From positions 184,264,001-184,328,000 of the forward strand of contig OZ024740.1 in NCBI GenBank assembly GCA_964016885.1: 64,000 nucleotides of DNA, in the 5' to 3' direction. A program made the translations under genes and the position numbers. This document shows, in pieces, positions 1 to 64,000 of the stretch (position 1 is the stretch's first letter; the number at the start of each line of letters is the position of its first letter). The notes under the pieces were generated by a model. It made no database searches and had not been told where the DNA came from. It saw only the letters and a list, made by a program, of their open reading frames with translations. Source of the stretch: Eledone cirrhosa. Its lineage: Eukaryota.

Positions 1-1454
1 ACTGTCCGTATTTTCAGCAGTGATATATGTATGCAGTTTGGTATTGGTAAATGTGGAGTCATTGTGATGAGGAGGGGTAGGTTGAGCAGAAGTAACGGGA
101 TCCAGATACCAACAGGTGAGATGATAAAGGAAATTGACTCTGAGGAAGGATACAAGTATTTGGGCGTTCTGGAGGCTGATGGCATAAAGAACAAAAAAAT
201 GAAGGAATTGTTAAGAACTGAATACATTCGGAGAGTAAGGAGCGTATTGAAGTCACATCTGAACAGCAGAAATGCCATAAGCGCAGTAAATTCCCGAGCT
301 GTGTCTATTATTAGGTACAGTGCGGGAATTCTGAGATGGAATGTTGCTGAACAAAAAGAAATGGATAGGAAGACTAGGAAGCTATTGACTATCTACAACA
401 TGTTCCACAAGAGGAGTGATGTCGATAGACTCTACCTAAGGAGATCTGAGGGTGGAAGAGGTCTTATCAGCATAGAGGACTGTGTTCAGATGGAGAAAAA
501 CAACCTATACAAATACGTGACCTATAGTAAGGAGCCAATGCTCAGAGCTGTACTGAAGGAGGGGAGAGTAGGCCAGGGGATACCCAAGGAGGAAATAACA
601 TCAAGGAGGAAGAGCAGCCTTAAGGGAAAATCCCTTCATAGTACCTTCTTTGAGAAAACTGAATTTAGAGATCCACAGACATGGAACTGGTTGAGAAGAG
701 GAGACCTCAAAAAGGCTACAGAAGGAATGCTAATGGCTGCGCAGGAGCAGGCCCTCAAAACGAAGTGGTTGAAGCACCATATCTACAAGGAGGAGGCTAG
801 CCCACTGTGCAGGATCTGTGGAGAGAGAGAGGAGACTGTGGCTCACATTGTGTCCGAGTGTAAACACCTAGCCCAGACCCACTATAAGGGCTGGAGACAC
901 GATGTGATGGGCAGGGTGATCCACTGGCACCTGTGCAAAGTAAACAATCTACCACATTCTGAGAAATGGTATGAGCATAGGCCAGAGGCGGTGATGGAGA
1001 ACAGTCAGGTGAAGGTGCTGTGGGATTTTAGGATACAGACGGACAAAAAACTGGAACACAATAGACCTGACCTGGTGGTTGTGGACAAAGAAAAAAGATC
1101 GTGCCTGATTGTGGATGTGGCCTGCCCGTTCGACACGAGAGTGCAAGAGAAGGAGAGGGAGAAAATTAACCGATACCAGGACCTAAAGTGGGAGGTGAAA
1201 AGGATTTGGAACTGCCATGAAGTCAAAGTGATCCCGATTGTCATAGGCGCACTGGGGACTATCTCCAAAGGTTTCCAGGGATGGTTAAAGAAAATCGGCC
1301 CCTTCACGCTTTTTGGAACGCTTCAAAAGGCATGCTTGCTTGGAACGGCAAGAACCCTCCGATACGTCCTGAATATCTGAGGCTGCAGGTAGTGGCTTGA
1401 TATTCAATCCAACGGACTTTCCAGTTAACCAACATCAATGACTGAGATTCAAGG
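1..1454 (+). mobile_element. R4/Dong-clade (RLE-type) non-LTR retrotransposon, 3' part (Dong copy A), running off the left window edge
   Basis: ORF ends in RT thumb, CCHC and PD-(D/E)xK endonuclease motifs; short 3' UTR ends directly in (AAT)n. Confidence 0.9.
31..1380 (+). CDS. C-terminal part of RLE-retrotransposon polyprotein (RT thumb, CCHC zinc knuckle, restriction-like endonuclease)
   Basis: YKYLGV, GGRGL, CRICGEREETVAHIVSEC, RHD, RPDLVVVD...DVACP...KINRY; frame is open back to position 1, so the true start lies upstream. Confidence 0.9.
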   Translation: MQFGIGKCGVIVMRRGRLSRSNGIQIPTGEMIKEIDSEEGYKYLGVLEADGIKNKKMKELLRTEYIRRVRSVLKSHLNSRNAISAVNSRAVSIIRYSAGILRWNVAEQKEMDRKTRKLLTIYNMFHKRSDVDRLYLRRSEGGRGLISIEDCVQMEKNNLYKYVTYSKEPMLRAVLKEGRVGQGIPKEEITSRRKSSLKGKSLHSTFFEKTEFRDPQTWNWLRRGDLKKATEGMLMAAQEQALKTKWLKHHIYKEEASPLCRICGEREETVAHIVSECKHLAQTHYKGWRHDVMGRVIHWHLCKVNNLPHSEKWYEHRPEAVMENSQVKVLWDFRIQTDKKLEHNRPDLVVVDKEKRSCLIVDVACPFDTRVQEKEREKINRYQDLKWEVKRIWNCHEVKVIPIVIGALGTISKGFQGWLKKIGPFTLFGTLQKACLLGTARTLRYVLNI

Positions 1455-1466
1455 AATAACAATAAC

Positions 1467-1496
<30 letters not shown>
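1455..1496. repeat. (AAT)n microsatellite shared as tail by Dong A (+) and Tx1 copy 1 (-)
   Basis: Direct reading. Confidence 0.95.
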
Positions 1497-1497
<1 letters not shown>

Positions 1498-4160
1498 CTT
1501 TCTTTATTAACCACAAGGGTTCACATAAGGTAGACATTAAGGAGAGTACAGGACAATACAGGACGGTACAAATGGGCATTTCTGCGTGTAAAAAAAAAAA
1601 AAACAGAGGATGTAACAAAAAAATAACAATAAAAAATTCCCCAATAGGGAGGAGACTTCCGAGAGACATTTGTGGAGAAAGCCCATTAAAAGGCCACAGT
1701 GATCCTGACCACCAGGGCAAGTGCCCTCTCCCAGTTTTCCACCTTTAATTTACAGACACATACTCAGATAGGCCCATTCATTCGGGCCATACTTGCTCCT
1801 CTCACCCATCTTTCAACAAAATGCTGGGAAGAGAGCACTTTCCTCTCTACCCTGATTTTCTTTTTCAAATGAAATTTGAAAAAGTTAATCAGGGCATCAC
1901 CGAAGAGGTAAGTGCTCGTCTTCAGCCTTTTCAAACGTGTCCACATTACTATCTCTTTCGCCATGACCACCAGACAAATAAAAATTACCTGCCCTTCTCG
2001 GCTAAAGGAAGGCGGCGGAGCAATCTTCACGATGGACTCAGCTGATAGCAGGATCCGTCCTCCACGTGACAGCAGGTGTTCGACATAAACCCACAAGTCA
2101 GAAATGCTCGGACACTGGACGAGTGCGTGCAGGACGGTTTCGTCGCCCTGCGCGCATCTCGGACATGCCCGGTTGACGGCACCTCCATGCCTGGCAAAGC
2201 TCCTCGGTAGCATTGCCAGGCCAGGGATATACAACTTGCCCGATTGGTCGAAGTCTGTGAGCGCCTGAAGACATTCCCGTCTCCAAGCGATCCCTCTCCG
2301 TCTTCGCTTGAACCAGGACTGCAGCCCCGTCAATGAGACGAGCTGGGGAAAGACGCGTCTAGCAAACGGCGACCACAGTTGCGATAGGTCGGGGAGTGGA
2401 AAATCCTCCACAGGCGTTGATTTTGTTTGTGGCGTGGTGGATGATGTAGGCGCTGGTGCTAGTTCTGGCGCGTTGGGTGGGGGTGGTGGTGTTGGTTTTT
2501 CTACTGTTGCTGGGTGTGTTGCTGTTACAGTTGCTTCTGTTGTTGCTGCTACAGTTGTTGCTGCCATTTCTGCTGCTGGTGGTGTTGATGGTTGAGCCAC
2601 TGGAGTGGGTAAGATAGGTGGTCTCAACCTTTTAGCCGGAGGGCAGAAAGCCCTTAGGTGGGTTCCTTCACCACAATCGCCACACCTAGGCCTTCTGCCC
2701 TCGACGATTACGGTGAGGTGGCTGCCGTCATCTGGGATCTCCTCAATGCTTTTTTGGTCCGCTTGGATCAGGAGCTCCATCACAGATCCGGACCAGTTCA
2801 CCTTCTTTTCTTTTGCTATTTCGATTATCTTGGTGTTGGCCTCGATGCCGGCGAGGAGGGCAGCCATTATCTAGGTAATTTCGATGGCCAGTGGAACGTG
2901 GGTCACCCTGATCTTCACGAGTCTCTGGCCACAATAGCTTGGGACGAGTGTGAAGTCGTCACTCCTTAATGGGGCAATGAAATGTTCTCTGGCCTCCTGT
3001 GGTGTTCCAAAGTACGCTTCCACGTTTCCACATTTCTGCCCACGTCTGACGTGGGTTTTCTTTCGCCCACACCTCTCCCAAAGCATTTTGGATTTGGGAC
3101 TCGTATGCCCGTTCCACTCGGCGCGATTTTATGTTAATCGTCCGATAAGACACGGTGCATAGGCGCCGATGCTCCATTTTATTAGGTGGGGTGGTGAGGC
3201 TAACCCTGTACCCATCTTTCTTTACCATTCCCTTGGCTTCATCTAATTCCTCCTGAGTTACCTGGATTGCTTCGCACTTTTTTGGTGCTTTGGCAAAAGA
3301 CCGGTGGTTTTTGACTTATTCTCATTGTTGTTGTTGATGTTGTTGTTATCGTTAATTTTGTTATTGTTATTTTTAGTTTCAATGATGGTGGTCTTGTAAG
3401 CAATTTCAACTTGGATGAAGCCACGGCCTCCTAGGAAGTTAAAGACGATCCACATCAGCTTTTGGGTGGTGCATCCTATTACAGGTCAGTAGCTTACGGA
3501 CTTTGGTGTCGATTTCACTCATATTCCAGTTTAACACACCGAAGCTATAAGTGACAACTGGGACAAGGAATTTATGGCTAGCACCTTGTTACGAGCGCTT
3601 AGTCCTGATTTCAGAACTGCACGTACTCTCCTGTAACATTCTCTTGTTTTTACCACTGCTACAAACTGTGTTGCTGGTGTTGCTACTGTTGCTGCTATTG
3701 CTACCACAGTTGATATTGTTAATACTGCCGCTGCTGCTGCTACCACCTTTGTTGTCAAATGCAACAGCAGCAGCCGCTTCACGTCGCCTCTTGATGATGA
3801 AGAGAAAGAAATGGCGTTCGCTTGACTTTCACTATGTGACGATGAAGAAAACGAAAAGGAAAGCGAGACTCCACGCTGACATCTGGCTGAAGAAAGAGGA
3901 GGTTGCGGAGGATACCTTGCTGAATGGGTAATGTTTGTGTAGATACAAGGCAGAGAACTAGATTTTTTGAATGACGCCATTTTTCTTCATTTTTTTTTTT
4001 GGCGGGACGTATTTGCTAAATGCAAAGTTAAAATTGGAATTTTGCCCCGAAGAGCTGAATAACGATTAATTTCGACCACTTCAAAAGAAGCGGAGTGTGT
4101 TAAAACACAAAACAATATAATTTTTTACGATAAGTTCGCAATAAAATCTGTTAAAAAATC
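1497..4160 (-). mobile_element. Tx1-type (L1 clade) retrotransposon copy 1, internally deleted so that ORF1 is fused to the ORF2 C-terminus
   Basis: ORF 1764..2867 has the ORF1 knuckle CGDCGEGTHLRAFC and then jumps to ORF2 WSPFARRVFPQ...CPRCAQGDETVLHALVQC; 3' UTR matches the other copies; both ends abut (AAT)n. Confidence 0.85.
3380..3650 (-). pseudogene. Internal fragment of a divergent R4/Dong-type RT thumb region embedded in the 5' region of Tx1 copy 1
   Basis: Translates as ECYRRVRAVLKSGLSARNKVLAINS / GVLNWNMSEIDTKVRKLLTCNRMHHPKADVDRL / GGRGFIQ, collinear with Dong A EYIRRVRSVLKSHLNSRN...DRKTRKLL...DVDRLY...GGRGL. Confidence 0.75.
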
Positions 4161-4177
4161 ATAATAATAATAATAAT

Positions 4178-7100
4178 ACTTTTATTTATTGACCACAAGG
4201 GCCGACATATAGGGGACAATACAAAAGACCGGGACAGTGAGGGTTTACATATACAACGTGTAAACAATATAAATAACAATTACAAAATAGCAAGAAAAAT
4301 ACAAGAAAAATTCCCCAATAGGGGGGATGGCCACCCAGGGTTAACTCCGGTACCCCACCAATCCTGAACGATCCAACGCTTCGAGAGCACCAGGGAAGGG
4401 CACCCCTCACCTCCTCAAATTCACCCAACTACAGGCGCATGATCACAGTAGGCCCACTCACACTGGACATTCTCGCCACATTCTCCCACCTTTCAGTAAA
4501 TGTACTGGAAGACAGCACATCACTCTCCACCCTCACCTTCCTTTCCAAGTGAAACTTGAAAGAGTTGATACAGGGATTGGATGAAGAGAAAAGTGTCTGC
4601 CTTCAGTCCTTTCAACCTGGTCCACCATACATCCTCTTTCGCTACTGCCACCAGACAAAAAAAAATTGCCTGCTCTTCCTGGCCAAAAGAAGACGGCGGG
4701 TCGGTCTTCACTATGGACTTGGCCGATAGCCGGATTCGTTCTACACGCGACAACAGCTGTTCGACATAACTCCACAAGTCAGTAATGCACGGACACTGGA
4801 GGAGTTCGTGCAGAACGGTATAGTCGTTCTGCGCGCATCTCGGGCAGGTCCGCCTGACAGCATTTCCGTGCCTGTAGAGTTTATCTAGAACTGGGAGTGC
4901 CCCCCGGTAGCACTACAAAGCAAGGGATTTTGGAAAATTATCCATCGTCCCGGTTCGAAAGTCCTCCGGAACAGACTGGTTAGTTAGACTTCGTCGACGC
5001 CCAGAGCCTCTCCGAGTGCGCCGTCGCACTTGCCCTCCACTAATCCTCTATAGAACTCGGGTGTGGAAGTTCCACTGGCCGCATTGCCTGCTTGGTATAG
5101 GGCAGTGAGTGCCTGGCAACATTCCAGATGCCAGTCACCCAGTCTCGGTTTCTTCTTGACCCAGGACTGCATCTCAGTCAAATAGACGAGCTGTGGAAAG
5201 GCCCGTCTGACAAACAGCGACAACACCTGTTCACCGTTTAGGCAGAATATCTGGAAATGCCGCAGCCTCAGCACATGTCTGCGCATAATTAGCCACGGCA
5301 TGCCCAGCCCTTCGCGTAGATGGTGCTGGCAGTAGATGGACCGCCTCACCAAGGGAACTTGTTCCCTCCACAAGAATTTGAAAAGGCGCTGTTCTAAATT
5401 GGCGAGGCGCGAACGGGGGCAAAGGACGACGTTCAGACGGTAGTAGATGACAGACGCGATGTATGCGTTGCCACCTTCACCCGACAATTCAGTGATAGCT
5501 ACATCGCAGCCCATTACTGGGTGAGACTGGCTACCCTGCCGTTCCCTTGTCCCAATTCTTATCCACATGTAGATCAGGCCCGAACCAAAACCCGAGTAAC
5601 CTTACCGCTTTCCAGGTGCCGAGTTGCAAGCCCACTGATTTTTCCTGGTTAAGTTTTGCTCCCGTCAACCTTTCATATTCCTCCAATAAGTTGCCGACCA
5701 CCTTGATTTCCGAGTGATGTCGTCCGCATAGGCCGACACAGCCTTTCCGCGTCCTGGTTCGAGCGGGATGCTCTGTAACAGCTCTATCTTCCACAGTAAA
5801 GGCTCGAGAGTCAATACGTACAAAAGGGAGGATAGAGGGCACCATTGACGGACCGATCGGGAGATCTGAACCGGTTCCGAGAAGTGGCCATTAACTTTGA
5901 CCCCCGAGCAGATGCCGCTGTGCATTGCAGCGATCTAGCTTCTGAAGACGGGGCCGAAGCCAGCCGCTTTGAGGACAGCCTGCAGGTATCGATGGTCGAC
6001 CCTATAGAATGCTTTCGATTGATCTAAATTGATCAGAGCGCCACCGAAGCCAGGTTTACACTCTACGCTCTCTATGATGTATCACATCAGGTGGAGGTTG
6101 TCGTGTATGGACCTGGTCAGGATTGCGCAAGTTTGCGCCTCCCCAACCAAATCCTCGACGACAAGCGCCAACCTCTTCGATACAAGCTTGGCTAAAATCT
6201 TAAACTCTGTGTTGAGCTGAGTTATGGACCTTAAATTGTCTAATGTGTCCATCTTGTTCTCGTCTTTCCTTATCAGCGTCACTACACTGTAGCTCACAGA
6301 ACTGGGAATACTCCCGTTCTGCTGCCAGTTGCAGAAGAGCGCTTCGAGGAGATCGGAAAACAAGTCTCGCATATTTACGTAAAGCTAGTAAGCTAGATTA
6401 TCTAAACCGGGTGGCTTGCGCCTTATGCAGCCGACAAGGGCATCCTGAATCTCGGCTGAAGTAATCGGCCTTTCGCAGCGATCAGCGTCGGCCGTCGAGA
6501 GTTGCGGCAAGCCATCGACGTAGGGACTGAAGTCCGCCACTGTCTCTGACTCGCCACTTCCCCCGACAACCGAGAAAAATGTTGGCGAAAAGCTCCACAC
6601 ATTCGCTTGGAATCGTTCAGCTCGTGTCCGTCTCTGTCCGCCGAAGATCGAATTATGGGTTTATTACCACGCTGCGCCTCTGCCACGCTGGACCATCGAA
6701 CAGCTTTGGTTCCCTCGTTTCTCAGAGCACGCGCCTTAGCTCTGACAATGCAACCTTCGTGTTTCGCATCATAGAAATGATCTAATGCCATTCTCGCCGC
6801 TAGAATATTAGTTGCAATGCCACTACAAATCGCATCGTCTAACTTATCTACCAGCTCCCCTCCCTTTCTATTTTTCTCTAACGCTACTTCTTTTCTAAAC
6901 CCAATCGACATTACTCTAATCTCTCTATTGAGAGCCCCCCCCCCCATCTATTGTTGACGACTCCCCGGTCAACTTTTTCTTAGCTAAATTGTTGACCCAG
7001 TCCCTGTAAGCCTTACCTTCCGGAAACGACACGTTCAGCTTCCAGTAACCAGGTCCTAACCTACGCGTCTTATCTAGCTCGACCATACAACTTGTGATCT

Positions 7101-9151
7101 GAATAGGCGACCGTTTTAAAACGTGGACTGCTTACACTATTTCTGTCTATTTTCCTAATGAATATCCTGTCTATATACGATCTAGATGACTCTATGCGGC
7201 TAGTCCAGGCCCACACTGGCGCATTAGGGAAATCTATTTCTTTACTTCGTGCTACGAGCGCCATCAGTTCCTTGTTGGCCCTTCAGACGAGCACGAAGTT
7301 TTGTATGCTTTGTTGGTGTGATTTTATTTGTTTTGGTGACTGTGGTGGTGATGGTTTTGATGGTGTTGTTTCGGTTGCGTCTGTGTTTGTTGTGAGTGCG
7401 GTGTCTGTGGTTTCAGATGTTTGTGTTTTGTTTCATTTGTTCTTGCTTCTGTTTAGGTTGTTTGGGTTTGAAGGATTCTGGTGATGGTGTTGTTGTTGTT
7501 GGTGTTGTTGGGAAGATGTTTGCGTGGGTGGTGTCTGCATTTTTCATTGTGGGTGCTTTTGTGCATTGTTGAATTTTTTTTCTTTTTGTGTTTCCTTTTT
7601 TTTTGTATTTTTTATGATTTTGGTTTCCCCTCATCTCTACTGGTAGATGAGGGGTCTGTGTATGTAAGTGTCTCTGTGTCTGTGTGTGTGTTTATGTTTT
7701 TATTGATGTGTATTTTGGAGGGGAGGGGAATTTGACAACTTTCCTCGTTTACCCCCTGGGTGGTCAATGTTGGTAGTGGTGTTTCTATTGGTTTTGTTGC
7801 TGGTGGTTTTGCCGGTGCTGGTTTTGGTTGTGGTCCTCGCCTCGGCGTCGGCAGCAGTGGAGCCCTCCGACCACTTGCATCTTTAAGCAGTTGAAGGCAG
7901 AAGGCTCGCAAATAGGATTTTTCCCCATAAACGAAACAATGCGGTATTCTGCCCTCAGTCATAATGTGAATTACCGTCCCGTTCTGAAGACGAACGTGGT
8001 CCGGGATTGTTTTAACATTCTCCGGTCTGATCTGGAGAAGTATCTCCAGGTCAACCCGGACCAGTCCTCTCTGGTAGTTTTTGTAACTTCTATCGAGACG
8101 GTATCCGTCCCCTCCACAATCACACATCCCAGAAGCTACCACATGTCATGTCCTGGTGGGATCCTGGGAATGCGGGGACGGGCTGTTCTTTTTAACATGT
8201 GGGAGGGGTAGATTATGACCTTGCTAGTTTTGTAAGGTGTCATAGCATGTTTCATAACGAGGGCTTCTGACTTAAACAGCACCGAAATCGTGCCGTATTG
8301 TCTGCCCCTTGCTATGTATTTGATGTCATCTCTGATGCACCTCACCACGACTTCGCCATCAGCTTGGGGAATTAAAGCTGCCCTCTTGGTTTCTGCTGAG
8401 TTGCATCTGTAATGCACCGGTCTGCGCTCCACTGCTTCAATAGCTTCTACCGGGACAGTTAAGTTGGCCCAGGTTTGCTCTTGCTTGATGAGCTTCCATG
8501 CCGGGGCCAACTTTTCATCTTTGTTCGAGAGGTCCATGCTGAAGCATGGCCACTTTTTGGCTGCTGTTGCAGCGAAAGTGTTCTTCTTGTCGTTGGTGTT
8601 ATTGTTCTTGTTGTTGCTGTTATCTCTGTTGCAGCTGGTTATATATTTGGTGCCGCCATTGTTGTTGTTGTTCTCGGTGCAGTTGGTATTGTTGCTCTTG
8701 GTGCTGTCACTGTTTATGTTCTGGTTAGTGGTGTTAGTTTCGTTGTTGTTTTTGTTGCCATCATTTCTTGTTGCTGTTACTGCTGTGGTTGGTATTGTCA
8801 TTTTCTTTTTTTGGGGTTATTGTTCTTAGTATTGGTGTTACTGCTGCAGCTGTTTATGTTGTTTGTGGTGGTGTTGCTAAATGTTTAGGTCGCTGTCACA
8901 TGACAGCAGACTTAAAGTTGTGGGACGTGGCTCAGCCATGTATTATTTTCTCTCAAGAATTTTTTTTTTAAATACAAAAAGTTCAAATATTAGGGCCAAA
9001 AGGCCCAAATATTACACAGTCACCGCTTCACAGGACAAAGACGGATGTCTTACAACCCTTCTGAAAGAATACAACAATTATTATAAATGTAAATAAATAG
9101 ATGTCCTACTTTTGCGGAGCTCCAGAAACACATCTTTGCTGACTGACAGCC
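4178..9151 (-). mobile_element. Tx1-type retrotransposon copy 2 (divergent subfamily, frameshifted)
   Basis: ORF1 pieces 8136..8801 and 7612..8142; ORF2 pieces with YIDRIF, YSDH, VRQWCPLS, YADD; flanked by (AAT)n at 4161..4177 and 9152..9183. Confidence 0.85.
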
Positions 9152-9183
9152 AATAATAATAATAATAACAATAATAATAATAA

Positions 9184-9868
9184 CTACTTCATGTCAGGTG
9201 AAGTACCAGAGTGATTGACAAAAGGTACCACAGTTTTGGTAATGAAAGACTCAATCAAGTGTAATGATGTTACCAACTATAGGCGTATCACGTGTCTGTC
9301 CGTAATGTGGAAACTGTTCACAAGCATTGTGTCTGAGGAAATCTACCATCACTTCCGCATAAACAAATTGTTACCGGACGAACAGAATGGATGCCGAAAG
9401 AAGTCCCGTGGTACAAAAGACCAGTTACTTATTGATAAGAGGGTAATGAGGAATTGCAAGAGGAGGCATATTGGCCTTGCCATGGGATGGATAGATTACA
9501 AAAAGGCATTCGACGTGGTACCTCATTCTTGGATAACCAAAAGACTAGGGATCTTCAAGAGCGCAAGAAATGGAGAGGGAGAAAATTAACCGATACCAGG
9601 ATTTAAATTTAAAAAGGATTTGGAACTGCCATGAGATAAAGGTTGTCCAGATTGTCATAGGCGCACTAGGTACTATCTCAAAGAGTTTCTAAGGATGGTT
9701 AAAGAAGATTAGTCAAGCCCCATTTTTTGGAACACAACAAAAGGCATGCTTGCTGGGAACAGCAAAAACCCTCCAATACGTCCTGAATGTCTGAGGGTGC
9801 AGGTAGTGGCTTGATATTCAATTCAACAAACTTCCCAGTTAAATAACATCAATGACTGAGACTCAAAG
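9184..9868 (+). mobile_element. Dong copy B, 5'-truncated with a large internal deletion
   Basis: RT N-terminal motifs NYRRITCL, EQNGC, WIDYKKAFD joined at about 9565 to the endonuclease end and 3' UTR; (AAT)n on both sides. Confidence 0.85.
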
Positions 9869-9901
9869 AACAACAATAATAATAATAATAACAATTATAA
9901 T

Positions 9902-12900
9902 GCTTTCTTTATGAACGACAAGGGTTTACGCAAAGTAGACATTAAGGACAGTACAGGACAATAAAGGACGGTACAAATGGGCATTTCTGCGTGTAAAAAA
10001 ACAGAGGATGTAAAAAAAAAAGAGGAACGAAAAATTCCCCAATAGGGTGGAGAGTTCCGAGGGCCATCGTGGAGAAAGCCCATTAAAAAAAAAACCACGG
10101 AGACCCTGACCACAAGGGCAAGTGCCCTCTCCCAGTTTCCCACCTTCAATTTACAGGCATATACTCAGCGTAGACCTATGCACTCGGGCCATTCTTGCCT
10201 CGCTCACCCATCTTTCAACAAAATGCTGGGAAAAGAGCACTTCCCGCTCTACCCTGATTTTTTCTTTTTCAAATGAAATTTGAAAAAGGAAATCAGGGCA
10301 TCACCGAAGAGGTAAGTGTTCGTCTTAAGCCCTTTGAAACGTGTCCACCATACTATCACTTTGGCCATGGCCACCAGACAGATAAAAACTGCCTGCCCTT
10401 CCCGGCTAAAGGAAGAGGGCGCGGAAATCCTCACGATGGACTCAGCTGATAGCAGGATCCGTTCTTCATGCGACAGCATAAATCCACAAGTCAGGAATGC
10501 TCGGACACTGGACGAGTGCATGCAGGACCGTTCGTCGCCCTGCGCGCATCTCGGACATGCCCAGCTGACGGGACTTCCATGCCTGTAGAGTTTATCCCGA
10601 ACTGGCAAAGCTCCTCGGTCGCACTGCCAGGCCAGGGATTTCTGGAAATTGTACATAGGCCCCGGCCCGAAAGTACTTCCGAAGAGATTGGCTAGTTGAT
10701 TTTCGTCGACGCCTAGAGGTTCCCCAAGTACGTCGTCGCTCTTCCCCGCCACCAATCCTCTATAGAACGCCAAGGTGGAGTTTCCACCTATCAACTTGCC
10801 CCATTGGTCGAGGGCTGTGAGCGCCTGAAGACATTCCAGTCTCCAAGCTCTCCCTCTCGGTCTTCGCTTGACCCAGAACTACAACTCCGTCAAGGATACG
10901 AGCTGGGGAAAGACGCGTCTAGCAAACGGCGACCACACCTGATTACCGTCGAGGAAGAGGTGGAGATGTCGTAGCCTGAGCGCATGTCTGCGCATCATCA
11001 GCCACAGCATGCCCAGCCCACCACGTAGCGGGTGTTGACAGCAGATAGACCGCCGGACCATCGGAGCGCGTCCCTTCCACAAAATGCGATTAAAGCAAAC
11101 GCTCTAGCGCAGTCAGGTGGGGCTTAGGAGAAGTTACGACAGTCAGGCGGTAGTAGATGAGTGACGCGATGTACGCGTTAGCCATCTTCTCTCGACCTGT
11201 CAGGGATAGCTTCCTCTCCGCCCATTTCTGGGTGAGAGAAGCCAACCTGCTCGTCCCCTCGTCCCAGTTTTTGTCCGTCTGGATGTCCGGACCGAACCAG
11301 ACCCTAACAATTTAACCGGTCTGTCCGTCCAGCGTCGACAACGCTGTTGGACGGCATGGACCTGCCTCTCCAGGTGCCGAGCTACAGGCCCACTGACTTT
11401 TCCTGGTTGATAATTGCTCCTGTCACCGCTTCGTATTCTTTTAGTGTAGTGCCGATCGCCTCGATGTGTTTGGCATTCGACACCACTACGGTTACATCGT
11501 CCGCATAGCTGACACATGATCTTCCTCATTCTAGTTTGCGCGGGACGTCCCTCATCGTCTCCAGTTTGTGCAGTAATGTCTTGAGAGTCAATCCTCAATC
11601 CGGCCCTCCGTTGCCCCCGAACAGCTGAGCGAAGTGTCGCTGAAAAGCTTCACACATTTGTCCGGGATCGAGTAGCATGCGCCCGTCGTGGTCCACCAAA
11701 GACCGGATCGTGGATTTGTTGCCAGGACGCGCCTCGGCCACTCGGGCCCATTGAACGGCTTTAGTCCCCTCGTGCACGCACCCTAGCTTTGACAACGCAG
11801 CCTTCGTGCTTTGCATTGAAGAATTGGTCAAGGGCCAATTTCGCCGCAAGTACGTCGGTCGCAATGCCTTTGCTAAGCGCTTCGTCTAATTGTCTCATTA
11901 TATCCCCCTCTGCTCTATTTTTCTCTATTGCTAAAGCCTTACTAAACCTAATCCACTCTATTCTAATCGCTCATTTCAGAGCTAACAACCACTTGTTGTT
12001 GACGATGGTCTCCGTCAACGCCCGCTTAACCTGTCCTAATCCGGTCTATGTAGGCCTTGCTCGCTGGTAAGGACGCGTTTAGGTTCCAGTAGCCGGGCCC
12101 TCGTCTATGAAGCCTATCTAAGTCAAGCACACAGATCACGAATTTGTGGTCCGTGTAGCTGACTATCTTGAATTGTGGACTGCCTATGCTAGACCTATCT
12201 ATTTCCCTACAAAATACTCTATCTAGATATAATCTGGATGACCCGATGCGGTTTGTCCAAGTCCACTTTAGCAGATTCGTGAAATCCAATCGGTACCTGT
12301 GAGACAGTTCAAAACGCCTGAGCAGGTTGCACTCTCCTATCCGCTAATCCCACACAGTCCCAGCGTGCATCAAAGATCCCGTTGCAGTCGCCCACTAACA
12401 CTAGAGCGCGGGACGTTGCAGGAAAGGTCTCCAGACGCCGGAAGAAATAAGGCCGCCTTGCTCCTGTAGGGGAATAGACGGCCACTAGCCTAAAAGATTG
12501 CCCGTCTCCGCTGGTCACGTCCAGTACCACCAAGTTACCTTCTGGGTCCAGGAAGAGGGCCCGTATGGCGAGATCCAAACCTCTCCGAAAAAGCACAGCA
12601 ACTCCACCCCCGATCCAGGACGGCTGGGAGATGCGTACACATCGTAGCCGCCGAAGATCGGTGCGAAGGCCCGTGCTTCGGAGATTCTGGTCCTGCTGAT
12701 GGCCACTACATCTATGTTTAGTGACCTGCGGTCGTTGAGCAAGTGGCCCTGTTTCCATGACGACCCCAGGCCACGCGCATTTATGCTGCCTATTCTGAGT
12801 TAGGTCATGTTGAAATGGTGTGGAAAAGATGGGAAATACCACTTACCTTACTTCTCGTGGAGGAAGGATGGTTTCTCCATCCTTTCCACTTGATCGTCTG

Positions 12901-15044
12901 GTGAAGGGACTGTTGACTCGTCGCTTCAGCTGGTCGTCGGCTCTTCTATGAGGATATCCGAATATACTCTCCGGTTGAGTGTCCCTCCTAGGTCTCTGAA
13001 ATCACCAACTGCGTTATGGAATTTTATTTTAATGTTTTTTTTATTGTTTCTGTGCTATTCTTACCAGTCTTATGTTCGTTGGTGTTTTGATTGGTGCTGG
13101 TATTATGTAGTCGTGCTGTGAAATGTCTGTGTGTTCAATTATGTAAGTCATTAGTTTCTTGTGTGTATTTATTGCTGTGCATTTCTTTTTCTGGGGGTGT
13201 GGTGTGGTTCTGCTATTGTCTTGTCGTTGTTGCTGGGTGGTGTGTGGTTTGTTGTTGTGATTGCGATGTTGGTGCTTGTGGTGGTGGTGTTGAAAGTGTT
13301 GTTGTTGTTGGCGGTGGGGTTGCCGCCGGTGGCGATGGTGGTGCTAGTGTGGGTGGTGATGGTGTTGGTGGTGTTGCTGCTGTAAGTCTCTTTGCAGTAG
13401 CCTTTACCCTTTTTTCATTTCTTCCCTCCCTTTTCGAAGGCGACGATGCGCTGCTTCTGCGTTTGTGCCTTATTGCGCCATTTTGCCATCCCTCTCCCAA
13501 CTACTGCTGCTGCTGTTCTTGATTTCCATGGTGTGGTATGGGTGCGCATGACCTATCCTTCCTGCTTGCCGCCTGTCCTCTTGCTGGTAACAGTGGAGCC
13601 GGTATCGGAAGGAGGGAGGGGGTCCTCCTTTCTCAGTTTCTTCTCATTGCAGAAGGCCCTGAGGTGAGTCTTCGACCCACAGCGAAAGCATTTCGGGCGT
13701 TTGCCCTCAACACTTATGGGCAGTTGAGTGCCGTTATCGAAGTCTATCACATCCGGGATAGCTTCTATGCACTCCTGGTTGGTTTTAATTAACATCTCAA
13801 TGGAGGTGCCTACACAATCTTCTCGTACTTTTTTCTGTAGTTACAGTACAGTTGTTTTGTCCTCGATTCCGACGAGGACAGACGCGGCCAGCCAAGAAGG
13901 GGCCATCCCGGGCGGGGGTCAGTTTGACCTTCGCAATTTTTTGCCCGCAGTAGGAGGGCACCAACACCATTTCCTTGCTCTTTAGCGTCACTAAGGATTG
14001 AGCCTTTGCCTCCTGGGGTGTGGCAAAAAGCACGTCCACGGTGGCATATTTCTTGCCCCGGGTGATATTCCTTTTCCGCTGCCACACAGACCCTATGGCT
14101 GTTTGTATTTTGGGCCTCTGTTGCACTTTCAACCCTACGTGGTTTTGTGCTTACTGTACGGTACGTGACCGTAGAGTGCTGTTGGGTTTCGAAAAATATT
14201 TCGGCTGACTTGCAGATTGCTCTGTGTCCGGCTTTCGTCACCATCTTCTTTGCTTCTTGTAATTCCTCATTTGTTATAAGAATGGTTTCCAGGTTCTTTG
14301 CGATACCTGCAAACGAGATTGGTTTTTCTTTGTTGTTGTTGTTGTTGTTGTTGTCGTCAGAGCTGCTGTTACTGTTGTTGTTGCTGCTGGTACTACGACC
14401 GCCACCGCCGCTGTTGCTGTGGTTGTTGTTGTTGCTGCTGCTGGTTTTGTTGTTTATGCTGCTGCTGGTGTTGTTGCTTATGCTGCTGCTGGTGTTGTTG
14501 CGGCTGCTACTAGTGTTTTCCCTGTCACTGTTGCTGCTGCTGCTATTATTACGGATGCTGCTGCTGTTCTTCATGGCGTCAGACGAAAGAAATGGCTTTC
14601 CGTATTTACCGCACACATTTTTCGTCGTTGTCGTCGTCGTGGAGAAATGTTCCACGGAATACACGTTCTCTTGGTGAAAGCTACCAGAAACTATATTTTT
14701 CTTTTTCTTTAATGGCGTCGCTTGCGAAAGAGGCGACACCACATTTAGAGGAGGGAGGGAGAGAGACAATTTTCTCTCAGATGTAGTGACGATTGATGAT
14801 GAAGAAGAAGAGGGAATGAGTGGGAGTGACTCGTGAAAATTATTGTTTTGTAGCCATGTCTTTTTGGGTTTAAAATGAATATTACCCTGAAGGGCCAGAT
14901 AACGGACAGAAAGACCCCTCTCACGAGGAGGTGGAGGGTGTTTTTATCTACAAATTGGTTCAAGTTTTAAACAATTTACAATTGTTATAGCGGTTAAAAA
15001 TTACTATACCTTACAGAGCCGAGCCTCCGTCAACCATGGCATTC
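9902..15044 (-). mobile_element. Tx1-type retrotransposon copy 3, near full length, with much of RT deleted at about 11590
   Basis: ORF1 pieces (13810..14769; knuckle CFRCGSKTHLRAFC), APE and C-terminal ORF2 pieces; both ends at (AAT)n (9869..9901, 15045..15107). Confidence 0.85.
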
Positions 15045-15085
<41 letters not shown>

Positions 15086-15107
15086 TAATAATAATAATAA
15101 TAATAAT

Positions 15108-18100
15108 GTTTTCTTTATTAACCACAAGGGTTTACATAAAGTAGACATTAAGGACAGTACAGGACAATACATAACGGTACAAATGGGCATTTCTGCGTGT
15201 AAAAAAACAGAGGATGAAATAAAATAACAAAGAAAAATTACCCAATAGGGGGGAGACTTCCGAGGGACATTTGTGGAGAAAGCCAATTAAAAGACCACAG
15301 TGGCCCTGACCACCAGGGCAGGTGCCCTCTCCCAGTTTTCCACCTTTAATTTACAGACACATACTCAGAGAAGGCCCATTCACTCGGACCGTTCTTCCTC
15401 TCTCACCCATCTTTCAACAAAATGCTGGGAAGAGAGCACTTCCCTCTCTACCCAGATTTTCCTTTTCAGATGAAATTTGAAAAAGTTAATCAGGGCATCA
15501 CCGAAGAGGTAAGTGCTCGTCTTCAGCGCTTTCAAACGTGTCCACCATACTATCTCTTTCGCCATGGCCACCAGACAGATAAAAACTGCCTGCCCTTCCC
15601 GGCTAAAGGAAGAGGGCGGGGCAATCCTCACGATGGACTCAGCTGATAACTGGATCCGTCCTACACGTGACAGCAGGTGTACGACATAAACCCACAAGTC
15701 AGCAATGCTGGGACAATGGACGAGTGCGTGCAGGACGGTTTCGTCGCTCTGCGCGCATCTCGGACATGCCCGGCTGACGGCACCTCCATGCCTGTAAAGT
15801 TTATACCGAACTGGCAAAGCACCCCGGTAGCACTGCCAGGCCAGGGATTTCTGGAAGTTGTCCATAGGCCCCGGCCCGAAAGTACTTCCGAAGAGATTGG
15901 CTAGTTGATTTTCGTCGACGCCTAGAGTTTCTCCAAGTACGTCGTCGCTCTTCCCTTCCACTAATCCTCTATAGAACGCCAAGGTGGAGTTTCCACCGAT
16001 CACATTGCCCGATTGGTCAAGGGCTGTAAGCGACTGAAGACATTCCAGTCTCCAAGCGCTCCCTCTCGGTCTTCGCTTGACCCAGGACTGCAGCTCCGTC
16101 AAGGAGACGAGCTGGGGAAAAACGTGTCTAGCAAACGGCGACCACACCTGATCACCGTCGAGGAAGAGGTGGAGATGTAGTAGCCTAAGCGCGTGTCTGC
16201 GCATCATCAGCCACGGCATGCCCAGCCCTCCACGTAGCGGGTGTTGACAGCAGATGGACCGCCTGACCATCGGAGCGCGTCCCTTCCACAAGAAGCGAAA
16301 GAGCAAACGCTCCAGCGCAGTCAGGCGGGGCTTAGGACAAGGTACGACGGTCAGGCGGTAGTAGATGAGTGACGCGATGTACGCGTTCGCCACCTCCGCT
16401 CGACCTTTCAGGGATAGCTTCCTCTCGGCCCATTTCTGGGTGAGAGAAGCCACCCTGCTCGTCACCTCGTCCCAGTTTTTGTCCGTCTGGATGTCTGGAC
16501 CGAACCAGACCCCTAGCAATTTAACCGGTCTGTCCGTCCAGCGCCCGACGACGCTGTTGGACGGCATGGACCTGCCTCTCCAGGTGCCGAGCTGCAAGCC
16601 CACTGACTTTTCCTGGTGGATCATTGCTCCTGTCACCGCTTCGTATTCTCTTAGTGTAGTGCCGATCGCCTCGATGTGTTTGGCGCTCGACACCACTACG
16701 GTGACATCGTCGGCATATGCTGACACGGATCTTCCGCATCCTAGTTCGCGCGGGACCCCCCTCAACGGCTCCAGTTTGTGCAGTAATGGCGCGAGAGTCA
16801 ATACGTACAATAGGGTCGAGAGGGGACATCCTTGGCGGACCGAGCGCATGATTGTGAACGGTTCCGAAAGGTGACCGTTCACTCTCACTACAGAGCAGAT
16901 GTCGCTGTGCATGGCAGCGATCCAGCCTCTGAAGACGGGCCCAAAGCCAGCCGCCCTCAGGACTGCCGCTAGGTAACGATGGTCGACCCTATCAAAGGCT
17001 TTCGACTGATCTAAATTGATCAAAGACCCACCCGCGCCATGTTCCTTAGCTACCCTCTCTACGATGTATCGCATGAGGTGGAGGTTGTCGTGAATGGATC
17101 TGTCGGGAATGGCGCATGTCTGTGCCTCTCCCACCAGACCACCAACGACAAGCGCCAACCTCTTTGCTAGCACCTTGGCCAAAATCTTGAACTCTGTGTT
17201 TAGCAGAGTTATGGGCCTAAAATTATCTTTGTTATCCCCCTTGTTCGGATCCTTTCTCAGCAGCGCCGCCGCTCCTCGGCTCACAGAGCTGGGAATTCTC
17301 CCGTTCTGTTGCCAGTTGCAGTAGACGTCCGCCAAGAGGCCTCCGAACAAGTTTGGCATTTGTACGTAAAGTTCATAGGGCAGACCATCCAAACCAGGCG
17401 ATTTACCCCTTGTGCAACTAGTCATTCCATCCCGTACTTCAGCGGTTGTTATCGGCTTTTCGCAACACTCCGCCTCAGTGGCCGAAAGCCGCGGTAGTCC
17501 GTCGAGGTAGACACTAAAGTCCATCCCTTGATCCGGCCCGCCACTGCCCCCGAACAGTTGAGCGAAGTGTCGCTGAAAAGCTTCACACATTTGCCCGGGA
17601 TCGAGTAGCATGCGCCCGTCGTTGTCCACCAAAGACCGGATCGTGGCTCTGTTGCCAAGACGCGCCTCCGCCACTCGGGCCCATTGAACGGCTTTCGTCC
17701 CCTCGTGTCTGAGAGCACGCACCCTAGCTCTGACAACGCAGCCTTCGTGCTTTGCATTGAAGTATTGGTCAAGAGCCAATTTCGGCGCAAGTGCGTCGGT
17801 CGCGATGCCTTTGCTAAGCGCCTCGTCTAATTTTCTAACTAATTCTCCCTCTGCTCTATTTTTCTCTATTGCTAAAGTCTTACTAAACCTAATGGACTCT
17901 ATTCTAATTGTTCTTTTCAGAGCAAACCACCACTTGTTGTTGACGATGGCCCCCGTCAACGCCCGCTTAACTAGTTCGCTAATCCGGTCTCTGTAGGCCT
18001 TGCGCGCTGGTAAGGACACGTTTAGCTTCCAGTAACCAGGGCCTCGTCTATGAAGTCTATCTAAGTCAAGCACACAGATCACGAATTTGTGGTCTGTGTA

Positions 18101-19119
18101 GCTGACTATCTTGAATTGTGGACAGCCTATGCTAGACCTATCTATTTCCCTACAAAATATTCTATCTAGATATGATCTGGATGACCCTATGCGATTTGTC
18201 CAAGTCCACATTAGTACATTCGGGAAATCCATTCGGTACCTGTCAGACAGTTCAAAACGTCTGAGCAGGTTGGTGAGACTCTTGCACCCTCCTTCCCTAT
18301 CCACTAATCCCACACAATCCCAGCGTGCATCTATGATCCCGTTCCAGTCGCCCACTAACACTAAAGAGCGGGACGTTCCAAGAAAGCTCTCCAGACGCCG
18401 GAAGAAATCAGGCCGCCCTGCTCCTGTCGGGGCATAGACGGCCACTAACCTGAAAGCTTGGCCGTCTCCGCTGGTCACGTCCTGCACCACCAACTTACCT
18501 TCTGGGTCCAGGAAGATGGCCCGTATGACAAGATCCGAACCTCTCCGAAAAAGCACAGCAACTCCTCCCCCCGATCCCGGACGGCTGGGAGATGCGTACA
18601 CATCGTAGCCGCCGAAGATCGGTGCGAAAGCCTGTGCTTCGGAGATTCTGGTCTCGCTGATGGCCACTACATCTATGTTTAGTGACCTGAGGTCGTTGAG
18701 CAGGTGGCCCTGCTTCCATGACGACCCCAAGCCACGCGCATTTATGCTGCCTATTCTGAGTGAGGTCATGTTGAAAAGGAGTGGAAAAGATGGGAAAGAC
18801 CACTTACCTTACTTCTCGTAGGGGAAGGACGGTTTTTCCATCCTTTTAACTGCTTGTGGCCTCCTCAGGAAGGATGTCCTTATGAATCCTCCTGGAGAGT
18901 GCTTGTCGGAAGTCTCCGATGTCTTTGGGGAATTTTTGTTTTAGTGTCATGTACGTTTTCTGTGTGATGCGAGTGATTTGTATGTGTGGAGGTGGGGTGA
19001 ATTTTGGGGTTGTTGTGTAGTCTTTTTCTGTGATGCTGGTGTTGTGTTGGATGTAGTGTAATAATTGGTTGTTGTTCAAATTTAATGCTGTGTAGTGTGT
19101 ATCGTTTTGGTTGTTTTGT
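15108..19119 (-). mobile_element. Tx1-type retrotransposon copy 4, 5'-truncated upstream of ORF2
   Basis: Uninterrupted ORF2 plus 3' UTR ending AATAAAGAAAAC(ATT)n. Confidence 0.92.
15380..18769 (-). CDS. Tx1-type ORF2: APE endonuclease, reverse transcriptase and C-terminal CCHC finger (1129 aa)
   Basis: INARG, ISET, GDWNG, YLDRIF, YTDH; GKSPGLDG, NFRPITLL, LDQSKAFD, VRQGCPLS, YADD; CPRC...HALVHC. The last residues appear frameshifted relative to sister copies. Confidence 0.93.
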   Translation of the reverse strand: MTSLRIGSINARGLGSSWKQGHLLNDLRSLNIDVVAISETRISEAQAFAPIFGGYDVYASPSRPGSGGGVAVLFRRGSDLVIRAIFLDPEGKLVVQDVTSGDGQAFRLVAVYAPTGAGRPDFFRRLESFLGTSRSLVLVGDWNGIIDARWDCVGLVDREGGCKSLTNLLRRFELSDRYRMDFPNVLMWTWTNRIGSSRSYLDRIFCREIDRSSIGCPQFKIVSYTDHKFVICVLDLDRLHRRGPGYWKLNVSLPARKAYRDRISELVKRALTGAIVNNKWWFALKRTIRIESIRFSKTLAIEKNRAEGELVRKLDEALSKGIATDALAPKLALDQYFNAKHEGCVVRARVRALRHEGTKAVQWARVAEARLGNRATIRSLVDNDGRMLLDPGQMCEAFQRHFAQLFGGSGGPDQGMDFSVYLDGLPRLSATEAECCEKPITTAEVRDGMTSCTRGKSPGLDGLPYELYVQMPNLFGGLLADVYCNWQQNGRIPSSVSRGAAALLRKDPNKGDNKDNFRPITLLNTEFKILAKVLAKRLALVVGGLVGEAQTCAIPDRSIHDNLHLMRYIVERVAKEHGAGGSLINLDQSKAFDRVDHRYLAAVLRAAGFGPVFRGWIAAMHSDICSVVRVNGHLSEPFTIMRSVRQGCPLSTLLYVLTLAPLLHKLEPLRGVPRELGCGRSVSAYADDVTVVVSSAKHIEAIGTTLREYEAVTGAMIHQEKSVGLQLGTWRGRSMPSNSVVGRWTDRPVKLLGVWFGPDIQTDKNWDEVTSRVASLTQKWAERKLSLKGRAEVANAYIASLIYYRLTVVPCPKPRLTALERLLFRFLWKGRAPMVRRSICCQHPLRGGLGMPWLMMRRHALRLLHLHLFLDGDQVWSPFARHVFPQLVSLTELQSWVKRRPRGSAWRLECLQSLTALDQSGNVIGGNSTLAFYRGLVEGKSDDVLGETLGVDENQLANLFGSTFGPGPMDNFQKSLAWQCYRGALPVRYKLYRHGGAVSRACPRCAQSDETVLHALVHCPSIADLWVYVVHLLSRVGRIQLSAESIVRIAPPSSFSREGQAVFICLVAMAKEIVWWTRLKALKTSTYLFGDALINFFKFHLKRKIWVEREVLSSQHFVERWVREEERSE

Positions 19120-19685
19120 TGGAGACTTGATGTGATGGGCAGCGTGATCCACTGGCACCTATGCAAAGTAAACAATTTACAACATTCTGAGAAGTGGTAT
19201 GAGCATAAGCCAGAGTCGGTGATAGAAAACGATCAGGTGAAGGTGCTGTGGGATTTTAGGATAGAGGCGGACAAGAAACTTGGATAACAATAGACCTGAC
19301 CTGGGGGTTTTGAACAAGGAAAAAAGATCATGCCTGATTGTGGATGTAGCCTGCCCATTCGACACGAGAGTGCAAGAGAAGGAGAGGGAGAAAATTAACC
19401 GATACCAGGACTTAAAGTGGCAGGTAAAAAGGATTTGGAACTGCCATGAAGTCAAAGTGGTCCCGATTGTCATAGGCGCACTAGGTACTATCGCAAAAAG
19501 TTTCCAAGGATGGTTAAAGAAAATTGGCCCCTTCACGCTTTTTGGAACGCTTCAAAAGGCATGCTTGCTGGGAACAGCAAGAACCCTCCGATACGTCCTG
19601 AATACCTGAGGCTGCACGTGTGGCTTGATATTCATTTCAACAAACTTTCCAGTTAACTAACATCAATGACTGAGACTCAAAAAAC
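19120..19685 (+). mobile_element. Dong copy C, 3' fragment fused head-to-head to Tx1 copy 4
   Basis: Matches Dong A from about position 892 to its 3' end; tail (AAT)n 19686..19718. Confidence 0.9.
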
Positions 19686-19717
<32 letters not shown>

Positions 19718-19718
<1 letters not shown>

Positions 19719-19892
19719 TGTTTCTACTTTTGGCACAAGGCCAGCAATTACCCTGTACATTACTTGTACTTTATTTTATCGACCCCGTAAGGATGAACGC
19801 AAAGTTAACCTCAATAGGATTTGAACTCAGACTGTAAATGGACGTAAGTATGCTGGAAAGCATGGCGTCCGACCTCACACCGATACTGCCAA
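19718..19892 (-). mobile_element. tRNA-derived SINE family 1 with (ATT)n tail
   Basis: A-box-like TGGCAGTATCGG, B-box GAGTTCAAATCC, 3' end GGCCTTGTGCCAAAAGTAGAAAC(AATT); (AAT)n on both sides. Confidence 0.8.
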
Positions 19893-20079
19893 TAATAATA
19901 ATAACAATAATAATATGTGCAAAATATCAGGAAAGTTATGGACAGTTGATGGAGACAAATTCAGTAATACCTAACACCACTGGTTATGGTCTGCTACCAC
20001 AAAATATTTGGATTTTTAACGTTATCTTAGAAAATAGTGCAATAGTATTAATATTAATAATGACAATAATGATAATATA

Positions 20080-20820
20080 TGTGTAAAGGAAAAATGACTG
20101 GTTGATGGAACTTGAATTGGAAGGAATCAAAAGGAAAATACTTGAAGAAAGTATGAATGAAGAAATTGATGAAAATGAGGGACTTAAAAGGAGTGATGGC
20201 GAGTCTACAGTAAATGAAAAAAGAAAGATTGGTAGTAGAAATAAGAAAGAATTAAGTATGGAAGATCAAAATGCTGTCAGAAATTTATCAAATGATTAAA
20301 AAGGAGGGATTCCCAGATTACAACGATTTCAAAAAGGTGCATACTGGTCAGCTGGAAAACATGACAGGTAAAGTGAATAGATTAGTTTGGTATAAAAAGT
20401 AGGAAATATCACAGAAGAGAATAATTTTAATCTGTGCTGGAACAACATGTAGTAAAGATGTTGGGACTAAAAAGTAAAAAAAAAAGAAAAACAGAGCCGT
20501 GATGGGAAGAAATGTATTCAAATGGATATAAAGATTTAAGGCGAGATGTAAATATAGTTGAGAGAAAGACCTGGGGTCAATTGAGATATGAAAATAAACA
20601 AAATGAACTAAACTAAAAATACAAATCCAGGAGAATGGATTGGATGTTTTTTTAGAAACGCTAAAACAGAGACTGACAGCTAAAACAGAGACTGACAGCT
20701 AAAACAGAGACTGACAGCTAAAACAGTGAAAATTAAAAAGGATGACGAGAGATTAGCTCATTACGGACAAAATTCGAGCATTTAAGACAGAAAAGAAGAC
20801 ATTCTATCAAAAACTTAATG
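20080..20820 (+). pseudogene. Degenerate N-terminal ORF region of an R4/Dong-type element
   Basis: WLMELELEGIKRKI, DIKDLRRDVN, LETLKQRLTAK-like segments; 19-bp unit CTAAAACAGAGACTGACAG repeated 3 times at about 20661..20727. Confidence 0.5.
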
Positions 20821-21649
20821 AATATATAAATAATATTTATAGTAAATATTATTACTATAAATTATATTTTCATTACTATAAATAATATTTATAATATTCA
20901 TTACTATATATAATATTTATAGTAATAATATTTATAGTAATGTACTGGGTAATTGCTGGCCTTGTGCCAAAAGTAGAAACAATTATTTATAGTAATAGGA
21001 GCTCATGGATGGATAAAGTACCAGTAATGTACTGGTGTCGATTTAATGCACTTTTCCCTTCCCCAAATTGTTGGCCTTGTGCGTAAATCAGAAACCAGTA
21101 TTAATATTATCATTTATATTATTATTATCATTTATATTATTATTATCATCATTATTATTTTGCATATTATCACTACATTACTGAGCACGGCTCAGTGTAC
21201 CTTGAATATGTGCAGTGTGGGTTTTGGTGATGTTGTTTCTATTGTATTGAGACTACTCTTTGTAATATGTGTTCAGTGTTTAGTAGTGTTATTTTTTTGC
21301 ATGGTGTATAAAATGCTAAGTCCTGGGATTTGGGTTTTGCATCTGTCTGTCAGTTTTGTTATCATTACCAGAGCACACATTATTATAGGTATTGTTTCTT
21401 TTTTCATCATCCACATTCAGATTATTTTTATCTCCAGATAATTTCTATTTGGTTAGCTTCTCCATTTCCATGATAGATGTATTGTCGTCTGTGTTGATTG
21501 ATACATCAATTAGAAGATACGTTTTGTTTGTAGTTTTATTATTATTAGTAGCAGTATTGTTGTTGTTGTTATAACTCTGCCAAACAGTGCAGATGGATAA
21601 TGCACCGGAGTATTTAGTCATCTGTCAAGTCACAACAAGGACATCAAAC

Positions 21650-22090
21650 AGATAATACTTTCCTCAGAATGTGTACAGTACCTAGCAAAGCCACCTTTTA
21701 TATGATACCTAACCTGTATGGTTTCCTAGTGGCTTTAAACAGTTTTGAGGTTTCAGTGAGATTGATCTAATACCCGATCACAACTGGTATCACTTTCACA
21801 TTAGCCTCTTGCATTCCAAATAGTCTTGCCAGTTCCACTTTCAATTCAGAATATTTGGTGATTTTTTTCAATCTCCTTACTTGTAATATTCATACCATTT
21901 GGTATGGCTATGTCTATGATCTGACAGTATTTGTCTTTCTTGTTCAGTGCAACAATGTCCGGTCGGCAATGCTTAATTACTCTATCAGTTGGAAAATCAT
22001 AATCCCAGAATATCGTTGCTTTCCCATCCGCCTGCATTATTTTACAAGGCACATGCTCATACCAATTCCATATGATTTCATGTTGGTATT
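21650..22090 (-). pseudogene. Old R4/Dong-type endonuclease fragment
   Basis: WYEHVP...IFWDY...HCRPDIVALNKKDKYCQIIDIAIP. Confidence 0.7.
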
Positions 22091-22130
22091 TATGATACAA
22101 GTCATTGTTATTATTATTACTATTATTATT

Positions 22131-22360
22131 GGGTGGTGGAATTGGACACCATACTGGTAGAGCATTGGACACCATACTTTGCAGCATGCAGTTATGGCCC
22201 TTTACGTTCTGAGTTCAAATCCCGCCGAGGATATCTTTGCATTTCATCTTTATGTGGTCGATAAAATAATACACCAGTAATGCACTGGTGTCGATTCAAT
22301 CGACTTTCCCCTCCTCTTCAAGTTGCTGGCCTTGTGCCTATAGAAACAATTATTATTATT
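22131..22360 (+). mobile_element. SINE family 1 copy flanked by (ATT)n
   Basis: GAGTTCAAATCCCGCCGAGG B-box; GGCCTTGTGCCTATAGAAACAATTATT end. Confidence 0.75.
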
Positions 22361-22380
22361 GACACAAGCTATAATTATAT

Positions 22381-23253
22381 AACTCCACCTTGACTTTTTA
22401 TAGAGGATTAGTGGAAGGAAAGAGCAACAACGTCCTTGGGGAAACTCTAGGCGAAAACCAACTAGCCAATCTTTTCGGGAGAACTTTCGGGCCGTGTCCC
22501 ATGGACAACTTCCAGAAATCACTAGCCTGACAGTGCTACCGAGGAGCCTTGCCAGTTCGGGATAAACTCTATATGCATGGAAGTGCCGTCAGCTGAGCCT
22601 CTCGGAGATGCGCACAGGGCGATGAAACCGCCCTGCACGTACTCGTCCAGTGTCCGAGCATTGCTGATTTGTGGGTTTATGCCGAACATCTGCTGTCACG
22701 TGTAGGAACGGATCTGGCTCTCAGCTGAGTCCATCGTGAAGATTGCCCTGCCGCCTCCCTTTAGCCGAGAAGGGCAGGCAGTTTTTATCTGCCTGGTGGC
22801 CATGGTGAAAGAGATTGTATGGTGGACACGTCTGAAAGGTTTCAGGACCGGTACTTTCCTCTTCGTGACGCCCTCATTAACTTTTTCAGGTTTCACCTGA
22901 AGAGGAAAATCAGGGTGGAGAGGGGAGGCGCTGACCTCCAGCCAGTTTGTTGAAAGGTGGGTGAGAGACGCAAGAATGGCCCGTGTGAATGGGTATACCC
23001 TCAGCGTGTGCCTGTAGCATTGTAGGAGGAAAACTGGAAGAGGGCATTTGTCAGGGTAACCGTAGCTTTTCTTGATGGCTTTCTCCAAGAGCAACCCTCT
23101 GAGGTCACCCCGCTATTGGGAATTTTTCATTATTTCCATTTGTCACACTCTGTTTTTTTTTTTTTTTTTACATACAGAAATGCCCATTTGTATTGTCCTG
23201 TGTTGTCCTTAATGTTAAACTTTGTGTCAACCCTTGTGGTTAATAAAGAAAGC
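22381..23253 (+). mobile_element. Tx1-type 3' fragment (copy 6)
   Basis: Matches the ORF2 C-terminus and 3' UTR; ends AATAAAGAAAGC then (ATT)n 23254..23301. Confidence 0.85.
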
Positions 23254-23301
23254 ATTATTATTATTATCATTAGTATTATTAGTATTATAATTATTGTTAT
23301 T

Positions 23302-23862
23302 TTTGTGTCTCAGTCATTGATGTTATTTAAATGGAAGGTTTGTTGAAATGAATATCAAGCCGCTACCTGAAGCCTCAGATATTCAGGACATATCGGAGGG
23401 TTCTTAATGTTCCCACCAAGCATGCCTTTTGAAGTGTTCCGAAAAGTGGGGCTGGACTAATCTTTTTTAACCATCCTTGGAAACTCTTTCAGACAGTACA
23501 TAGTGTGCCTATGACAATCGGGACGACCTTGATTTAATGGCAGCTCCAAATCGTTTTACCTTCCACTTTAAGTCCTGGTATCGGTTAATTTTCTCCCTCT
23601 TCTTTTCTTGCACCCTCGTGTCAAATGGGTAGGCTACATCTACAATCAGGCACGATCTTTGTTCCTTATCAAAAATCACCAGGTCAGGCCTATTGTGTTC
23701 TAACTTCTTGTCCGTCTGTATCCTAAAATCCCATAGCACCTTCAGCTGATCGTTTTCTATCACCCACTCTGGTTTTGCTAATACCACTTCTCAGAATGTG
23801 GTAAATTGTTTACTTTGCATAGATGCCAGTGGATCACCCTGCCTATCACATCATGTCTCCAG
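23302..23862 (-). mobile_element. Dong copy D, 3' fragment, tail-to-tail with Tx1 copy 6 and head-to-head with Tx1 copy 5
   Basis: Reverse complement matches Dong A from 891 to the 3' end (VLWDFRIQTDKKLEHNRPD). Confidence 0.9.
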
Positions 23863-26214
23863 AATCTGCTCAGGCGTTTTGAACTGTCTGACAGGTACGG
23901 TTTGGATTTCCCGAATGTGCCAATGTGGACTTGGACAAACCACATAGGGTCATCCAGATCATATCTAGATAGAGTATTTTGTAGGGAAATACAAAGGTCT
24001 AGCATAGGCAGTCCACAATTCAAGATAGTCAGCTACACGGACCACACATTCGTGATCTGTGTGCTTGACTTAGATAGGCTTCATAGACGAGGACCCGGCT
24101 ACTGGAAGCTAAACGCGTCCTTACCAGCGCGCAAGGCATACAGAGACCGGATTAGCGAACTAGTTAAGCGGGCGTTGACGGGGGCCATCGTCAACAACAA
24201 GTGGTGGTTTGCTCTGAGAAGAGCGATTAAAATAGAGTCCATTAGGTTTAGTAGGGCTTTAGCAATAGAGAAAATTAGAGCAGAGAGAGAACAAGTTAGA
24301 AAATTAGACGAGGCGCTTAGCAGAGGCATCGCGACCGACGTACTTGCGGCGAAATTGGCCCTTGACCAATTCTTCAATGCAAAGAACGAAGGCTGCGTTG
24401 TCAGAGTTAGGGTGCGTGCTCTCAGACACGAAGGGACGGGCGCCATTCAATGGGACCGAGTGGCGGAGGCACATCGTCGCAAGAAAGCAACGATCCGGTC
24501 TTTGGTGGATCACGACGGTCGCATTCTACTCGATCCTGGGCAAATATGTGAAGCTTTTCAGCGACACTTCGCTCAGCTGTTCGGGGGCAGCGGTGGGCCG
24601 GGTCGAGGGATGGACTTTAGTGTCTACCTCGACGGACTGCCGCGGCTCTCGGCCACTGAGGCGGAGTGTTGCGAAAAGCCGATAACAGCCGCTGAAGTAC
24701 GAGAGGCAATCACTGGCTGCACAAGGGGTAAATCGCCTGGTTTGGATGGTCTGCTCTATGAACTTTACGTACAGATTCCAGATTTGTTCGGAGACCTCTT
24801 CGCGGACGTCTACTGCAACTGGCAACAGAACGGGATAAATCCCAGCTCTGTGAGCCGAGGAGCGGTGGCGCTGCAGAGAAAGGATCCGAACAAGGGGGAT
24901 AACATGGATAATTTCAGGCACATAACTCTGCTAAACACAGACTTCAAGATTTTGGCCAAGGTGCTAGCAAAGAGGTTAGCGCTTGTCGTTGGTGGTCTAG
25001 TGGGAGAGGCGCAGACATGTGCCATTCCCGACAGATCCATCCACGACAACCTCCACCTAATGCGATACCTCGTAGAGAGGGTAGCTAGGGAACCTGACAC
25101 GGGTGGGTCCTTGATCAATTTAGATCAGTCGAAAGCTTTCGATAGGGTCGACCATCGTTACCTGGCGGCAGTCCTGAAGGCGGCTGGCTTTGTGCCCGTC
25201 TTCAGAGGCTGGATCACTGCTATGCACAGCGACATCTGCTCTGTGGTGAGAGTGAAGGGTCACCTTTCAGAACCGTTCAACATCATGCGCTCGGTCCACC
25301 AAGAATGTCCCCTCTCGTCCCTATTGTACGTATTGACTCTCGATCAATTAATGCACGAACTGGAGACGTTGAGGGACGTCTCGCGCGTACTAGGATGCGG
25401 TAGATCCGTGTCAGCATATGCGGACGATGTCACTGTAGTTTTGTCGAACGACAAACACACCGAGGCGATCGGCACTACACTAAGAGAATACGAAGCGGTG
25501 ACAGGAGCAATGATCAACCAGGAAAAGTCAGTGGGCCTGCAGCGCGGCACCTGGAGAGGCAGTTCCATGCCGTCCAACAGCGTCGTCGGGCGCTGGATGG
25601 ACGGACCGGTAAAATTGCTATGGGTCTGGTTCGGTCCGGACCTCCAGACGGACAAAAACTGCCAGTTCGGGATAAACTCTACAGGCATGGAGGTGCCGTC
25701 AGCCGGGTTTGTCCGAGTTCCGCGCAGGGCAACTGAACCGTCCTGCACGCACTCGTCCAATGTCCGAGAATTGCTGACTTGTGGGTTTATGTCGAACACC
25801 TGCTGTCGCCTGTAGGACGGATCCGGCTATCAGCTGAGTCCACCGTGAGGATTTCCCCGCCCTCTTCCTTTAGCCGGGAAAGGCAGGCAGTTTTAATCTG
25901 TCTGGTGGCCATGGCGAAAGAGATATTATGATGGATACGGTTGAAAGGGCTGAAGACGAGCACTTCCCTCTTCGGTGATGCCTTGATTACCTTTTTCAAA
26001 TTTCATTTGAAAAGGAAAATCGGGGTAGAGAGGGAAGTGCTCTCTTCCCAGCATTTTGTTGAAAGATGGGTGAGAGAAGCAAGAATGGCCCGAGTGAATG
26101 GGCCTACTCTGAGTATGTGTCTGTAAATAAAGGTGGAAAACTGGGAGAGGGCACTTGCCCTGGTGGTCAGGGTCACTGTGGCTTTTTAATGGGCTTTCTC
26201 CACAAATGTCCCTC
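23863..26214 (+). mobile_element. Tx1-type copy 5, 5'-truncated inside APE, internal deletion at about 25660, 3' UTR cut short
   Basis: ORF 23806..25815 is close to ORF2 of copy 4 (YTDH, LDQSKAFD, YADD). Confidence 0.88.
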
Positions 26215-26221
26215 CAATTAG

Positions 26222-26450
26222 GGCAGTGGATTGGCAGTATCGGTAGAGTGTTGAATGTCTTGCAGGATAGAGTTATGGCGTTTTACAATCTGGTCTGAGT
26301 TCAAATCTTGCCGAGGTTAGCTTTGCTTTTTATCTTAATGGGGTCAATAAAGTAAAGTACTAGTCATGCACTGGAGTCAATTTAATCAACTTTTCCCTTT
26401 CCCTTCCTCACAAATTGTGCCTAAATCTGAAACCATTATTATTATTATTT
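26222..26450 (+). mobile_element. SINE family 1 copy
   Basis: GGATTGGCAGTATCGGTAGAG...GAGTTCAAATC...(ATT)n. Confidence 0.75.
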
Positions 26451-27549
26451 AATCTTATTTTCATTGAGTGCTTCACTGTGTATACATATATTATTACAAA
26501 ATTTTACAAGTCATAATTTTATTGTCCTACATCACACTAAAAGTTGCTGTTCTCTATTTAGAAACTAAAAGTTGCTGTTCTCCATTTGAAAAAGCATCAA
26601 ATCCATCATAAATTATTTCCAAATCAATGATGTATAGTTCTTAATAATGCAATGTGATCTTTAGTAGATTAACCTTCAATAGTAAGATATATTTTTAAAT
26701 TTTATTGCATTCCAACAATTTATTCTTCACATCATCGAAGAAAAATTAATAATTCATAATTATGGAATATGTTGCTATTAAGTTGTTTAATTTTTCATTT
26801 TCCAAGTGTTTCAATAAATATAACTAAGTTTCATATCACTCAACAAAAGCACAAATTACAGTTAAAATTCAATGATTATATGAATAACATTGCATTGAAA
26901 GAAAATTTCATATACAATTTGCTCTTGCAACAAATGTATATTGTCTACTATATAATGAAACAGGTAAGGAAAAAGGAAATAACAATGTGAATTCAACAGC
27001 ATTTAAAGTTATAAAATGGCTAGATGATTCAACATCTTTGATATGAATTCAGTTTATGACAAAAATATATTTTATCTATTATGAAAAGTAAAATGATAGC
27101 CAATAAGTATGTTAACATCAATATTGTAAAGCTGATAAAGCACAAATTTTCTTGACTGGTTTTCTCAAAAGAGGTTTCACGACTACATACAAAGGTATAG
27201 AGAGAAAGGAAACAGCAATGTGTAATTCCCATATAGTTAGAAACGTTTTAGAATTTAATGTAAACTGAATTATATTCATATTACCTGAAAAATTGTAACT
27301 GGCAAATATCTGCTTGTTGTATAATAAATACTCATCATCATCATCACCATTACTTGACAAAGTCTCACCACAATTCAGGATTTTCCAGTTTTGGCAATTG
27401 CCCCATACTGAGGTTTTTATCGTCTTTGAGTTGATATATGAATGTTCAAGCAGGTTTACCTCTACTACACCTCTCGTGAGTTGGCTACAACTAGTAAGCT
27501 AGGTTAACTCCACCTTTTTCATATATTTCCATGTTACTTCTCTAACGTT

Positions 27550-28590
27550 TGTAGTCCAGAACCTTTCTCATTATTTGGGTTGTTCCAAGTAGCCATGTCT
27601 TCTGGTGTGGTTCAATCCATCGTGCAAAGTCTATTTTTGACAGGTAACTTTTAAGGTTATTTGTTACAATGCCAAGAGTGCCAATCACCACTGGGACAAT
27701 GGTGATTGTCTTCACTTTATTTCTCTAGCATTTCAAGATCTTATATTATAATTCAATATAAGATCCTACTTTCTGCTACTCATTTCTATCAATTCTGGTA
27801 TCAAAAGGACACGCTACATCTATGAGAGAACAGTTTGTTCTCTATTACAACAATATCTTGTCAGTTGTGTTCAATCTTAATCTCAATCTAAATCGGGAAG
27901 TGCAATTTTCTAGCTCTCTCATCTCACTAGTGGCACTATATTCCTAGCTTTTTCTGCACATGGAAAACCATACATTTTACACAAGCTCCAGTGCAACATT
28001 GTAGCCACTTAATCATGTCTGCCTTTTCATGATCATTCTGGGCTAACTGTTTACATTCTGAAATGTGTTTTCCCTTCAAATTCTGCTTTCAGCTTGAATA
28101 ACCCTTTTTGTCTATGTTTTTCATTACCCATTTATTCTTATGGTTTGATCTTGCGCTGCTAAGATATGTCCTTCCATTTCTTTCTTAATGTAGCTTTTTC
28201 TTAAACATAACCAAGTATTTTTGATACCATAAAAAGTTTATTGTCTCCTAAAGGAATGCTGAAATCAGAGGCTTTTTATTAAATGTTTTTATGCTTTTAG
28301 CTATCACAGTTTTGTGTTTTCGAGGGTCTCCATTTTTCTCAAGAATGTCTTCCATGACAACCTCCAATATGAGCTTTTCTTCCTTATTAACTATGTAGAA
28401 GCTCATACGACTTTCTTCTATTTTGACAGCATCCTGTATGCTCAGCAATTCCCTGCCACCCTCTTCTCTTTCCCAATAGAGGCTGTCTATATCGCCTTGT
28501 GAGTGCATAATTAAATAGATTATGAGTATTTTATGTGCTTTCCGAACAATTTCCTTCAAATCTACTTTTGTCCAGTTTCTTCTGAAGATT
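27550..28590 (-). pseudogene. Decayed R4/Dong-type 3' fragment
   Basis: WTKVDLKEIVRK...GDIDSLYWEREEGGRELLSIQD, followed by remnants of the DVACPFD endonuclease region. Confidence 0.65.
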
Positions 28591-28900
28591 CCTTCCATGA
28601 CACTGCTAAGTGAGGTCAGGGAGGCAGGTCTACTTCCTTTTTTATAAATAGGACATATTGTGCATTATTTTAGTTTTCTGGGTAGTTTACCCCTTGCAAG
28701 GAATCTATGGAAGAGGATCTGTAGTGGTTTTACTAATATCCATGTGCATGTTTTTAGGAGGACTACTGGCAATCCATCAGGGTCAGTGCCTGAATTTGGT
28801 CTTGTGTCATCTATGGCTGATATTACATCTTTCTTCTTTAAATCTATATGGTATTTGGTTGCCATTTCTTTGTGTAATGTAATGGTGTTAAAGAATTCAT
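28590..28900 (-). pseudogene. APE-type LINE RT N-terminal fragment (CR1/I-like)
   Basis: DVISAID...SGTDPDGLPVVLLKTC...LVKPLQILF...PIYKKG. Confidence 0.55.
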
Positions 28901-28914
28901 CTGGCTTATTTATT

Positions 28915-28972
<58 letters not shown>

Positions 28973-29760
28973 TATATAAATATATATGATGGCTGCAACT
29001 CGTCTTTGAGCAATGCCATTGCTTGATATTCAAGCATGAGCATCACTAACTTGGCCCTTTAGTCCCGCCAGGAACCTGCCTATAGCCAGCGATGCCTGTG
29101 TCTGAAATTTGTTTAAGTAAGGAAAAGCTTTTCATCATCATCATCCTCCTCATCATCATCATCGTTTAACATCTATCTTCCACGCTAGCATGGGTTTAGA
29201 CGGGAATTGTCCTGCTTGAGGCAAGGTTGGTCGGGTGACCATGTCTCACTCATATAGCACTGTCTGGCAGGTTTTCTATGGCTGGATGCCCTTCCTAACA
29301 CCAACCATGTTTACTGTGTTGACTGGGAGGCTTTTACCGTGTTACCTACACAGTTTTCAATGAGGTCAATTCCACTCTCTTAACATCGAATGCATTTAAC
29401 CAAAAAGAAGAACTGGTTTAAATCAGTGGATGCAAATGAAGTATCAAGTTTTATGCTAGAGTGACTTTGTCCTAATGAGATATCTTAATGAAGGTTAGGA
29501 GACTTTTGTTCCACCAAAAAAAAAACTTTCTTGACGGCTGTTGCCTCTCCTGAGTTCCTCCACTCTTTGACAGGTTTTATTTTTCATCCCACTGGGTGTC
29601 CAAAATCACACTCCTCACCAATCAAGCTTGGTGTAGTTGCCAGTTTAGTCACCAACAACCCAATCATGCACAGGTTGTACTGGGCTACATGTTGCCAGTA
29701 GCGCTAAAGAGAGACATAATATACAAGCAGGGAAAAGCGGACGTAAAATGATGATGATGA

Positions 29761-29802
<42 letters not shown>

Positions 29803-29835
29803 TATACATATATATATATATATATCTACGTATAC

Positions 29836-29950
29836 ATAGCAAAAGAGTCAGGATTCAGATGGCTGAGCTCCGGCTGTTTTGACAGCTAAATCGGATCTAG
29901 CTGTCGGATTGGCTGGAGCTCAGCTGTCAGGGTCCTGACTCTTTTCCTAT
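29836..29950 (+). other. Long G-U-rich hairpin (about 48-bp stem, 9-nt loop)
   Basis: 29841..29888 pairs with 29898..29945: 37 Watson-Crick pairs, 9 G-U pairs, 2 mismatches on the + strand. Confidence 0.85.
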
Positions 29951-30664
29951 TACCTCTCTACTATTGAGTACTCTGGTGCGTTATGGTCCACCTGGTATCT
30001 TACCAAACCACGCTCTATCATCCATCTTTCTAAAAAAATAAATCATAAACAGCATCAACAGTTTTCCAAGAGATGTCAACATGAATGAACCTGTTATTTT
30101 TATCTAAAGACATGTTTTCCAGTTCCAACCCGACCGTCCCTTCAATCTATCTTATTTTGCATTATTTCTTCTGATAAAGGATTAGCGTCCGAAACGTTAA
30201 AACCCTCTTCGTGCTATTTCAAGCGTTAACATAATATATTCCTTCCATACACTGTACTGATTGTGTTGTTATTTCTGTTTACATTTTACACACACACACA
30301 TATATATATATATACACATGATTTTGAGTAATGCTGTTGGTTGATACTTAAAAATGTGCAGCATGGATGGGACTTTTAGCCTGACATGCCATGCATTGCA
30401 AAAGAAGCCCCATATCAAGCGGTACCAGTGCTTGAAGCCTCTCTAAGAAAGGAAGGGCTTTGCACGAAACCAATCCCACTCTCTGAACAGCGAATGCATT
30501 TACCCAAAAAATAGAACTGGTCTACATAATTGGATGCAACGAAGTCACAGGTTTTATGGCGGGGTAACCTTCTCATAGAGATGTGTCTTAATGAAGCATA
30601 GTCGTTTCTCTTCCCCCCCCCTCTACACCACCACCCCAAAAATGTATACAGACACACGTAAATT

Positions 30665-30698
<34 letters not shown>

Positions 30699-30785
30699 AT
30701 ATTGAGATAAGCGGGACAAGCAAAATTCAAACATTCTTTCAAAATAAATTCAAAAACTATCATTTAAATATTTACTTATCGATAT

Positions 30786-30866
30786 TGCTTTTACCGACGG
30801 TTTCGCCTCACAAATGATTGGAAAAACAAGGGACTTCCAATGGAAAGTTCGGCTCTTCAGAAAGCA
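30786..30866 (-). ncRNA. Type I hammerhead ribozyme (family A)
   Basis: UGCUUU-CUGAAGA-GCC...GGC-GAAA-CCGUCGG-UA-AAAGCA. Confidence 0.85.
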
Positions 30867-31671
30867 TTTTCCCTTACTCAGGACATAAAGTCCCACAGCC
30901 AGCAAATATATTGCCTTAAGCCAGCTAGTGCAGGATCGAATGGGGCCGTAAACGTAACCTACACGTGAACTGGTCGTTAGTAGAAGCAGGAGTAGTAGCA
31001 GAGACGTGTTGTCTGCCACACCACTAAAAATAGCAGCTAGCTATACAACGGATTTCTTCTCTACACATGGGAGAATATACATAAAATGAGATCAATATCC
31101 CCGCAGGTACTAAGTACCCTCGGAAATATATAGGGTGTCTATGATACAGTTGTTGTTCAATAGTATTAATTTGACATACCAGAACTATAAAATTGAGATA
31201 AGTGGCACAAGCAAAATTCAAACAATCTTTGAAAATAAATTCAAAAAATATCATTTAAATATTTACCTATCCATATTGCTTTTACCGACGGTTTCGCCTC
31301 ACAAAAGATTGGAAATCCATGGGAATTCCAATGTCCTGCTTATCTCAATTTTATAGTTCTGGTATGTCAAATTAATACCATTGAACAACAACTGTATCAT
31401 AGACACCCTATTTATTTGAGAGGGTACTTAGTACCTGCAGGGATTTTGATCTCATTTTATGTATATTCTCCCATGTGAAGAGGAAAAATCCGTCGTTCAC
31501 CCAGCTGCTATTTTTAGTGGTGTGGAAGACAACACGTCTATGCTACTCCCACTTCTACTAATGAGCAGTTCACGTGTAGCTCACATTTACGGCCCCATTC
31601 GATCCTGCACTAGCTGGCTGAAGGCAATATATTTGCCGGCTGTGGGACTTTATGTCCTATGTAAGGGAACA

Positions 31672-31752
31672 TGCTTTCTGAAGAGCCGAACTTTCCACTG
31701 GAAGTCACTCGTATTTCCAATCTTTTGTGAGGCGAAACCGTCGGTAAAAGCA
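31672..31752 (+). ncRNA. Type I hammerhead ribozyme (family A)
   Basis: UGCUUU-CUGAAGA-GCC(43 nt)GGC-GAAA-CCGUCGG-UA^AAAGCA; predicted cleavage after 31746. Confidence 0.85.
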
Positions 31753-31948
31753 ATATGGATAGGTACATTTTTAAATGATATTTTTGAATTTATTTTCAAA
31801 GATTGTTTGAATTTTGCTTGTGCCACTTATCTCAATTTTATAGTTCTGGTATGTCAAATTAATACCATTGAACAACAACTGTATCATAGACACCCTATAT
31901 ATTTCCAAGGGTACTTAGTACCTGTAGGAATATTGATCTCATTTTACG

Positions 31949-33234
<1,286 letters not shown>

Positions 33235-33583
33235 TCCTTTTTTTATTCAGCATTCTGCATGGAATAAACAAGGTCTTCTCTTGTAAAGCAATATGGATGC
33301 AGCATTTTCTGGCTGCAATGTGTAATTGTGTGTATTACTTTCTTATTTTCCCAAGAATTTTTATACATTTTTTTAAATACATATTTATCGACTTTTATAT
33401 CCAAAAACCTTCTGGCAGCTTCCCTTATCAACAACACATACAGAATGAAGTTTGTTTGTTTTTATTTATTTTCATATTTATTCTTACACCTGTTTGCTAA
33501 TGAGTGAATATCTCAGAAATGTTCATATAAACAAAAGAGTGTATTTTTATACAGATACGATAGCTTACATGTACATACACATA

Positions 33584-33643
<60 letters not shown>

Positions 33644-35956
33644 TGTACACACACAAACACACATATATGTAACATACATGGAAACATTCAACCATATACT
33701 CATGTATAGGTTTTCTTAAATATTCTTGCTAATTGAATTGTAGGGATACCAGCAATGATATATAACATCTTCTTCATATCCATTATTCACTTGCTCAGTA
33801 TCAACATCATAGTTGGGCTTTTCTGTGTCCCTATGTGTTGGATGTGTTTATAGTATATGCTCATCCTTATCATCAGCTCTCAGTTTTGTGTCATTAAATC
33901 AATGAGGGTTAATGTGTATCAAACACCTCCACTTCACACTATTTCTTCTCTGAACGTTTACCTTTACCTAGCGTCCAGCACATATTACCGAAACACTTGT
34001 TAAAACACTTATACACATGACATATCCATATATATATATCACACACAACTCTCACTTGTCCTCTTTCAATAATGTATTTTATGCCATGCTGTTTTCTCGT
34101 CCTGCTTGTAACTTTATTTGTTATGCAACATAACTATTGTTCATACAACATATCAACATCAGCCTCTTGTTCACCTGCTGGCCTAAATCTTAAACATTGA
34201 ATATCAATTTCTACCTGCCATATAGTATTATTTTTTTTATGTCTCATACAGCCTGACTTTTGCTCATGAGAGTTTAGTCAATGGAAGAAAGACAGCATTC
34301 AAGTCTTTTTTCAGAGTCAGTTTGCATGAAAGAATATAGAGAACTTTTCCATTTTTATTTATGTAGTAGGTAGTACATGTTATCATACACTTGAATACTA
34401 ATTGTCACCTAAAGTCAACTGGGTGTCCATCTTCATGGTGTAATTATTTTCCAAGCTGTTAAACCAACCAATAACAGACTTCTAGTTTCACAAGAATATT
34501 TCATGTATATTTCAAGATTATATGATGATATAATCAGGATGTCCAGGTTTTGAAATAGGGTATGTCATGCATTGTTCTATCTTTATTTCCAGCTGGTCTA
34601 TATGGAGGAAAGTGGGGGAAATGATAAAGAAAATAATTGTTTCTACTTTTGGCACAAATATATAATGTAATGTAATGTGAAATAGTTGAGTCTAATATAA
34701 CAGTTGAGTATAATATAATGTAACATAATGTAATACAATGTAATATAAAATGTTCCACAAACAATGTAATTCATTTTAAAGAGTATATAAATTATGAGAA
34801 ACTTAATCAGTTGAGAGATAATTCTTTTCCCTAGATATTACTTAGATCTATTACAAATGGTTAGATCAGGCTTCTGTCTGCTACTGGCCTCATGTAGCCC
34901 AGTACAACATACTTCCTATCAAGTAGTCAGCAACTAAACTGCCCCCCGCCCCCACCAACACCACCACCAGATTGTGGTCTGGTGAAGAGGATAATTGGAA
35001 CCCCAGCAGCACGAAAAAGCAAGATCTCTAAAAAGGGCGAGTGAACTCCTTATAGTCAAGAGTCGCCCCACCCCCACGACAAAAAAAAACTATGGGTTAA
35101 ATAGCTTTGCCAACCCACAATTGGTCAAGAATGGTGAGTATGGTTGCATTCCTGATGTAATAAAAACCAAACAGACAGTGGTGGAGGTCAACCAGATAAG
35201 AGTTCCTCAAACAGGAGTGAGAAGGCCCTGGGTTGGATTACAAATGACACTTAAGTCAATTTTGAAATATTTAAATTAAGAAAAAGTCTTATATCCCTAA
35301 CTAGAAATAATTAATTAGAAATGAACAAACGAAAATATTGGCTACTAATATGACTACTAACTTCTTAATTATTTTGCCAAATAACTTTTGACATATTTTT
35401 GATTTATTATGACATCTTCAGTGAAACATTAAAAAATAATGATACAGAGTTTGACATAAAGCTAGATAAACTGAGGCGATATAGAATGAAAGTCTTGTGC
35501 CTGGAAAACAAACTAAATGTTTGATCATAGCTGCATTCCATAGAAGTGTATCTTTTATGTAGTTCTTTTTATCATCAACACAAAGTTTTGTTTGTCTTTT
35601 GAAAGTTAAGGAGTGTTGCATTATTAGATATCAATATTTGATATCACCACCGTTCAAAGTGTCAATGAGTATTTGTGTGTGTTTGAGGGAGAGGGAGTAA
35701 GAGTGTCTGTGTGCAAGGTCTTGTACATAAAAATGTGCTGTATGATTAAAAGGTTCTCCTGTTGACAATTATATTATGTCTCTGTTTAATAATATATTTC
35801 AATACTGTCTTTATGCTGCAGGCTAGATAATTAGTTTGTATGATCTTGAAATACAGATAAGATACATCACAGCAATAACAATAAAATAAACAATACATAA
35901 ATGAATGATGAAAGATATAAAAAGAGGAATTATTTTATGTAATGTTTGTGTGTCAG

Positions 35957-36099
<143 letters not shown>

Positions 36100-36230
36100 G
36101 TGAGGTTTTTTTTACAAAATGAAAAATAACCGAGGTGTCCTACACGAGTGAAAGTATAAAGAAAAAGAGATGAAATCGAAAATGCAACTGAAGTCTTATT
36201 TTTTTTTTAAATATATATATTTATTTGGTT

Positions 36231-36268
36231 CCTTTACCGGTTTCGCAGTTCTTCTGCTTTTCAAAAGG
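36231..36268 (-). ncRNA. Minimal type I hammerhead, U3-A8 core variant (family B)
   Basis: CCUU-UUGAAAA-GCAG(AAGAA)CUGC-GAAA-CCGG-UA-AAGG. Confidence 0.7.
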
Positions 36269-36298
36269 TGAGTTGAGATGGAGGGTCTGTGGTTTTTC

Positions 36299-36358
<60 letters not shown>

Positions 36359-37049
36359 AATATATGTGTGTGTGTGTACGTGTGCGTGTGTGTATATATA
36401 TATATATATATGATATATTTTGCTGAACTCCTTATTGTAGACTTTTTTTTCGGAATGTTTTTGACTGTTGTTTCATGTAAACAAACGTTTGTCTCATTCG
36501 GACGTCACCAGCCCTGTTTCCACATGTGCGTTTTATTTTCATAATCACTCATGATGTTGAACTAGTCTGCTTTTAAATTCCCTTTTTGGCATATTATAAT
36601 CAGTGAGATTTTGGCTCTCGTGTTGAGCTCTGCTGAGGATCGGATTCCAACCGTGACCATCCCCACTGAAAGTTTTCGTGAATTAGTATTTTCAAGACTA
36701 TACAGAGCATTTGTAGTTTTTCCAAATTGAAGGATGAGTATTTTAAACTTTATTTTATCATGAGTTAACACTCTATTGATTTTTCCTTGCATTTCACTAA
36801 ATTCTGTTGAAAGAATCTATATCCTGATTCTTTTTGAATTGAGTTTGAATTATTTTTCCCACATCTTACGTTAACTATTTTCCCATTTTGACGCTACAGT
36901 CACTTATATATTATGGAATACTGTTGGCTTCTTGCTACAATAATTTCTATACCTTTCATTTATATGATATATATATATGATATATATATGATATATATAT
37001 ATTTATATATATATATGATATATATGTGATATATATATACATATATATA

Positions 37050-37085
<36 letters not shown>

Positions 37086-37099
37086 TATATATCCTATAT

Positions 37100-37202
<103 letters not shown>

Positions 37203-37307
37203 ATATATATGATAAATATATATATATATGAACAAACACACAATCTCAGCCCCATTCCAGAATGGAAACCAGTGGCAGCATCAACATTTGTTGAAAATAA
37301 CTATAAT

Positions 37308-37385
<78 letters not shown>

Positions 37386-37445
37386 AAATATTAAAAAAAT
37401 AATGAATAAAACAATGAAACAGTTCCTTATATTAAACAAAAAATG

Positions 37446-37600
37446 TTCATTATTTAACGATCGTTTCTAGGATATATATGTGTTAGAATTGGCATGCATA
37501 TTCAACAGATCTATGTACAAAATTATACAAAATTATACAAACTATCAAAATTAAATATACATAACAAACACATATATATGCCGTCTTCAGAAATAATGAA
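37446..37600 (-). ncRNA. Type I hammerhead with very long helix II (family C)
   Basis: Mirror copy of 42043..42197. Confidence 0.75.
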
Positions 37601-38200
37601 ATATATTTATTGATAATAACAACAATTCAAAATTTCAGGTCCGTTTGGGAACAGAGTTCAAATTGACCAATGAAAATACAAAAAATGTTATGCAGTTAGG
37701 TGTGTGTATATACATGTAATTAACTTCGTACACATATTTGCATAAAGATATATGTTCACATGCATACGCATGCCAAAAAGATGTATGTAAATACAAAAAT
37801 TCAAGGCTAATGTTTCTGTAAGTTTATAATCTACAGATAAAATGCGTATAGACACATAAATATAAAATAAATGTATACACACATTCATATACTCACACAT
37901 ATTCGTACACTCACACACACACGCGCGTATATGCATAAATATACACATAACTACGAACATACATACACACACATACCCCCAGACACATATATATGTGTAT
38001 ATAGTATTATCATAAGCATATGGACATTAATGCACGCACATAAACACTGCCACACATATTTAGATCAGGATACAGAAATTAGGTGGGAGGGGGGGGAGAG
38101 GTCAGTATTCAACGGTGTCTGCAGACTGCCTATTTATAAATGTATCTATAAACTTAGAAATAAAAAGAAAAGAAAAAGAAAAAAGAAATATATCAAGAAA

Positions 38201-38233
<33 letters not shown>

Positions 38234-38652
38234 TACACACACACACACACACATATACATATACATATATATATATATACACATATATATACACATATAT
38301 ACACACATATATACACACACATATATATATACATATACATACACATACATATATATATATACAAACAAGTAAAATATAAAATATACATCGATATACATAC
38401 ATATAGACATATAAATAAATACACACGCATACACACACATACATAAACATACATATACATACACATATATACAAACACATACATACACATACATATACAT
38501 ACACATACCATATAAATACACATACACATACACACACGCATACATATAGAGACACATACATATACACATATAAATACATAGACACATACACACATAAACA
38601 CACATATATATATATATATATATATATTTTTACACACATATACACATACACG

Positions 38653-38717
<65 letters not shown>

Positions 38718-39877
38718 TCACAACACACAGACCTAATTAATATACATTTTAGAAATATATTTATAATTTGGTTTTAAATTTGGTCAACCTAAAAATTTAA
38801 TTTAATTGGCTTAAAAATAGTATCCTAATACAGATGGATTGCAGAGTGTCATGTAATCATAGAATGGGATAGGTTTTGGATGTATACCTAGTTAATATAT
38901 TCTTTACAATTTTTGAAAAAATATGTATATGTATGTATATATATGTATGTGTATATATGTATATATATGTGTATATATATGTATGTATATGTATATGTGT
39001 ATGTATTAATTTTAATTTCTGTTTACCTATAATTATATTCTACTATTGATAAAATACAATATCTGTTTTAATTATTATATACCTAATTAACATATACTAT
39101 AGAAATTAATATATAATTTTTAATTTAGTTAACCTATAATTTATATTCTACTACCGATGTAATACTTTATTTGTTGTTTCCCTATTACTAAATTCATTTC
39201 CCAATATTGATACCATAACGTTAATAATTTTAATTTAGTTATACTATAATTAATACTCTACTACTATTTAACTTCAAAATTCTGCTTCAAATATTATAAA
39301 CCTAAGTAATTTACACCTTAGAAATCAATATATTAACTATCTTTAGTTTAGTTAACCTATAATTAATGGTATACTTATATTGAAATGCATAGTTTTGCCT
39401 TCTTTCTTACATTTCCTAATACTGAAACTATGTAAACACATATTGTGATCTAAATGCAGATTAATATTCTATGTTTCTTGAAACATATATTTACTATAAT
39501 CCCCCTCCCCTACTATTATTATTTGTATTTGTAAGCGTGTATGTATGTATGTATATGTAGGTAGGTATGTATGTTTGGGTGTTTATATGTGAGTATAAAA
39601 ATACATATATGCGCATGCAAATAAGGGTGTATGATTGTGTGTATATATATATATATATATATATGTGTATGTATATATATATGTGTATATATGTGTATCT
39701 TTGTATCTATGTGGGTATATGTGTGTATGTACATGTATGCACATGTATATGTCTATGTGTATATGTGTGTATGTGTATATGTGTACGTATGTGCGCATAT
39801 ATATGTATGTCTATATATATATATATATTATTTATTATTATAATATATATATATATATGTATATATGAAAATATGTA

Positions 39878-39923
<46 letters not shown>

Positions 39924-40013
39924 TTGTAGTTGATGTGTGTATATGTATGTATATATATGTGTATGTGTATGTATGTGTATATATATGTATGTGTGTGTGT
40001 ATATGTGTGTGTG

Positions 40014-40060
<47 letters not shown>

Positions 40061-40344
40061 ATATGTATGTGTGTGCATATTTGTCTGACTGTGTGTATTA
40101 ATTTATATATTTTTTTATTTATCTTATTTCTTTATTTTTTTATATATATGTATGTGTATGTGTATGTATGTATGTATGTGTGTGCATATGTGTATATATA
40201 TGTATGTGTATATGTATATATATATATATATAAATATATATGTATATATATATATATATGTATGTGTGTGTTTGTGTGTGTGTATATATATATGTATGTG
40301 TGTATGTATGTGTATGTATGTGTGTTTATGTGTGTACGTGTGTG

Positions 40345-40376
<32 letters not shown>

Positions 40377-40632
40377 TGTATATGTATCTCTATTTATATG
40401 TGTATATATGTGTATGTATATACCTTTTTCTTTGTATGTCTGAGTTGTGTGAGCGTTTAGTGGTGTTTGTATGTATATACGCATATATGGATGTGTATGT
40501 ATTTGTATATATGCGTATATGTAAGTGCGTATGTGTGTGTGAATATATATCTATGTCTATGTATGAGTATGTATGTGTGTGTATGTATGTGTGGTTCTAT
40601 GTATGTATGTGTGTATGTGTGTATGTGTATAT

Positions 40633-40664
<32 letters not shown>

Positions 40665-40677
40665 GTATATATGTATG

Positions 40678-40712
<35 letters not shown>

Positions 40713-40804
40713 TATATGTGTGTGTGTGTGTGTATATATATCATTATATATGTGTATGTGTATGTATGTGTAGGTATGTGTGTATATGTGTATGTGTGTG
40801 TATG

Positions 40805-40839
<35 letters not shown>

Positions 40840-40948
40840 ATGTGTATGTGTGTGTATGTGTGTATATATATATATTTATATATATATATATATATTTATA
40901 TGTGGATATGTATGTGTATGTGTGTATATATATATACGTGTGTTGTGA

Positions 40949-41001
<53 letters not shown>

Positions 41002-41026
41002 CGTGTATGTGTATATGTGTGTAAAA

Positions 41027-41060
<34 letters not shown>

Positions 41061-41404
41061 TTATGTGTGTATGTGTCTATGTATTTATATGTGTATATGT
41101 ATGTGTCTCTATATGTATGCGTGTGTGTATGTGTATGTGTATTTATATGGTATGTGTATGTATATGTATGTGTATGTATGTGTTTGTATATATGTGTATG
41201 TATATGTATGTATATGTATGTGTGTGTATGCGTGTGTATTTATTTATATGTCTATATGTATGTATATCGATGTATATTTTATATTTTACTTGTTTGTATA
41301 TATATATATGTATGTGTATGTATATGTATATATATATGTGTGTGTATATATGTGTGTATATATGTGTATATATATGTGTATATATATATATATGTATATG
41401 TATA

Positions 41405-41445
<41 letters not shown>

Positions 41446-42042
41446 TTTCTTGATATATTTCTTTTTTCTTTTTCTTTTCTTTTTATTTCTAAGTTTATAG
41501 ATACATTTATAAATAGGCAGTCTGCAGACACCGTTGAATACTGACCTCTCCCCCCCTCCCACCTAATTTCTGTATCCTGATCTAAATATGTGTGGCAGTG
41601 TTTATGTGCGTGCATTAATGTCCATATGCTTATGATAATACTATATACACATATATATGTGTGTGGGGGTATGTGTGTGTATGTATGTTCGTAGTTATGT
41701 GTATGTTTATGCATATACGCGCGTGTGTGTGTGAGTGTACGAATATGTGTGAGTATATGAATGTATATACATTTATTTTATATTTGTGTGTCTATACGCA
41801 TTTTATCTGTAGATTATAAACTTACAGAGACATTAGCCTTGAATTTTTGTATTTACATACATCTTTTTGGCATGCGTATGCATGTGAACATATATCTTTA
41901 TGCAAATATGTGTACGAAGTTAATTACATGTATATACACACACCTAACTGCATAAATTTTTTTGTATTTTCATTGGTCAATTTGAACTCTGTTCCCAAAC
42001 GGACCTGAAATTTTGAATTGTTGTTATTATCAATAAATATAT

Positions 42043-42197
42043 TTCATTATTTCTGAAGACGGCATATATATGTGTTTGGTATGTATATTTAATTTTGATA
42101 GTTTGTATAATTTTGTATAATTTTGTACATAGATCTGTTGAATATGCATGCCAATTCTAACACATATATATCCTAGAAACGATCGTTAAATAATGAA
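42043..42197 (+). ncRNA. Type I hammerhead with 116-nt helix II domain (family C)
   Basis: 10-bp helix I UUCAUUAUUU/AAAUAAUGAA, CUGAAGA, GAAA-C-GAUC-G-UU; helix II AUAUAUAUGUGUU/AACACAUAUAUAU. Confidence 0.78.
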
Positions 42198-42391
42198 CTT
42201 TTTTTGTTTAATATAAGGAACTGTTTCATTGTTTTATTCATTATTTTTTTAATATTTTATCTTGACTCTGTATTCCGTTTATCTTTCACCGAATGTGATT
42301 TTTCATTGCATCTCTTCTTTCCATGATATCCGGATTACATTGAGTTCTTCATACGGATTGGACACTACCGTAAACTCTTGGTAGATTTATC

Positions 42392-42960
<569 letters not shown>

Positions 42961-43014
42961 ATATCCACTGTTTTGTATAGAACCTCACTTACCTTTTCTA
43001 ATATATCCATTTAT

Positions 43015-43460
43015 GAAGGCCGATGGCTTAGTGTTTAGAGCATTGAGCTTGCAATCGAAAGATTGTGAGTTCTATTCTTGGACTGGGTGATGTGTTGTTT
43101 CCTTGAGCAAGACAGTTTATTTCACATTGTTCCAGGTTACTGTGGTGTATTGAGATGATAGGACTGGTGTCCCTATCATTCCACTGAAAACTGGTCGTGG
43201 AGGTGCCACAGAAAAAAGCACCCAACCCACACAGTAAAGTGAACGTGTAGGCGCCACAGTAAAAATAGCACTCAACACTCACTGTAAAGAAGATTGGTGT
43301 TAGGAAGGGCATCCAGCTGTAGAAATCAAGCCATAATCAGTTCCTGTATGAGACAGACAAGGTTATCCGACCGGACACTGCCCACAACAGGACAACCCGT
43401 CTAACCCATGCTAGCGGAGGAAGAACGGACGTAAAACGGTGATGATGATGATGATGATGA
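43015..43460 (+). mobile_element. tRNA-derived SINE family 2 with (GAT)n tail; 3' fragments also at about 29130..29310 (-) and 62085..62250 (+)
   Basis: TGGCTTAGTG A-box, GAGTTCTATTC B-box-like, CCTTGAGCAAG, AGGAAGGGCATCCAGCTGTAGAAA, (GAT)n. Confidence 0.7.
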
Positions 43461-43641
43461 TACATATATACATATATATATATATATTGTTATACTTTGG
43501 GAGGGTCATGTTGCCAATAAGAAACACACGCACCAGTTGCTTTCACTTCAATTTATTATATATTTATAAATTTACAAATCTACAAACATATACATTTCTG
43601 GTTGGTTGGTTGGTTCCACAACCAGATAGTTGTTTATATAT

Positions 43642-43686
43642 AGTCATAGTCCTTTCGTCACACACTATGTGACCTCTTCAGTGACT
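43642..43686 (-). ncRNA. Minimal type I hammerhead (family D)
   Basis: AGUCA-CUGAAGA-GGUCACA...UGUGAC-GAAA-GGAC-UA-UGACU. Confidence 0.8.
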
Positions 43687-43850
43687 GGGGATTCCTTTCT
43701 TTGTTTCTGTGCCTTTCCTTTCTTCTATCCTACGCCATTTTGTTTCTGTGTGTGTGTTGTGTGCTCAGTTTGCGCATGCGCCACATCCGGGTGTCTGAAT
43801 GGCGTAGGATAGAAGAAAGGAAAGGCACAGAAACAAAGAAAGGAATCCCC

Positions 43851-43895
43851 AGTCACTGAAGAGGTCACATAGTGTGTGACGAAAGGACTATGACT
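43851..43895 (+). ncRNA. Minimal type I hammerhead (family D)
   Basis: AGUCA-CUGAAGA-GGUCACAUAGUGUGUGAC-GAAA-GGAC-UA-UGACU. Confidence 0.8.
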
Positions 43896-44107
43896 ATATA
43901 TAAACAACTATCTGTTTGTGGAACCAACCAACCAACCAGAAATGTATAAGTTTGTAGATTTGTAAATTTATAAATATATAATAAATTGAAGTGAAAGCAA
44001 CTGGTGCGTGTGTTTCTTATTGGTAACATGACCCTCCCAAAGTATAACAATATCGGTTTCAACACACGATTTCAGATAAAGAATCTTGCTAAACAAATTC
44101 AGAAACG

Positions 44108-44166
<59 letters not shown>

Positions 44167-44727
44167 TAGAGAGAGAGAGGGAGAGAGAGAGATAGATACA
44201 CTCACATATACACACACATTGATATATATACACTCTAAAGGGGTTGGTTATAAGATGGGTGTCAAGCTGTAGAAAGATTGCCAAAAAATAGTGTTGGAAG
44301 AATACTTTAGTAGTAATGATGACGTGACAATCTTTCTAGTGAGGGTGAACTACTTGATAAATGAATCCAGTACACACTGTGTTAAGTGGTTAGTTATTGG
44401 AATGGCGTCCAACCATGGAAAGCCAGATAGAGTCCGTTGGACTTTTCAGCTGTATGAAAGACATGACAACTACCCTAATGCTGGTGCCAAGATAAAATGC
44501 CTTCTGCTAAGCATGGGAACTTATGTAAATGAGATGTAATTCCGTGGCCCATCTGAGAGGTCAGTAAGTGTACTTTACTACAAACTTCTTCTATAAAGAC
44601 TCATCCAACACTTGCTTAGAGAGAAGACTGATTTTAAATTATGATCATATATACATGTTTTTGTTTTCTTTTTCTGAAAAGACAATTGGCAGTGACTTTG
44701 AAATTGTAGCTAGGTCATTCTCTGCTT

Positions 44728-45570
44728 CATCACCATCATCATCATTGTCGTCTTATGTCTATTTTGCTTGCATGGGCTGGACATGCCTTTTCCATCACAG
44801 CCAAGCTCTACTCATCGCAGTCCTTCCTCATCTCCACTGTGAACTTCAGTGATTTGAGATAAGTTCACACAACCTCTGCTCATGTCTCCCTTGGTGTCCC
44901 TCTGTTTTAGCTTTCTCCTACTGGGTTTTCTTGGTAATGTTTGCCCAATGATCATGATCAATATGCATCACATGGCCATATCAATACATTCTTCATGCTG
45001 CACACTCTATCTTATTCCACTTATAGCTAGCTTTTCTCCACCTCACCCATGAATTGTTGTTCATTCTATCTAACCTTTGCACATCCTCTGCTTTATTGCC
45101 CATGTCACGCATCCATGCAACATACAGCATCATACAGTTGAACTTTCTTTCATTCCTTCTATCATTCCTTCAGTGCAAATAACTCTACTGGTAATTATAT
45201 CACCAAAGTAGCAGAGGCTATCAACCATTTCTATGAATCCTGGAAATAGAACACGTTTATTTCACTGATGCACTTACTACCAAATATCCTTGCTGTGTAT
45301 CTGCCAAATACAAAGTTTTCCTTTTCTGTTACTCTTTCTGCTATTCCTCTACACTTCTTTTGTACCCAAGATTTACATTATGTACTTTGTATAAAATGTT
45401 TGCCTATTCCTTTTCTAATTACCAAAATGTTTGATTTTCCTACATTTTATGACTATTGTATTTTTCCAAACCCAGAATTTCTCCCGTTCTTTTCCAAGGA
45501 TAAGGCTATAGGAACCAGATCATCAGCAAACAAAGGTTCTCACAGACAACCTATATATAGAGACAGAATA
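44728..45570 (-). pseudogene. Decayed RTE-clade LINE 3' fragment with (GAT)n tail
   Basis: YGHVMHI-like motif near 44960; tail at 44728..44745. Confidence 0.5.
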
Positions 45571-46082
45571 CGGAAGTCACTGTATTTATTTTAGTGACTT
45601 AGGGCCATATTTCAGATGCTCCATGCAATAACAAGTGTGCAGTTGGGAGCTGGTCATTTCATTACAGAGTGAAAACAATTAGGTAAGGAATTTTACAGCA
45701 GTTATCAGGTATTTGTTACTCTGATCTATCTCCTGTATGGAATTCCCTTTTGTTGCAATTAGACACATATAATTGTTATTAGATTGTTGTATTGGAGGAT
45801 CGTTGTATCATAGGTAAATGTTTCATAATCCGAGCTAATTGCAACTCATCAGCAGAATGACCAATATATCAATCTCAGGATGTAGCTGATAAGTGAGCCC
45901 ACTATATATATGTGTGTGTATGTGTGTGTGCATGTGTGCAATTTTGGTAAGGGGAGAAATGCTCAATGTGCACTTAAGTTCTTCAGCAAGTAAGGAATTC
46001 AAAACAGTCGAAATAGTTTTCCAAAGGTTAAAGTTCTTGCTGTTGAGGAGGACAGTGAGGGTTATAGAGCAGAAATATTTAA

Positions 46083-46289
46083 CCCTTTAGTGTTCAAACC
46101 AGCCAAGACCGACCAGAATTTCCTATCTCTTTCTGTTGAAACTGGCTGTAACTGGTCGCTCAAACTGATGTTAAGGTATTGTTCTCAAAATAATTAATTT
46201 CAAAATCACATAGATTCCATATTATGTGAGATAAAGTCTTTACCATGAAAATATAATAGTATATATAAAACAATGTGAATGCTAAAGGG
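46083..46289. mobile_element. piggyBac-type MITE
   Basis: TTAA|CCCTTTAGTGTTCA ... TGAATGCTAAAGGG|TTAA. Confidence 0.75.
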
Positions 46290-46467
46290 TTAAAGAGAAG
46301 AGGATGAAGGTTTTTAAATTAAATCCAACATTAATCTACAGAATCTTTTCTATACAGGTGGTAAGCTTGCATGTATATGCAAACAACGAACCAATCAGTT
46401 TTAATTAATTCATGATTATTCACACAATATATAAACCACCTGCATATCATTAGGATTATGAGAGCTA

Positions 46468-47049
46468 TTGAATTTAAAAACACATATCAATAACATTAGC
46501 ATTAGCAATGTTGAATATAGGCAAACAATGAAAAAGCTAAAGCAACCATCAAACTCAATTATAGTTTTCCTGGAAATTAGCATTGTATTGATTTCTGCCC
46601 TAGTTAGTATAAATAGTAAAAACCTTGAGTTGAATATAAAACTTTTACATAGATTATTTAAGGAGTATAACCTAATAATAACTATAGACATTATAAATAG
46701 AGTAGTACACTTTCTAGAAGTAAATTTAAACCTTGAGTCTGAACTATACAATCCATTTCATAAACCAGGCAAACATCTGTTCTACATTAATAATAAGTCC
46801 AACCATTCAAAATCAATAACAAAATCTATTGTTTACGATGTATATAACCAAATCTCTCCCCTCTCTTCTAACCAGACTAGCTTCGACCAGAGCACTCAAT
46901 ATTACAAAGAAGCACTGCATAGATCTGGATATAATGATAGAATTGTGTATAACGATAACCCGTGTATGGTCAACAAAAATTCTTATAACATTATATCACA
47001 TCATATGACTCTACCTAAACCTAACTCGAGCAATACAAATCCACTTTAA
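46468..47049 (+). pseudogene. Penelope-like RT thumb-region remnant
   Basis: VHFLEVNLNL...YINNKSNHSKSITKSI...ISPLSSNQTSF...YKEALHRSGY. Confidence 0.65.
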
Positions 47050-47698
47050 CTGAACAATTGTAGACTATTCAATACGATAATGACAAAAACTAATAATCAG
47101 AGTGATATTCACAAACCGGGGGATAATAGAAGTAATACAGAACACAAAAATTATGTGAAAAACGGTAAAATAGGAATAACAGTACAAAGCAAATACATAC
47201 TTAAATGTCCTTTAAAATTGACACATCCAGAATCGACCTGACTCAAATGTGAAATCAAATTGTTATACATGTAATAGTTGACTGAAATTTAACAATAACT
47301 AACTCAGAACTAAACTAGGTAACACACAGCTGGGAAATATTTACTATACACACAGGAAATCCACTATATGGCTTAACGCTTATTTAGTATTCCAAAACCA
47401 CTTTTTGATATCCTAGTGTAAAATTACCCTCCAACCCACTATACGATACTCCAATATACTTAATTTAAGACTCAATGGAGGGTAACCCTCCATTGAATCT
47501 TAACTACTTTGAACACTTCTTGACAATATTATATCAATAAAATGTTAATAGCTCAATGTTAATGGCCATCTACATTTTATACTAAACATTAACCTAGTGA
47601 ATATCCATCTCCACTTCTTTTCTACTTATTTAATATATAATTACTTGTCAGCACACATTACAATCCACTATTTGATGTGTTTGATTATATAGGTATGC

Positions 47699-47824
<126 letters not shown>

Positions 47825-48669
47825 TTGTGGACAGGATCTAAAATTATTGGTTGCCAGGAGATGAAGGGGTCCACCTATATAGAGAATGCTATCATTTAAT
47901 TTAATTTTTATAATGAATAAATTATATTTTCGAAAACTACATAAGTGGAAACATAACAGTGCAATCAAATTTTTGCAGAAAAATATCTTACCTTCTCCAA
48001 TAAAACATATTATGTATTTTGCGAAACGCAGAGACTTTCAATAACGACCAGAAGTCGACCCTAAATATGACTAATAGTTCTAGGAACGGCCTGAACGACA
48101 CCACATCTTTTTAACTTTGATTTTGAAAGTAGATTTATAATTATCAATTTTCATTATACTTTTGTAACTGTCTCGGTGGCCTAGTGGGAAGAAGCATAGA
48201 CAGTGGTGATCCTTGTCTGAAGTTCGATTCTGGTTGAGAGTATGGTTCCCTGTGAAACTTTTCATTTTTTTTTCTATAGGCTGAAAAATAAAAACGGAAA
48301 TGGTTACATGTACCTCTTGACAAGGATTGAATCCAGCGTTTCTAGTACCTACCACTAGGCTACAGAGACAACTAAGAAAATCTAATGAAAATTCATACTT
48401 TCAAAATGTTTAAAACAAAATATTGTGGTGCCGTTCATGTCTCTTTTAATGTCGACTTCTAAATGATTTGGGTGTTCAATAAACTACATCCTCGTTTTGT
48501 TTTACATCTATCCAGACCGGTTTTTCTCAACGTGAACCCTTGCCCCACCCCCTCACCCACCCCTGATGGTCAGATGGACATGGGTTGGGGGGGCATATGA
48601 AATGTTGGGTGGCCATATTATATTAATGGAGCATTTGAAACAATATGGTGTATTCTTAATTTAGGGGAA

Positions 48670-49010
48670 AGTTCGGTGTAGGGTCGGACGCCATGCTTTC
48701 CAGCATACTTACGTCCCTTTACAGTCTGAGTTCAAATCCCGCCGAGGTTAACTTTGCCTTTCATCCTTACAAGGTCCTACTAAAATAAAGTACCAGTAAT
48801 GCACTGAGTAATTGATGGCCTTGTGCCAAAAGTAGAAACAATTATTAACGCATCGCATTTCACACATAATTGTTTCTACTTTTGTCACAAGCCATCAATT
48901 ACCCAGTACATTACTGGTACTTTATTTTATCGACCCCGTAAGCATGAAAGGCAAAGTTAACCTCGGCGGGATTTGAACTCAGATCGTAAAGGGACGTAAC
49001 TACGCTGGAA
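48670..49010. mobile_element. Two SINE family 1 copies tail-to-tail (48670..48846 +, 48866..49010 -)
   Basis: Both have the B-box and the CCTTGTG/AGTAGAAAC-type end; about 20-bp spacer. Confidence 0.8.
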
Positions 49011-49067
49011 TGATTGTCCATAACAGGAGAGACATTTAACATCTGATTGCTGAAAAGTATCTTACCT

Positions 49068-50616
49068 ATGGCATCATATACAAAGAAAGTACGCCAATAT
49101 AGCGACGATTATTTGAAGTTCGGTTTCATTGAGGCGCCTCATTATTCTCAATTGCCTATGTACCTTTTCTGTCATCAAACACTGAGCAAAGACTCCATGA
49201 GGCCTCGGAGACTCTTACAACACTTCAATTCGGGACATGGAAACAAGTCATCAAAGCCGCTATCATACATCCAAAATCTTCAAAATAAGTTGCTGCCAGT
49301 CTACACTATCTCAATGTTTTTCTAAAGTAGCTGAAAAGCAGGATAAATCATTAATAGCGAGCTACGAGCATTCGAAATTGAATACCAAGTGTGGAAAACC
49401 CCATTTCTGTGTTTTTACAAACTTTTATGAATCACATAGACGACTCAGTGGTCCAGCTTCTACCGCTCAGCAATTACATAGTACGGCGACAAATTGATGA
49501 GATGTCCATTGATGTGGAACAGCAGCTTCACAGATATAATCGAGAAAGACCTTTTTCCCGGCAGCGCGATGAGTCAACTTTTTGTGGAAGCCAGTCTGTA
49601 CTCCTGGCATATATCAGATTCCAAGACAATGATGCTTTTTTGTTGGGCTTTTGAAACTACAACGACAGCTTCCGATATATACCATCTTTTATACCACCAA
49701 GATTCCTATTGCATCCGTTACATCATGTGCAGCAGACTGCTCATCCGCAATGATGGGGAAACAATGGATTCCTTAAGCGACTTAAAGATGATAGCTCATC
49801 GATTTTAACAGTACACTGCGTCCTTCATCGGGAAAACTTGGCTTCCAGATGTCTTTCACCAGAATTACAGAAAGTAGTACATGCTGTTGTGTCGTGCGTA
49901 AATTTAAGCAAAGCAAATCCCAAGACTGATCGTCTTTTTCAGAAATTCTGCAATGACATCGACAAACAATATGTCAATCTTATCCTACATACTGATATCA
50001 GATGGTTGTCAAAGAGAAATTTTATCTGAGACTTCCCACACAAACTTCCTTCAAAGAGCTGACGGAAAGTTATTGGTCATTTATTTAGCTGACATTTTCC
50101 AAAAATTCAATTCATTGAACAAGGAACTGCAGGGGGACAAGGTGACTATGACGGTGGTGAAAACCAAAATATTAGACTTTATCGATAAGGTAAATCTCTT
50201 TTATTTGAATCTTTCTGCGGGTCGCTACGAAAACTTCCCACATATATCTACCTGCGGACCAGGTCCATCAGTGGTATCGAGCTCATTTGCTTGCTTTGGA
50301 GAAGGAGTTAACTCTAGATTTCATGACCTCCATCAAATGTATTTCAACGAATGGCTTTCGCAACCGTTTCTCACACATACGTCTGACGTTGATCGATGAT
50401 TACAAGATGAACTGGATGAGTTTTAAAAAATGATGATTTTGCTCAAAATCTTTCCCACTACATACATGGTTGAGAGTGGTTTCAGTGTAGCCAACGATTT
50501 CTTAATGAAACCGCCTTGAAATTGAAAATCGCGGAGATTTGAGTATGCAGTTAACAGAACTAAATCCGGATATAGCCAAGCTTGCATCCAGGCAACAAAG
50601 TCAACTGTCGCATTAA
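49068..50616 (+). pseudogene. hAT (Buster/Charlie-type) transposase, frameshifted
   Basis: RQYSDDYLKFGF and BED-finger remnant, DEST, HCVLHRENL, LILHTDIRWLS, YLADIFQKFNSLNKELQG, VESGFS. Confidence 0.85.
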
Positions 50617-50899
50617 GTTTGATGACAACTGGACTCGTTCGTCACTTTAATTTTCCATTTCAATTGATGTTTCGATGTTATCTTCAACTATATAAAAGCC
50701 AGTGCATATTCTGTACAAGGGCCGTTGCCTGTATTACATACTTTACTACTCCATAAGAGTCTTTTCATATAGCCGGTTACTTAAGGAAGTGCGTATATGT
50801 CTTTACAAGTAAAAAAAAGACCCTCAGCATTTCGATCCCAATTACAATCTGTTTACCACAATTACGCAGTTTTTAACGCATGTAATACATACCCTTTTC

Positions 50900-51664
50900 A
50901 AAGACCTCCCTGTATAGATAAGAAATGCATATAAATCCCATATTAACTGCAAAACTAGAAACATATTATATAGCATAAGATGTAATGAGGGACAATGTAA
51001 AGATAAGAATATAGTGTACATAGGTAAGACAGCTCGTAGTATAGGAGAACGATTAAATGAACAATGGCGACAGCTTCAAGATAGAAAAAAATCATCAGTA
51101 CTCCACCAACATGCTAAAATAGAACATAAGACCAATTAGAGAACATAGAAATAAAAATAAAATCTACACACAGGAAAGATGCAATGTTTAGACAAATCAC
51201 AATAAACATAAATGAACTCCAACCAAAATTAAATAGAAAACATGAATGGAATAGCAACATCACAACTTACAATTAAGGATAAAATGAAAACACACACACG
51301 TAGAACAAACGACCAACTAGTAACATGTAAATAAACAAATAAATAAACAAATAAAAACACACACAGACACCCGGATGTAACACATGCGCAAACTAAGCAC
51401 ACAACACACACTTAAAACAAGATGGCGTAGGACGGAACAAAGAAGAGGTACAAAACAAAGAAAAGAATCCCCTGTCACTGATGAGGTCACATAATGTGTG
51501 GCGAAAGAACTTTGACAATATATGAATAAACGTCCGGTTGTGGAACCAACCAACCAAACGGAAATTTATAAATTTCTTAAATTTATAATTTAATTTATAA
51601 TAAATTGGAGTGAAAGCAACTGGTGCGTGTGTTTCTTATTGGCAACATGACCCTCCCAAAGTAT

Positions 51665-51670
<6 letters not shown>
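50900..51670 (+). mobile_element. Penelope-like element 3' fragment: GIY-YIG endonuclease remnant plus hammerhead-bearing terminal repeat ending at (TA)n
   Basis: From 50945: NCKTRNILYSIRCNEGQCKDKNIVYIGKTARSIGERLNEQW...SVLHQH. Confidence 0.85.
51473..51517 (+). ncRNA. Minimal type I hammerhead (family D variant)
   Basis: UGUCA-CUGAUGA-GGUCACA...UGUGGC-GAAA-GAAC-UU-UGACA; helix I covaries with the 43.8-kb copies. Confidence 0.82.
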
Positions 51671-51731
<61 letters not shown>

Positions 51732-51943
51732 TTATTTGTTTTCTAAAATAATAAAATTAAATTAATTCAACAGTTAAACACACAAAGGAATAATCAGTTT
51801 GTTACCAAAGGTCCAGAACATTGACATGTCCACCCTAAATATTATTAATAGCTCTATGAAAGCCATGAACGCAACACATCTTTTTAACTTTGATTTTGAA
51901 ATTAGGTTTATAATTATCAATTTTCATTCTTACAATGATTGGC

Positions 51944-53366
<1,423 letters not shown>

Positions 53367-53368
<2 letters not shown>

Positions 53369-53635
53369 CATCATCAACCTCATTTTACGTTTGCTTTTCC
53401 CTGCTGGCAAGTGTGGGACGGGTTCCATTCAGCACAGCATCTCTCCACATGTCAAGGTCCTTCGTCATCTACTTCGTGAGCTTCAGCAATCTGAGGTCTG
53501 CTCTCACCACCTCCGACTATGTTTTTCGTGGTCTTCTTCTACTGCGTCTTCGTTCTACTGGGATTTCCTGGCACTTTTTTACCCAGTAGTCAACCTCCAT
53601 GCGCATCACATGTCCATACCATCGCAGTCTTCTCA
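53367..53635 (-). pseudogene. RTE-clade LINE 3' end with (GAT)n tail
   Basis: RRLRWYGHVMRM and RPRKT motifs. Confidence 0.7.
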
Positions 53636-54540
53636 TATACATATACTCAAACATCCATATATACACAGGTGTGTATATTAAGACAGAAAAAGGTAGAAGT
53701 AGTAAATATAGTGATTTTCAATACATTCTCGAATTAGTGACATTTAATAGGTTTAAAAATATGCTTACAATTATGCTTAGACAATACGATTGACCGTCCC
53801 CCACAAATAGAATTATTTCATGGTCTAGATACTATGTTTTTGTGATGGAAATTAAAGTTAGCAATAGGAATGGAGAATAGAAATTAAAATAGAAAACACT
53901 GTTTTAAGTAAATAAGGAATATAGCCTAAAGTGTGGAGTGTGAAAATTTAAAGAAACAATAAGTTAATATCATCCTCTATCACATGAAATTAACAATGTA
54001 AAACAATGAAAAAACAATGAAAAAATTGAAAAAATGAATAAACAATGACAATATTTAGTAGTTTTAGAATTAATTATCGCATTCTATACCTTAGATTATA
54101 TTCTTTAATTTAATACAATTCAAAACTGTTAATTTCGGTTATTTAGTCTTATTTACACATTTTAACTTCCATTGGGAAAACATAATTTCACCACCCAGAA
54201 TTAGGCTTGGTTGTGTAAGTAGTATAAGAACCATTATAAGTCATAATCTCCCTCTACTACAGCATTTTGCTTTTCTGTCAACACACTATGCGCCGGAATC
54301 GAAGCTGGCTGACTGGGACCCTGTGATCCTGAAACGAGGGAGGGGGATGAACCTCTATAGGATAGTTGCCTGTGGTTAGCAATAGTAGTCTGTTAAATAT
54401 CCCACATTTACACATGGGCAGATCTGTTGGCGGGAATTGAAGTTCACGTGGGGAACGGGCATTCACTTCATGAAGATCATGTTTGTCCGTTCCCTTGTCA
54501 CTTCAATTTTGGATTACCTCCTGATTATAACCTTATTATG

Positions 54541-54621
54541 TAAGAAGCTGTCTGATGAGTTCATGACACTGGGAACTATGCAGAATTACACTGTTGTCAT
54601 TGAAATATTATCACGGCCTTA
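54541..54621 (+). ncRNA. Type I hammerhead with extended helix II (family F)
   Basis: GCUGU-CUGAUGA-GUUCAUGACA...UGUCAUU-GAAA-UAUUA-UC-ACGGC; outer UAAG/CUUA; AATAAA follows. Confidence 0.65.
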
Positions 54622-55952
54622 TCAATAAAGGACTTTAACATGTAAACTACTTTGTATTTCGTTATTCTAAAAATACTTCAACATTCCAATGTGGAAAATG
54701 CACGGTGAGTTCTCAAATTGAATTACATCAATGCTTTACTGTATGTATATATATATATGTGTGTGTGTGTATTTATTTATGTATTTAAATATATATATAT
54801 GCATATTTTGGTGTGTGTATGTATGTATATATACAAGTGTATGTATGTATATATACAAGTATATTGATAATTTAATTTAACTAAAGACCTAACATGAACT
54901 TCCTCAATTGAATAATAACTAAATTGTTTATTTCTATTATTCCTTTGGGCCTAACATGAACTTCCTCACATTTAATTACATTAATATTAAAATATAATAA
55001 CGATTTATGGAGAAGTATTACGGAGTTACATTTTGAGACCTATACTGATTACATATTCATAAGTGTAATGATATATACAGCCATATAACAGTTATTGTAT
55101 ACATGTGAATACTCTTTTGCTTATGTAATTCATATTAAAAACCTACACAGTCGAAAGGCACTTTTCTAAACCAAACCTTTTATTACACGGTGGTCCTTAA
55201 TCATTTAGTATTGTAATGTAATTATAAATAGCCAGGCTCTAACACAGGACATGAATTAAATGGACTACTCCATGCCAAAATGTACCACCTTATAAATATT
55301 ACCCCTTTTTTCCAATTTGAAGTTGCTGCTAAAAAATCATAACTAGAATGCCATTGTTATCAATCCACTTTATGTTTTCTCATGATTTTCAGTTATATTA
55401 GATTGAGTAACTTGATTCATATTAATTATGTACTTACCTATTGCACATCTATTAATGCAAAAACTATTAAATTAGTGTTGTGGCTTTTGGACTGTTTGCT
55501 TTTCTCTATCTGTATGTTGTCCTGTGTCACCAATGTATGTTTTTCTGATGCTTACACAAATTAATATATACCGCCTTATGCCTAAGCTTAAAAATATACT
55601 TCTCCACCATAATTACTACCTTGTACATCTACCTACTTCCCTTACTTTGTTCATTGTTCGCCTGTATTCAACATGTTCTAATGCTAATGTTATTGATACA
55701 TGTTTTTGTTGAATTCAATCCCTTTTATAGTCCTGGTGATATGCAGGTTGTTTTTATATTGTGTGAATGATTGCTGCTTAATTATAATTGATTGATTCAT
55801 TGTTTGCATATACATGCAAACTTATCATCTGTATACAAATGATGGTAGATATTAAAGATGGATTTAATTTAAAAACATTGGCTCTCTTTACCTTAAATAT
55901 ATATATATTTAAATATATGTATATATAACCAGGGAGTGTAACGTGAAGTTAC

Positions 55953-55985
<33 letters not shown>

Positions 55986-55994
55986 ATACACATT

Positions 55995-56150
<156 letters not shown>

Positions 56151-56390
56151 AAGCAGCACACAAAAGAAATAAAATACTCATGACAATTGAACAAAAGCAT
56201 CTATCTTCCTTCCCAATCACCCCCAATGCATCGGATGCATGATGGCTTAGAACATACTCCCAGAAAGATGTATATGAGATAAAACAATATAGAAACAGGA
56301 CAGATCTCAGTGTAGACAAGTTGTGCAAATGCTAACGCCAGATAAAGGGAAAGAATAGACTTTCCTAAAATGGGATAGAGATAGAGAGAG

Positions 56391-56437
<47 letters not shown>

Positions 56438-56447
56438 AGAGAGAGAG

Positions 56448-56543
<96 letters not shown>

Positions 56544-56863
56544 ATGCTAGTAAGTAAGCAGTTAATTAATCAAGGAAGGAACAATGTAGGCTTGAGGAAA
56601 GTATGCTTCACTGATAAGGTCTGGACCAGAAAGGAATGGCCTTCGATGAATGCATCAGTTGTTTGATGAGTCAGCTCATGAAATTAATGTGCAACTTGCT
56701 GAACAATCAACAGACATGCACTTTTGTATTACAGGAACAGTTACTCTGGCAGGTATTCAAACACTCTCTACCTAGGTTCACTCACAATGCATGGATTAAG
56801 CACAAGGTATTTGCCTTAAAGATTGCAAAATGAACTAATGTAATATGTCTAAAACACCAATAA

Positions 56864-58595
56864 CACCGTGTAACATATGTTTTGTTCCCCGGTTCTAAGT
56901 GTCATTTCATGGTTTGTTATATCCCATTATTATAAAAAAAACACTATTATTTAATCAGAAGTGTGGGTTTGTGGTCAGGAGTTTGATATTTCGAATTTTC
57001 ATATTTTTCAAGAAAAAAAATATTTAAAAAAAATGTATCAGTTCATAATTAAATCAACAGAGAATATATTTATTTTATTATACAAGCTTATCAAAAGCAA
57101 ACAAGTAAAAACAAATAACACTTATAAAGCAACTTATACACGTCAGAAATGACTGGATTTCCTGGATTTTCGGTTGTAGTCCAGGTCGCATTCCCACACT
57201 AGCCCCCAGATATAGTCCCCCATCATTTTTTCATTGTAGTGGCCCTGGTACCTCCGCTCTATCTCTTATTTCACATCTTCGTAGAATCGTTCGCCTTGTT
57301 CTTCTGAGTAGGCGCCCATATTGTCCTTGAATTTTTCCAGGTGAGTGTCCAGCATATGGAGTTTAAGCATCCCATGGCGCCAAAAGTCTTTACCAGATCC
57401 TGCACCAGTTGCTGGTAGTTTTCAGCTCAGAAGTTGTCCAGGAAGCCCTTAACAACTGCCTTGAAACAGTTCCATGCTGTTCTCTCAATCCTATTGAGCT
57501 TATTAGAGAACTCGGTAGACTCAAACACATTCTTTATCTGAGGTCCAACAAAAATTCCAACCTTGATTTTGGCCTCAGATAACTTGGAGAAGAACTCAAG
57601 AAGGTATTTAAAAGCGGCTGATTCTTGGTTGAGAATCTTCACAAACTGCTTCATCAACCCCAACTTAATGTGCAGTGGCGGCATGAGCACAATCCTGGGA
57701 TCAACTAGTGGCTCCCACATGACGTTCCGAGTCCCAACTACAAATTCTGTTTGCTGCTCCGAGTTCTTTATTTGTAGTGGTCAGAGGTGGCTCTGCTGTC
57801 CCAAAGGCAGAGGAAGCATTGGAATTGATAAAGCCTCCTTGGAGTCCAAGCAGGAAAGCCACCATCTTGAAGTCTCCAATGATTTCCCAATTGTACTGGT
57901 TGTATTGCAGAGCTTCCAAGAAGACTTTCACACTGTAGTAATCTTCTTTCAGGCAGACTGAATGAGCTAGGGGCAGTGTCGGGAACTTGTTTCCATTGTG
58001 GAGGAGGACAGCCTTCAAACTTGCGGTGGAGCTGTCTATAAATAGCCGCCACTGCTTGGGCACAAACGACACTACAATAACGTCAAACAGTCCAGGCATG
58101 TCATGGCAGAAGCAGAGGCCATCCCTAAGAGTGTAAAAGCCTGAGAAAGGTTTGTGTCGACTTCTCTGACTTGTCACCTGCACTTCCTCCTTGACCAAGT
58201 TCCACTGCTTCATCCTGGAGACGAATGCTTAAAACACAACTTACCCTTTATTCAGGGTGCGAAAATCCAGTATCAATAAATCTCTTTAATCCACTTTTTA
58301 ACAATTTTATACTTTATTGCACTTTTATAATTTTCTTTAGGTATTACTCTTTATTTTATAATTTTAATTTAACCTGAAACATATATAAAAAAAATCGTTT
58401 AACAGAAGCAAATTAAACTTACATATAAAGTAAAATCCAGCATACAAATAATTCTAGTGAATAGCTTAGAATGTTTACAAACCCAAACTTTTAACTGTTT
58501 AATAACACTTTTTTTTTATTTATTTGGGACCTAAGCAACACAAAAAAGTGATTTTAAGCCAGGAACAGAGAAAAACAAATGTTTGTTATACGGTG
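56864..58595 (-). mobile_element. Chapaev3-type DNA transposon, internally deleted and frameshifted
   Basis: TAA|CACCGTGTAACA ... TGTTATACGGTG|TAA; WRLFIDSS, SLKAVLLHNGN, CFLCLWDSR, PPLHIKLGLMKQFVK, EEQGERF. Confidence 0.82.
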
Positions 58596-59225
58596 TAATT
58601 CAACCTAATCCAATTCAATCTAAGACTTTCTCACTGACCTCCACTGCTTTCTCTGTGTTGTTCATGTCAGGGGTGTAGCCATGCTGATCATTCATATCCA
58701 ATTTGGGATTGTTGAGGTTATTTAACCCATAGTTTGGGTGAATGGCCATTGACTCTCAGCAGTTCTTCCACCCTTTTTATAGCTCTTGATTTTTGTACTG
58801 CTGGTGTTCCATTTACGCTCATCACCAGAGCAGTGGCTGGTGGGGGAGCCGGTTTAGTCACCAACCACTCAACCATGAAGCAGCTTATACAGGGTTACAT
58901 GTTAGCAGTAGCTTGATCTGAACAATATTTAGCATATAATTATTGTTAAAATCGGATTCTCCCACTCTCGATGGAAATATAATTTTTCTTAAAAGTCTAT
59001 GACTAACTCTGTGAAGTTATCTCACTCCTCTTTTCGTATTATTAACAAATACATTTAGGCTTTTGTTCTTTTGTCCATCTAAGAGGCAAATATAAAGTCA
59101 TGCAGAATGTTCTGCATACCTCGTACAGTACACATGCACTTACCTAGACCACGTATATGTATGTGTCTGTATATATATATATATATACCGTATTATGTAT
59201 GTGTGTGTGAGAGGGATATATACAT

Positions 59226-59763
<538 letters not shown>

Positions 59764-60611
59764 TTTTGTCTTTATCTTCCTGATAGAATTATTGGAAACA
59801 AGGGTATTAAAAAGGATATTGTAATCAAACATTAAAACACACTGTCCATAATAAATGCATTGGAACATTTCTGATTGTCTCAGTGGTACTCAATAAATGT
59901 TCATGGTTTATGGATTTTGATGTTATTAGAATAATGTTTATAATACTAATATTGAAATGCGTAAAAGAAATATGTATGAGATAAAACATAAGTATATATG
60001 AAAGAAAATCTGAGTATCAGAGGTATCAGATTTAGTGACCGATGAGATGTCTGAGCTGGTATGAACATGTGATGTATAAGATGAGTGAGAGTTGTATTTA
60101 AGAAATTTGCTGAGTACTTCATGGAATAGTGACGCTATGGAAGCTATGAAACAATGTTGTGAAAATGACCACTAGGAATCAAATCTAACAAAGTAGATGA
60201 CACAGCAACACTAAAATCAAATGTTTTCAATGATCATCATCATCATCATCATCATTATTATCATCACCACCACCAGAACCAGCACGTGTTTTTTCTTCTC
60301 CTCATGATGATGATGATGATGATGATTATGAAGTTGGCAAGAGACCACTGACTATGCGGAGTATAGAACTCCGTTTAGTTTGTAGTGGATGAGACATTTG
60401 GTATCACTCAATAAAGAGGTGAAGGACTTCACAGAAGCAACATAGGATAGGGGAAGGACTTCATAATCTATCAAATTCTTGCAACAGAAAGATTCAATAT
60501 AGGGGAACCAAAACTGCTTTTATCTATTAACTTTGCAGTTTTGCAAATATTATCTTCCCTCACTGATACATACATACACACACACATATATATAGATATA
60601 TAGATATATAT

Positions 60612-60702
<91 letters not shown>

Positions 60703-60838
60703 ATATATACACATATATATACATATGTACACATATATATATACATATATATATATACAACTCGGAAGTTGTTTTTCGCTAATTTCCAATAGCTGAAATA
60801 CGATTCTCCCTAATTTATATTTATACACACACACACAC

Positions 60839-60881
<43 letters not shown>

Positions 60882-60885
<4 letters not shown>

Positions 60886-61600
60886 GTATAGGATTATCCA
60901 AGATGTAGTAATGGTTAATTACTACACTGGATATGGTTGACGTACGGTAAGAGGTTACTCTACGAGTTATGGAAGAATTGTTCAAGAAACTTAGTTCCTG
61001 ACCCTTCAGTATTCCGGAGTGTATATAAAGAATGAATAATAACAGGTAGACATCATAAAAAGGTAATTTATTCCGTGTGCTTACAAGTGTTTCCACGGTG
61101 GTACTGCAGCCTAGTTCCGCTACGTGCAAATTCACAAGTACTTGCAGAACTCGAATATCCAATGTTGTGACCACTGTTTCCTCAGAGCAGAATGGTAAAT
61201 GTACAATGTAAATACCCTTAAGTGGGGTTGTTGGGGAAGATAGAGTAGAACAGGAAGAGAGAAAAGTAGGGAAGAGGGAGATAGAAAGGAAGATATGCAG
61301 GGGTTGGAGAAGTAGGAGAGAGTGGCTTGTAGATATCTTAATCAAAATGTTATGGTAGGGGTTTTATTATACTGGTTACTTTTGGAAAGATGCGTTGATA
61401 GTTAAGGTCGGAATTATTTATTGCCCCAGAGGGCAGGTTCATAGAGGTTGAGAGGGAGGTAGGTCAAAGGTGAGAGAGAGAGTGTGTAATGGATGCACGT
61501 AGCGGAACTAGGCTGCAGTACCACCGTGGAAACACTTGTAAGCACACGGAATAAATTACCTTTTTATGATGTCTACCTGTTATTATTCATTCTTTATATA
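60882..61600 (-). mobile_element. PLE-like fold-back element between (TA)n tracts; inverted arms 61023..61128 / 61494..61600
   Basis: TGCACGTAGCGGAACTAGGCTGCAGTACCACCGTGGAAAC is present in both orientations. Confidence 0.75.
61078..61189 (-). ncRNA. Type I hammerhead with 85-nt helix II domain (family G)
   Basis: UGCU-CUGAGGA-AACAGUGGU...ACCACCGUG-GAAA-CACUUG-UA-AGCA. Confidence 0.68.
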
Positions 61601-62548
61601 TATATATATATATATATGTTGTGCATGGTGAGCTCGGGAAGGATAAAGTTAATGGAGCTGCTACCACTGCTAACTACAAAAGTTTTTACCTTCAAAATGA
61701 AGAGCAGATTGTGTGATGCATATATATAAACAGCAATGCTGCATCAAAGTGAGACCTGGATGCAAGGTACTCAAAGTTTATGGAAGCTATAGCGTAGGAA
61801 GACCTTGTAAGACTTCGGATGAGGTGATAAAAGCTGATCTTGCACAATTTCACCTATTGAAGGACCAAGATCTCTGGCATTATAGAGTAGCACAGAAGAA
61901 CTGCTTTCCTATGTACATGGGTCGGAGCATACATCTTGTTTGCACTACCTTTCCCTCATCCTTCCATACACCCACATGTCATAACACCCCACCCTTCATC
62001 CACGCCCTAAGACCCTACACATCATCCAGGCCCTCAAGCCCCACTCTAGATGTACTTTCCCTAACCCAGCCTCCAGACCACACTGTAAATGTTGTTGGTG
62101 GTAAGAAGGATATCCAGCTGTAGAAACCAAGCCAGAAACAGTTCTGTATGAGCAAGACAGGTTCATCTGATCTTGCTTGTAGCACAGCGGAATAACTCTT
62201 CTAACCCATAATAGTGTGGAAAAATGGATGTGAAACAGTGAAGATAATGATATTGACAAACTACATGCAGCCACACACATATCCAAGAATATCCTCAACT
62301 ATGTAAGCATCTATATTTCTTCAAACTATCTCAAAATTATCAACCTGAAATATAATTGCTGTTTATATCAGACAGGAAATGTATGGAAACCTGTGTGTGG
62401 GAGGAAGAGAAAGAGAGTGGAGAGAGACTTACAGAGAGAGAAAGGGGAGAAATTAAGAAAGAAAGAAAAAAAAGGGGAGAGAGTGTGTGTAAGAGCAATT
62501 ATGTAGACAGACAGACAAACAAAGGAGAGGACTTACTTTTATGAATCA

Positions 62549-63449
62549 CTAGCAGTGGTACCCGGCGTTGCACGGGATAAGGCGGACCGCCAACAGACCT
62601 AATCGTGGAAAAACTGCATGCCTGGACAATATGTAAAGAAAATAAACTGAATACTCTAATGGCTGAATAATCTTTAAGATTTTACTCGATGAAGCAGGAA
62701 AAATGCAGGTTTTCAGCTAGGGGATCAAGAAAATGAATTTTTTCTATGTGCATAATATGCCTTGAAATTTCGGGAAAATCAGCTAGACGTAACGCCTCAA
62801 AAAAGCCCTAGAATGCTGAAAATATAAAGTTTTTCACCTAATGCGGGCCCTAGGCCATATAAAAGTTGGATTTTCTTTGCTCACGATATGAAGAAGAGAC
62901 AGACTAATACATAGTTACAATTTCAAAGAAATCTGTCTGACGTAACGCCTCAAAAAAAAAAAAACTAAAAACCTTAAAAACCGCAGTTTTTCACTTAATG
63001 CCGGCCCTAGGGGATCAAAAAGTTGAATTGTTTATGTGCATAACACTCCCTCAAACATAAGTAATACACATGTAAAGTTTGATAAAAGTAGGTTAGGTAT
63101 TTCTCGAGTTTTAGGGATTCAAACTCACAGACACACACACACAGACAGACATCCTCAGGGAAGTGACGTAATGCAGACAGCTAGACATACAGACAGATAT
63201 TATAAGGGCGCGACGTTATATGTATGTACTATCTAAAAAGAGAAAGACTAAGAATTATAGAGAGATCGCTAAATCGCCTAATGCGGTCCCTGGGGCATTG
63301 AAAATTTGAAATTCCTTTTGCTCAGAACACTCCCTGAAACATAAGTTTTACAAGTGTAAAGTTTGAAAAGAGTCGGTTGGGTGGTTCTCGAGTTTTAGGG
63401 ATTCAAACTCACACACAGACAGACATCCTCAGTTTGATATATATATAGA
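62549..63449 (-). mobile_element. Non-autonomous Helitron
   Basis: On (-): A|TCTATATA start, subterminal hairpin CCCGTGCAACGCCGGG, CTAG|T end; internal tandem subrepeats. Confidence 0.8.
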
Positions 63450-64000
63450 TAGTGTTTTTCCTCAAATTATGAATGTATAAAATATTCCCACTTGTTAGTT
63501 TCTAATAGTTAAATTTATTTTGTTAAATCTATTCAATTAGTTACGTTGTGTAGTATATATGTAATTAAGTACTGTATATATTATATTTACTACAGAATAT
63601 CTTTTATTTTCCAGATATATTCTTTGTGATCCTGTTTCTATTTTTGTACTCCTGAACTTTCTTTCTCAGTTTTCATATGATTTATTACAACAAAAATCAA
63701 TATTTATATACCACAAGTAATAACATGACAAACTAAATATGATGGAGAGAGGGATATGTAGCGATATACAAGTTTTAAGAGGGGGTGAGTATGAGAAAAT
63801 ATAGAAGACATAAATAATCCGTAAATATCTGTGTTAGAGAAAAAACAAAAGAGAGAGAGAGTGTTAAATATAAAAGAGAAGGGAAGAAACTAAAAAGATG
63901 AAGATAAAAGGAAGGAGATGGAGATATAATAGAGAATGGAATAAAGGTATTTAGTCAATCATGAGATTAACTTACTATACAAAAGAACCGATATGCAATC

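Follow-up and report, generated by a model that had tools for sequence, protein, structure and literature searches.

Why do two unrelated kinds of retrotransposon abut end to end at one locus, and why do they almost always face opposite ways? We address this question in a window of 64,000 nucleotides from Eledone cirrhosa (the whole stretch of DNA that was analyzed), where a cluster of elements spans positions 1-26450. We conclude that the cluster, whose non-LTR retrotransposons are decayed and meet at (AAT)n tracts, was probably, if not securely, built by repeated separate insertions, with Dong/R4 elements on one strand and Tx1 elements plus a SINE on the other. The boundaries, their polarity, the domain content, and the presence of several subfamilies are observed features of the cluster.

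In a census of the window, tracts of at least 4 AAT/ATT units number 13 in positions 1-26450 and 0 in positions 26451-64000 (37.5 kb). An element end adjoins all 13, and ends flank both sides in 9 of them; together, the tracts measure 455 bp, or 1.7% of the cluster. The seven left-hand tracts read AAT and the six right-hand tracts read ATT, with a single switch; the probability of at most 1 switch among 13 independent polarities is 0.003. An earlier note on this DNA had placed element boundaries at (AAT)n tracts starting at 1455, 4161, 9152, 9869, 15045, 19686, and 23254, and all seven are located there (Table 1). It had also described Dong and Tx1 copies as antiparallel throughout, which our map bears out, including within the inverted block at 21-26.4 kb, with one RLE fragment (3427-3647) as the single parallel exception.

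Copy-to-copy identity within the cluster is 74-93%. An assembly artefact as the origin of the cluster is ruled out, since copies differ by 7-26%. The rest of the window is low in GC and rich in TA repeats. Rfam returned only TA-repeat noise in positions 1-50000, ARAGORN found no tRNA, and there is no TTAGG array among its 86 tandem-repeat rows.

Table 1. Elements, repeat tracts, and the polarity switch in the cluster, in order of position.
Feature	Position	Strand	Remarks
Dong/R4-like copy A, 3' part	1..1454	+	cut by window edge; frame open to 1380
Tract	1455..1496		common tail-to-tail to Dong A and T1
T1 (Tx1 copy 1)	1497..4160	-	internal deletion near 2390 joins ORF1 in frame to ORF2 end
Internal fragment of another RLE family	3427..3647	-	nested in T1 ORF1, parallel to T1; without 3' end
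Tract	4161..4178		between T2 tail and T1 head
T2 (Tx1 copy 2)	4179..9151	-	divergent subfamily, 74-76% to others; EN region mostly missing; several stops and frameshifts
Tract	9152..9183		between T2 head and 5' truncated end of Dong B; tail on neither side
Dong-like copy B	9184..9868	+	5'-truncated in RT; large internal deletion near 9560
Tract	9869..9901		common tail-to-tail to Dong B and T3
T3 (Tx1 copy 3)	9902..15044	-	own 5' UTR and ORF1; ~0.7 kb deleted at 11590; frameshifted
Tract, 21 units	15045..15107		between T4 tail and T3 head
T4 (Tx1 copy 4)	15108..19110	-	5'-truncated in ORF1; ORF2 open 1129 aa from ATG 18769
Dong-like copy C	19111..19685	+	5'-truncated; head-to-head fusion to T4, no tract between
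Tract	19686..19718		common tail-to-tail to Dong C and SINE
SINE	19719..19890	-	flanked by (ATT)n at head and tail; agrees with Tx1 3' end at 14 of its last 22 nt
Tract	19891..19914		at SINE head; then a 125-bp piece
RLE fragment G, degraded N-terminal	20084..20822	+	degenerate AAT run precedes
Polarity switch	20936..21159	+	SINE 3' pieces; (ATT)n begins here with the tract 21099-21159
RLE copy E, different family	21536..22129 (element ~21576-22100)	-	AAC/AAT tail 21536-21575; AAT tract at 5' end 22108-22129
SINE	22130..22360	+	(ATT)n on both sides
T5 (Tx1 copy 5)	22381..23253	+	third subfamily, 81-84% to T1, T3, T4, T6; 5'-truncated
Degenerate (ATT)n tract	23254..23301		common tail-to-tail to T5 and Dong D
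Dong-like copy D	23302..23862	-	5' break within ~2 nt of copy C's; head-to-head fusion to T6, no tract
T6 (Tx1 copy 6)	23863..26214	+	both ends cut; ~0.66 kb deleted at 25660
SINE with (ATT)5 tail	26215..26449	+	closes cluster

On the Dong side, the frame of copy A holds an RT end, a CCHC knuckle, and an RPD..D..EK nuclease motif. These are features of R4-type elements, which have a single ORF with RT, a CCHC knuckle, a PD..D/ExK nuclease at the C terminus, and no CCHH fingers at the N terminus; we take the set to mean R4 and not R2 or NeSL. An N-terminal CCHH pattern occurs in 0 of 120 homologues of the RLE element, and the ESM Atlas gave the element no clade name. Insertion into TAA repeats, an R4 trait, is seen at this locus: all four copies A-D finish in (AAT)n, as the earlier note had stated, and B and E are also flanked by (AAT)n at their 5' ends. 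Dong C and D have no 5' (AAT)n. Fragments E and G, which that note missed, obey the polarity rule.

The Tx1 copies display the hallmark of their branch of the L1 group: two ORFs, of which ORF2 carries an APE endonuclease, RT, and a C-terminal zinc knuckle. In T4, ORF2 comprises APE with its EN catalytic motifs, RT with YADD, and the zinc knuckle; it matches Pfam PF03372, PF00078, and PF13966, and its best solved relative is human L1 ORF2p (E=4.5e-118). ORF1 remnants are present in T1-T3. An RT tree of 43 rows, which holds no Repbase references, places T4 and T6 in an open group with a Stylophora "Transposon TX1" protein and apart from plant L1. A predicted target-probing hairpin has equal length and motif in T2, T3, T4, and T6; a role of the EN loop in target probing has been described (PMC1950540).

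All five Tx1 copies with an intact 3' end (copies 1-5) finish in AATAAA.. followed by (ATT)n, in agreement with the earlier reading; the 3' UTR of copy 6 is cut. The 5' end lies directly after (ATT)n in the three apparently full-length copies (1-3) and in 0 of the 3 that are 5'-truncated (4-6), copy 5 starting 20 bp from a tract. At five heads, the phase of the junction (after ATT in 4 of 5) shows no significant bias (~0.14, calculated by hand). The family is highly repeated: across sequencing reads of four runs, 64,168 (X1) and 66,421 (X4) contigs matched positions 2900-15062, with coverage of all 30 bins in X1, X4, and X5 and of 29 in X8, a comparison that omitted the repeat tracts, listed no loose ends at element termini, and has no bearing on flanks. 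No RNA data set was listed as a carrier. Exact scans for the Tx1 3' end gave 0 matches in metagenome and genome contigs, and no relative was found among viral contigs.

The cluster also contains an ATT-tailed SINE with a Tx1-like 3' end, likewise missed before. The two ends agree at 14 of 22 nt (shuffle p ~0.001), and the SINE is the probable partner of the Tx1 element; it carries a tRNA-like B-box motif. In the two copies flanked on both sides, the tract at the head cannot be recognised as a Tx1 tail. Near-complete copies outside the cluster have a short AATTAT tail only, with a head tract in 0 of 3. At the polarity switch, a 50-bp SINE piece matches, with 98% identity and in inverted orientation, the end of the SINE at 19715.

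Under the reading that we favor, one strand of (AAT)n likely serves as the priming site for the Dong/R4-type element, and the other for the Tx1-type element and its probable partner SINE. The near-constant opposite facing would then likely arise because the two kinds of element enter the repeat by opposite strands. Element RNAs would end in read-through repeat units, AAU for Dong and AUU for Tx1. In target-primed reverse transcription, these units would anneal to the complementary strand once it is nicked. Each insertion would split one tract into two of equal polarity, and such splitting could yield T4-T3-T2-T1 as a head-to-tail array of Tx1, interrupted by Dong copies in reverse orientation. 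One polarity switch (p=0.003) is what is expected if the tracts descend from a seed tract.

The Tx1 half of this mechanism calls for closer weighing. The (ATT)n in front of copies 1-3 had been read as pointing to a target and not only a tail. The tracts are present in 3 of 3, but they are not an independent sign of a target: copies 1-4 are arrayed head to tail, and whatever (ATT)n precedes one of them may simply be where its upstream neighbor ends. The 5' tract of copies 1 and 3 doubles as the tail of copies 2 and 4, and that of copy 2 may be what was left of the tail of copy 3 once Dong B had inserted. Common use of (AAT)n with opposite polarity, the broader claim of the earlier note, fits the data, but the 5'-tract argument for it is weaker than claimed. 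No Tx1-Dong junction forces the order "Tx1 inserted into Dong tail", since the elements stand side by side with their order unreadable; the known TAA targeting of Dong is enough to explain the tail-to-tail joints. Better support for an ATT target comes from the double-flanked SINEs, from a tail-less sister lineage, and from the divergent Tx1 copies, which land only at tracts though these make up so little of the cluster. At the one locus read, Tx1 does likely prefer (ATT)n, if perhaps loosely, and the element is likely a new ATT-preferring variant of microsatellite-targeting Tx1. Its use of Dong-made tracts is plausible, and we infer reciprocal growth, each clade regenerating target for the other.

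The sister lineage is the nearest relative with readable DNA, and it is not microsatellite-associated. It occurs on animal-like contigs of genome G001, forms a sister clade in the RT tree (support 100/99), and shares 40% protein identity. Like the cluster Tx1, it forms head-to-tail arrays (15 contigs with 64 3'-end motifs, all facing the same way within a contig), ends at AATAAA, and has 5' modules swapped on a conserved ORF2, whose copies are 94-99.8% identical. Unlike the cluster Tx1, it has no repeat tail and stops in its target duplication: a short locus-specific spacer of ~11-18 bp, which differs between loci, forms the junction, and (AAT)≥4 is found in 0 of 41 loci. Contig C17 has its 18-bp spacer at both outer edges of the array, so in this lineage whatever follows AATAAA derives from the target. 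In a target-duplication check of five contigs, both edges match in C17, C18 is ambiguous, C19 and C3 give no clear match, and C13 matches another internal junction; in C6, the spacer stands at the outer 5' edge, and the array runs off the other end. Rfam found nothing at gathering score in 7 sister loci. Among 83 loci of distant relatives, mostly at 23-32% identity and too distant to inform on target, (AAT)≥4 occurs in 0. Since the sister arrays form without a microsatellite, arraying may be self-directed and not ATT-directed.

Such self-directed arraying is central to another account, in which only Dong targets (AAT)n, the (ATT)n of Tx1 is its own tail, Tx1 re-inserts at its own junction, and Dong enters the tails. 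Dong entry alone would yield the antiparallel tail-to-tail joints, and without Dong B the T4-T3-T2-T1 array is continuous. This account draws further on the single-orientation sister arrays with their varied, microsatellite-free spacers, on the tract-less SINE copies outside the cluster, and on TAA tails known without targeting, as in the I element (PMC3747384). We still consider it unlikely, if a serious contender: a fixed ATT tail would be a novelty, given that the sister lineage lacks one; a Tx1 tail does not account for the two SINE head-side tracts; and three Tx1 subfamilies, up to 26% apart, all finish in ATT, in register. The reading that we favor has its own points against it: the 5' tracts can be Tx1 tails, the sister arrays are microsatellite-free, the outside SINEs are tract-less, T4-T6 and Dong C and D lack a 5' tract, and one RLE fragment is parallel to Tx1.

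A later origin of the cluster, in which segmental duplication, inversion, and unequal recombination between AAT tracts multiplied one or two founding joints once the elements had inserted, appears improbable. The Dong-tract-Tx1 unit is present three times, Dong C and D break at nearly the same place, both head-to-head with Tx1, and the inverted SINE piece at the switch fits such an origin. Rates do not reject co-duplication in two of three tests (A-T1 vs B-T3, p=0.10; A-T1 vs D-T5, p=0.33), whereas divergence differs between B-T3 and D-T5 (88% vs 80%, Fisher p=0.003). The quartet of Dong copies favors AC|BD (14 sites to 1), placing A with the SINE-joined C and not with B or D; the Tx1 quartet splits 9:9:3, with no clear grouping. 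Identity is 88% for C-D, yet 92% for T4-T6 and 91.5% for A-C. Head-to-tail Tx1 neighbors are not duplicates (T1/T2 75%, T3/T4 90%), and the 5' regions of T1-T4 are four unrelated ones, with no blastn match in 6 of 6 pairs. Simple duplication as the origin of the cluster is partly rejected. A passive pile-up, with loose insertion of both families in AT-rich DNA, tails of their own, and survival in a gene-poor repeat hotspot, is very improbable. The low-GC, TA-repeat-rich remainder of the window would suit it, as would Octopus vulgaris, where both groups are abundant and recently active and TE hotspots exist (PMC13282606). The junction census largely refutes it: intact ends meet at tracts, bodies are almost never interrupted (one nested fragment), and polarity switches once among 13 tracts.

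A bolder version of the favored reading is possible, and we hold it tentatively, as more doubtful than the local account. Octopod Tx1 would have evolved strand-specific (ATT)n targeting out of a habit, common to its lineage, of re-inserting at its target duplication, and would feed Dong reciprocally genome-wide, producing antiparallel, self-growing arrays that a Tx1-dependent SINE joins, with the sister lineage as the ancestral state. If true, (ATT)n joins the list of Tx1 targets, and two endonuclease classes act on opposite strands of one dispersed microsatellite; with each element on a different strand of the same repeat, the pile would keep growing. In Octopus vulgaris, 5 Dong-R4 and 13 L1-Tx1 families are recently active and both groups are large (PMC13282606), so the rule could explain some octopus repeat hotspots. 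With an ancestral microsatellite-free sister, the pair would expose how microsatellite specificity arises, and RNA read-through into the target versus the endonuclease loop becomes testable as its source. The literature yielded no (ATT)n-targeting Tx1, in a scope outside which Repbase Reports and most subscription papers fall; Fig. 3 or the supplement of PMC4494074 may name one.

The finding stays inside known retrotransposon biology, and the analogies first proposed (Dong/TAA, Kibi, Koshi, and TRAS/SART) were verified in the literature. The Tx1 families Kibi (TC)n, Koshi (TTC)n, and crocodilian (TTCC)n/(TTTC)n (PMC4494074, PMC3812793) are likewise APE Tx1-type elements tied to one microsatellite with one polarity; here, the unit is ATT and the host an octopod, and we liken them by target habit, not by sequence kinship. 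A Tx1 family counts as microsatellite-specific when the target stands in >20% of genome-wide flanks (PMC4494074). Dong and Rex6 of the R4 clade insert into TAA repeats (PMC3812793, PMC1635306); they are RLE-type and end in (AAT)n, and copies B and E here also begin after it, so the Dong side is ordinary, and the novelty lies in the second clade, which occupies the opposite strand. Tx1-Mar and SINEU (PMC4494074) also pair a Tx1 family with a SINE of common target preference, often inserted in tandem, but their target is a Mariner transposon.

Two pairs come closer to the whole arrangement. Keno (Tx1, APE) and Utopia (NeSL, RLE) converge on U2 snRNA genes (PMC4640811), as an APE Tx1 and an RLE element do here; theirs is a single RNA-gene site with identical 3' flanks, whereas the cluster involves opposite repeat strands, regenerated by each insertion if the model holds. 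TRAS and SART, in the telomeric repeats of Bombyx (PMC10088271), are two families that form arrays in one tandem repeat in opposite orientation. Both are telomeric APE elements of the R1 clade; here, APE and RLE elements share a dispersed microsatellite. The Eledone cluster works like the TRAS/SART pair without being a member of it, for its elements are L1-group and RLE-type and it has no TTAGG array.

Within the first 26.4 kb of the window are decayed non-LTR retrotransposons of 2 kinds, with a SINE as a third component; beyond 28 kb, the DNA is rich in TA repeats. The Tx1-type elements (copies T1 to T6) combine an APE endonuclease, an RT, and a zinc knuckle. In the other elements, the RT is accompanied by a CCHC knuckle and by a restriction-like nuclease motif (RLE); we take these copies (A to D) to be of the Dong/R4 clade, a label that comes from motif patterns and not from a tree including references. 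Of its named relatives, the long ORF is closest to one from Argonauta hians, sharing 68% identity across 58% of the query; given this kinship and the richness in TA repeats, the window probably comes from an octopod.

The cluster is real and well-ordered. Across the whole 64-kb window, tracts of at least 4 AAT/ATT units number 13 in positions 1-26450 and 0 in 26451-64000. They sum to 455 bp, or 1.7% of the cluster, and every one (13/13) touches an element end, 9 of them having ends on both sides (one 20 bp off). The 7 tracts on the left read AAT and the 6 on the right ATT; at most 1 polarity switch among 13 has p=0.003, assuming independent polarities. Dong copies A to D terminate in (AAT)n, and Tx1 copies 1 to 5 in AATAAA, 4-6 nt, and (ATT)n, bearing out the earlier note's description of element ends at these tracts with the 2 clades opposed. 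Two more RLE fragments, E and G, also obey the polarity rule; one nested internal RLE fragment breaks it.

Positions and features of individual segments of the window
Feature	Position	Strand	Observation
Tx1 copy T1	1764-2870	-	Internal deletion joins ORF1 in frame to the ORF2 end; could be a non-autonomous form
Nested RLE fragment	3427-3647		Breaks the polarity rule
Dong C and D, 5' starts	19111; 23862		Differ by no more than about 2 nt in element position; each fused head-to-head to a truncated Tx1 without a tract; may reflect a hotspot of truncation or a Dong derivative that is short and non-autonomous
AT-rich run	20823-20936		Adjoins the SINE 3' piece
SINE 3' piece, 50 bp	20936-20985		At the polarity switch; 98% identical, inverted, to 19715-19764
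Distant RLE-type fragment	27551-28577	-	Lies beyond the cluster; a short GAT repeat follows it, not AAT
Inverted repeat, 1.4 kb	37383-38765; 40865-42260		Arms 95% identical, flanking a TA-rich core
SINE pair; another SINE copy	48673-49010; 42673-42857		Pair tail-to-tail, about 20 bp between; flanks of the other copy are mutual inverted copies

The interpretation of this layout, that both clades share an (AAT)n target and each regenerates it for the other, stands only in part. The earlier note had taken the (ATT)n at the start of copies 1 to 3 as a sign of a target; minus Dong B, however, T4-T3-T2-T1 form a single head-to-tail array with ATT tracts as links, so each 5' (ATT)n can be read as the upstream copy's tail. 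Since Dong is known to insert into TAA repeats (available text of PMC3812793 and PMC1635306), tail-to-tail Tx1-Dong joints follow from its insertion; the elements are adjacent rather than nested, the order of insertion is therefore unreadable, and none of these joints is proof of Tx1 insertion into a tract made by Dong. The main rival is that Dong alone targets the repeat, exploiting the tails of self-arraying Tx1. A Tx1 relative in genome G001 bears on it: its head-to-tail arrays have spacers that differ between loci and no microsatellite, with (AAT)>=4 in 0/41 loci, and Tx1 arraying may therefore be self-directed. Against the rival, Tx1 copies that have diverged and whose 5' ends are unrelated join precisely at tracts, which a tail combined with random insertion would not give and which argues for ATT as target. 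We consider it unlikely that Dong acts alone.

Simple duplication is an unlikely explanation of the whole cluster, although individual joints may still stem from it. The Tx1 copies form 3 subfamilies (T1, T3, T4, and T6 at 89-92% identity, T5 at 81-84%, T2 at 74-76%), and the 5' regions of T1 to T4 give no blastn match in 6/6 pairs. Dong A groups with the SINE-joined C by 14 informative sites versus 1, and between the Dong-tract-Tx1 units B-T3 and D-T5 the 2 halves diverge unequally (88% versus 80%, p=0.003). It is this unequal divergence, the A-C grouping, and the unlike 5' regions that count against duplication; co-duplication is not rejected for the other 2 unit pairs (p=0.10, p=0.33), and informative sites in the Tx1 quartet favor no single grouping.

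The SINE adds to the case for a target. Over its final 22 nt it agrees with the Tx1 end at 14 positions (shuffle p about 0.001) and with the T2 end at 13 (p=0.005), and 2 copies carry (ATT)n at head and tail, the head tract being no recognizable Tx1 tail; the SINE probably uses Tx1 proteins. The endonuclease of T4 keeps its catalytic motifs. A hairpin of L1 probes the target (available text of PMC1950540), and the loop that aligns with it is constant in length and motif across T2, T3, T4, and T6; kept motifs and a constant, putatively target-probing loop would lend weak support to an ATT target. Against strict specificity, 3 SINE copies that lie outside the cluster and are near-complete lack a head tract and have a short tail only, and the 5' tract is absent from truncated T4 to T6 and from Dong C and D. 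Exact scans of metagenome and genome contigs for the Tx1 3' end found no further copies of the family.

The G001 relative (40% protein identity) falls in a clade sister to the octopod elements (support 100/99). G001 is labelled a bacterial MAG, yet contigs C3-C19 are animal-like (loci L081-L119, L122, L124, L135-L159). The element ends at AATAAA, behind which comes a short spacer and no repeat tail. On C17, the two-copy array has an 18-bp spacer (16/18 identical) at each of its outer edges, and the C6 spacer occurs at the outer 5' edge as well as behind each of 4 copies. In this lineage, the sequence behind AATAAA therefore seems to come from the target, and by analogy the octopod (ATT)n may be so too. 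All 64 3'-end motifs, on 15 contigs, keep a single orientation within each contig; arrays reach 13 units on one contig with a period of about 6.5 kb, linked by locus-specific spacers resembling target duplications. Units in L089, L106, L086, L101, and L083 have swapped 5' modules, with ORF2 99.7-99.8% identical and upstream regions only 73-74% alike over partial alignments; T1 to T4, with 4 unrelated 5' regions, are a parallel. Shortly before the 3' end, the octopod SINE has an 11-nt motif in common with the G001 element; its 7-nt core occurs in octopod Tx1, and the motif is possibly a conserved RNA recognition signal.

Somewhat more probably than otherwise, Dong and Tx1 both insert by target-primed reverse transcription with (AAT)n as the site. 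The AAU end of Dong RNA would pair with the ATT strand and the AUU end of Tx1 RNA with the AAT strand; each insertion would divide one tract into 2 of unchanged polarity, so that a seed tract would grow into an array. The right-hand block would stem from inversion or from a second seed. The layout, the polarity, the domains, and the subfamilies are observed, whereas strand-specific nicking by the Tx1 endonuclease, RNA read-through, and reciprocity are what we infer.

Dong-R4 and L1-Tx1 elements are expanded or recently active in octopus (available text of PMC8967140 and PMC13282606), and the word "target" is absent from the main text of PMC13282606. Tx1 families specific to a microsatellite are known, with TC, TTC, TTCC, and TTTC as targets (available text of PMC4494074); the literature searched, with Repbase Reports outside that scope, yielded no report of an ATT/AAT-targeting Tx1, and an ATT-targeting form within this class is likely new. 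On the proposed mechanism, the cluster would resemble TRAS/SART, known to share a repeat on opposite strands (available text of PMC10088271), in having one repeat used on opposite strands, and Keno/Utopia, a known case of APE/RLE convergence (available text of PMC4640811), in that APE and RLE elements would converge on one target.

What the first reader, a model, noticed from the sequence alone, without database searches (positions are those of the whole stretch)
15045..23870. Two independent head-to-head Tx1/Dong chimeras break at the same Dong position
Seen: at 19120 and at 23862 a 5'-truncated Dong is fused, with no microsatellite between, to the 5'-truncated end of an oppositely oriented Tx1. 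Both Dong pieces start at (C)TGGAGAC, which is Dong A 891-892. The Tx1 breakpoints differ (upstream of ORF2 versus inside APE, about 0.85 kb apart). The Dong variants also differ (C has GGCCCCTTCACG like A; D has AGTCCAGCCCC like B), so these are not duplicates. The second junction has GTCTC microhomology with Tx1 GAGTCTCACC. 15045..19718 reads (AAT)n-[Tx1 antisense][Dong]-(AAT)n. Inference: either two-RNA twin priming at opposite nicks of one microsatellite with a fixed stop site in Dong RNA, or a fixed-length (about 565 nt) Dong-derived RNA co-integrating with Tx1.
Basis: partly seen in the sequence, partly recalled or inferred. Interest (0 to 1): 0.85.

Follow-up and report, generated by a model that had tools for sequence, protein, structure and literature searches.

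The report
Two LINE fusions sharing one breakpoint
In a pile-up of jumping genes that all insert into AAT repeats, two separate head-to-head fusions of two unrelated LINE families break the partner at the same base; this most likely reflects one element landing beside an older one, and a dedicated co-insertion mechanism is not supported so far.

Summary
Both junctions are in the sequence; Dong pieces C (19120) and D (23862) start at Dong A 892 and 891; the Tx1 breaks lie 848 nt apart. The two are separate events: the Dong pieces are different variants (14 sites against 1) and the Tx1 copies differ in age.

Public runs laid on Dong A show no depth step and no listed end at 890-892, while other 5' ends are scattered; only a small part of those tables was shown, so a class below about a fifth of copies is not excluded. 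Dong D carries more disabling lesions than its Tx1 partner (p 0.003-0.012), which argues for sequential arrival. The cluster holds at least nine other deletion junctions and one unfused head-to-head pair.

Best reading (0.55): Tx1 arrived beside an older Dong in the same AAT tract and the DNA between was lost; the shared base is chance or a weak local preference. Rivals: Tx1 targeting this Dong codon (0.17), two-RNA twin priming (0.15). With n = 2 and no genome held, the shared base stays unexplained.

The parts
1..1455 (+). Dong A, young RLE-type LINE (3' 1.45 kb; 459 open codons); the reference for positions 891/892
9152..9184 (.). (AAT)n between a Tx1 5' end and the 5' end of Dong B: an unfused head-to-head pair
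9184..9866 (+). Dong B, with an internal deletion joining the RT region to Dong A position 1138
9900..15044 (-). Tx1-like copy T2, decayed (6 stops, 15 indels against T3), AAT on both sides
15045..15107 (+). (AAT)21: tail of T3 and 5' flank of T2
15108..19119 (-). Tx1-like copy T3: open ORF2 (15380-18769; APE, RT, zinc knuckle), 5'-truncated in the end of ORF1
19120..19685 (+). Dong C, A-type variant, begins at Dong A 892 (the W codon of WRHD); one frameshift
19686..19718 (+). (AAT)11 tail of Dong C
19719..19893 (-). dispersed short repeat (SINE by my recall) whose tail seeds the left stack
   Evidence: the label SINE is recalled
22381..23253 (+). Tx1-like 3' fragment T5, tail-to-tail with Dong D
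23254..23301 (+). (ATT)16 tract shared by T5 and Dong D tails
23302..23862 (-). Dong D, B-type variant, begins at Dong A 891; 3 stops and 2 frameshifts
23863..26214 (+). Tx1-like copy T4: starts inside APE, 657-nt internal deletion at 25660/25661, 3' end and tail lost
26220..26446 (+). second copy of the short repeat, joined to the cut 3' end of T4

Best explanation
Two LINE families use the same (AAT)n tracts in opposite orientations, so head-to-head neighbours arise routinely (shown). In each fusion a Tx1 copy arrived next to a Dong that was already there (supported for D, open for C). The AAT units and any longer Dong 5' part between them were lost, either when the Tx1 cDNA was joined to the far flank by short homology or by a later deletion (inferred). 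The two events are independent (shown). The shared Dong base is then chance, or a weak local preference from the GAGAC word and a hairpin over 843-907 (inferred, not shown).
For: Unfused Tx1-(AAT)n-Dong head-to-head pair at 9152-9184. At least nine other junctions without microsatellite in 1-26.3 kb: 2228/2236, 2377, about 3400 and 3660, 7238, 9558, 11586, 25660, 26214. Dong D more disabled than T4 (p 0.003-0.012). No genome-wide step or listed end at 891; read-derived 5' ends scattered. In-register GAGAC at junction 2 fits homology-guided 5' joining; 1-5 nt microhomology and target deletions are usual at truncated R2 and R1 5' ends (PMC2718515, passages). Four of six Tx1 copies in the cluster have AAT at or within about 20 nt of their 5' end.
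Against: It leaves the shared base to a 0.3-1% coincidence or to an unproven preference. Private decay matches within each pair, as co-insertion predicts. T3 is young and otherwise undeleted over 4 kb, so a later deletion is less likely there. The hairpin is the most stable of 131 windows in Dong A, but drops to rank 8 of 121 with the majority letters and was noticed after the fact. The Tx1 sequence beyond 19119 could not be recovered, so homology at junction 1 is untested.
Confidence: 0.55

Rival explanations
1. Targeted insertion: this Tx1 lineage sometimes inserts antisense into Dong at the WRHD codons. The Dong base is fixed because it is the target; the Tx1 end varies because of ordinary 5' truncation. 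The left half of each Dong was deleted later (between two AAT tracts for C; with the T4 3' end for D).
For: A fixed site within 1 nt and variable 5' truncation is the usual signature of target-specific insertion. Dong D looks older than T4. Tx1 families that insert at fixed places in other transposons, also in opposite orientation, are described (PMC4494074, passages). T4's 3' flank is lost, so D cannot contradict it.
Against: No Dong left half or target duplication at the T3 tail; its neighbour T2 is older than T3, so an extra deletion must be assumed. T3 and T4 are not sisters: T4 groups with T2 at 15 sites against 8 and 7, and 5 against 1 and 2; one quartet ties at 6, 6, 1, and T2 has AAT at both ends. 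The Dong site is not AAT-like (score 5-6 against a best of 8). No listed loose end after about 900-910 (table cut). No head-to-head Tx1 upstream in 86 foreign loci.
Confidence: 0.17
2. Co-integration by two-RNA twin priming: a Tx1 cDNA and a Dong cDNA are primed from opposite nicks of one (AAT)n tract and join head-to-head; the Dong cDNA ends at 891 because of a hairpin stop or a processed 565-nt RNA.
For: (AAT)n on both outer ends of fusion 1. Similar private decay within each pair, and different between pairs. In-register GAGAC overlap. The break sits between two helices of a local hairpin in Dong A. Antisense chimeras with recurrent breakpoints are ascribed to twin priming for human L1 with 5S rRNA and tRNA halves (PMC13174262, passages).
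Against: No step or listed end at 891 in four runs, though the tables were cut and the joints sample Dong-Dong tandems only. Dong D has more disabling lesions than T4. The hairpin weakens from -28.4 to -19.7 kcal/mol with majority letters. It needs two different endonuclease classes, or trans use of one RT, at one site at once, twice within 5 kb. None of 44 internal starts in foreign relatives falls at residues 296-300 (coarse tblastn starts, other families).
Confidence: 0.15
3. One ancestral junction was copied locally as an inverted duplicate or by gene conversion; the copy then lost 0.85 kb of Tx1 at the GAGAC homology and its parts were overwritten by other copies.
For: The fusions are inverted, 4.7 kb apart, in the same order next to the same short repeat. 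C and D are slightly closer just after the junction (56 of 60, 54 of 59). A small inverted copy exists at about 20945-20990.
Against: C and D are different variants at 14 sites against 1. T3 has 25 private nonsynonymous changes and pN/pS 0.40, T4 has 54 and 1.04 (p 0.0015). The flanking short repeats are 77-79% alike, less than either is to distant copies (up to 88%). A simple GAGAC deletion would keep the Tx1 letters before GAGAC; junction 2 keeps the Dong letters.
Confidence: 0.08
4. One or both junctions are assembly joins.
Against: Each piece carries its own decay pattern, and the two junctions join different variants at different Tx1 places. Runs X1-X3 hold over half of the sampled words of the region.
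Confidence: 0.05

Closest known systems
R4/Dong clade elements targeting (TAA)n (PMC7998251, passages; Dong-R4 and L1-Tx1 both recently active in Octopus vulgaris, PMC13282606, passages with Table 1)
   Same: RT plus restriction-like endonuclease, AAT tails and flanks, stacking in microsatellites.
   Different: Those passages describe no fusion with Tx1 and no recurrent internal break.
Antisense L1 chimeras ascribed to twin priming (5S/L1, tRNA-half/L1; PMC13174262, passages)
   Same: Opposite orientation, head-to-head join, recurrent breakpoint in the partner.
   Different: There the partner is a small RNA and a unique TSD proves one event. Here the partner is a LINE of another clade, the flanks are microsatellite, and D looks older than its partner.
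Transposon-targeting Tx1 families (Tx1 in Tx1D, Tx1-Mar in Mariner-N4_AMi, Tx1-9_AMi in Harbinger; PMC4494074, passages)
   Same: Fixed position in another element, opposite orientation, variable Tx1 5' end.
   Different: The other half of the target is not found here, and sister copies are flanked by AAT on both sides.
5'-truncated R2 and R1 junctions (PMC2718515, passages)
   Same: Short microhomology and loss of upstream target DNA at the 5' join.
   Different: Those are joins to rDNA, not to another LINE; no fixed internal stop is described in the passages read.
Two-tailed L1 bridges from synchronous insertions in tumours (bioRxiv 10.1101/2024.08.27.596794, passages)
   Same: Two different RNAs joined with a tail at each end.
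   Different: Those come as reciprocal pairs from one event and one family; here both fusions carry a Dong tail and differ in variant and age.

Membership tests
R4/Dong clade | RT followed by CCHC knuckle and PD-(D/E)xK restriction-like endonuclease | tested here: met
   Dong A shows C-x2-C-x8-H-x4-C and RPDL..DVACP..EK motifs; weak match to R2 endonuclease in solved structures, E 0.005-0.016; RT region in Dong B.
R4/Dong clade | Insertion in (TAA)n repeats | tested here: met
   AAT tails on A, B, C, D and an AAT 5' flank on B; tandem Dong-(AAT)n-Dong joints in reads.
R4/Dong clade | N-terminal SANT/Myb-like domain | not testable with these tools
   No copy of this family has its 5' part in the window and no genome is held.
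R4/Dong clade | RT phylogeny with named R4/Dong elements | not tested
   The 120 listed homologues carry no informative names; the label Dong rests on domain order, target and my recall.
Tx1 clade (L1 group) | ORF2 with APE, RT and C-terminal zinc knuckle | tested here: met
   PF03372, PF00078, PF13966; best solved-structure match L1 ORF2p, E 1e-51.
Tx1 clade (L1 group) | Separate gag-like ORF1 | tested here: met
   T3's upstream frame matches the C-terminal part of a 623-aa protein with a CCHC knuckle, E 6e-07.
Tx1 clade (L1 group) | RT phylogeny with named Tx1 elements | not tested
Twin-priming chimera of two RNAs | Segments in opposite orientation, joined head-to-head | tested here: met
   Both junctions.
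Twin-priming chimera of two RNAs | One unique TSD around the whole | tested here: inconclusive
   Flanks of fusion 1 are (AAT)n; one flank of fusion 2 is deleted.
Twin-priming chimera of two RNAs | Both parts of equal age | tested here: inconclusive
   C/T3 compatible (p 0.24-0.56). D/T4 differ in disabling lesions (p 0.003-0.012) but not in nonsynonymous rate (p 0.18).
Fixed-length Dong derivative or fixed stop site | Genome-wide excess of 5' ends at 891/892 | tested here: not met
   No depth step and no listed end there; the tables were cut, so a share under about a fifth remains possible.
Transposon-targeting Tx1 (Tx1-Mar type) | Fixed target base with variable Tx1 5' end | tested here: met
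   2 of 2 junctions.
Transposon-targeting Tx1 (Tx1-Mar type) | Other half of the target and a TSD at the Tx1 3' end | tested here: not met
   T3's tail abuts the older T2; T4's 3' end is lost, so D is uninformative.
Transposon-targeting Tx1 (Tx1-Mar type) | Target seen in over 20% of the family's flanks genome-wide | not testable with these tools
   No genome held; in the window 2 of 6 Tx1 5' ends, and these two do not form a clade.

The most novel reading that the evidence does not exclude
Position 891 of this Dong family is a real recurrent join for Tx1 5' ends genome-wide, either because a microsatellite-targeting Tx1 also cuts Dong at the WRHD codons, or because an APE-type and an RLE-type LINE co-integrate at one (AAT)n tract with a defined Dong cDNA end. 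I found neither described for this pair in six literature searches.
Probability: 0.3. Interest if true: 0.7.

Novelty: new member of a known kind. Interest (0 to 1): 0.3.

Why it matters
If ordinary, it shows how two LINE families with one microsatellite target build deletion-ridden stacks, and warns that such stacks give striking coincidences. If the site recurs genome-wide, it would be either cross-clade co-integration of two autonomous LINEs with different endonucleases or a LINE-on-LINE target site that destroys the partner's endonuclease link. Both can be tested directly from an assembly.

Tried and rejected
No whole genome is held, so the decisive histogram could not be made. Exact-pattern scans for this Dong family found 0 stretches in metagenome and viral contigs; the protein scan found none in viral contigs. 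86 foreign relatives (best 80 of 195 confirmed in a scan that covered 28 of 64 parts, plus 6) gave 44 internal starts, none at residues 296-300, and no head-to-head Tx1. No RNA holder listed; this says nothing on expression. Splicing: no AG before 891 and no GT after it on the other strand; a donor-like CAG/GT in Tx1 antisense fits junction 2 only, rejected. Near-cognate AAT target at the Dong site: unremarkable score, rejected. Rfam over 1-29000: 4 weak matches below their thresholds, none at the site, no ribozyme. A bacterial promoter scan of 800-950 is not informative for an animal. Recovering the Tx1 sequence beyond 19119: no hit, best relative 41% identical. Two of the 15 read-derived ends used are doubtful (position 1 is the edge of the stretch; 627 looks like a divergent relative), leaving 13. 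Earlier notes on this genome or on look-alike sequence: none.
Full report
Verdict. The two fusions are real and independent, and they do share a Dong breakpoint. The proposed fixed stop site or fixed-length RNA is not supported by the read data I could see, and sequential arrival in a deletion-rich stack is the more likely origin. The shared base itself is not explained; n is 2.

Setting. Positions 1-26.4 kb are a stack of two LINE types and a short dispersed repeat. The other has RT and a restriction-like endonuclease and an (AAT)n tail; I keep the name Dong on the same footing. Both sit in the same tracts in opposite orientation. The repeat make-up looks like an octopod genome (my recall); Dong-R4 and L1-Tx1 are both listed as recently active in Octopus vulgaris (PMC13282606, passages with Table 1) and as expanded in coleoids (PMC8967140, passages). 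No genome is held for the window.

The observation. Dong C starts at Dong A 892 and Dong D at 891. The Tx1 partner T3 ends at 19119, about 90 codons before the ORF1 stop; T4 starts inside APE, 848 nt further in. No AAT lies at either join. At junction 2 the word GAGAC matches in register but begins 3 nt inside the Dong side, and the crossover itself has no shared base; such a run occurs at 16 of 4004 Tx1 positions. The Tx1 letters beyond junction 1 could not be recovered.

Independence. Over Dong A 1138-1455 the four copies split A+C against B+D at 14 sites, C+D together at 1; the B/D variant word also shows in runs X4, X5 and X21. T3 has an open ORF2, 25 private nonsynonymous changes and pN/pS 0.40 on 490 codons; T4 has 54 and 1.04 (p 0.0015). 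The short repeats flanking the two fusions are 77-79% alike, less than to distant copies. A local duplication is therefore unlikely.

Age within pairs. Private nonsynonymous decay is 2.2% (T3) and 2.7% (C), 4.8% (T4) and 6.6% (D), with no significant difference within pairs; D's figure includes subfamily changes. Disabling lesions tell otherwise for fusion 2: 5 in 486 nt of D against 2 in 2229 nt of T4 (p 0.003; stops alone 0.06, frameshifts alone 0.03; 0.012 if T4's two large deletions are counted). Fusion 1 is uninformative (p 0.24). This favours Tx1 arriving second, moderately.

Genome-wide test. I laid 4 of the 23 listed runs on Dong A 1-1450 at 80% likeness. In X1 (11,937 contigs laid) depth rises gradually toward the 3' end with no step at 891 (log step -0.08, sd 0.32 between bins); the tool warns that this depth is no copy number. 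None of the shown rows lies at 890-892: 15 of 373 joints, 12 of 173 rows of letters between, 24 of 1856 loose ends, 11 of 22 begin/end places. Tandem Dong-(AAT)n-Dong joints in the RAD run X21 give 5' ends at 88, 197, 471, 569, 584, 857, 866, 1087, 1091, 1093, 1098 and 1171, and X1 shows 16 contigs joined to AAT at 1005. With 15 ends entered (two doubtful: 1 and 627), none is within 2 nt of 891 and the 95% upper share is 18%; with 13 it is about a fifth. These joints do not sample Tx1-joined ends, so a rare class stays possible. In 86 foreign relatives none of 44 internal starts falls at the same residue and none has a head-to-head Tx1; these are other families and coarse starts.

Local features. 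The stack holds at least nine other junctions without microsatellite and an unfused Tx1-(AAT)n-Dong pair at 9152-9184, the precursor a deletion would need. Dong A 841-910 is the most stable of 131 70-nt folds, and the break lies between two helices of its inner hairpin. With the majority letters from reads and from C and D the fold drops from -28.4 to -19.7 kcal/mol, rank 8 of 121, so it is a weak and after-the-fact lead. T2 has a 12-17 nt deletion starting within 2 nt of T4's break, which hints that GAGAC-adjacent sites break more than once here; I did not test this beyond the window.

Mechanism. Shown: shared target tract, opposite orientations, two independent events. Supported: Dong first in fusion 2. 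Inferred: loss of the intervening DNA at Tx1 5' joining or later; short homology and target loss are usual at truncated R2 and R1 5' ends (PMC2718515, passages). Not shown: why the same base. I put this reading at 0.55. Targeted insertion of Tx1 into Dong (0.17) explains the fixed base best and has precedent (PMC4494074, passages; PMC4640811, passages). But the Dong left half is absent at T3's tail, the neighbour T2 is older than T3, and T3 and T4 do not form a clade. Two-RNA twin priming (0.15) has precedent for L1 with small RNAs (PMC13174262, passages) and for synchronous L1 insertions in tumours (bioRxiv 10.1101/2024.08.27.596794, passages), and fits the matched decay rates, but not D's extra lesions or the missing peak.

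Novelty. Six literature searches listed no paper on a Tx1/Dong fusion with a recurrent break; I read passages of eight papers and no supplements, and the library lacks most subscription journals. Earlier notes of this scan describe similar stacks and LINE-on-LINE targeting in other genomes; they are unchecked leads and were not used as support. The stack is a new member of a known kind. If the site proves recurrent genome-wide (probability about 0.3), it would deserve about 0.7; as it stands, 0.3.

Noticed in passing
window 12318 (T2), 7238 (Tx), 23863 (T4): Three of four Tx1 copies that cover the APE region break within 50 nt: T2's 12-17 nt deletion starts within 2 nt of T4's break, and the older copy breaks 40 nt away.
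   Followed up: partly
Dong A 1005 (run X1): 16 contigs carry (TAA)n joined at this position with 0.91 agreement, which may be a real recurring 5' end or one multiplied junction.
   Followed up: no
Dong A 1087-1098 (run X21): Four listed tandem 5' ends cluster in an A-rich run, as microhomology with the AAT tail would give.
   Followed up: no
window 26214-26220: At T4's cut 3' end two letters fit neither T4 nor the AAT tract but would fit the start of the Dong 892 word; chance is 1 in 16.
   Followed up: partly
window 20945-20990: About 50-nt inverted copy of the internally deleted short-repeat end at 19715-19765, near the centre of the mirror-like layout.
   Followed up: no
window 3400-3660: Fragment of an older Dong-like RT region inside the 5' part of a Tx1 copy, same orientation, with no AAT flanks.
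   Followed up: partly
window 12885 and 18846: T2 and T3 are about 90% alike in ORF2 but stop aligning in DNA just upstream of it; their ORF1 ends remain alike only as protein, suggesting ORF1 exchange or fast change.
   Followed up: partly
window 19915-20820, 21170-22100, 27300-28900: Three pieces of older Dong-like families; the one at 21170-22100 is 5'-truncated about 15 codons after the RHD motif, behind (AAT)n.
   Followed up: partly
window 31075-31953 and 37383-42260: Long inverted repeats (about 260 nt at 94% and 1.4 kb at 95%) around TA-rich tracts.
   Followed up: no
L082-L086: Dong-like eukaryotic LINE pieces sit in contigs of bacterial MAGs, most likely host contamination.
   Followed up: no
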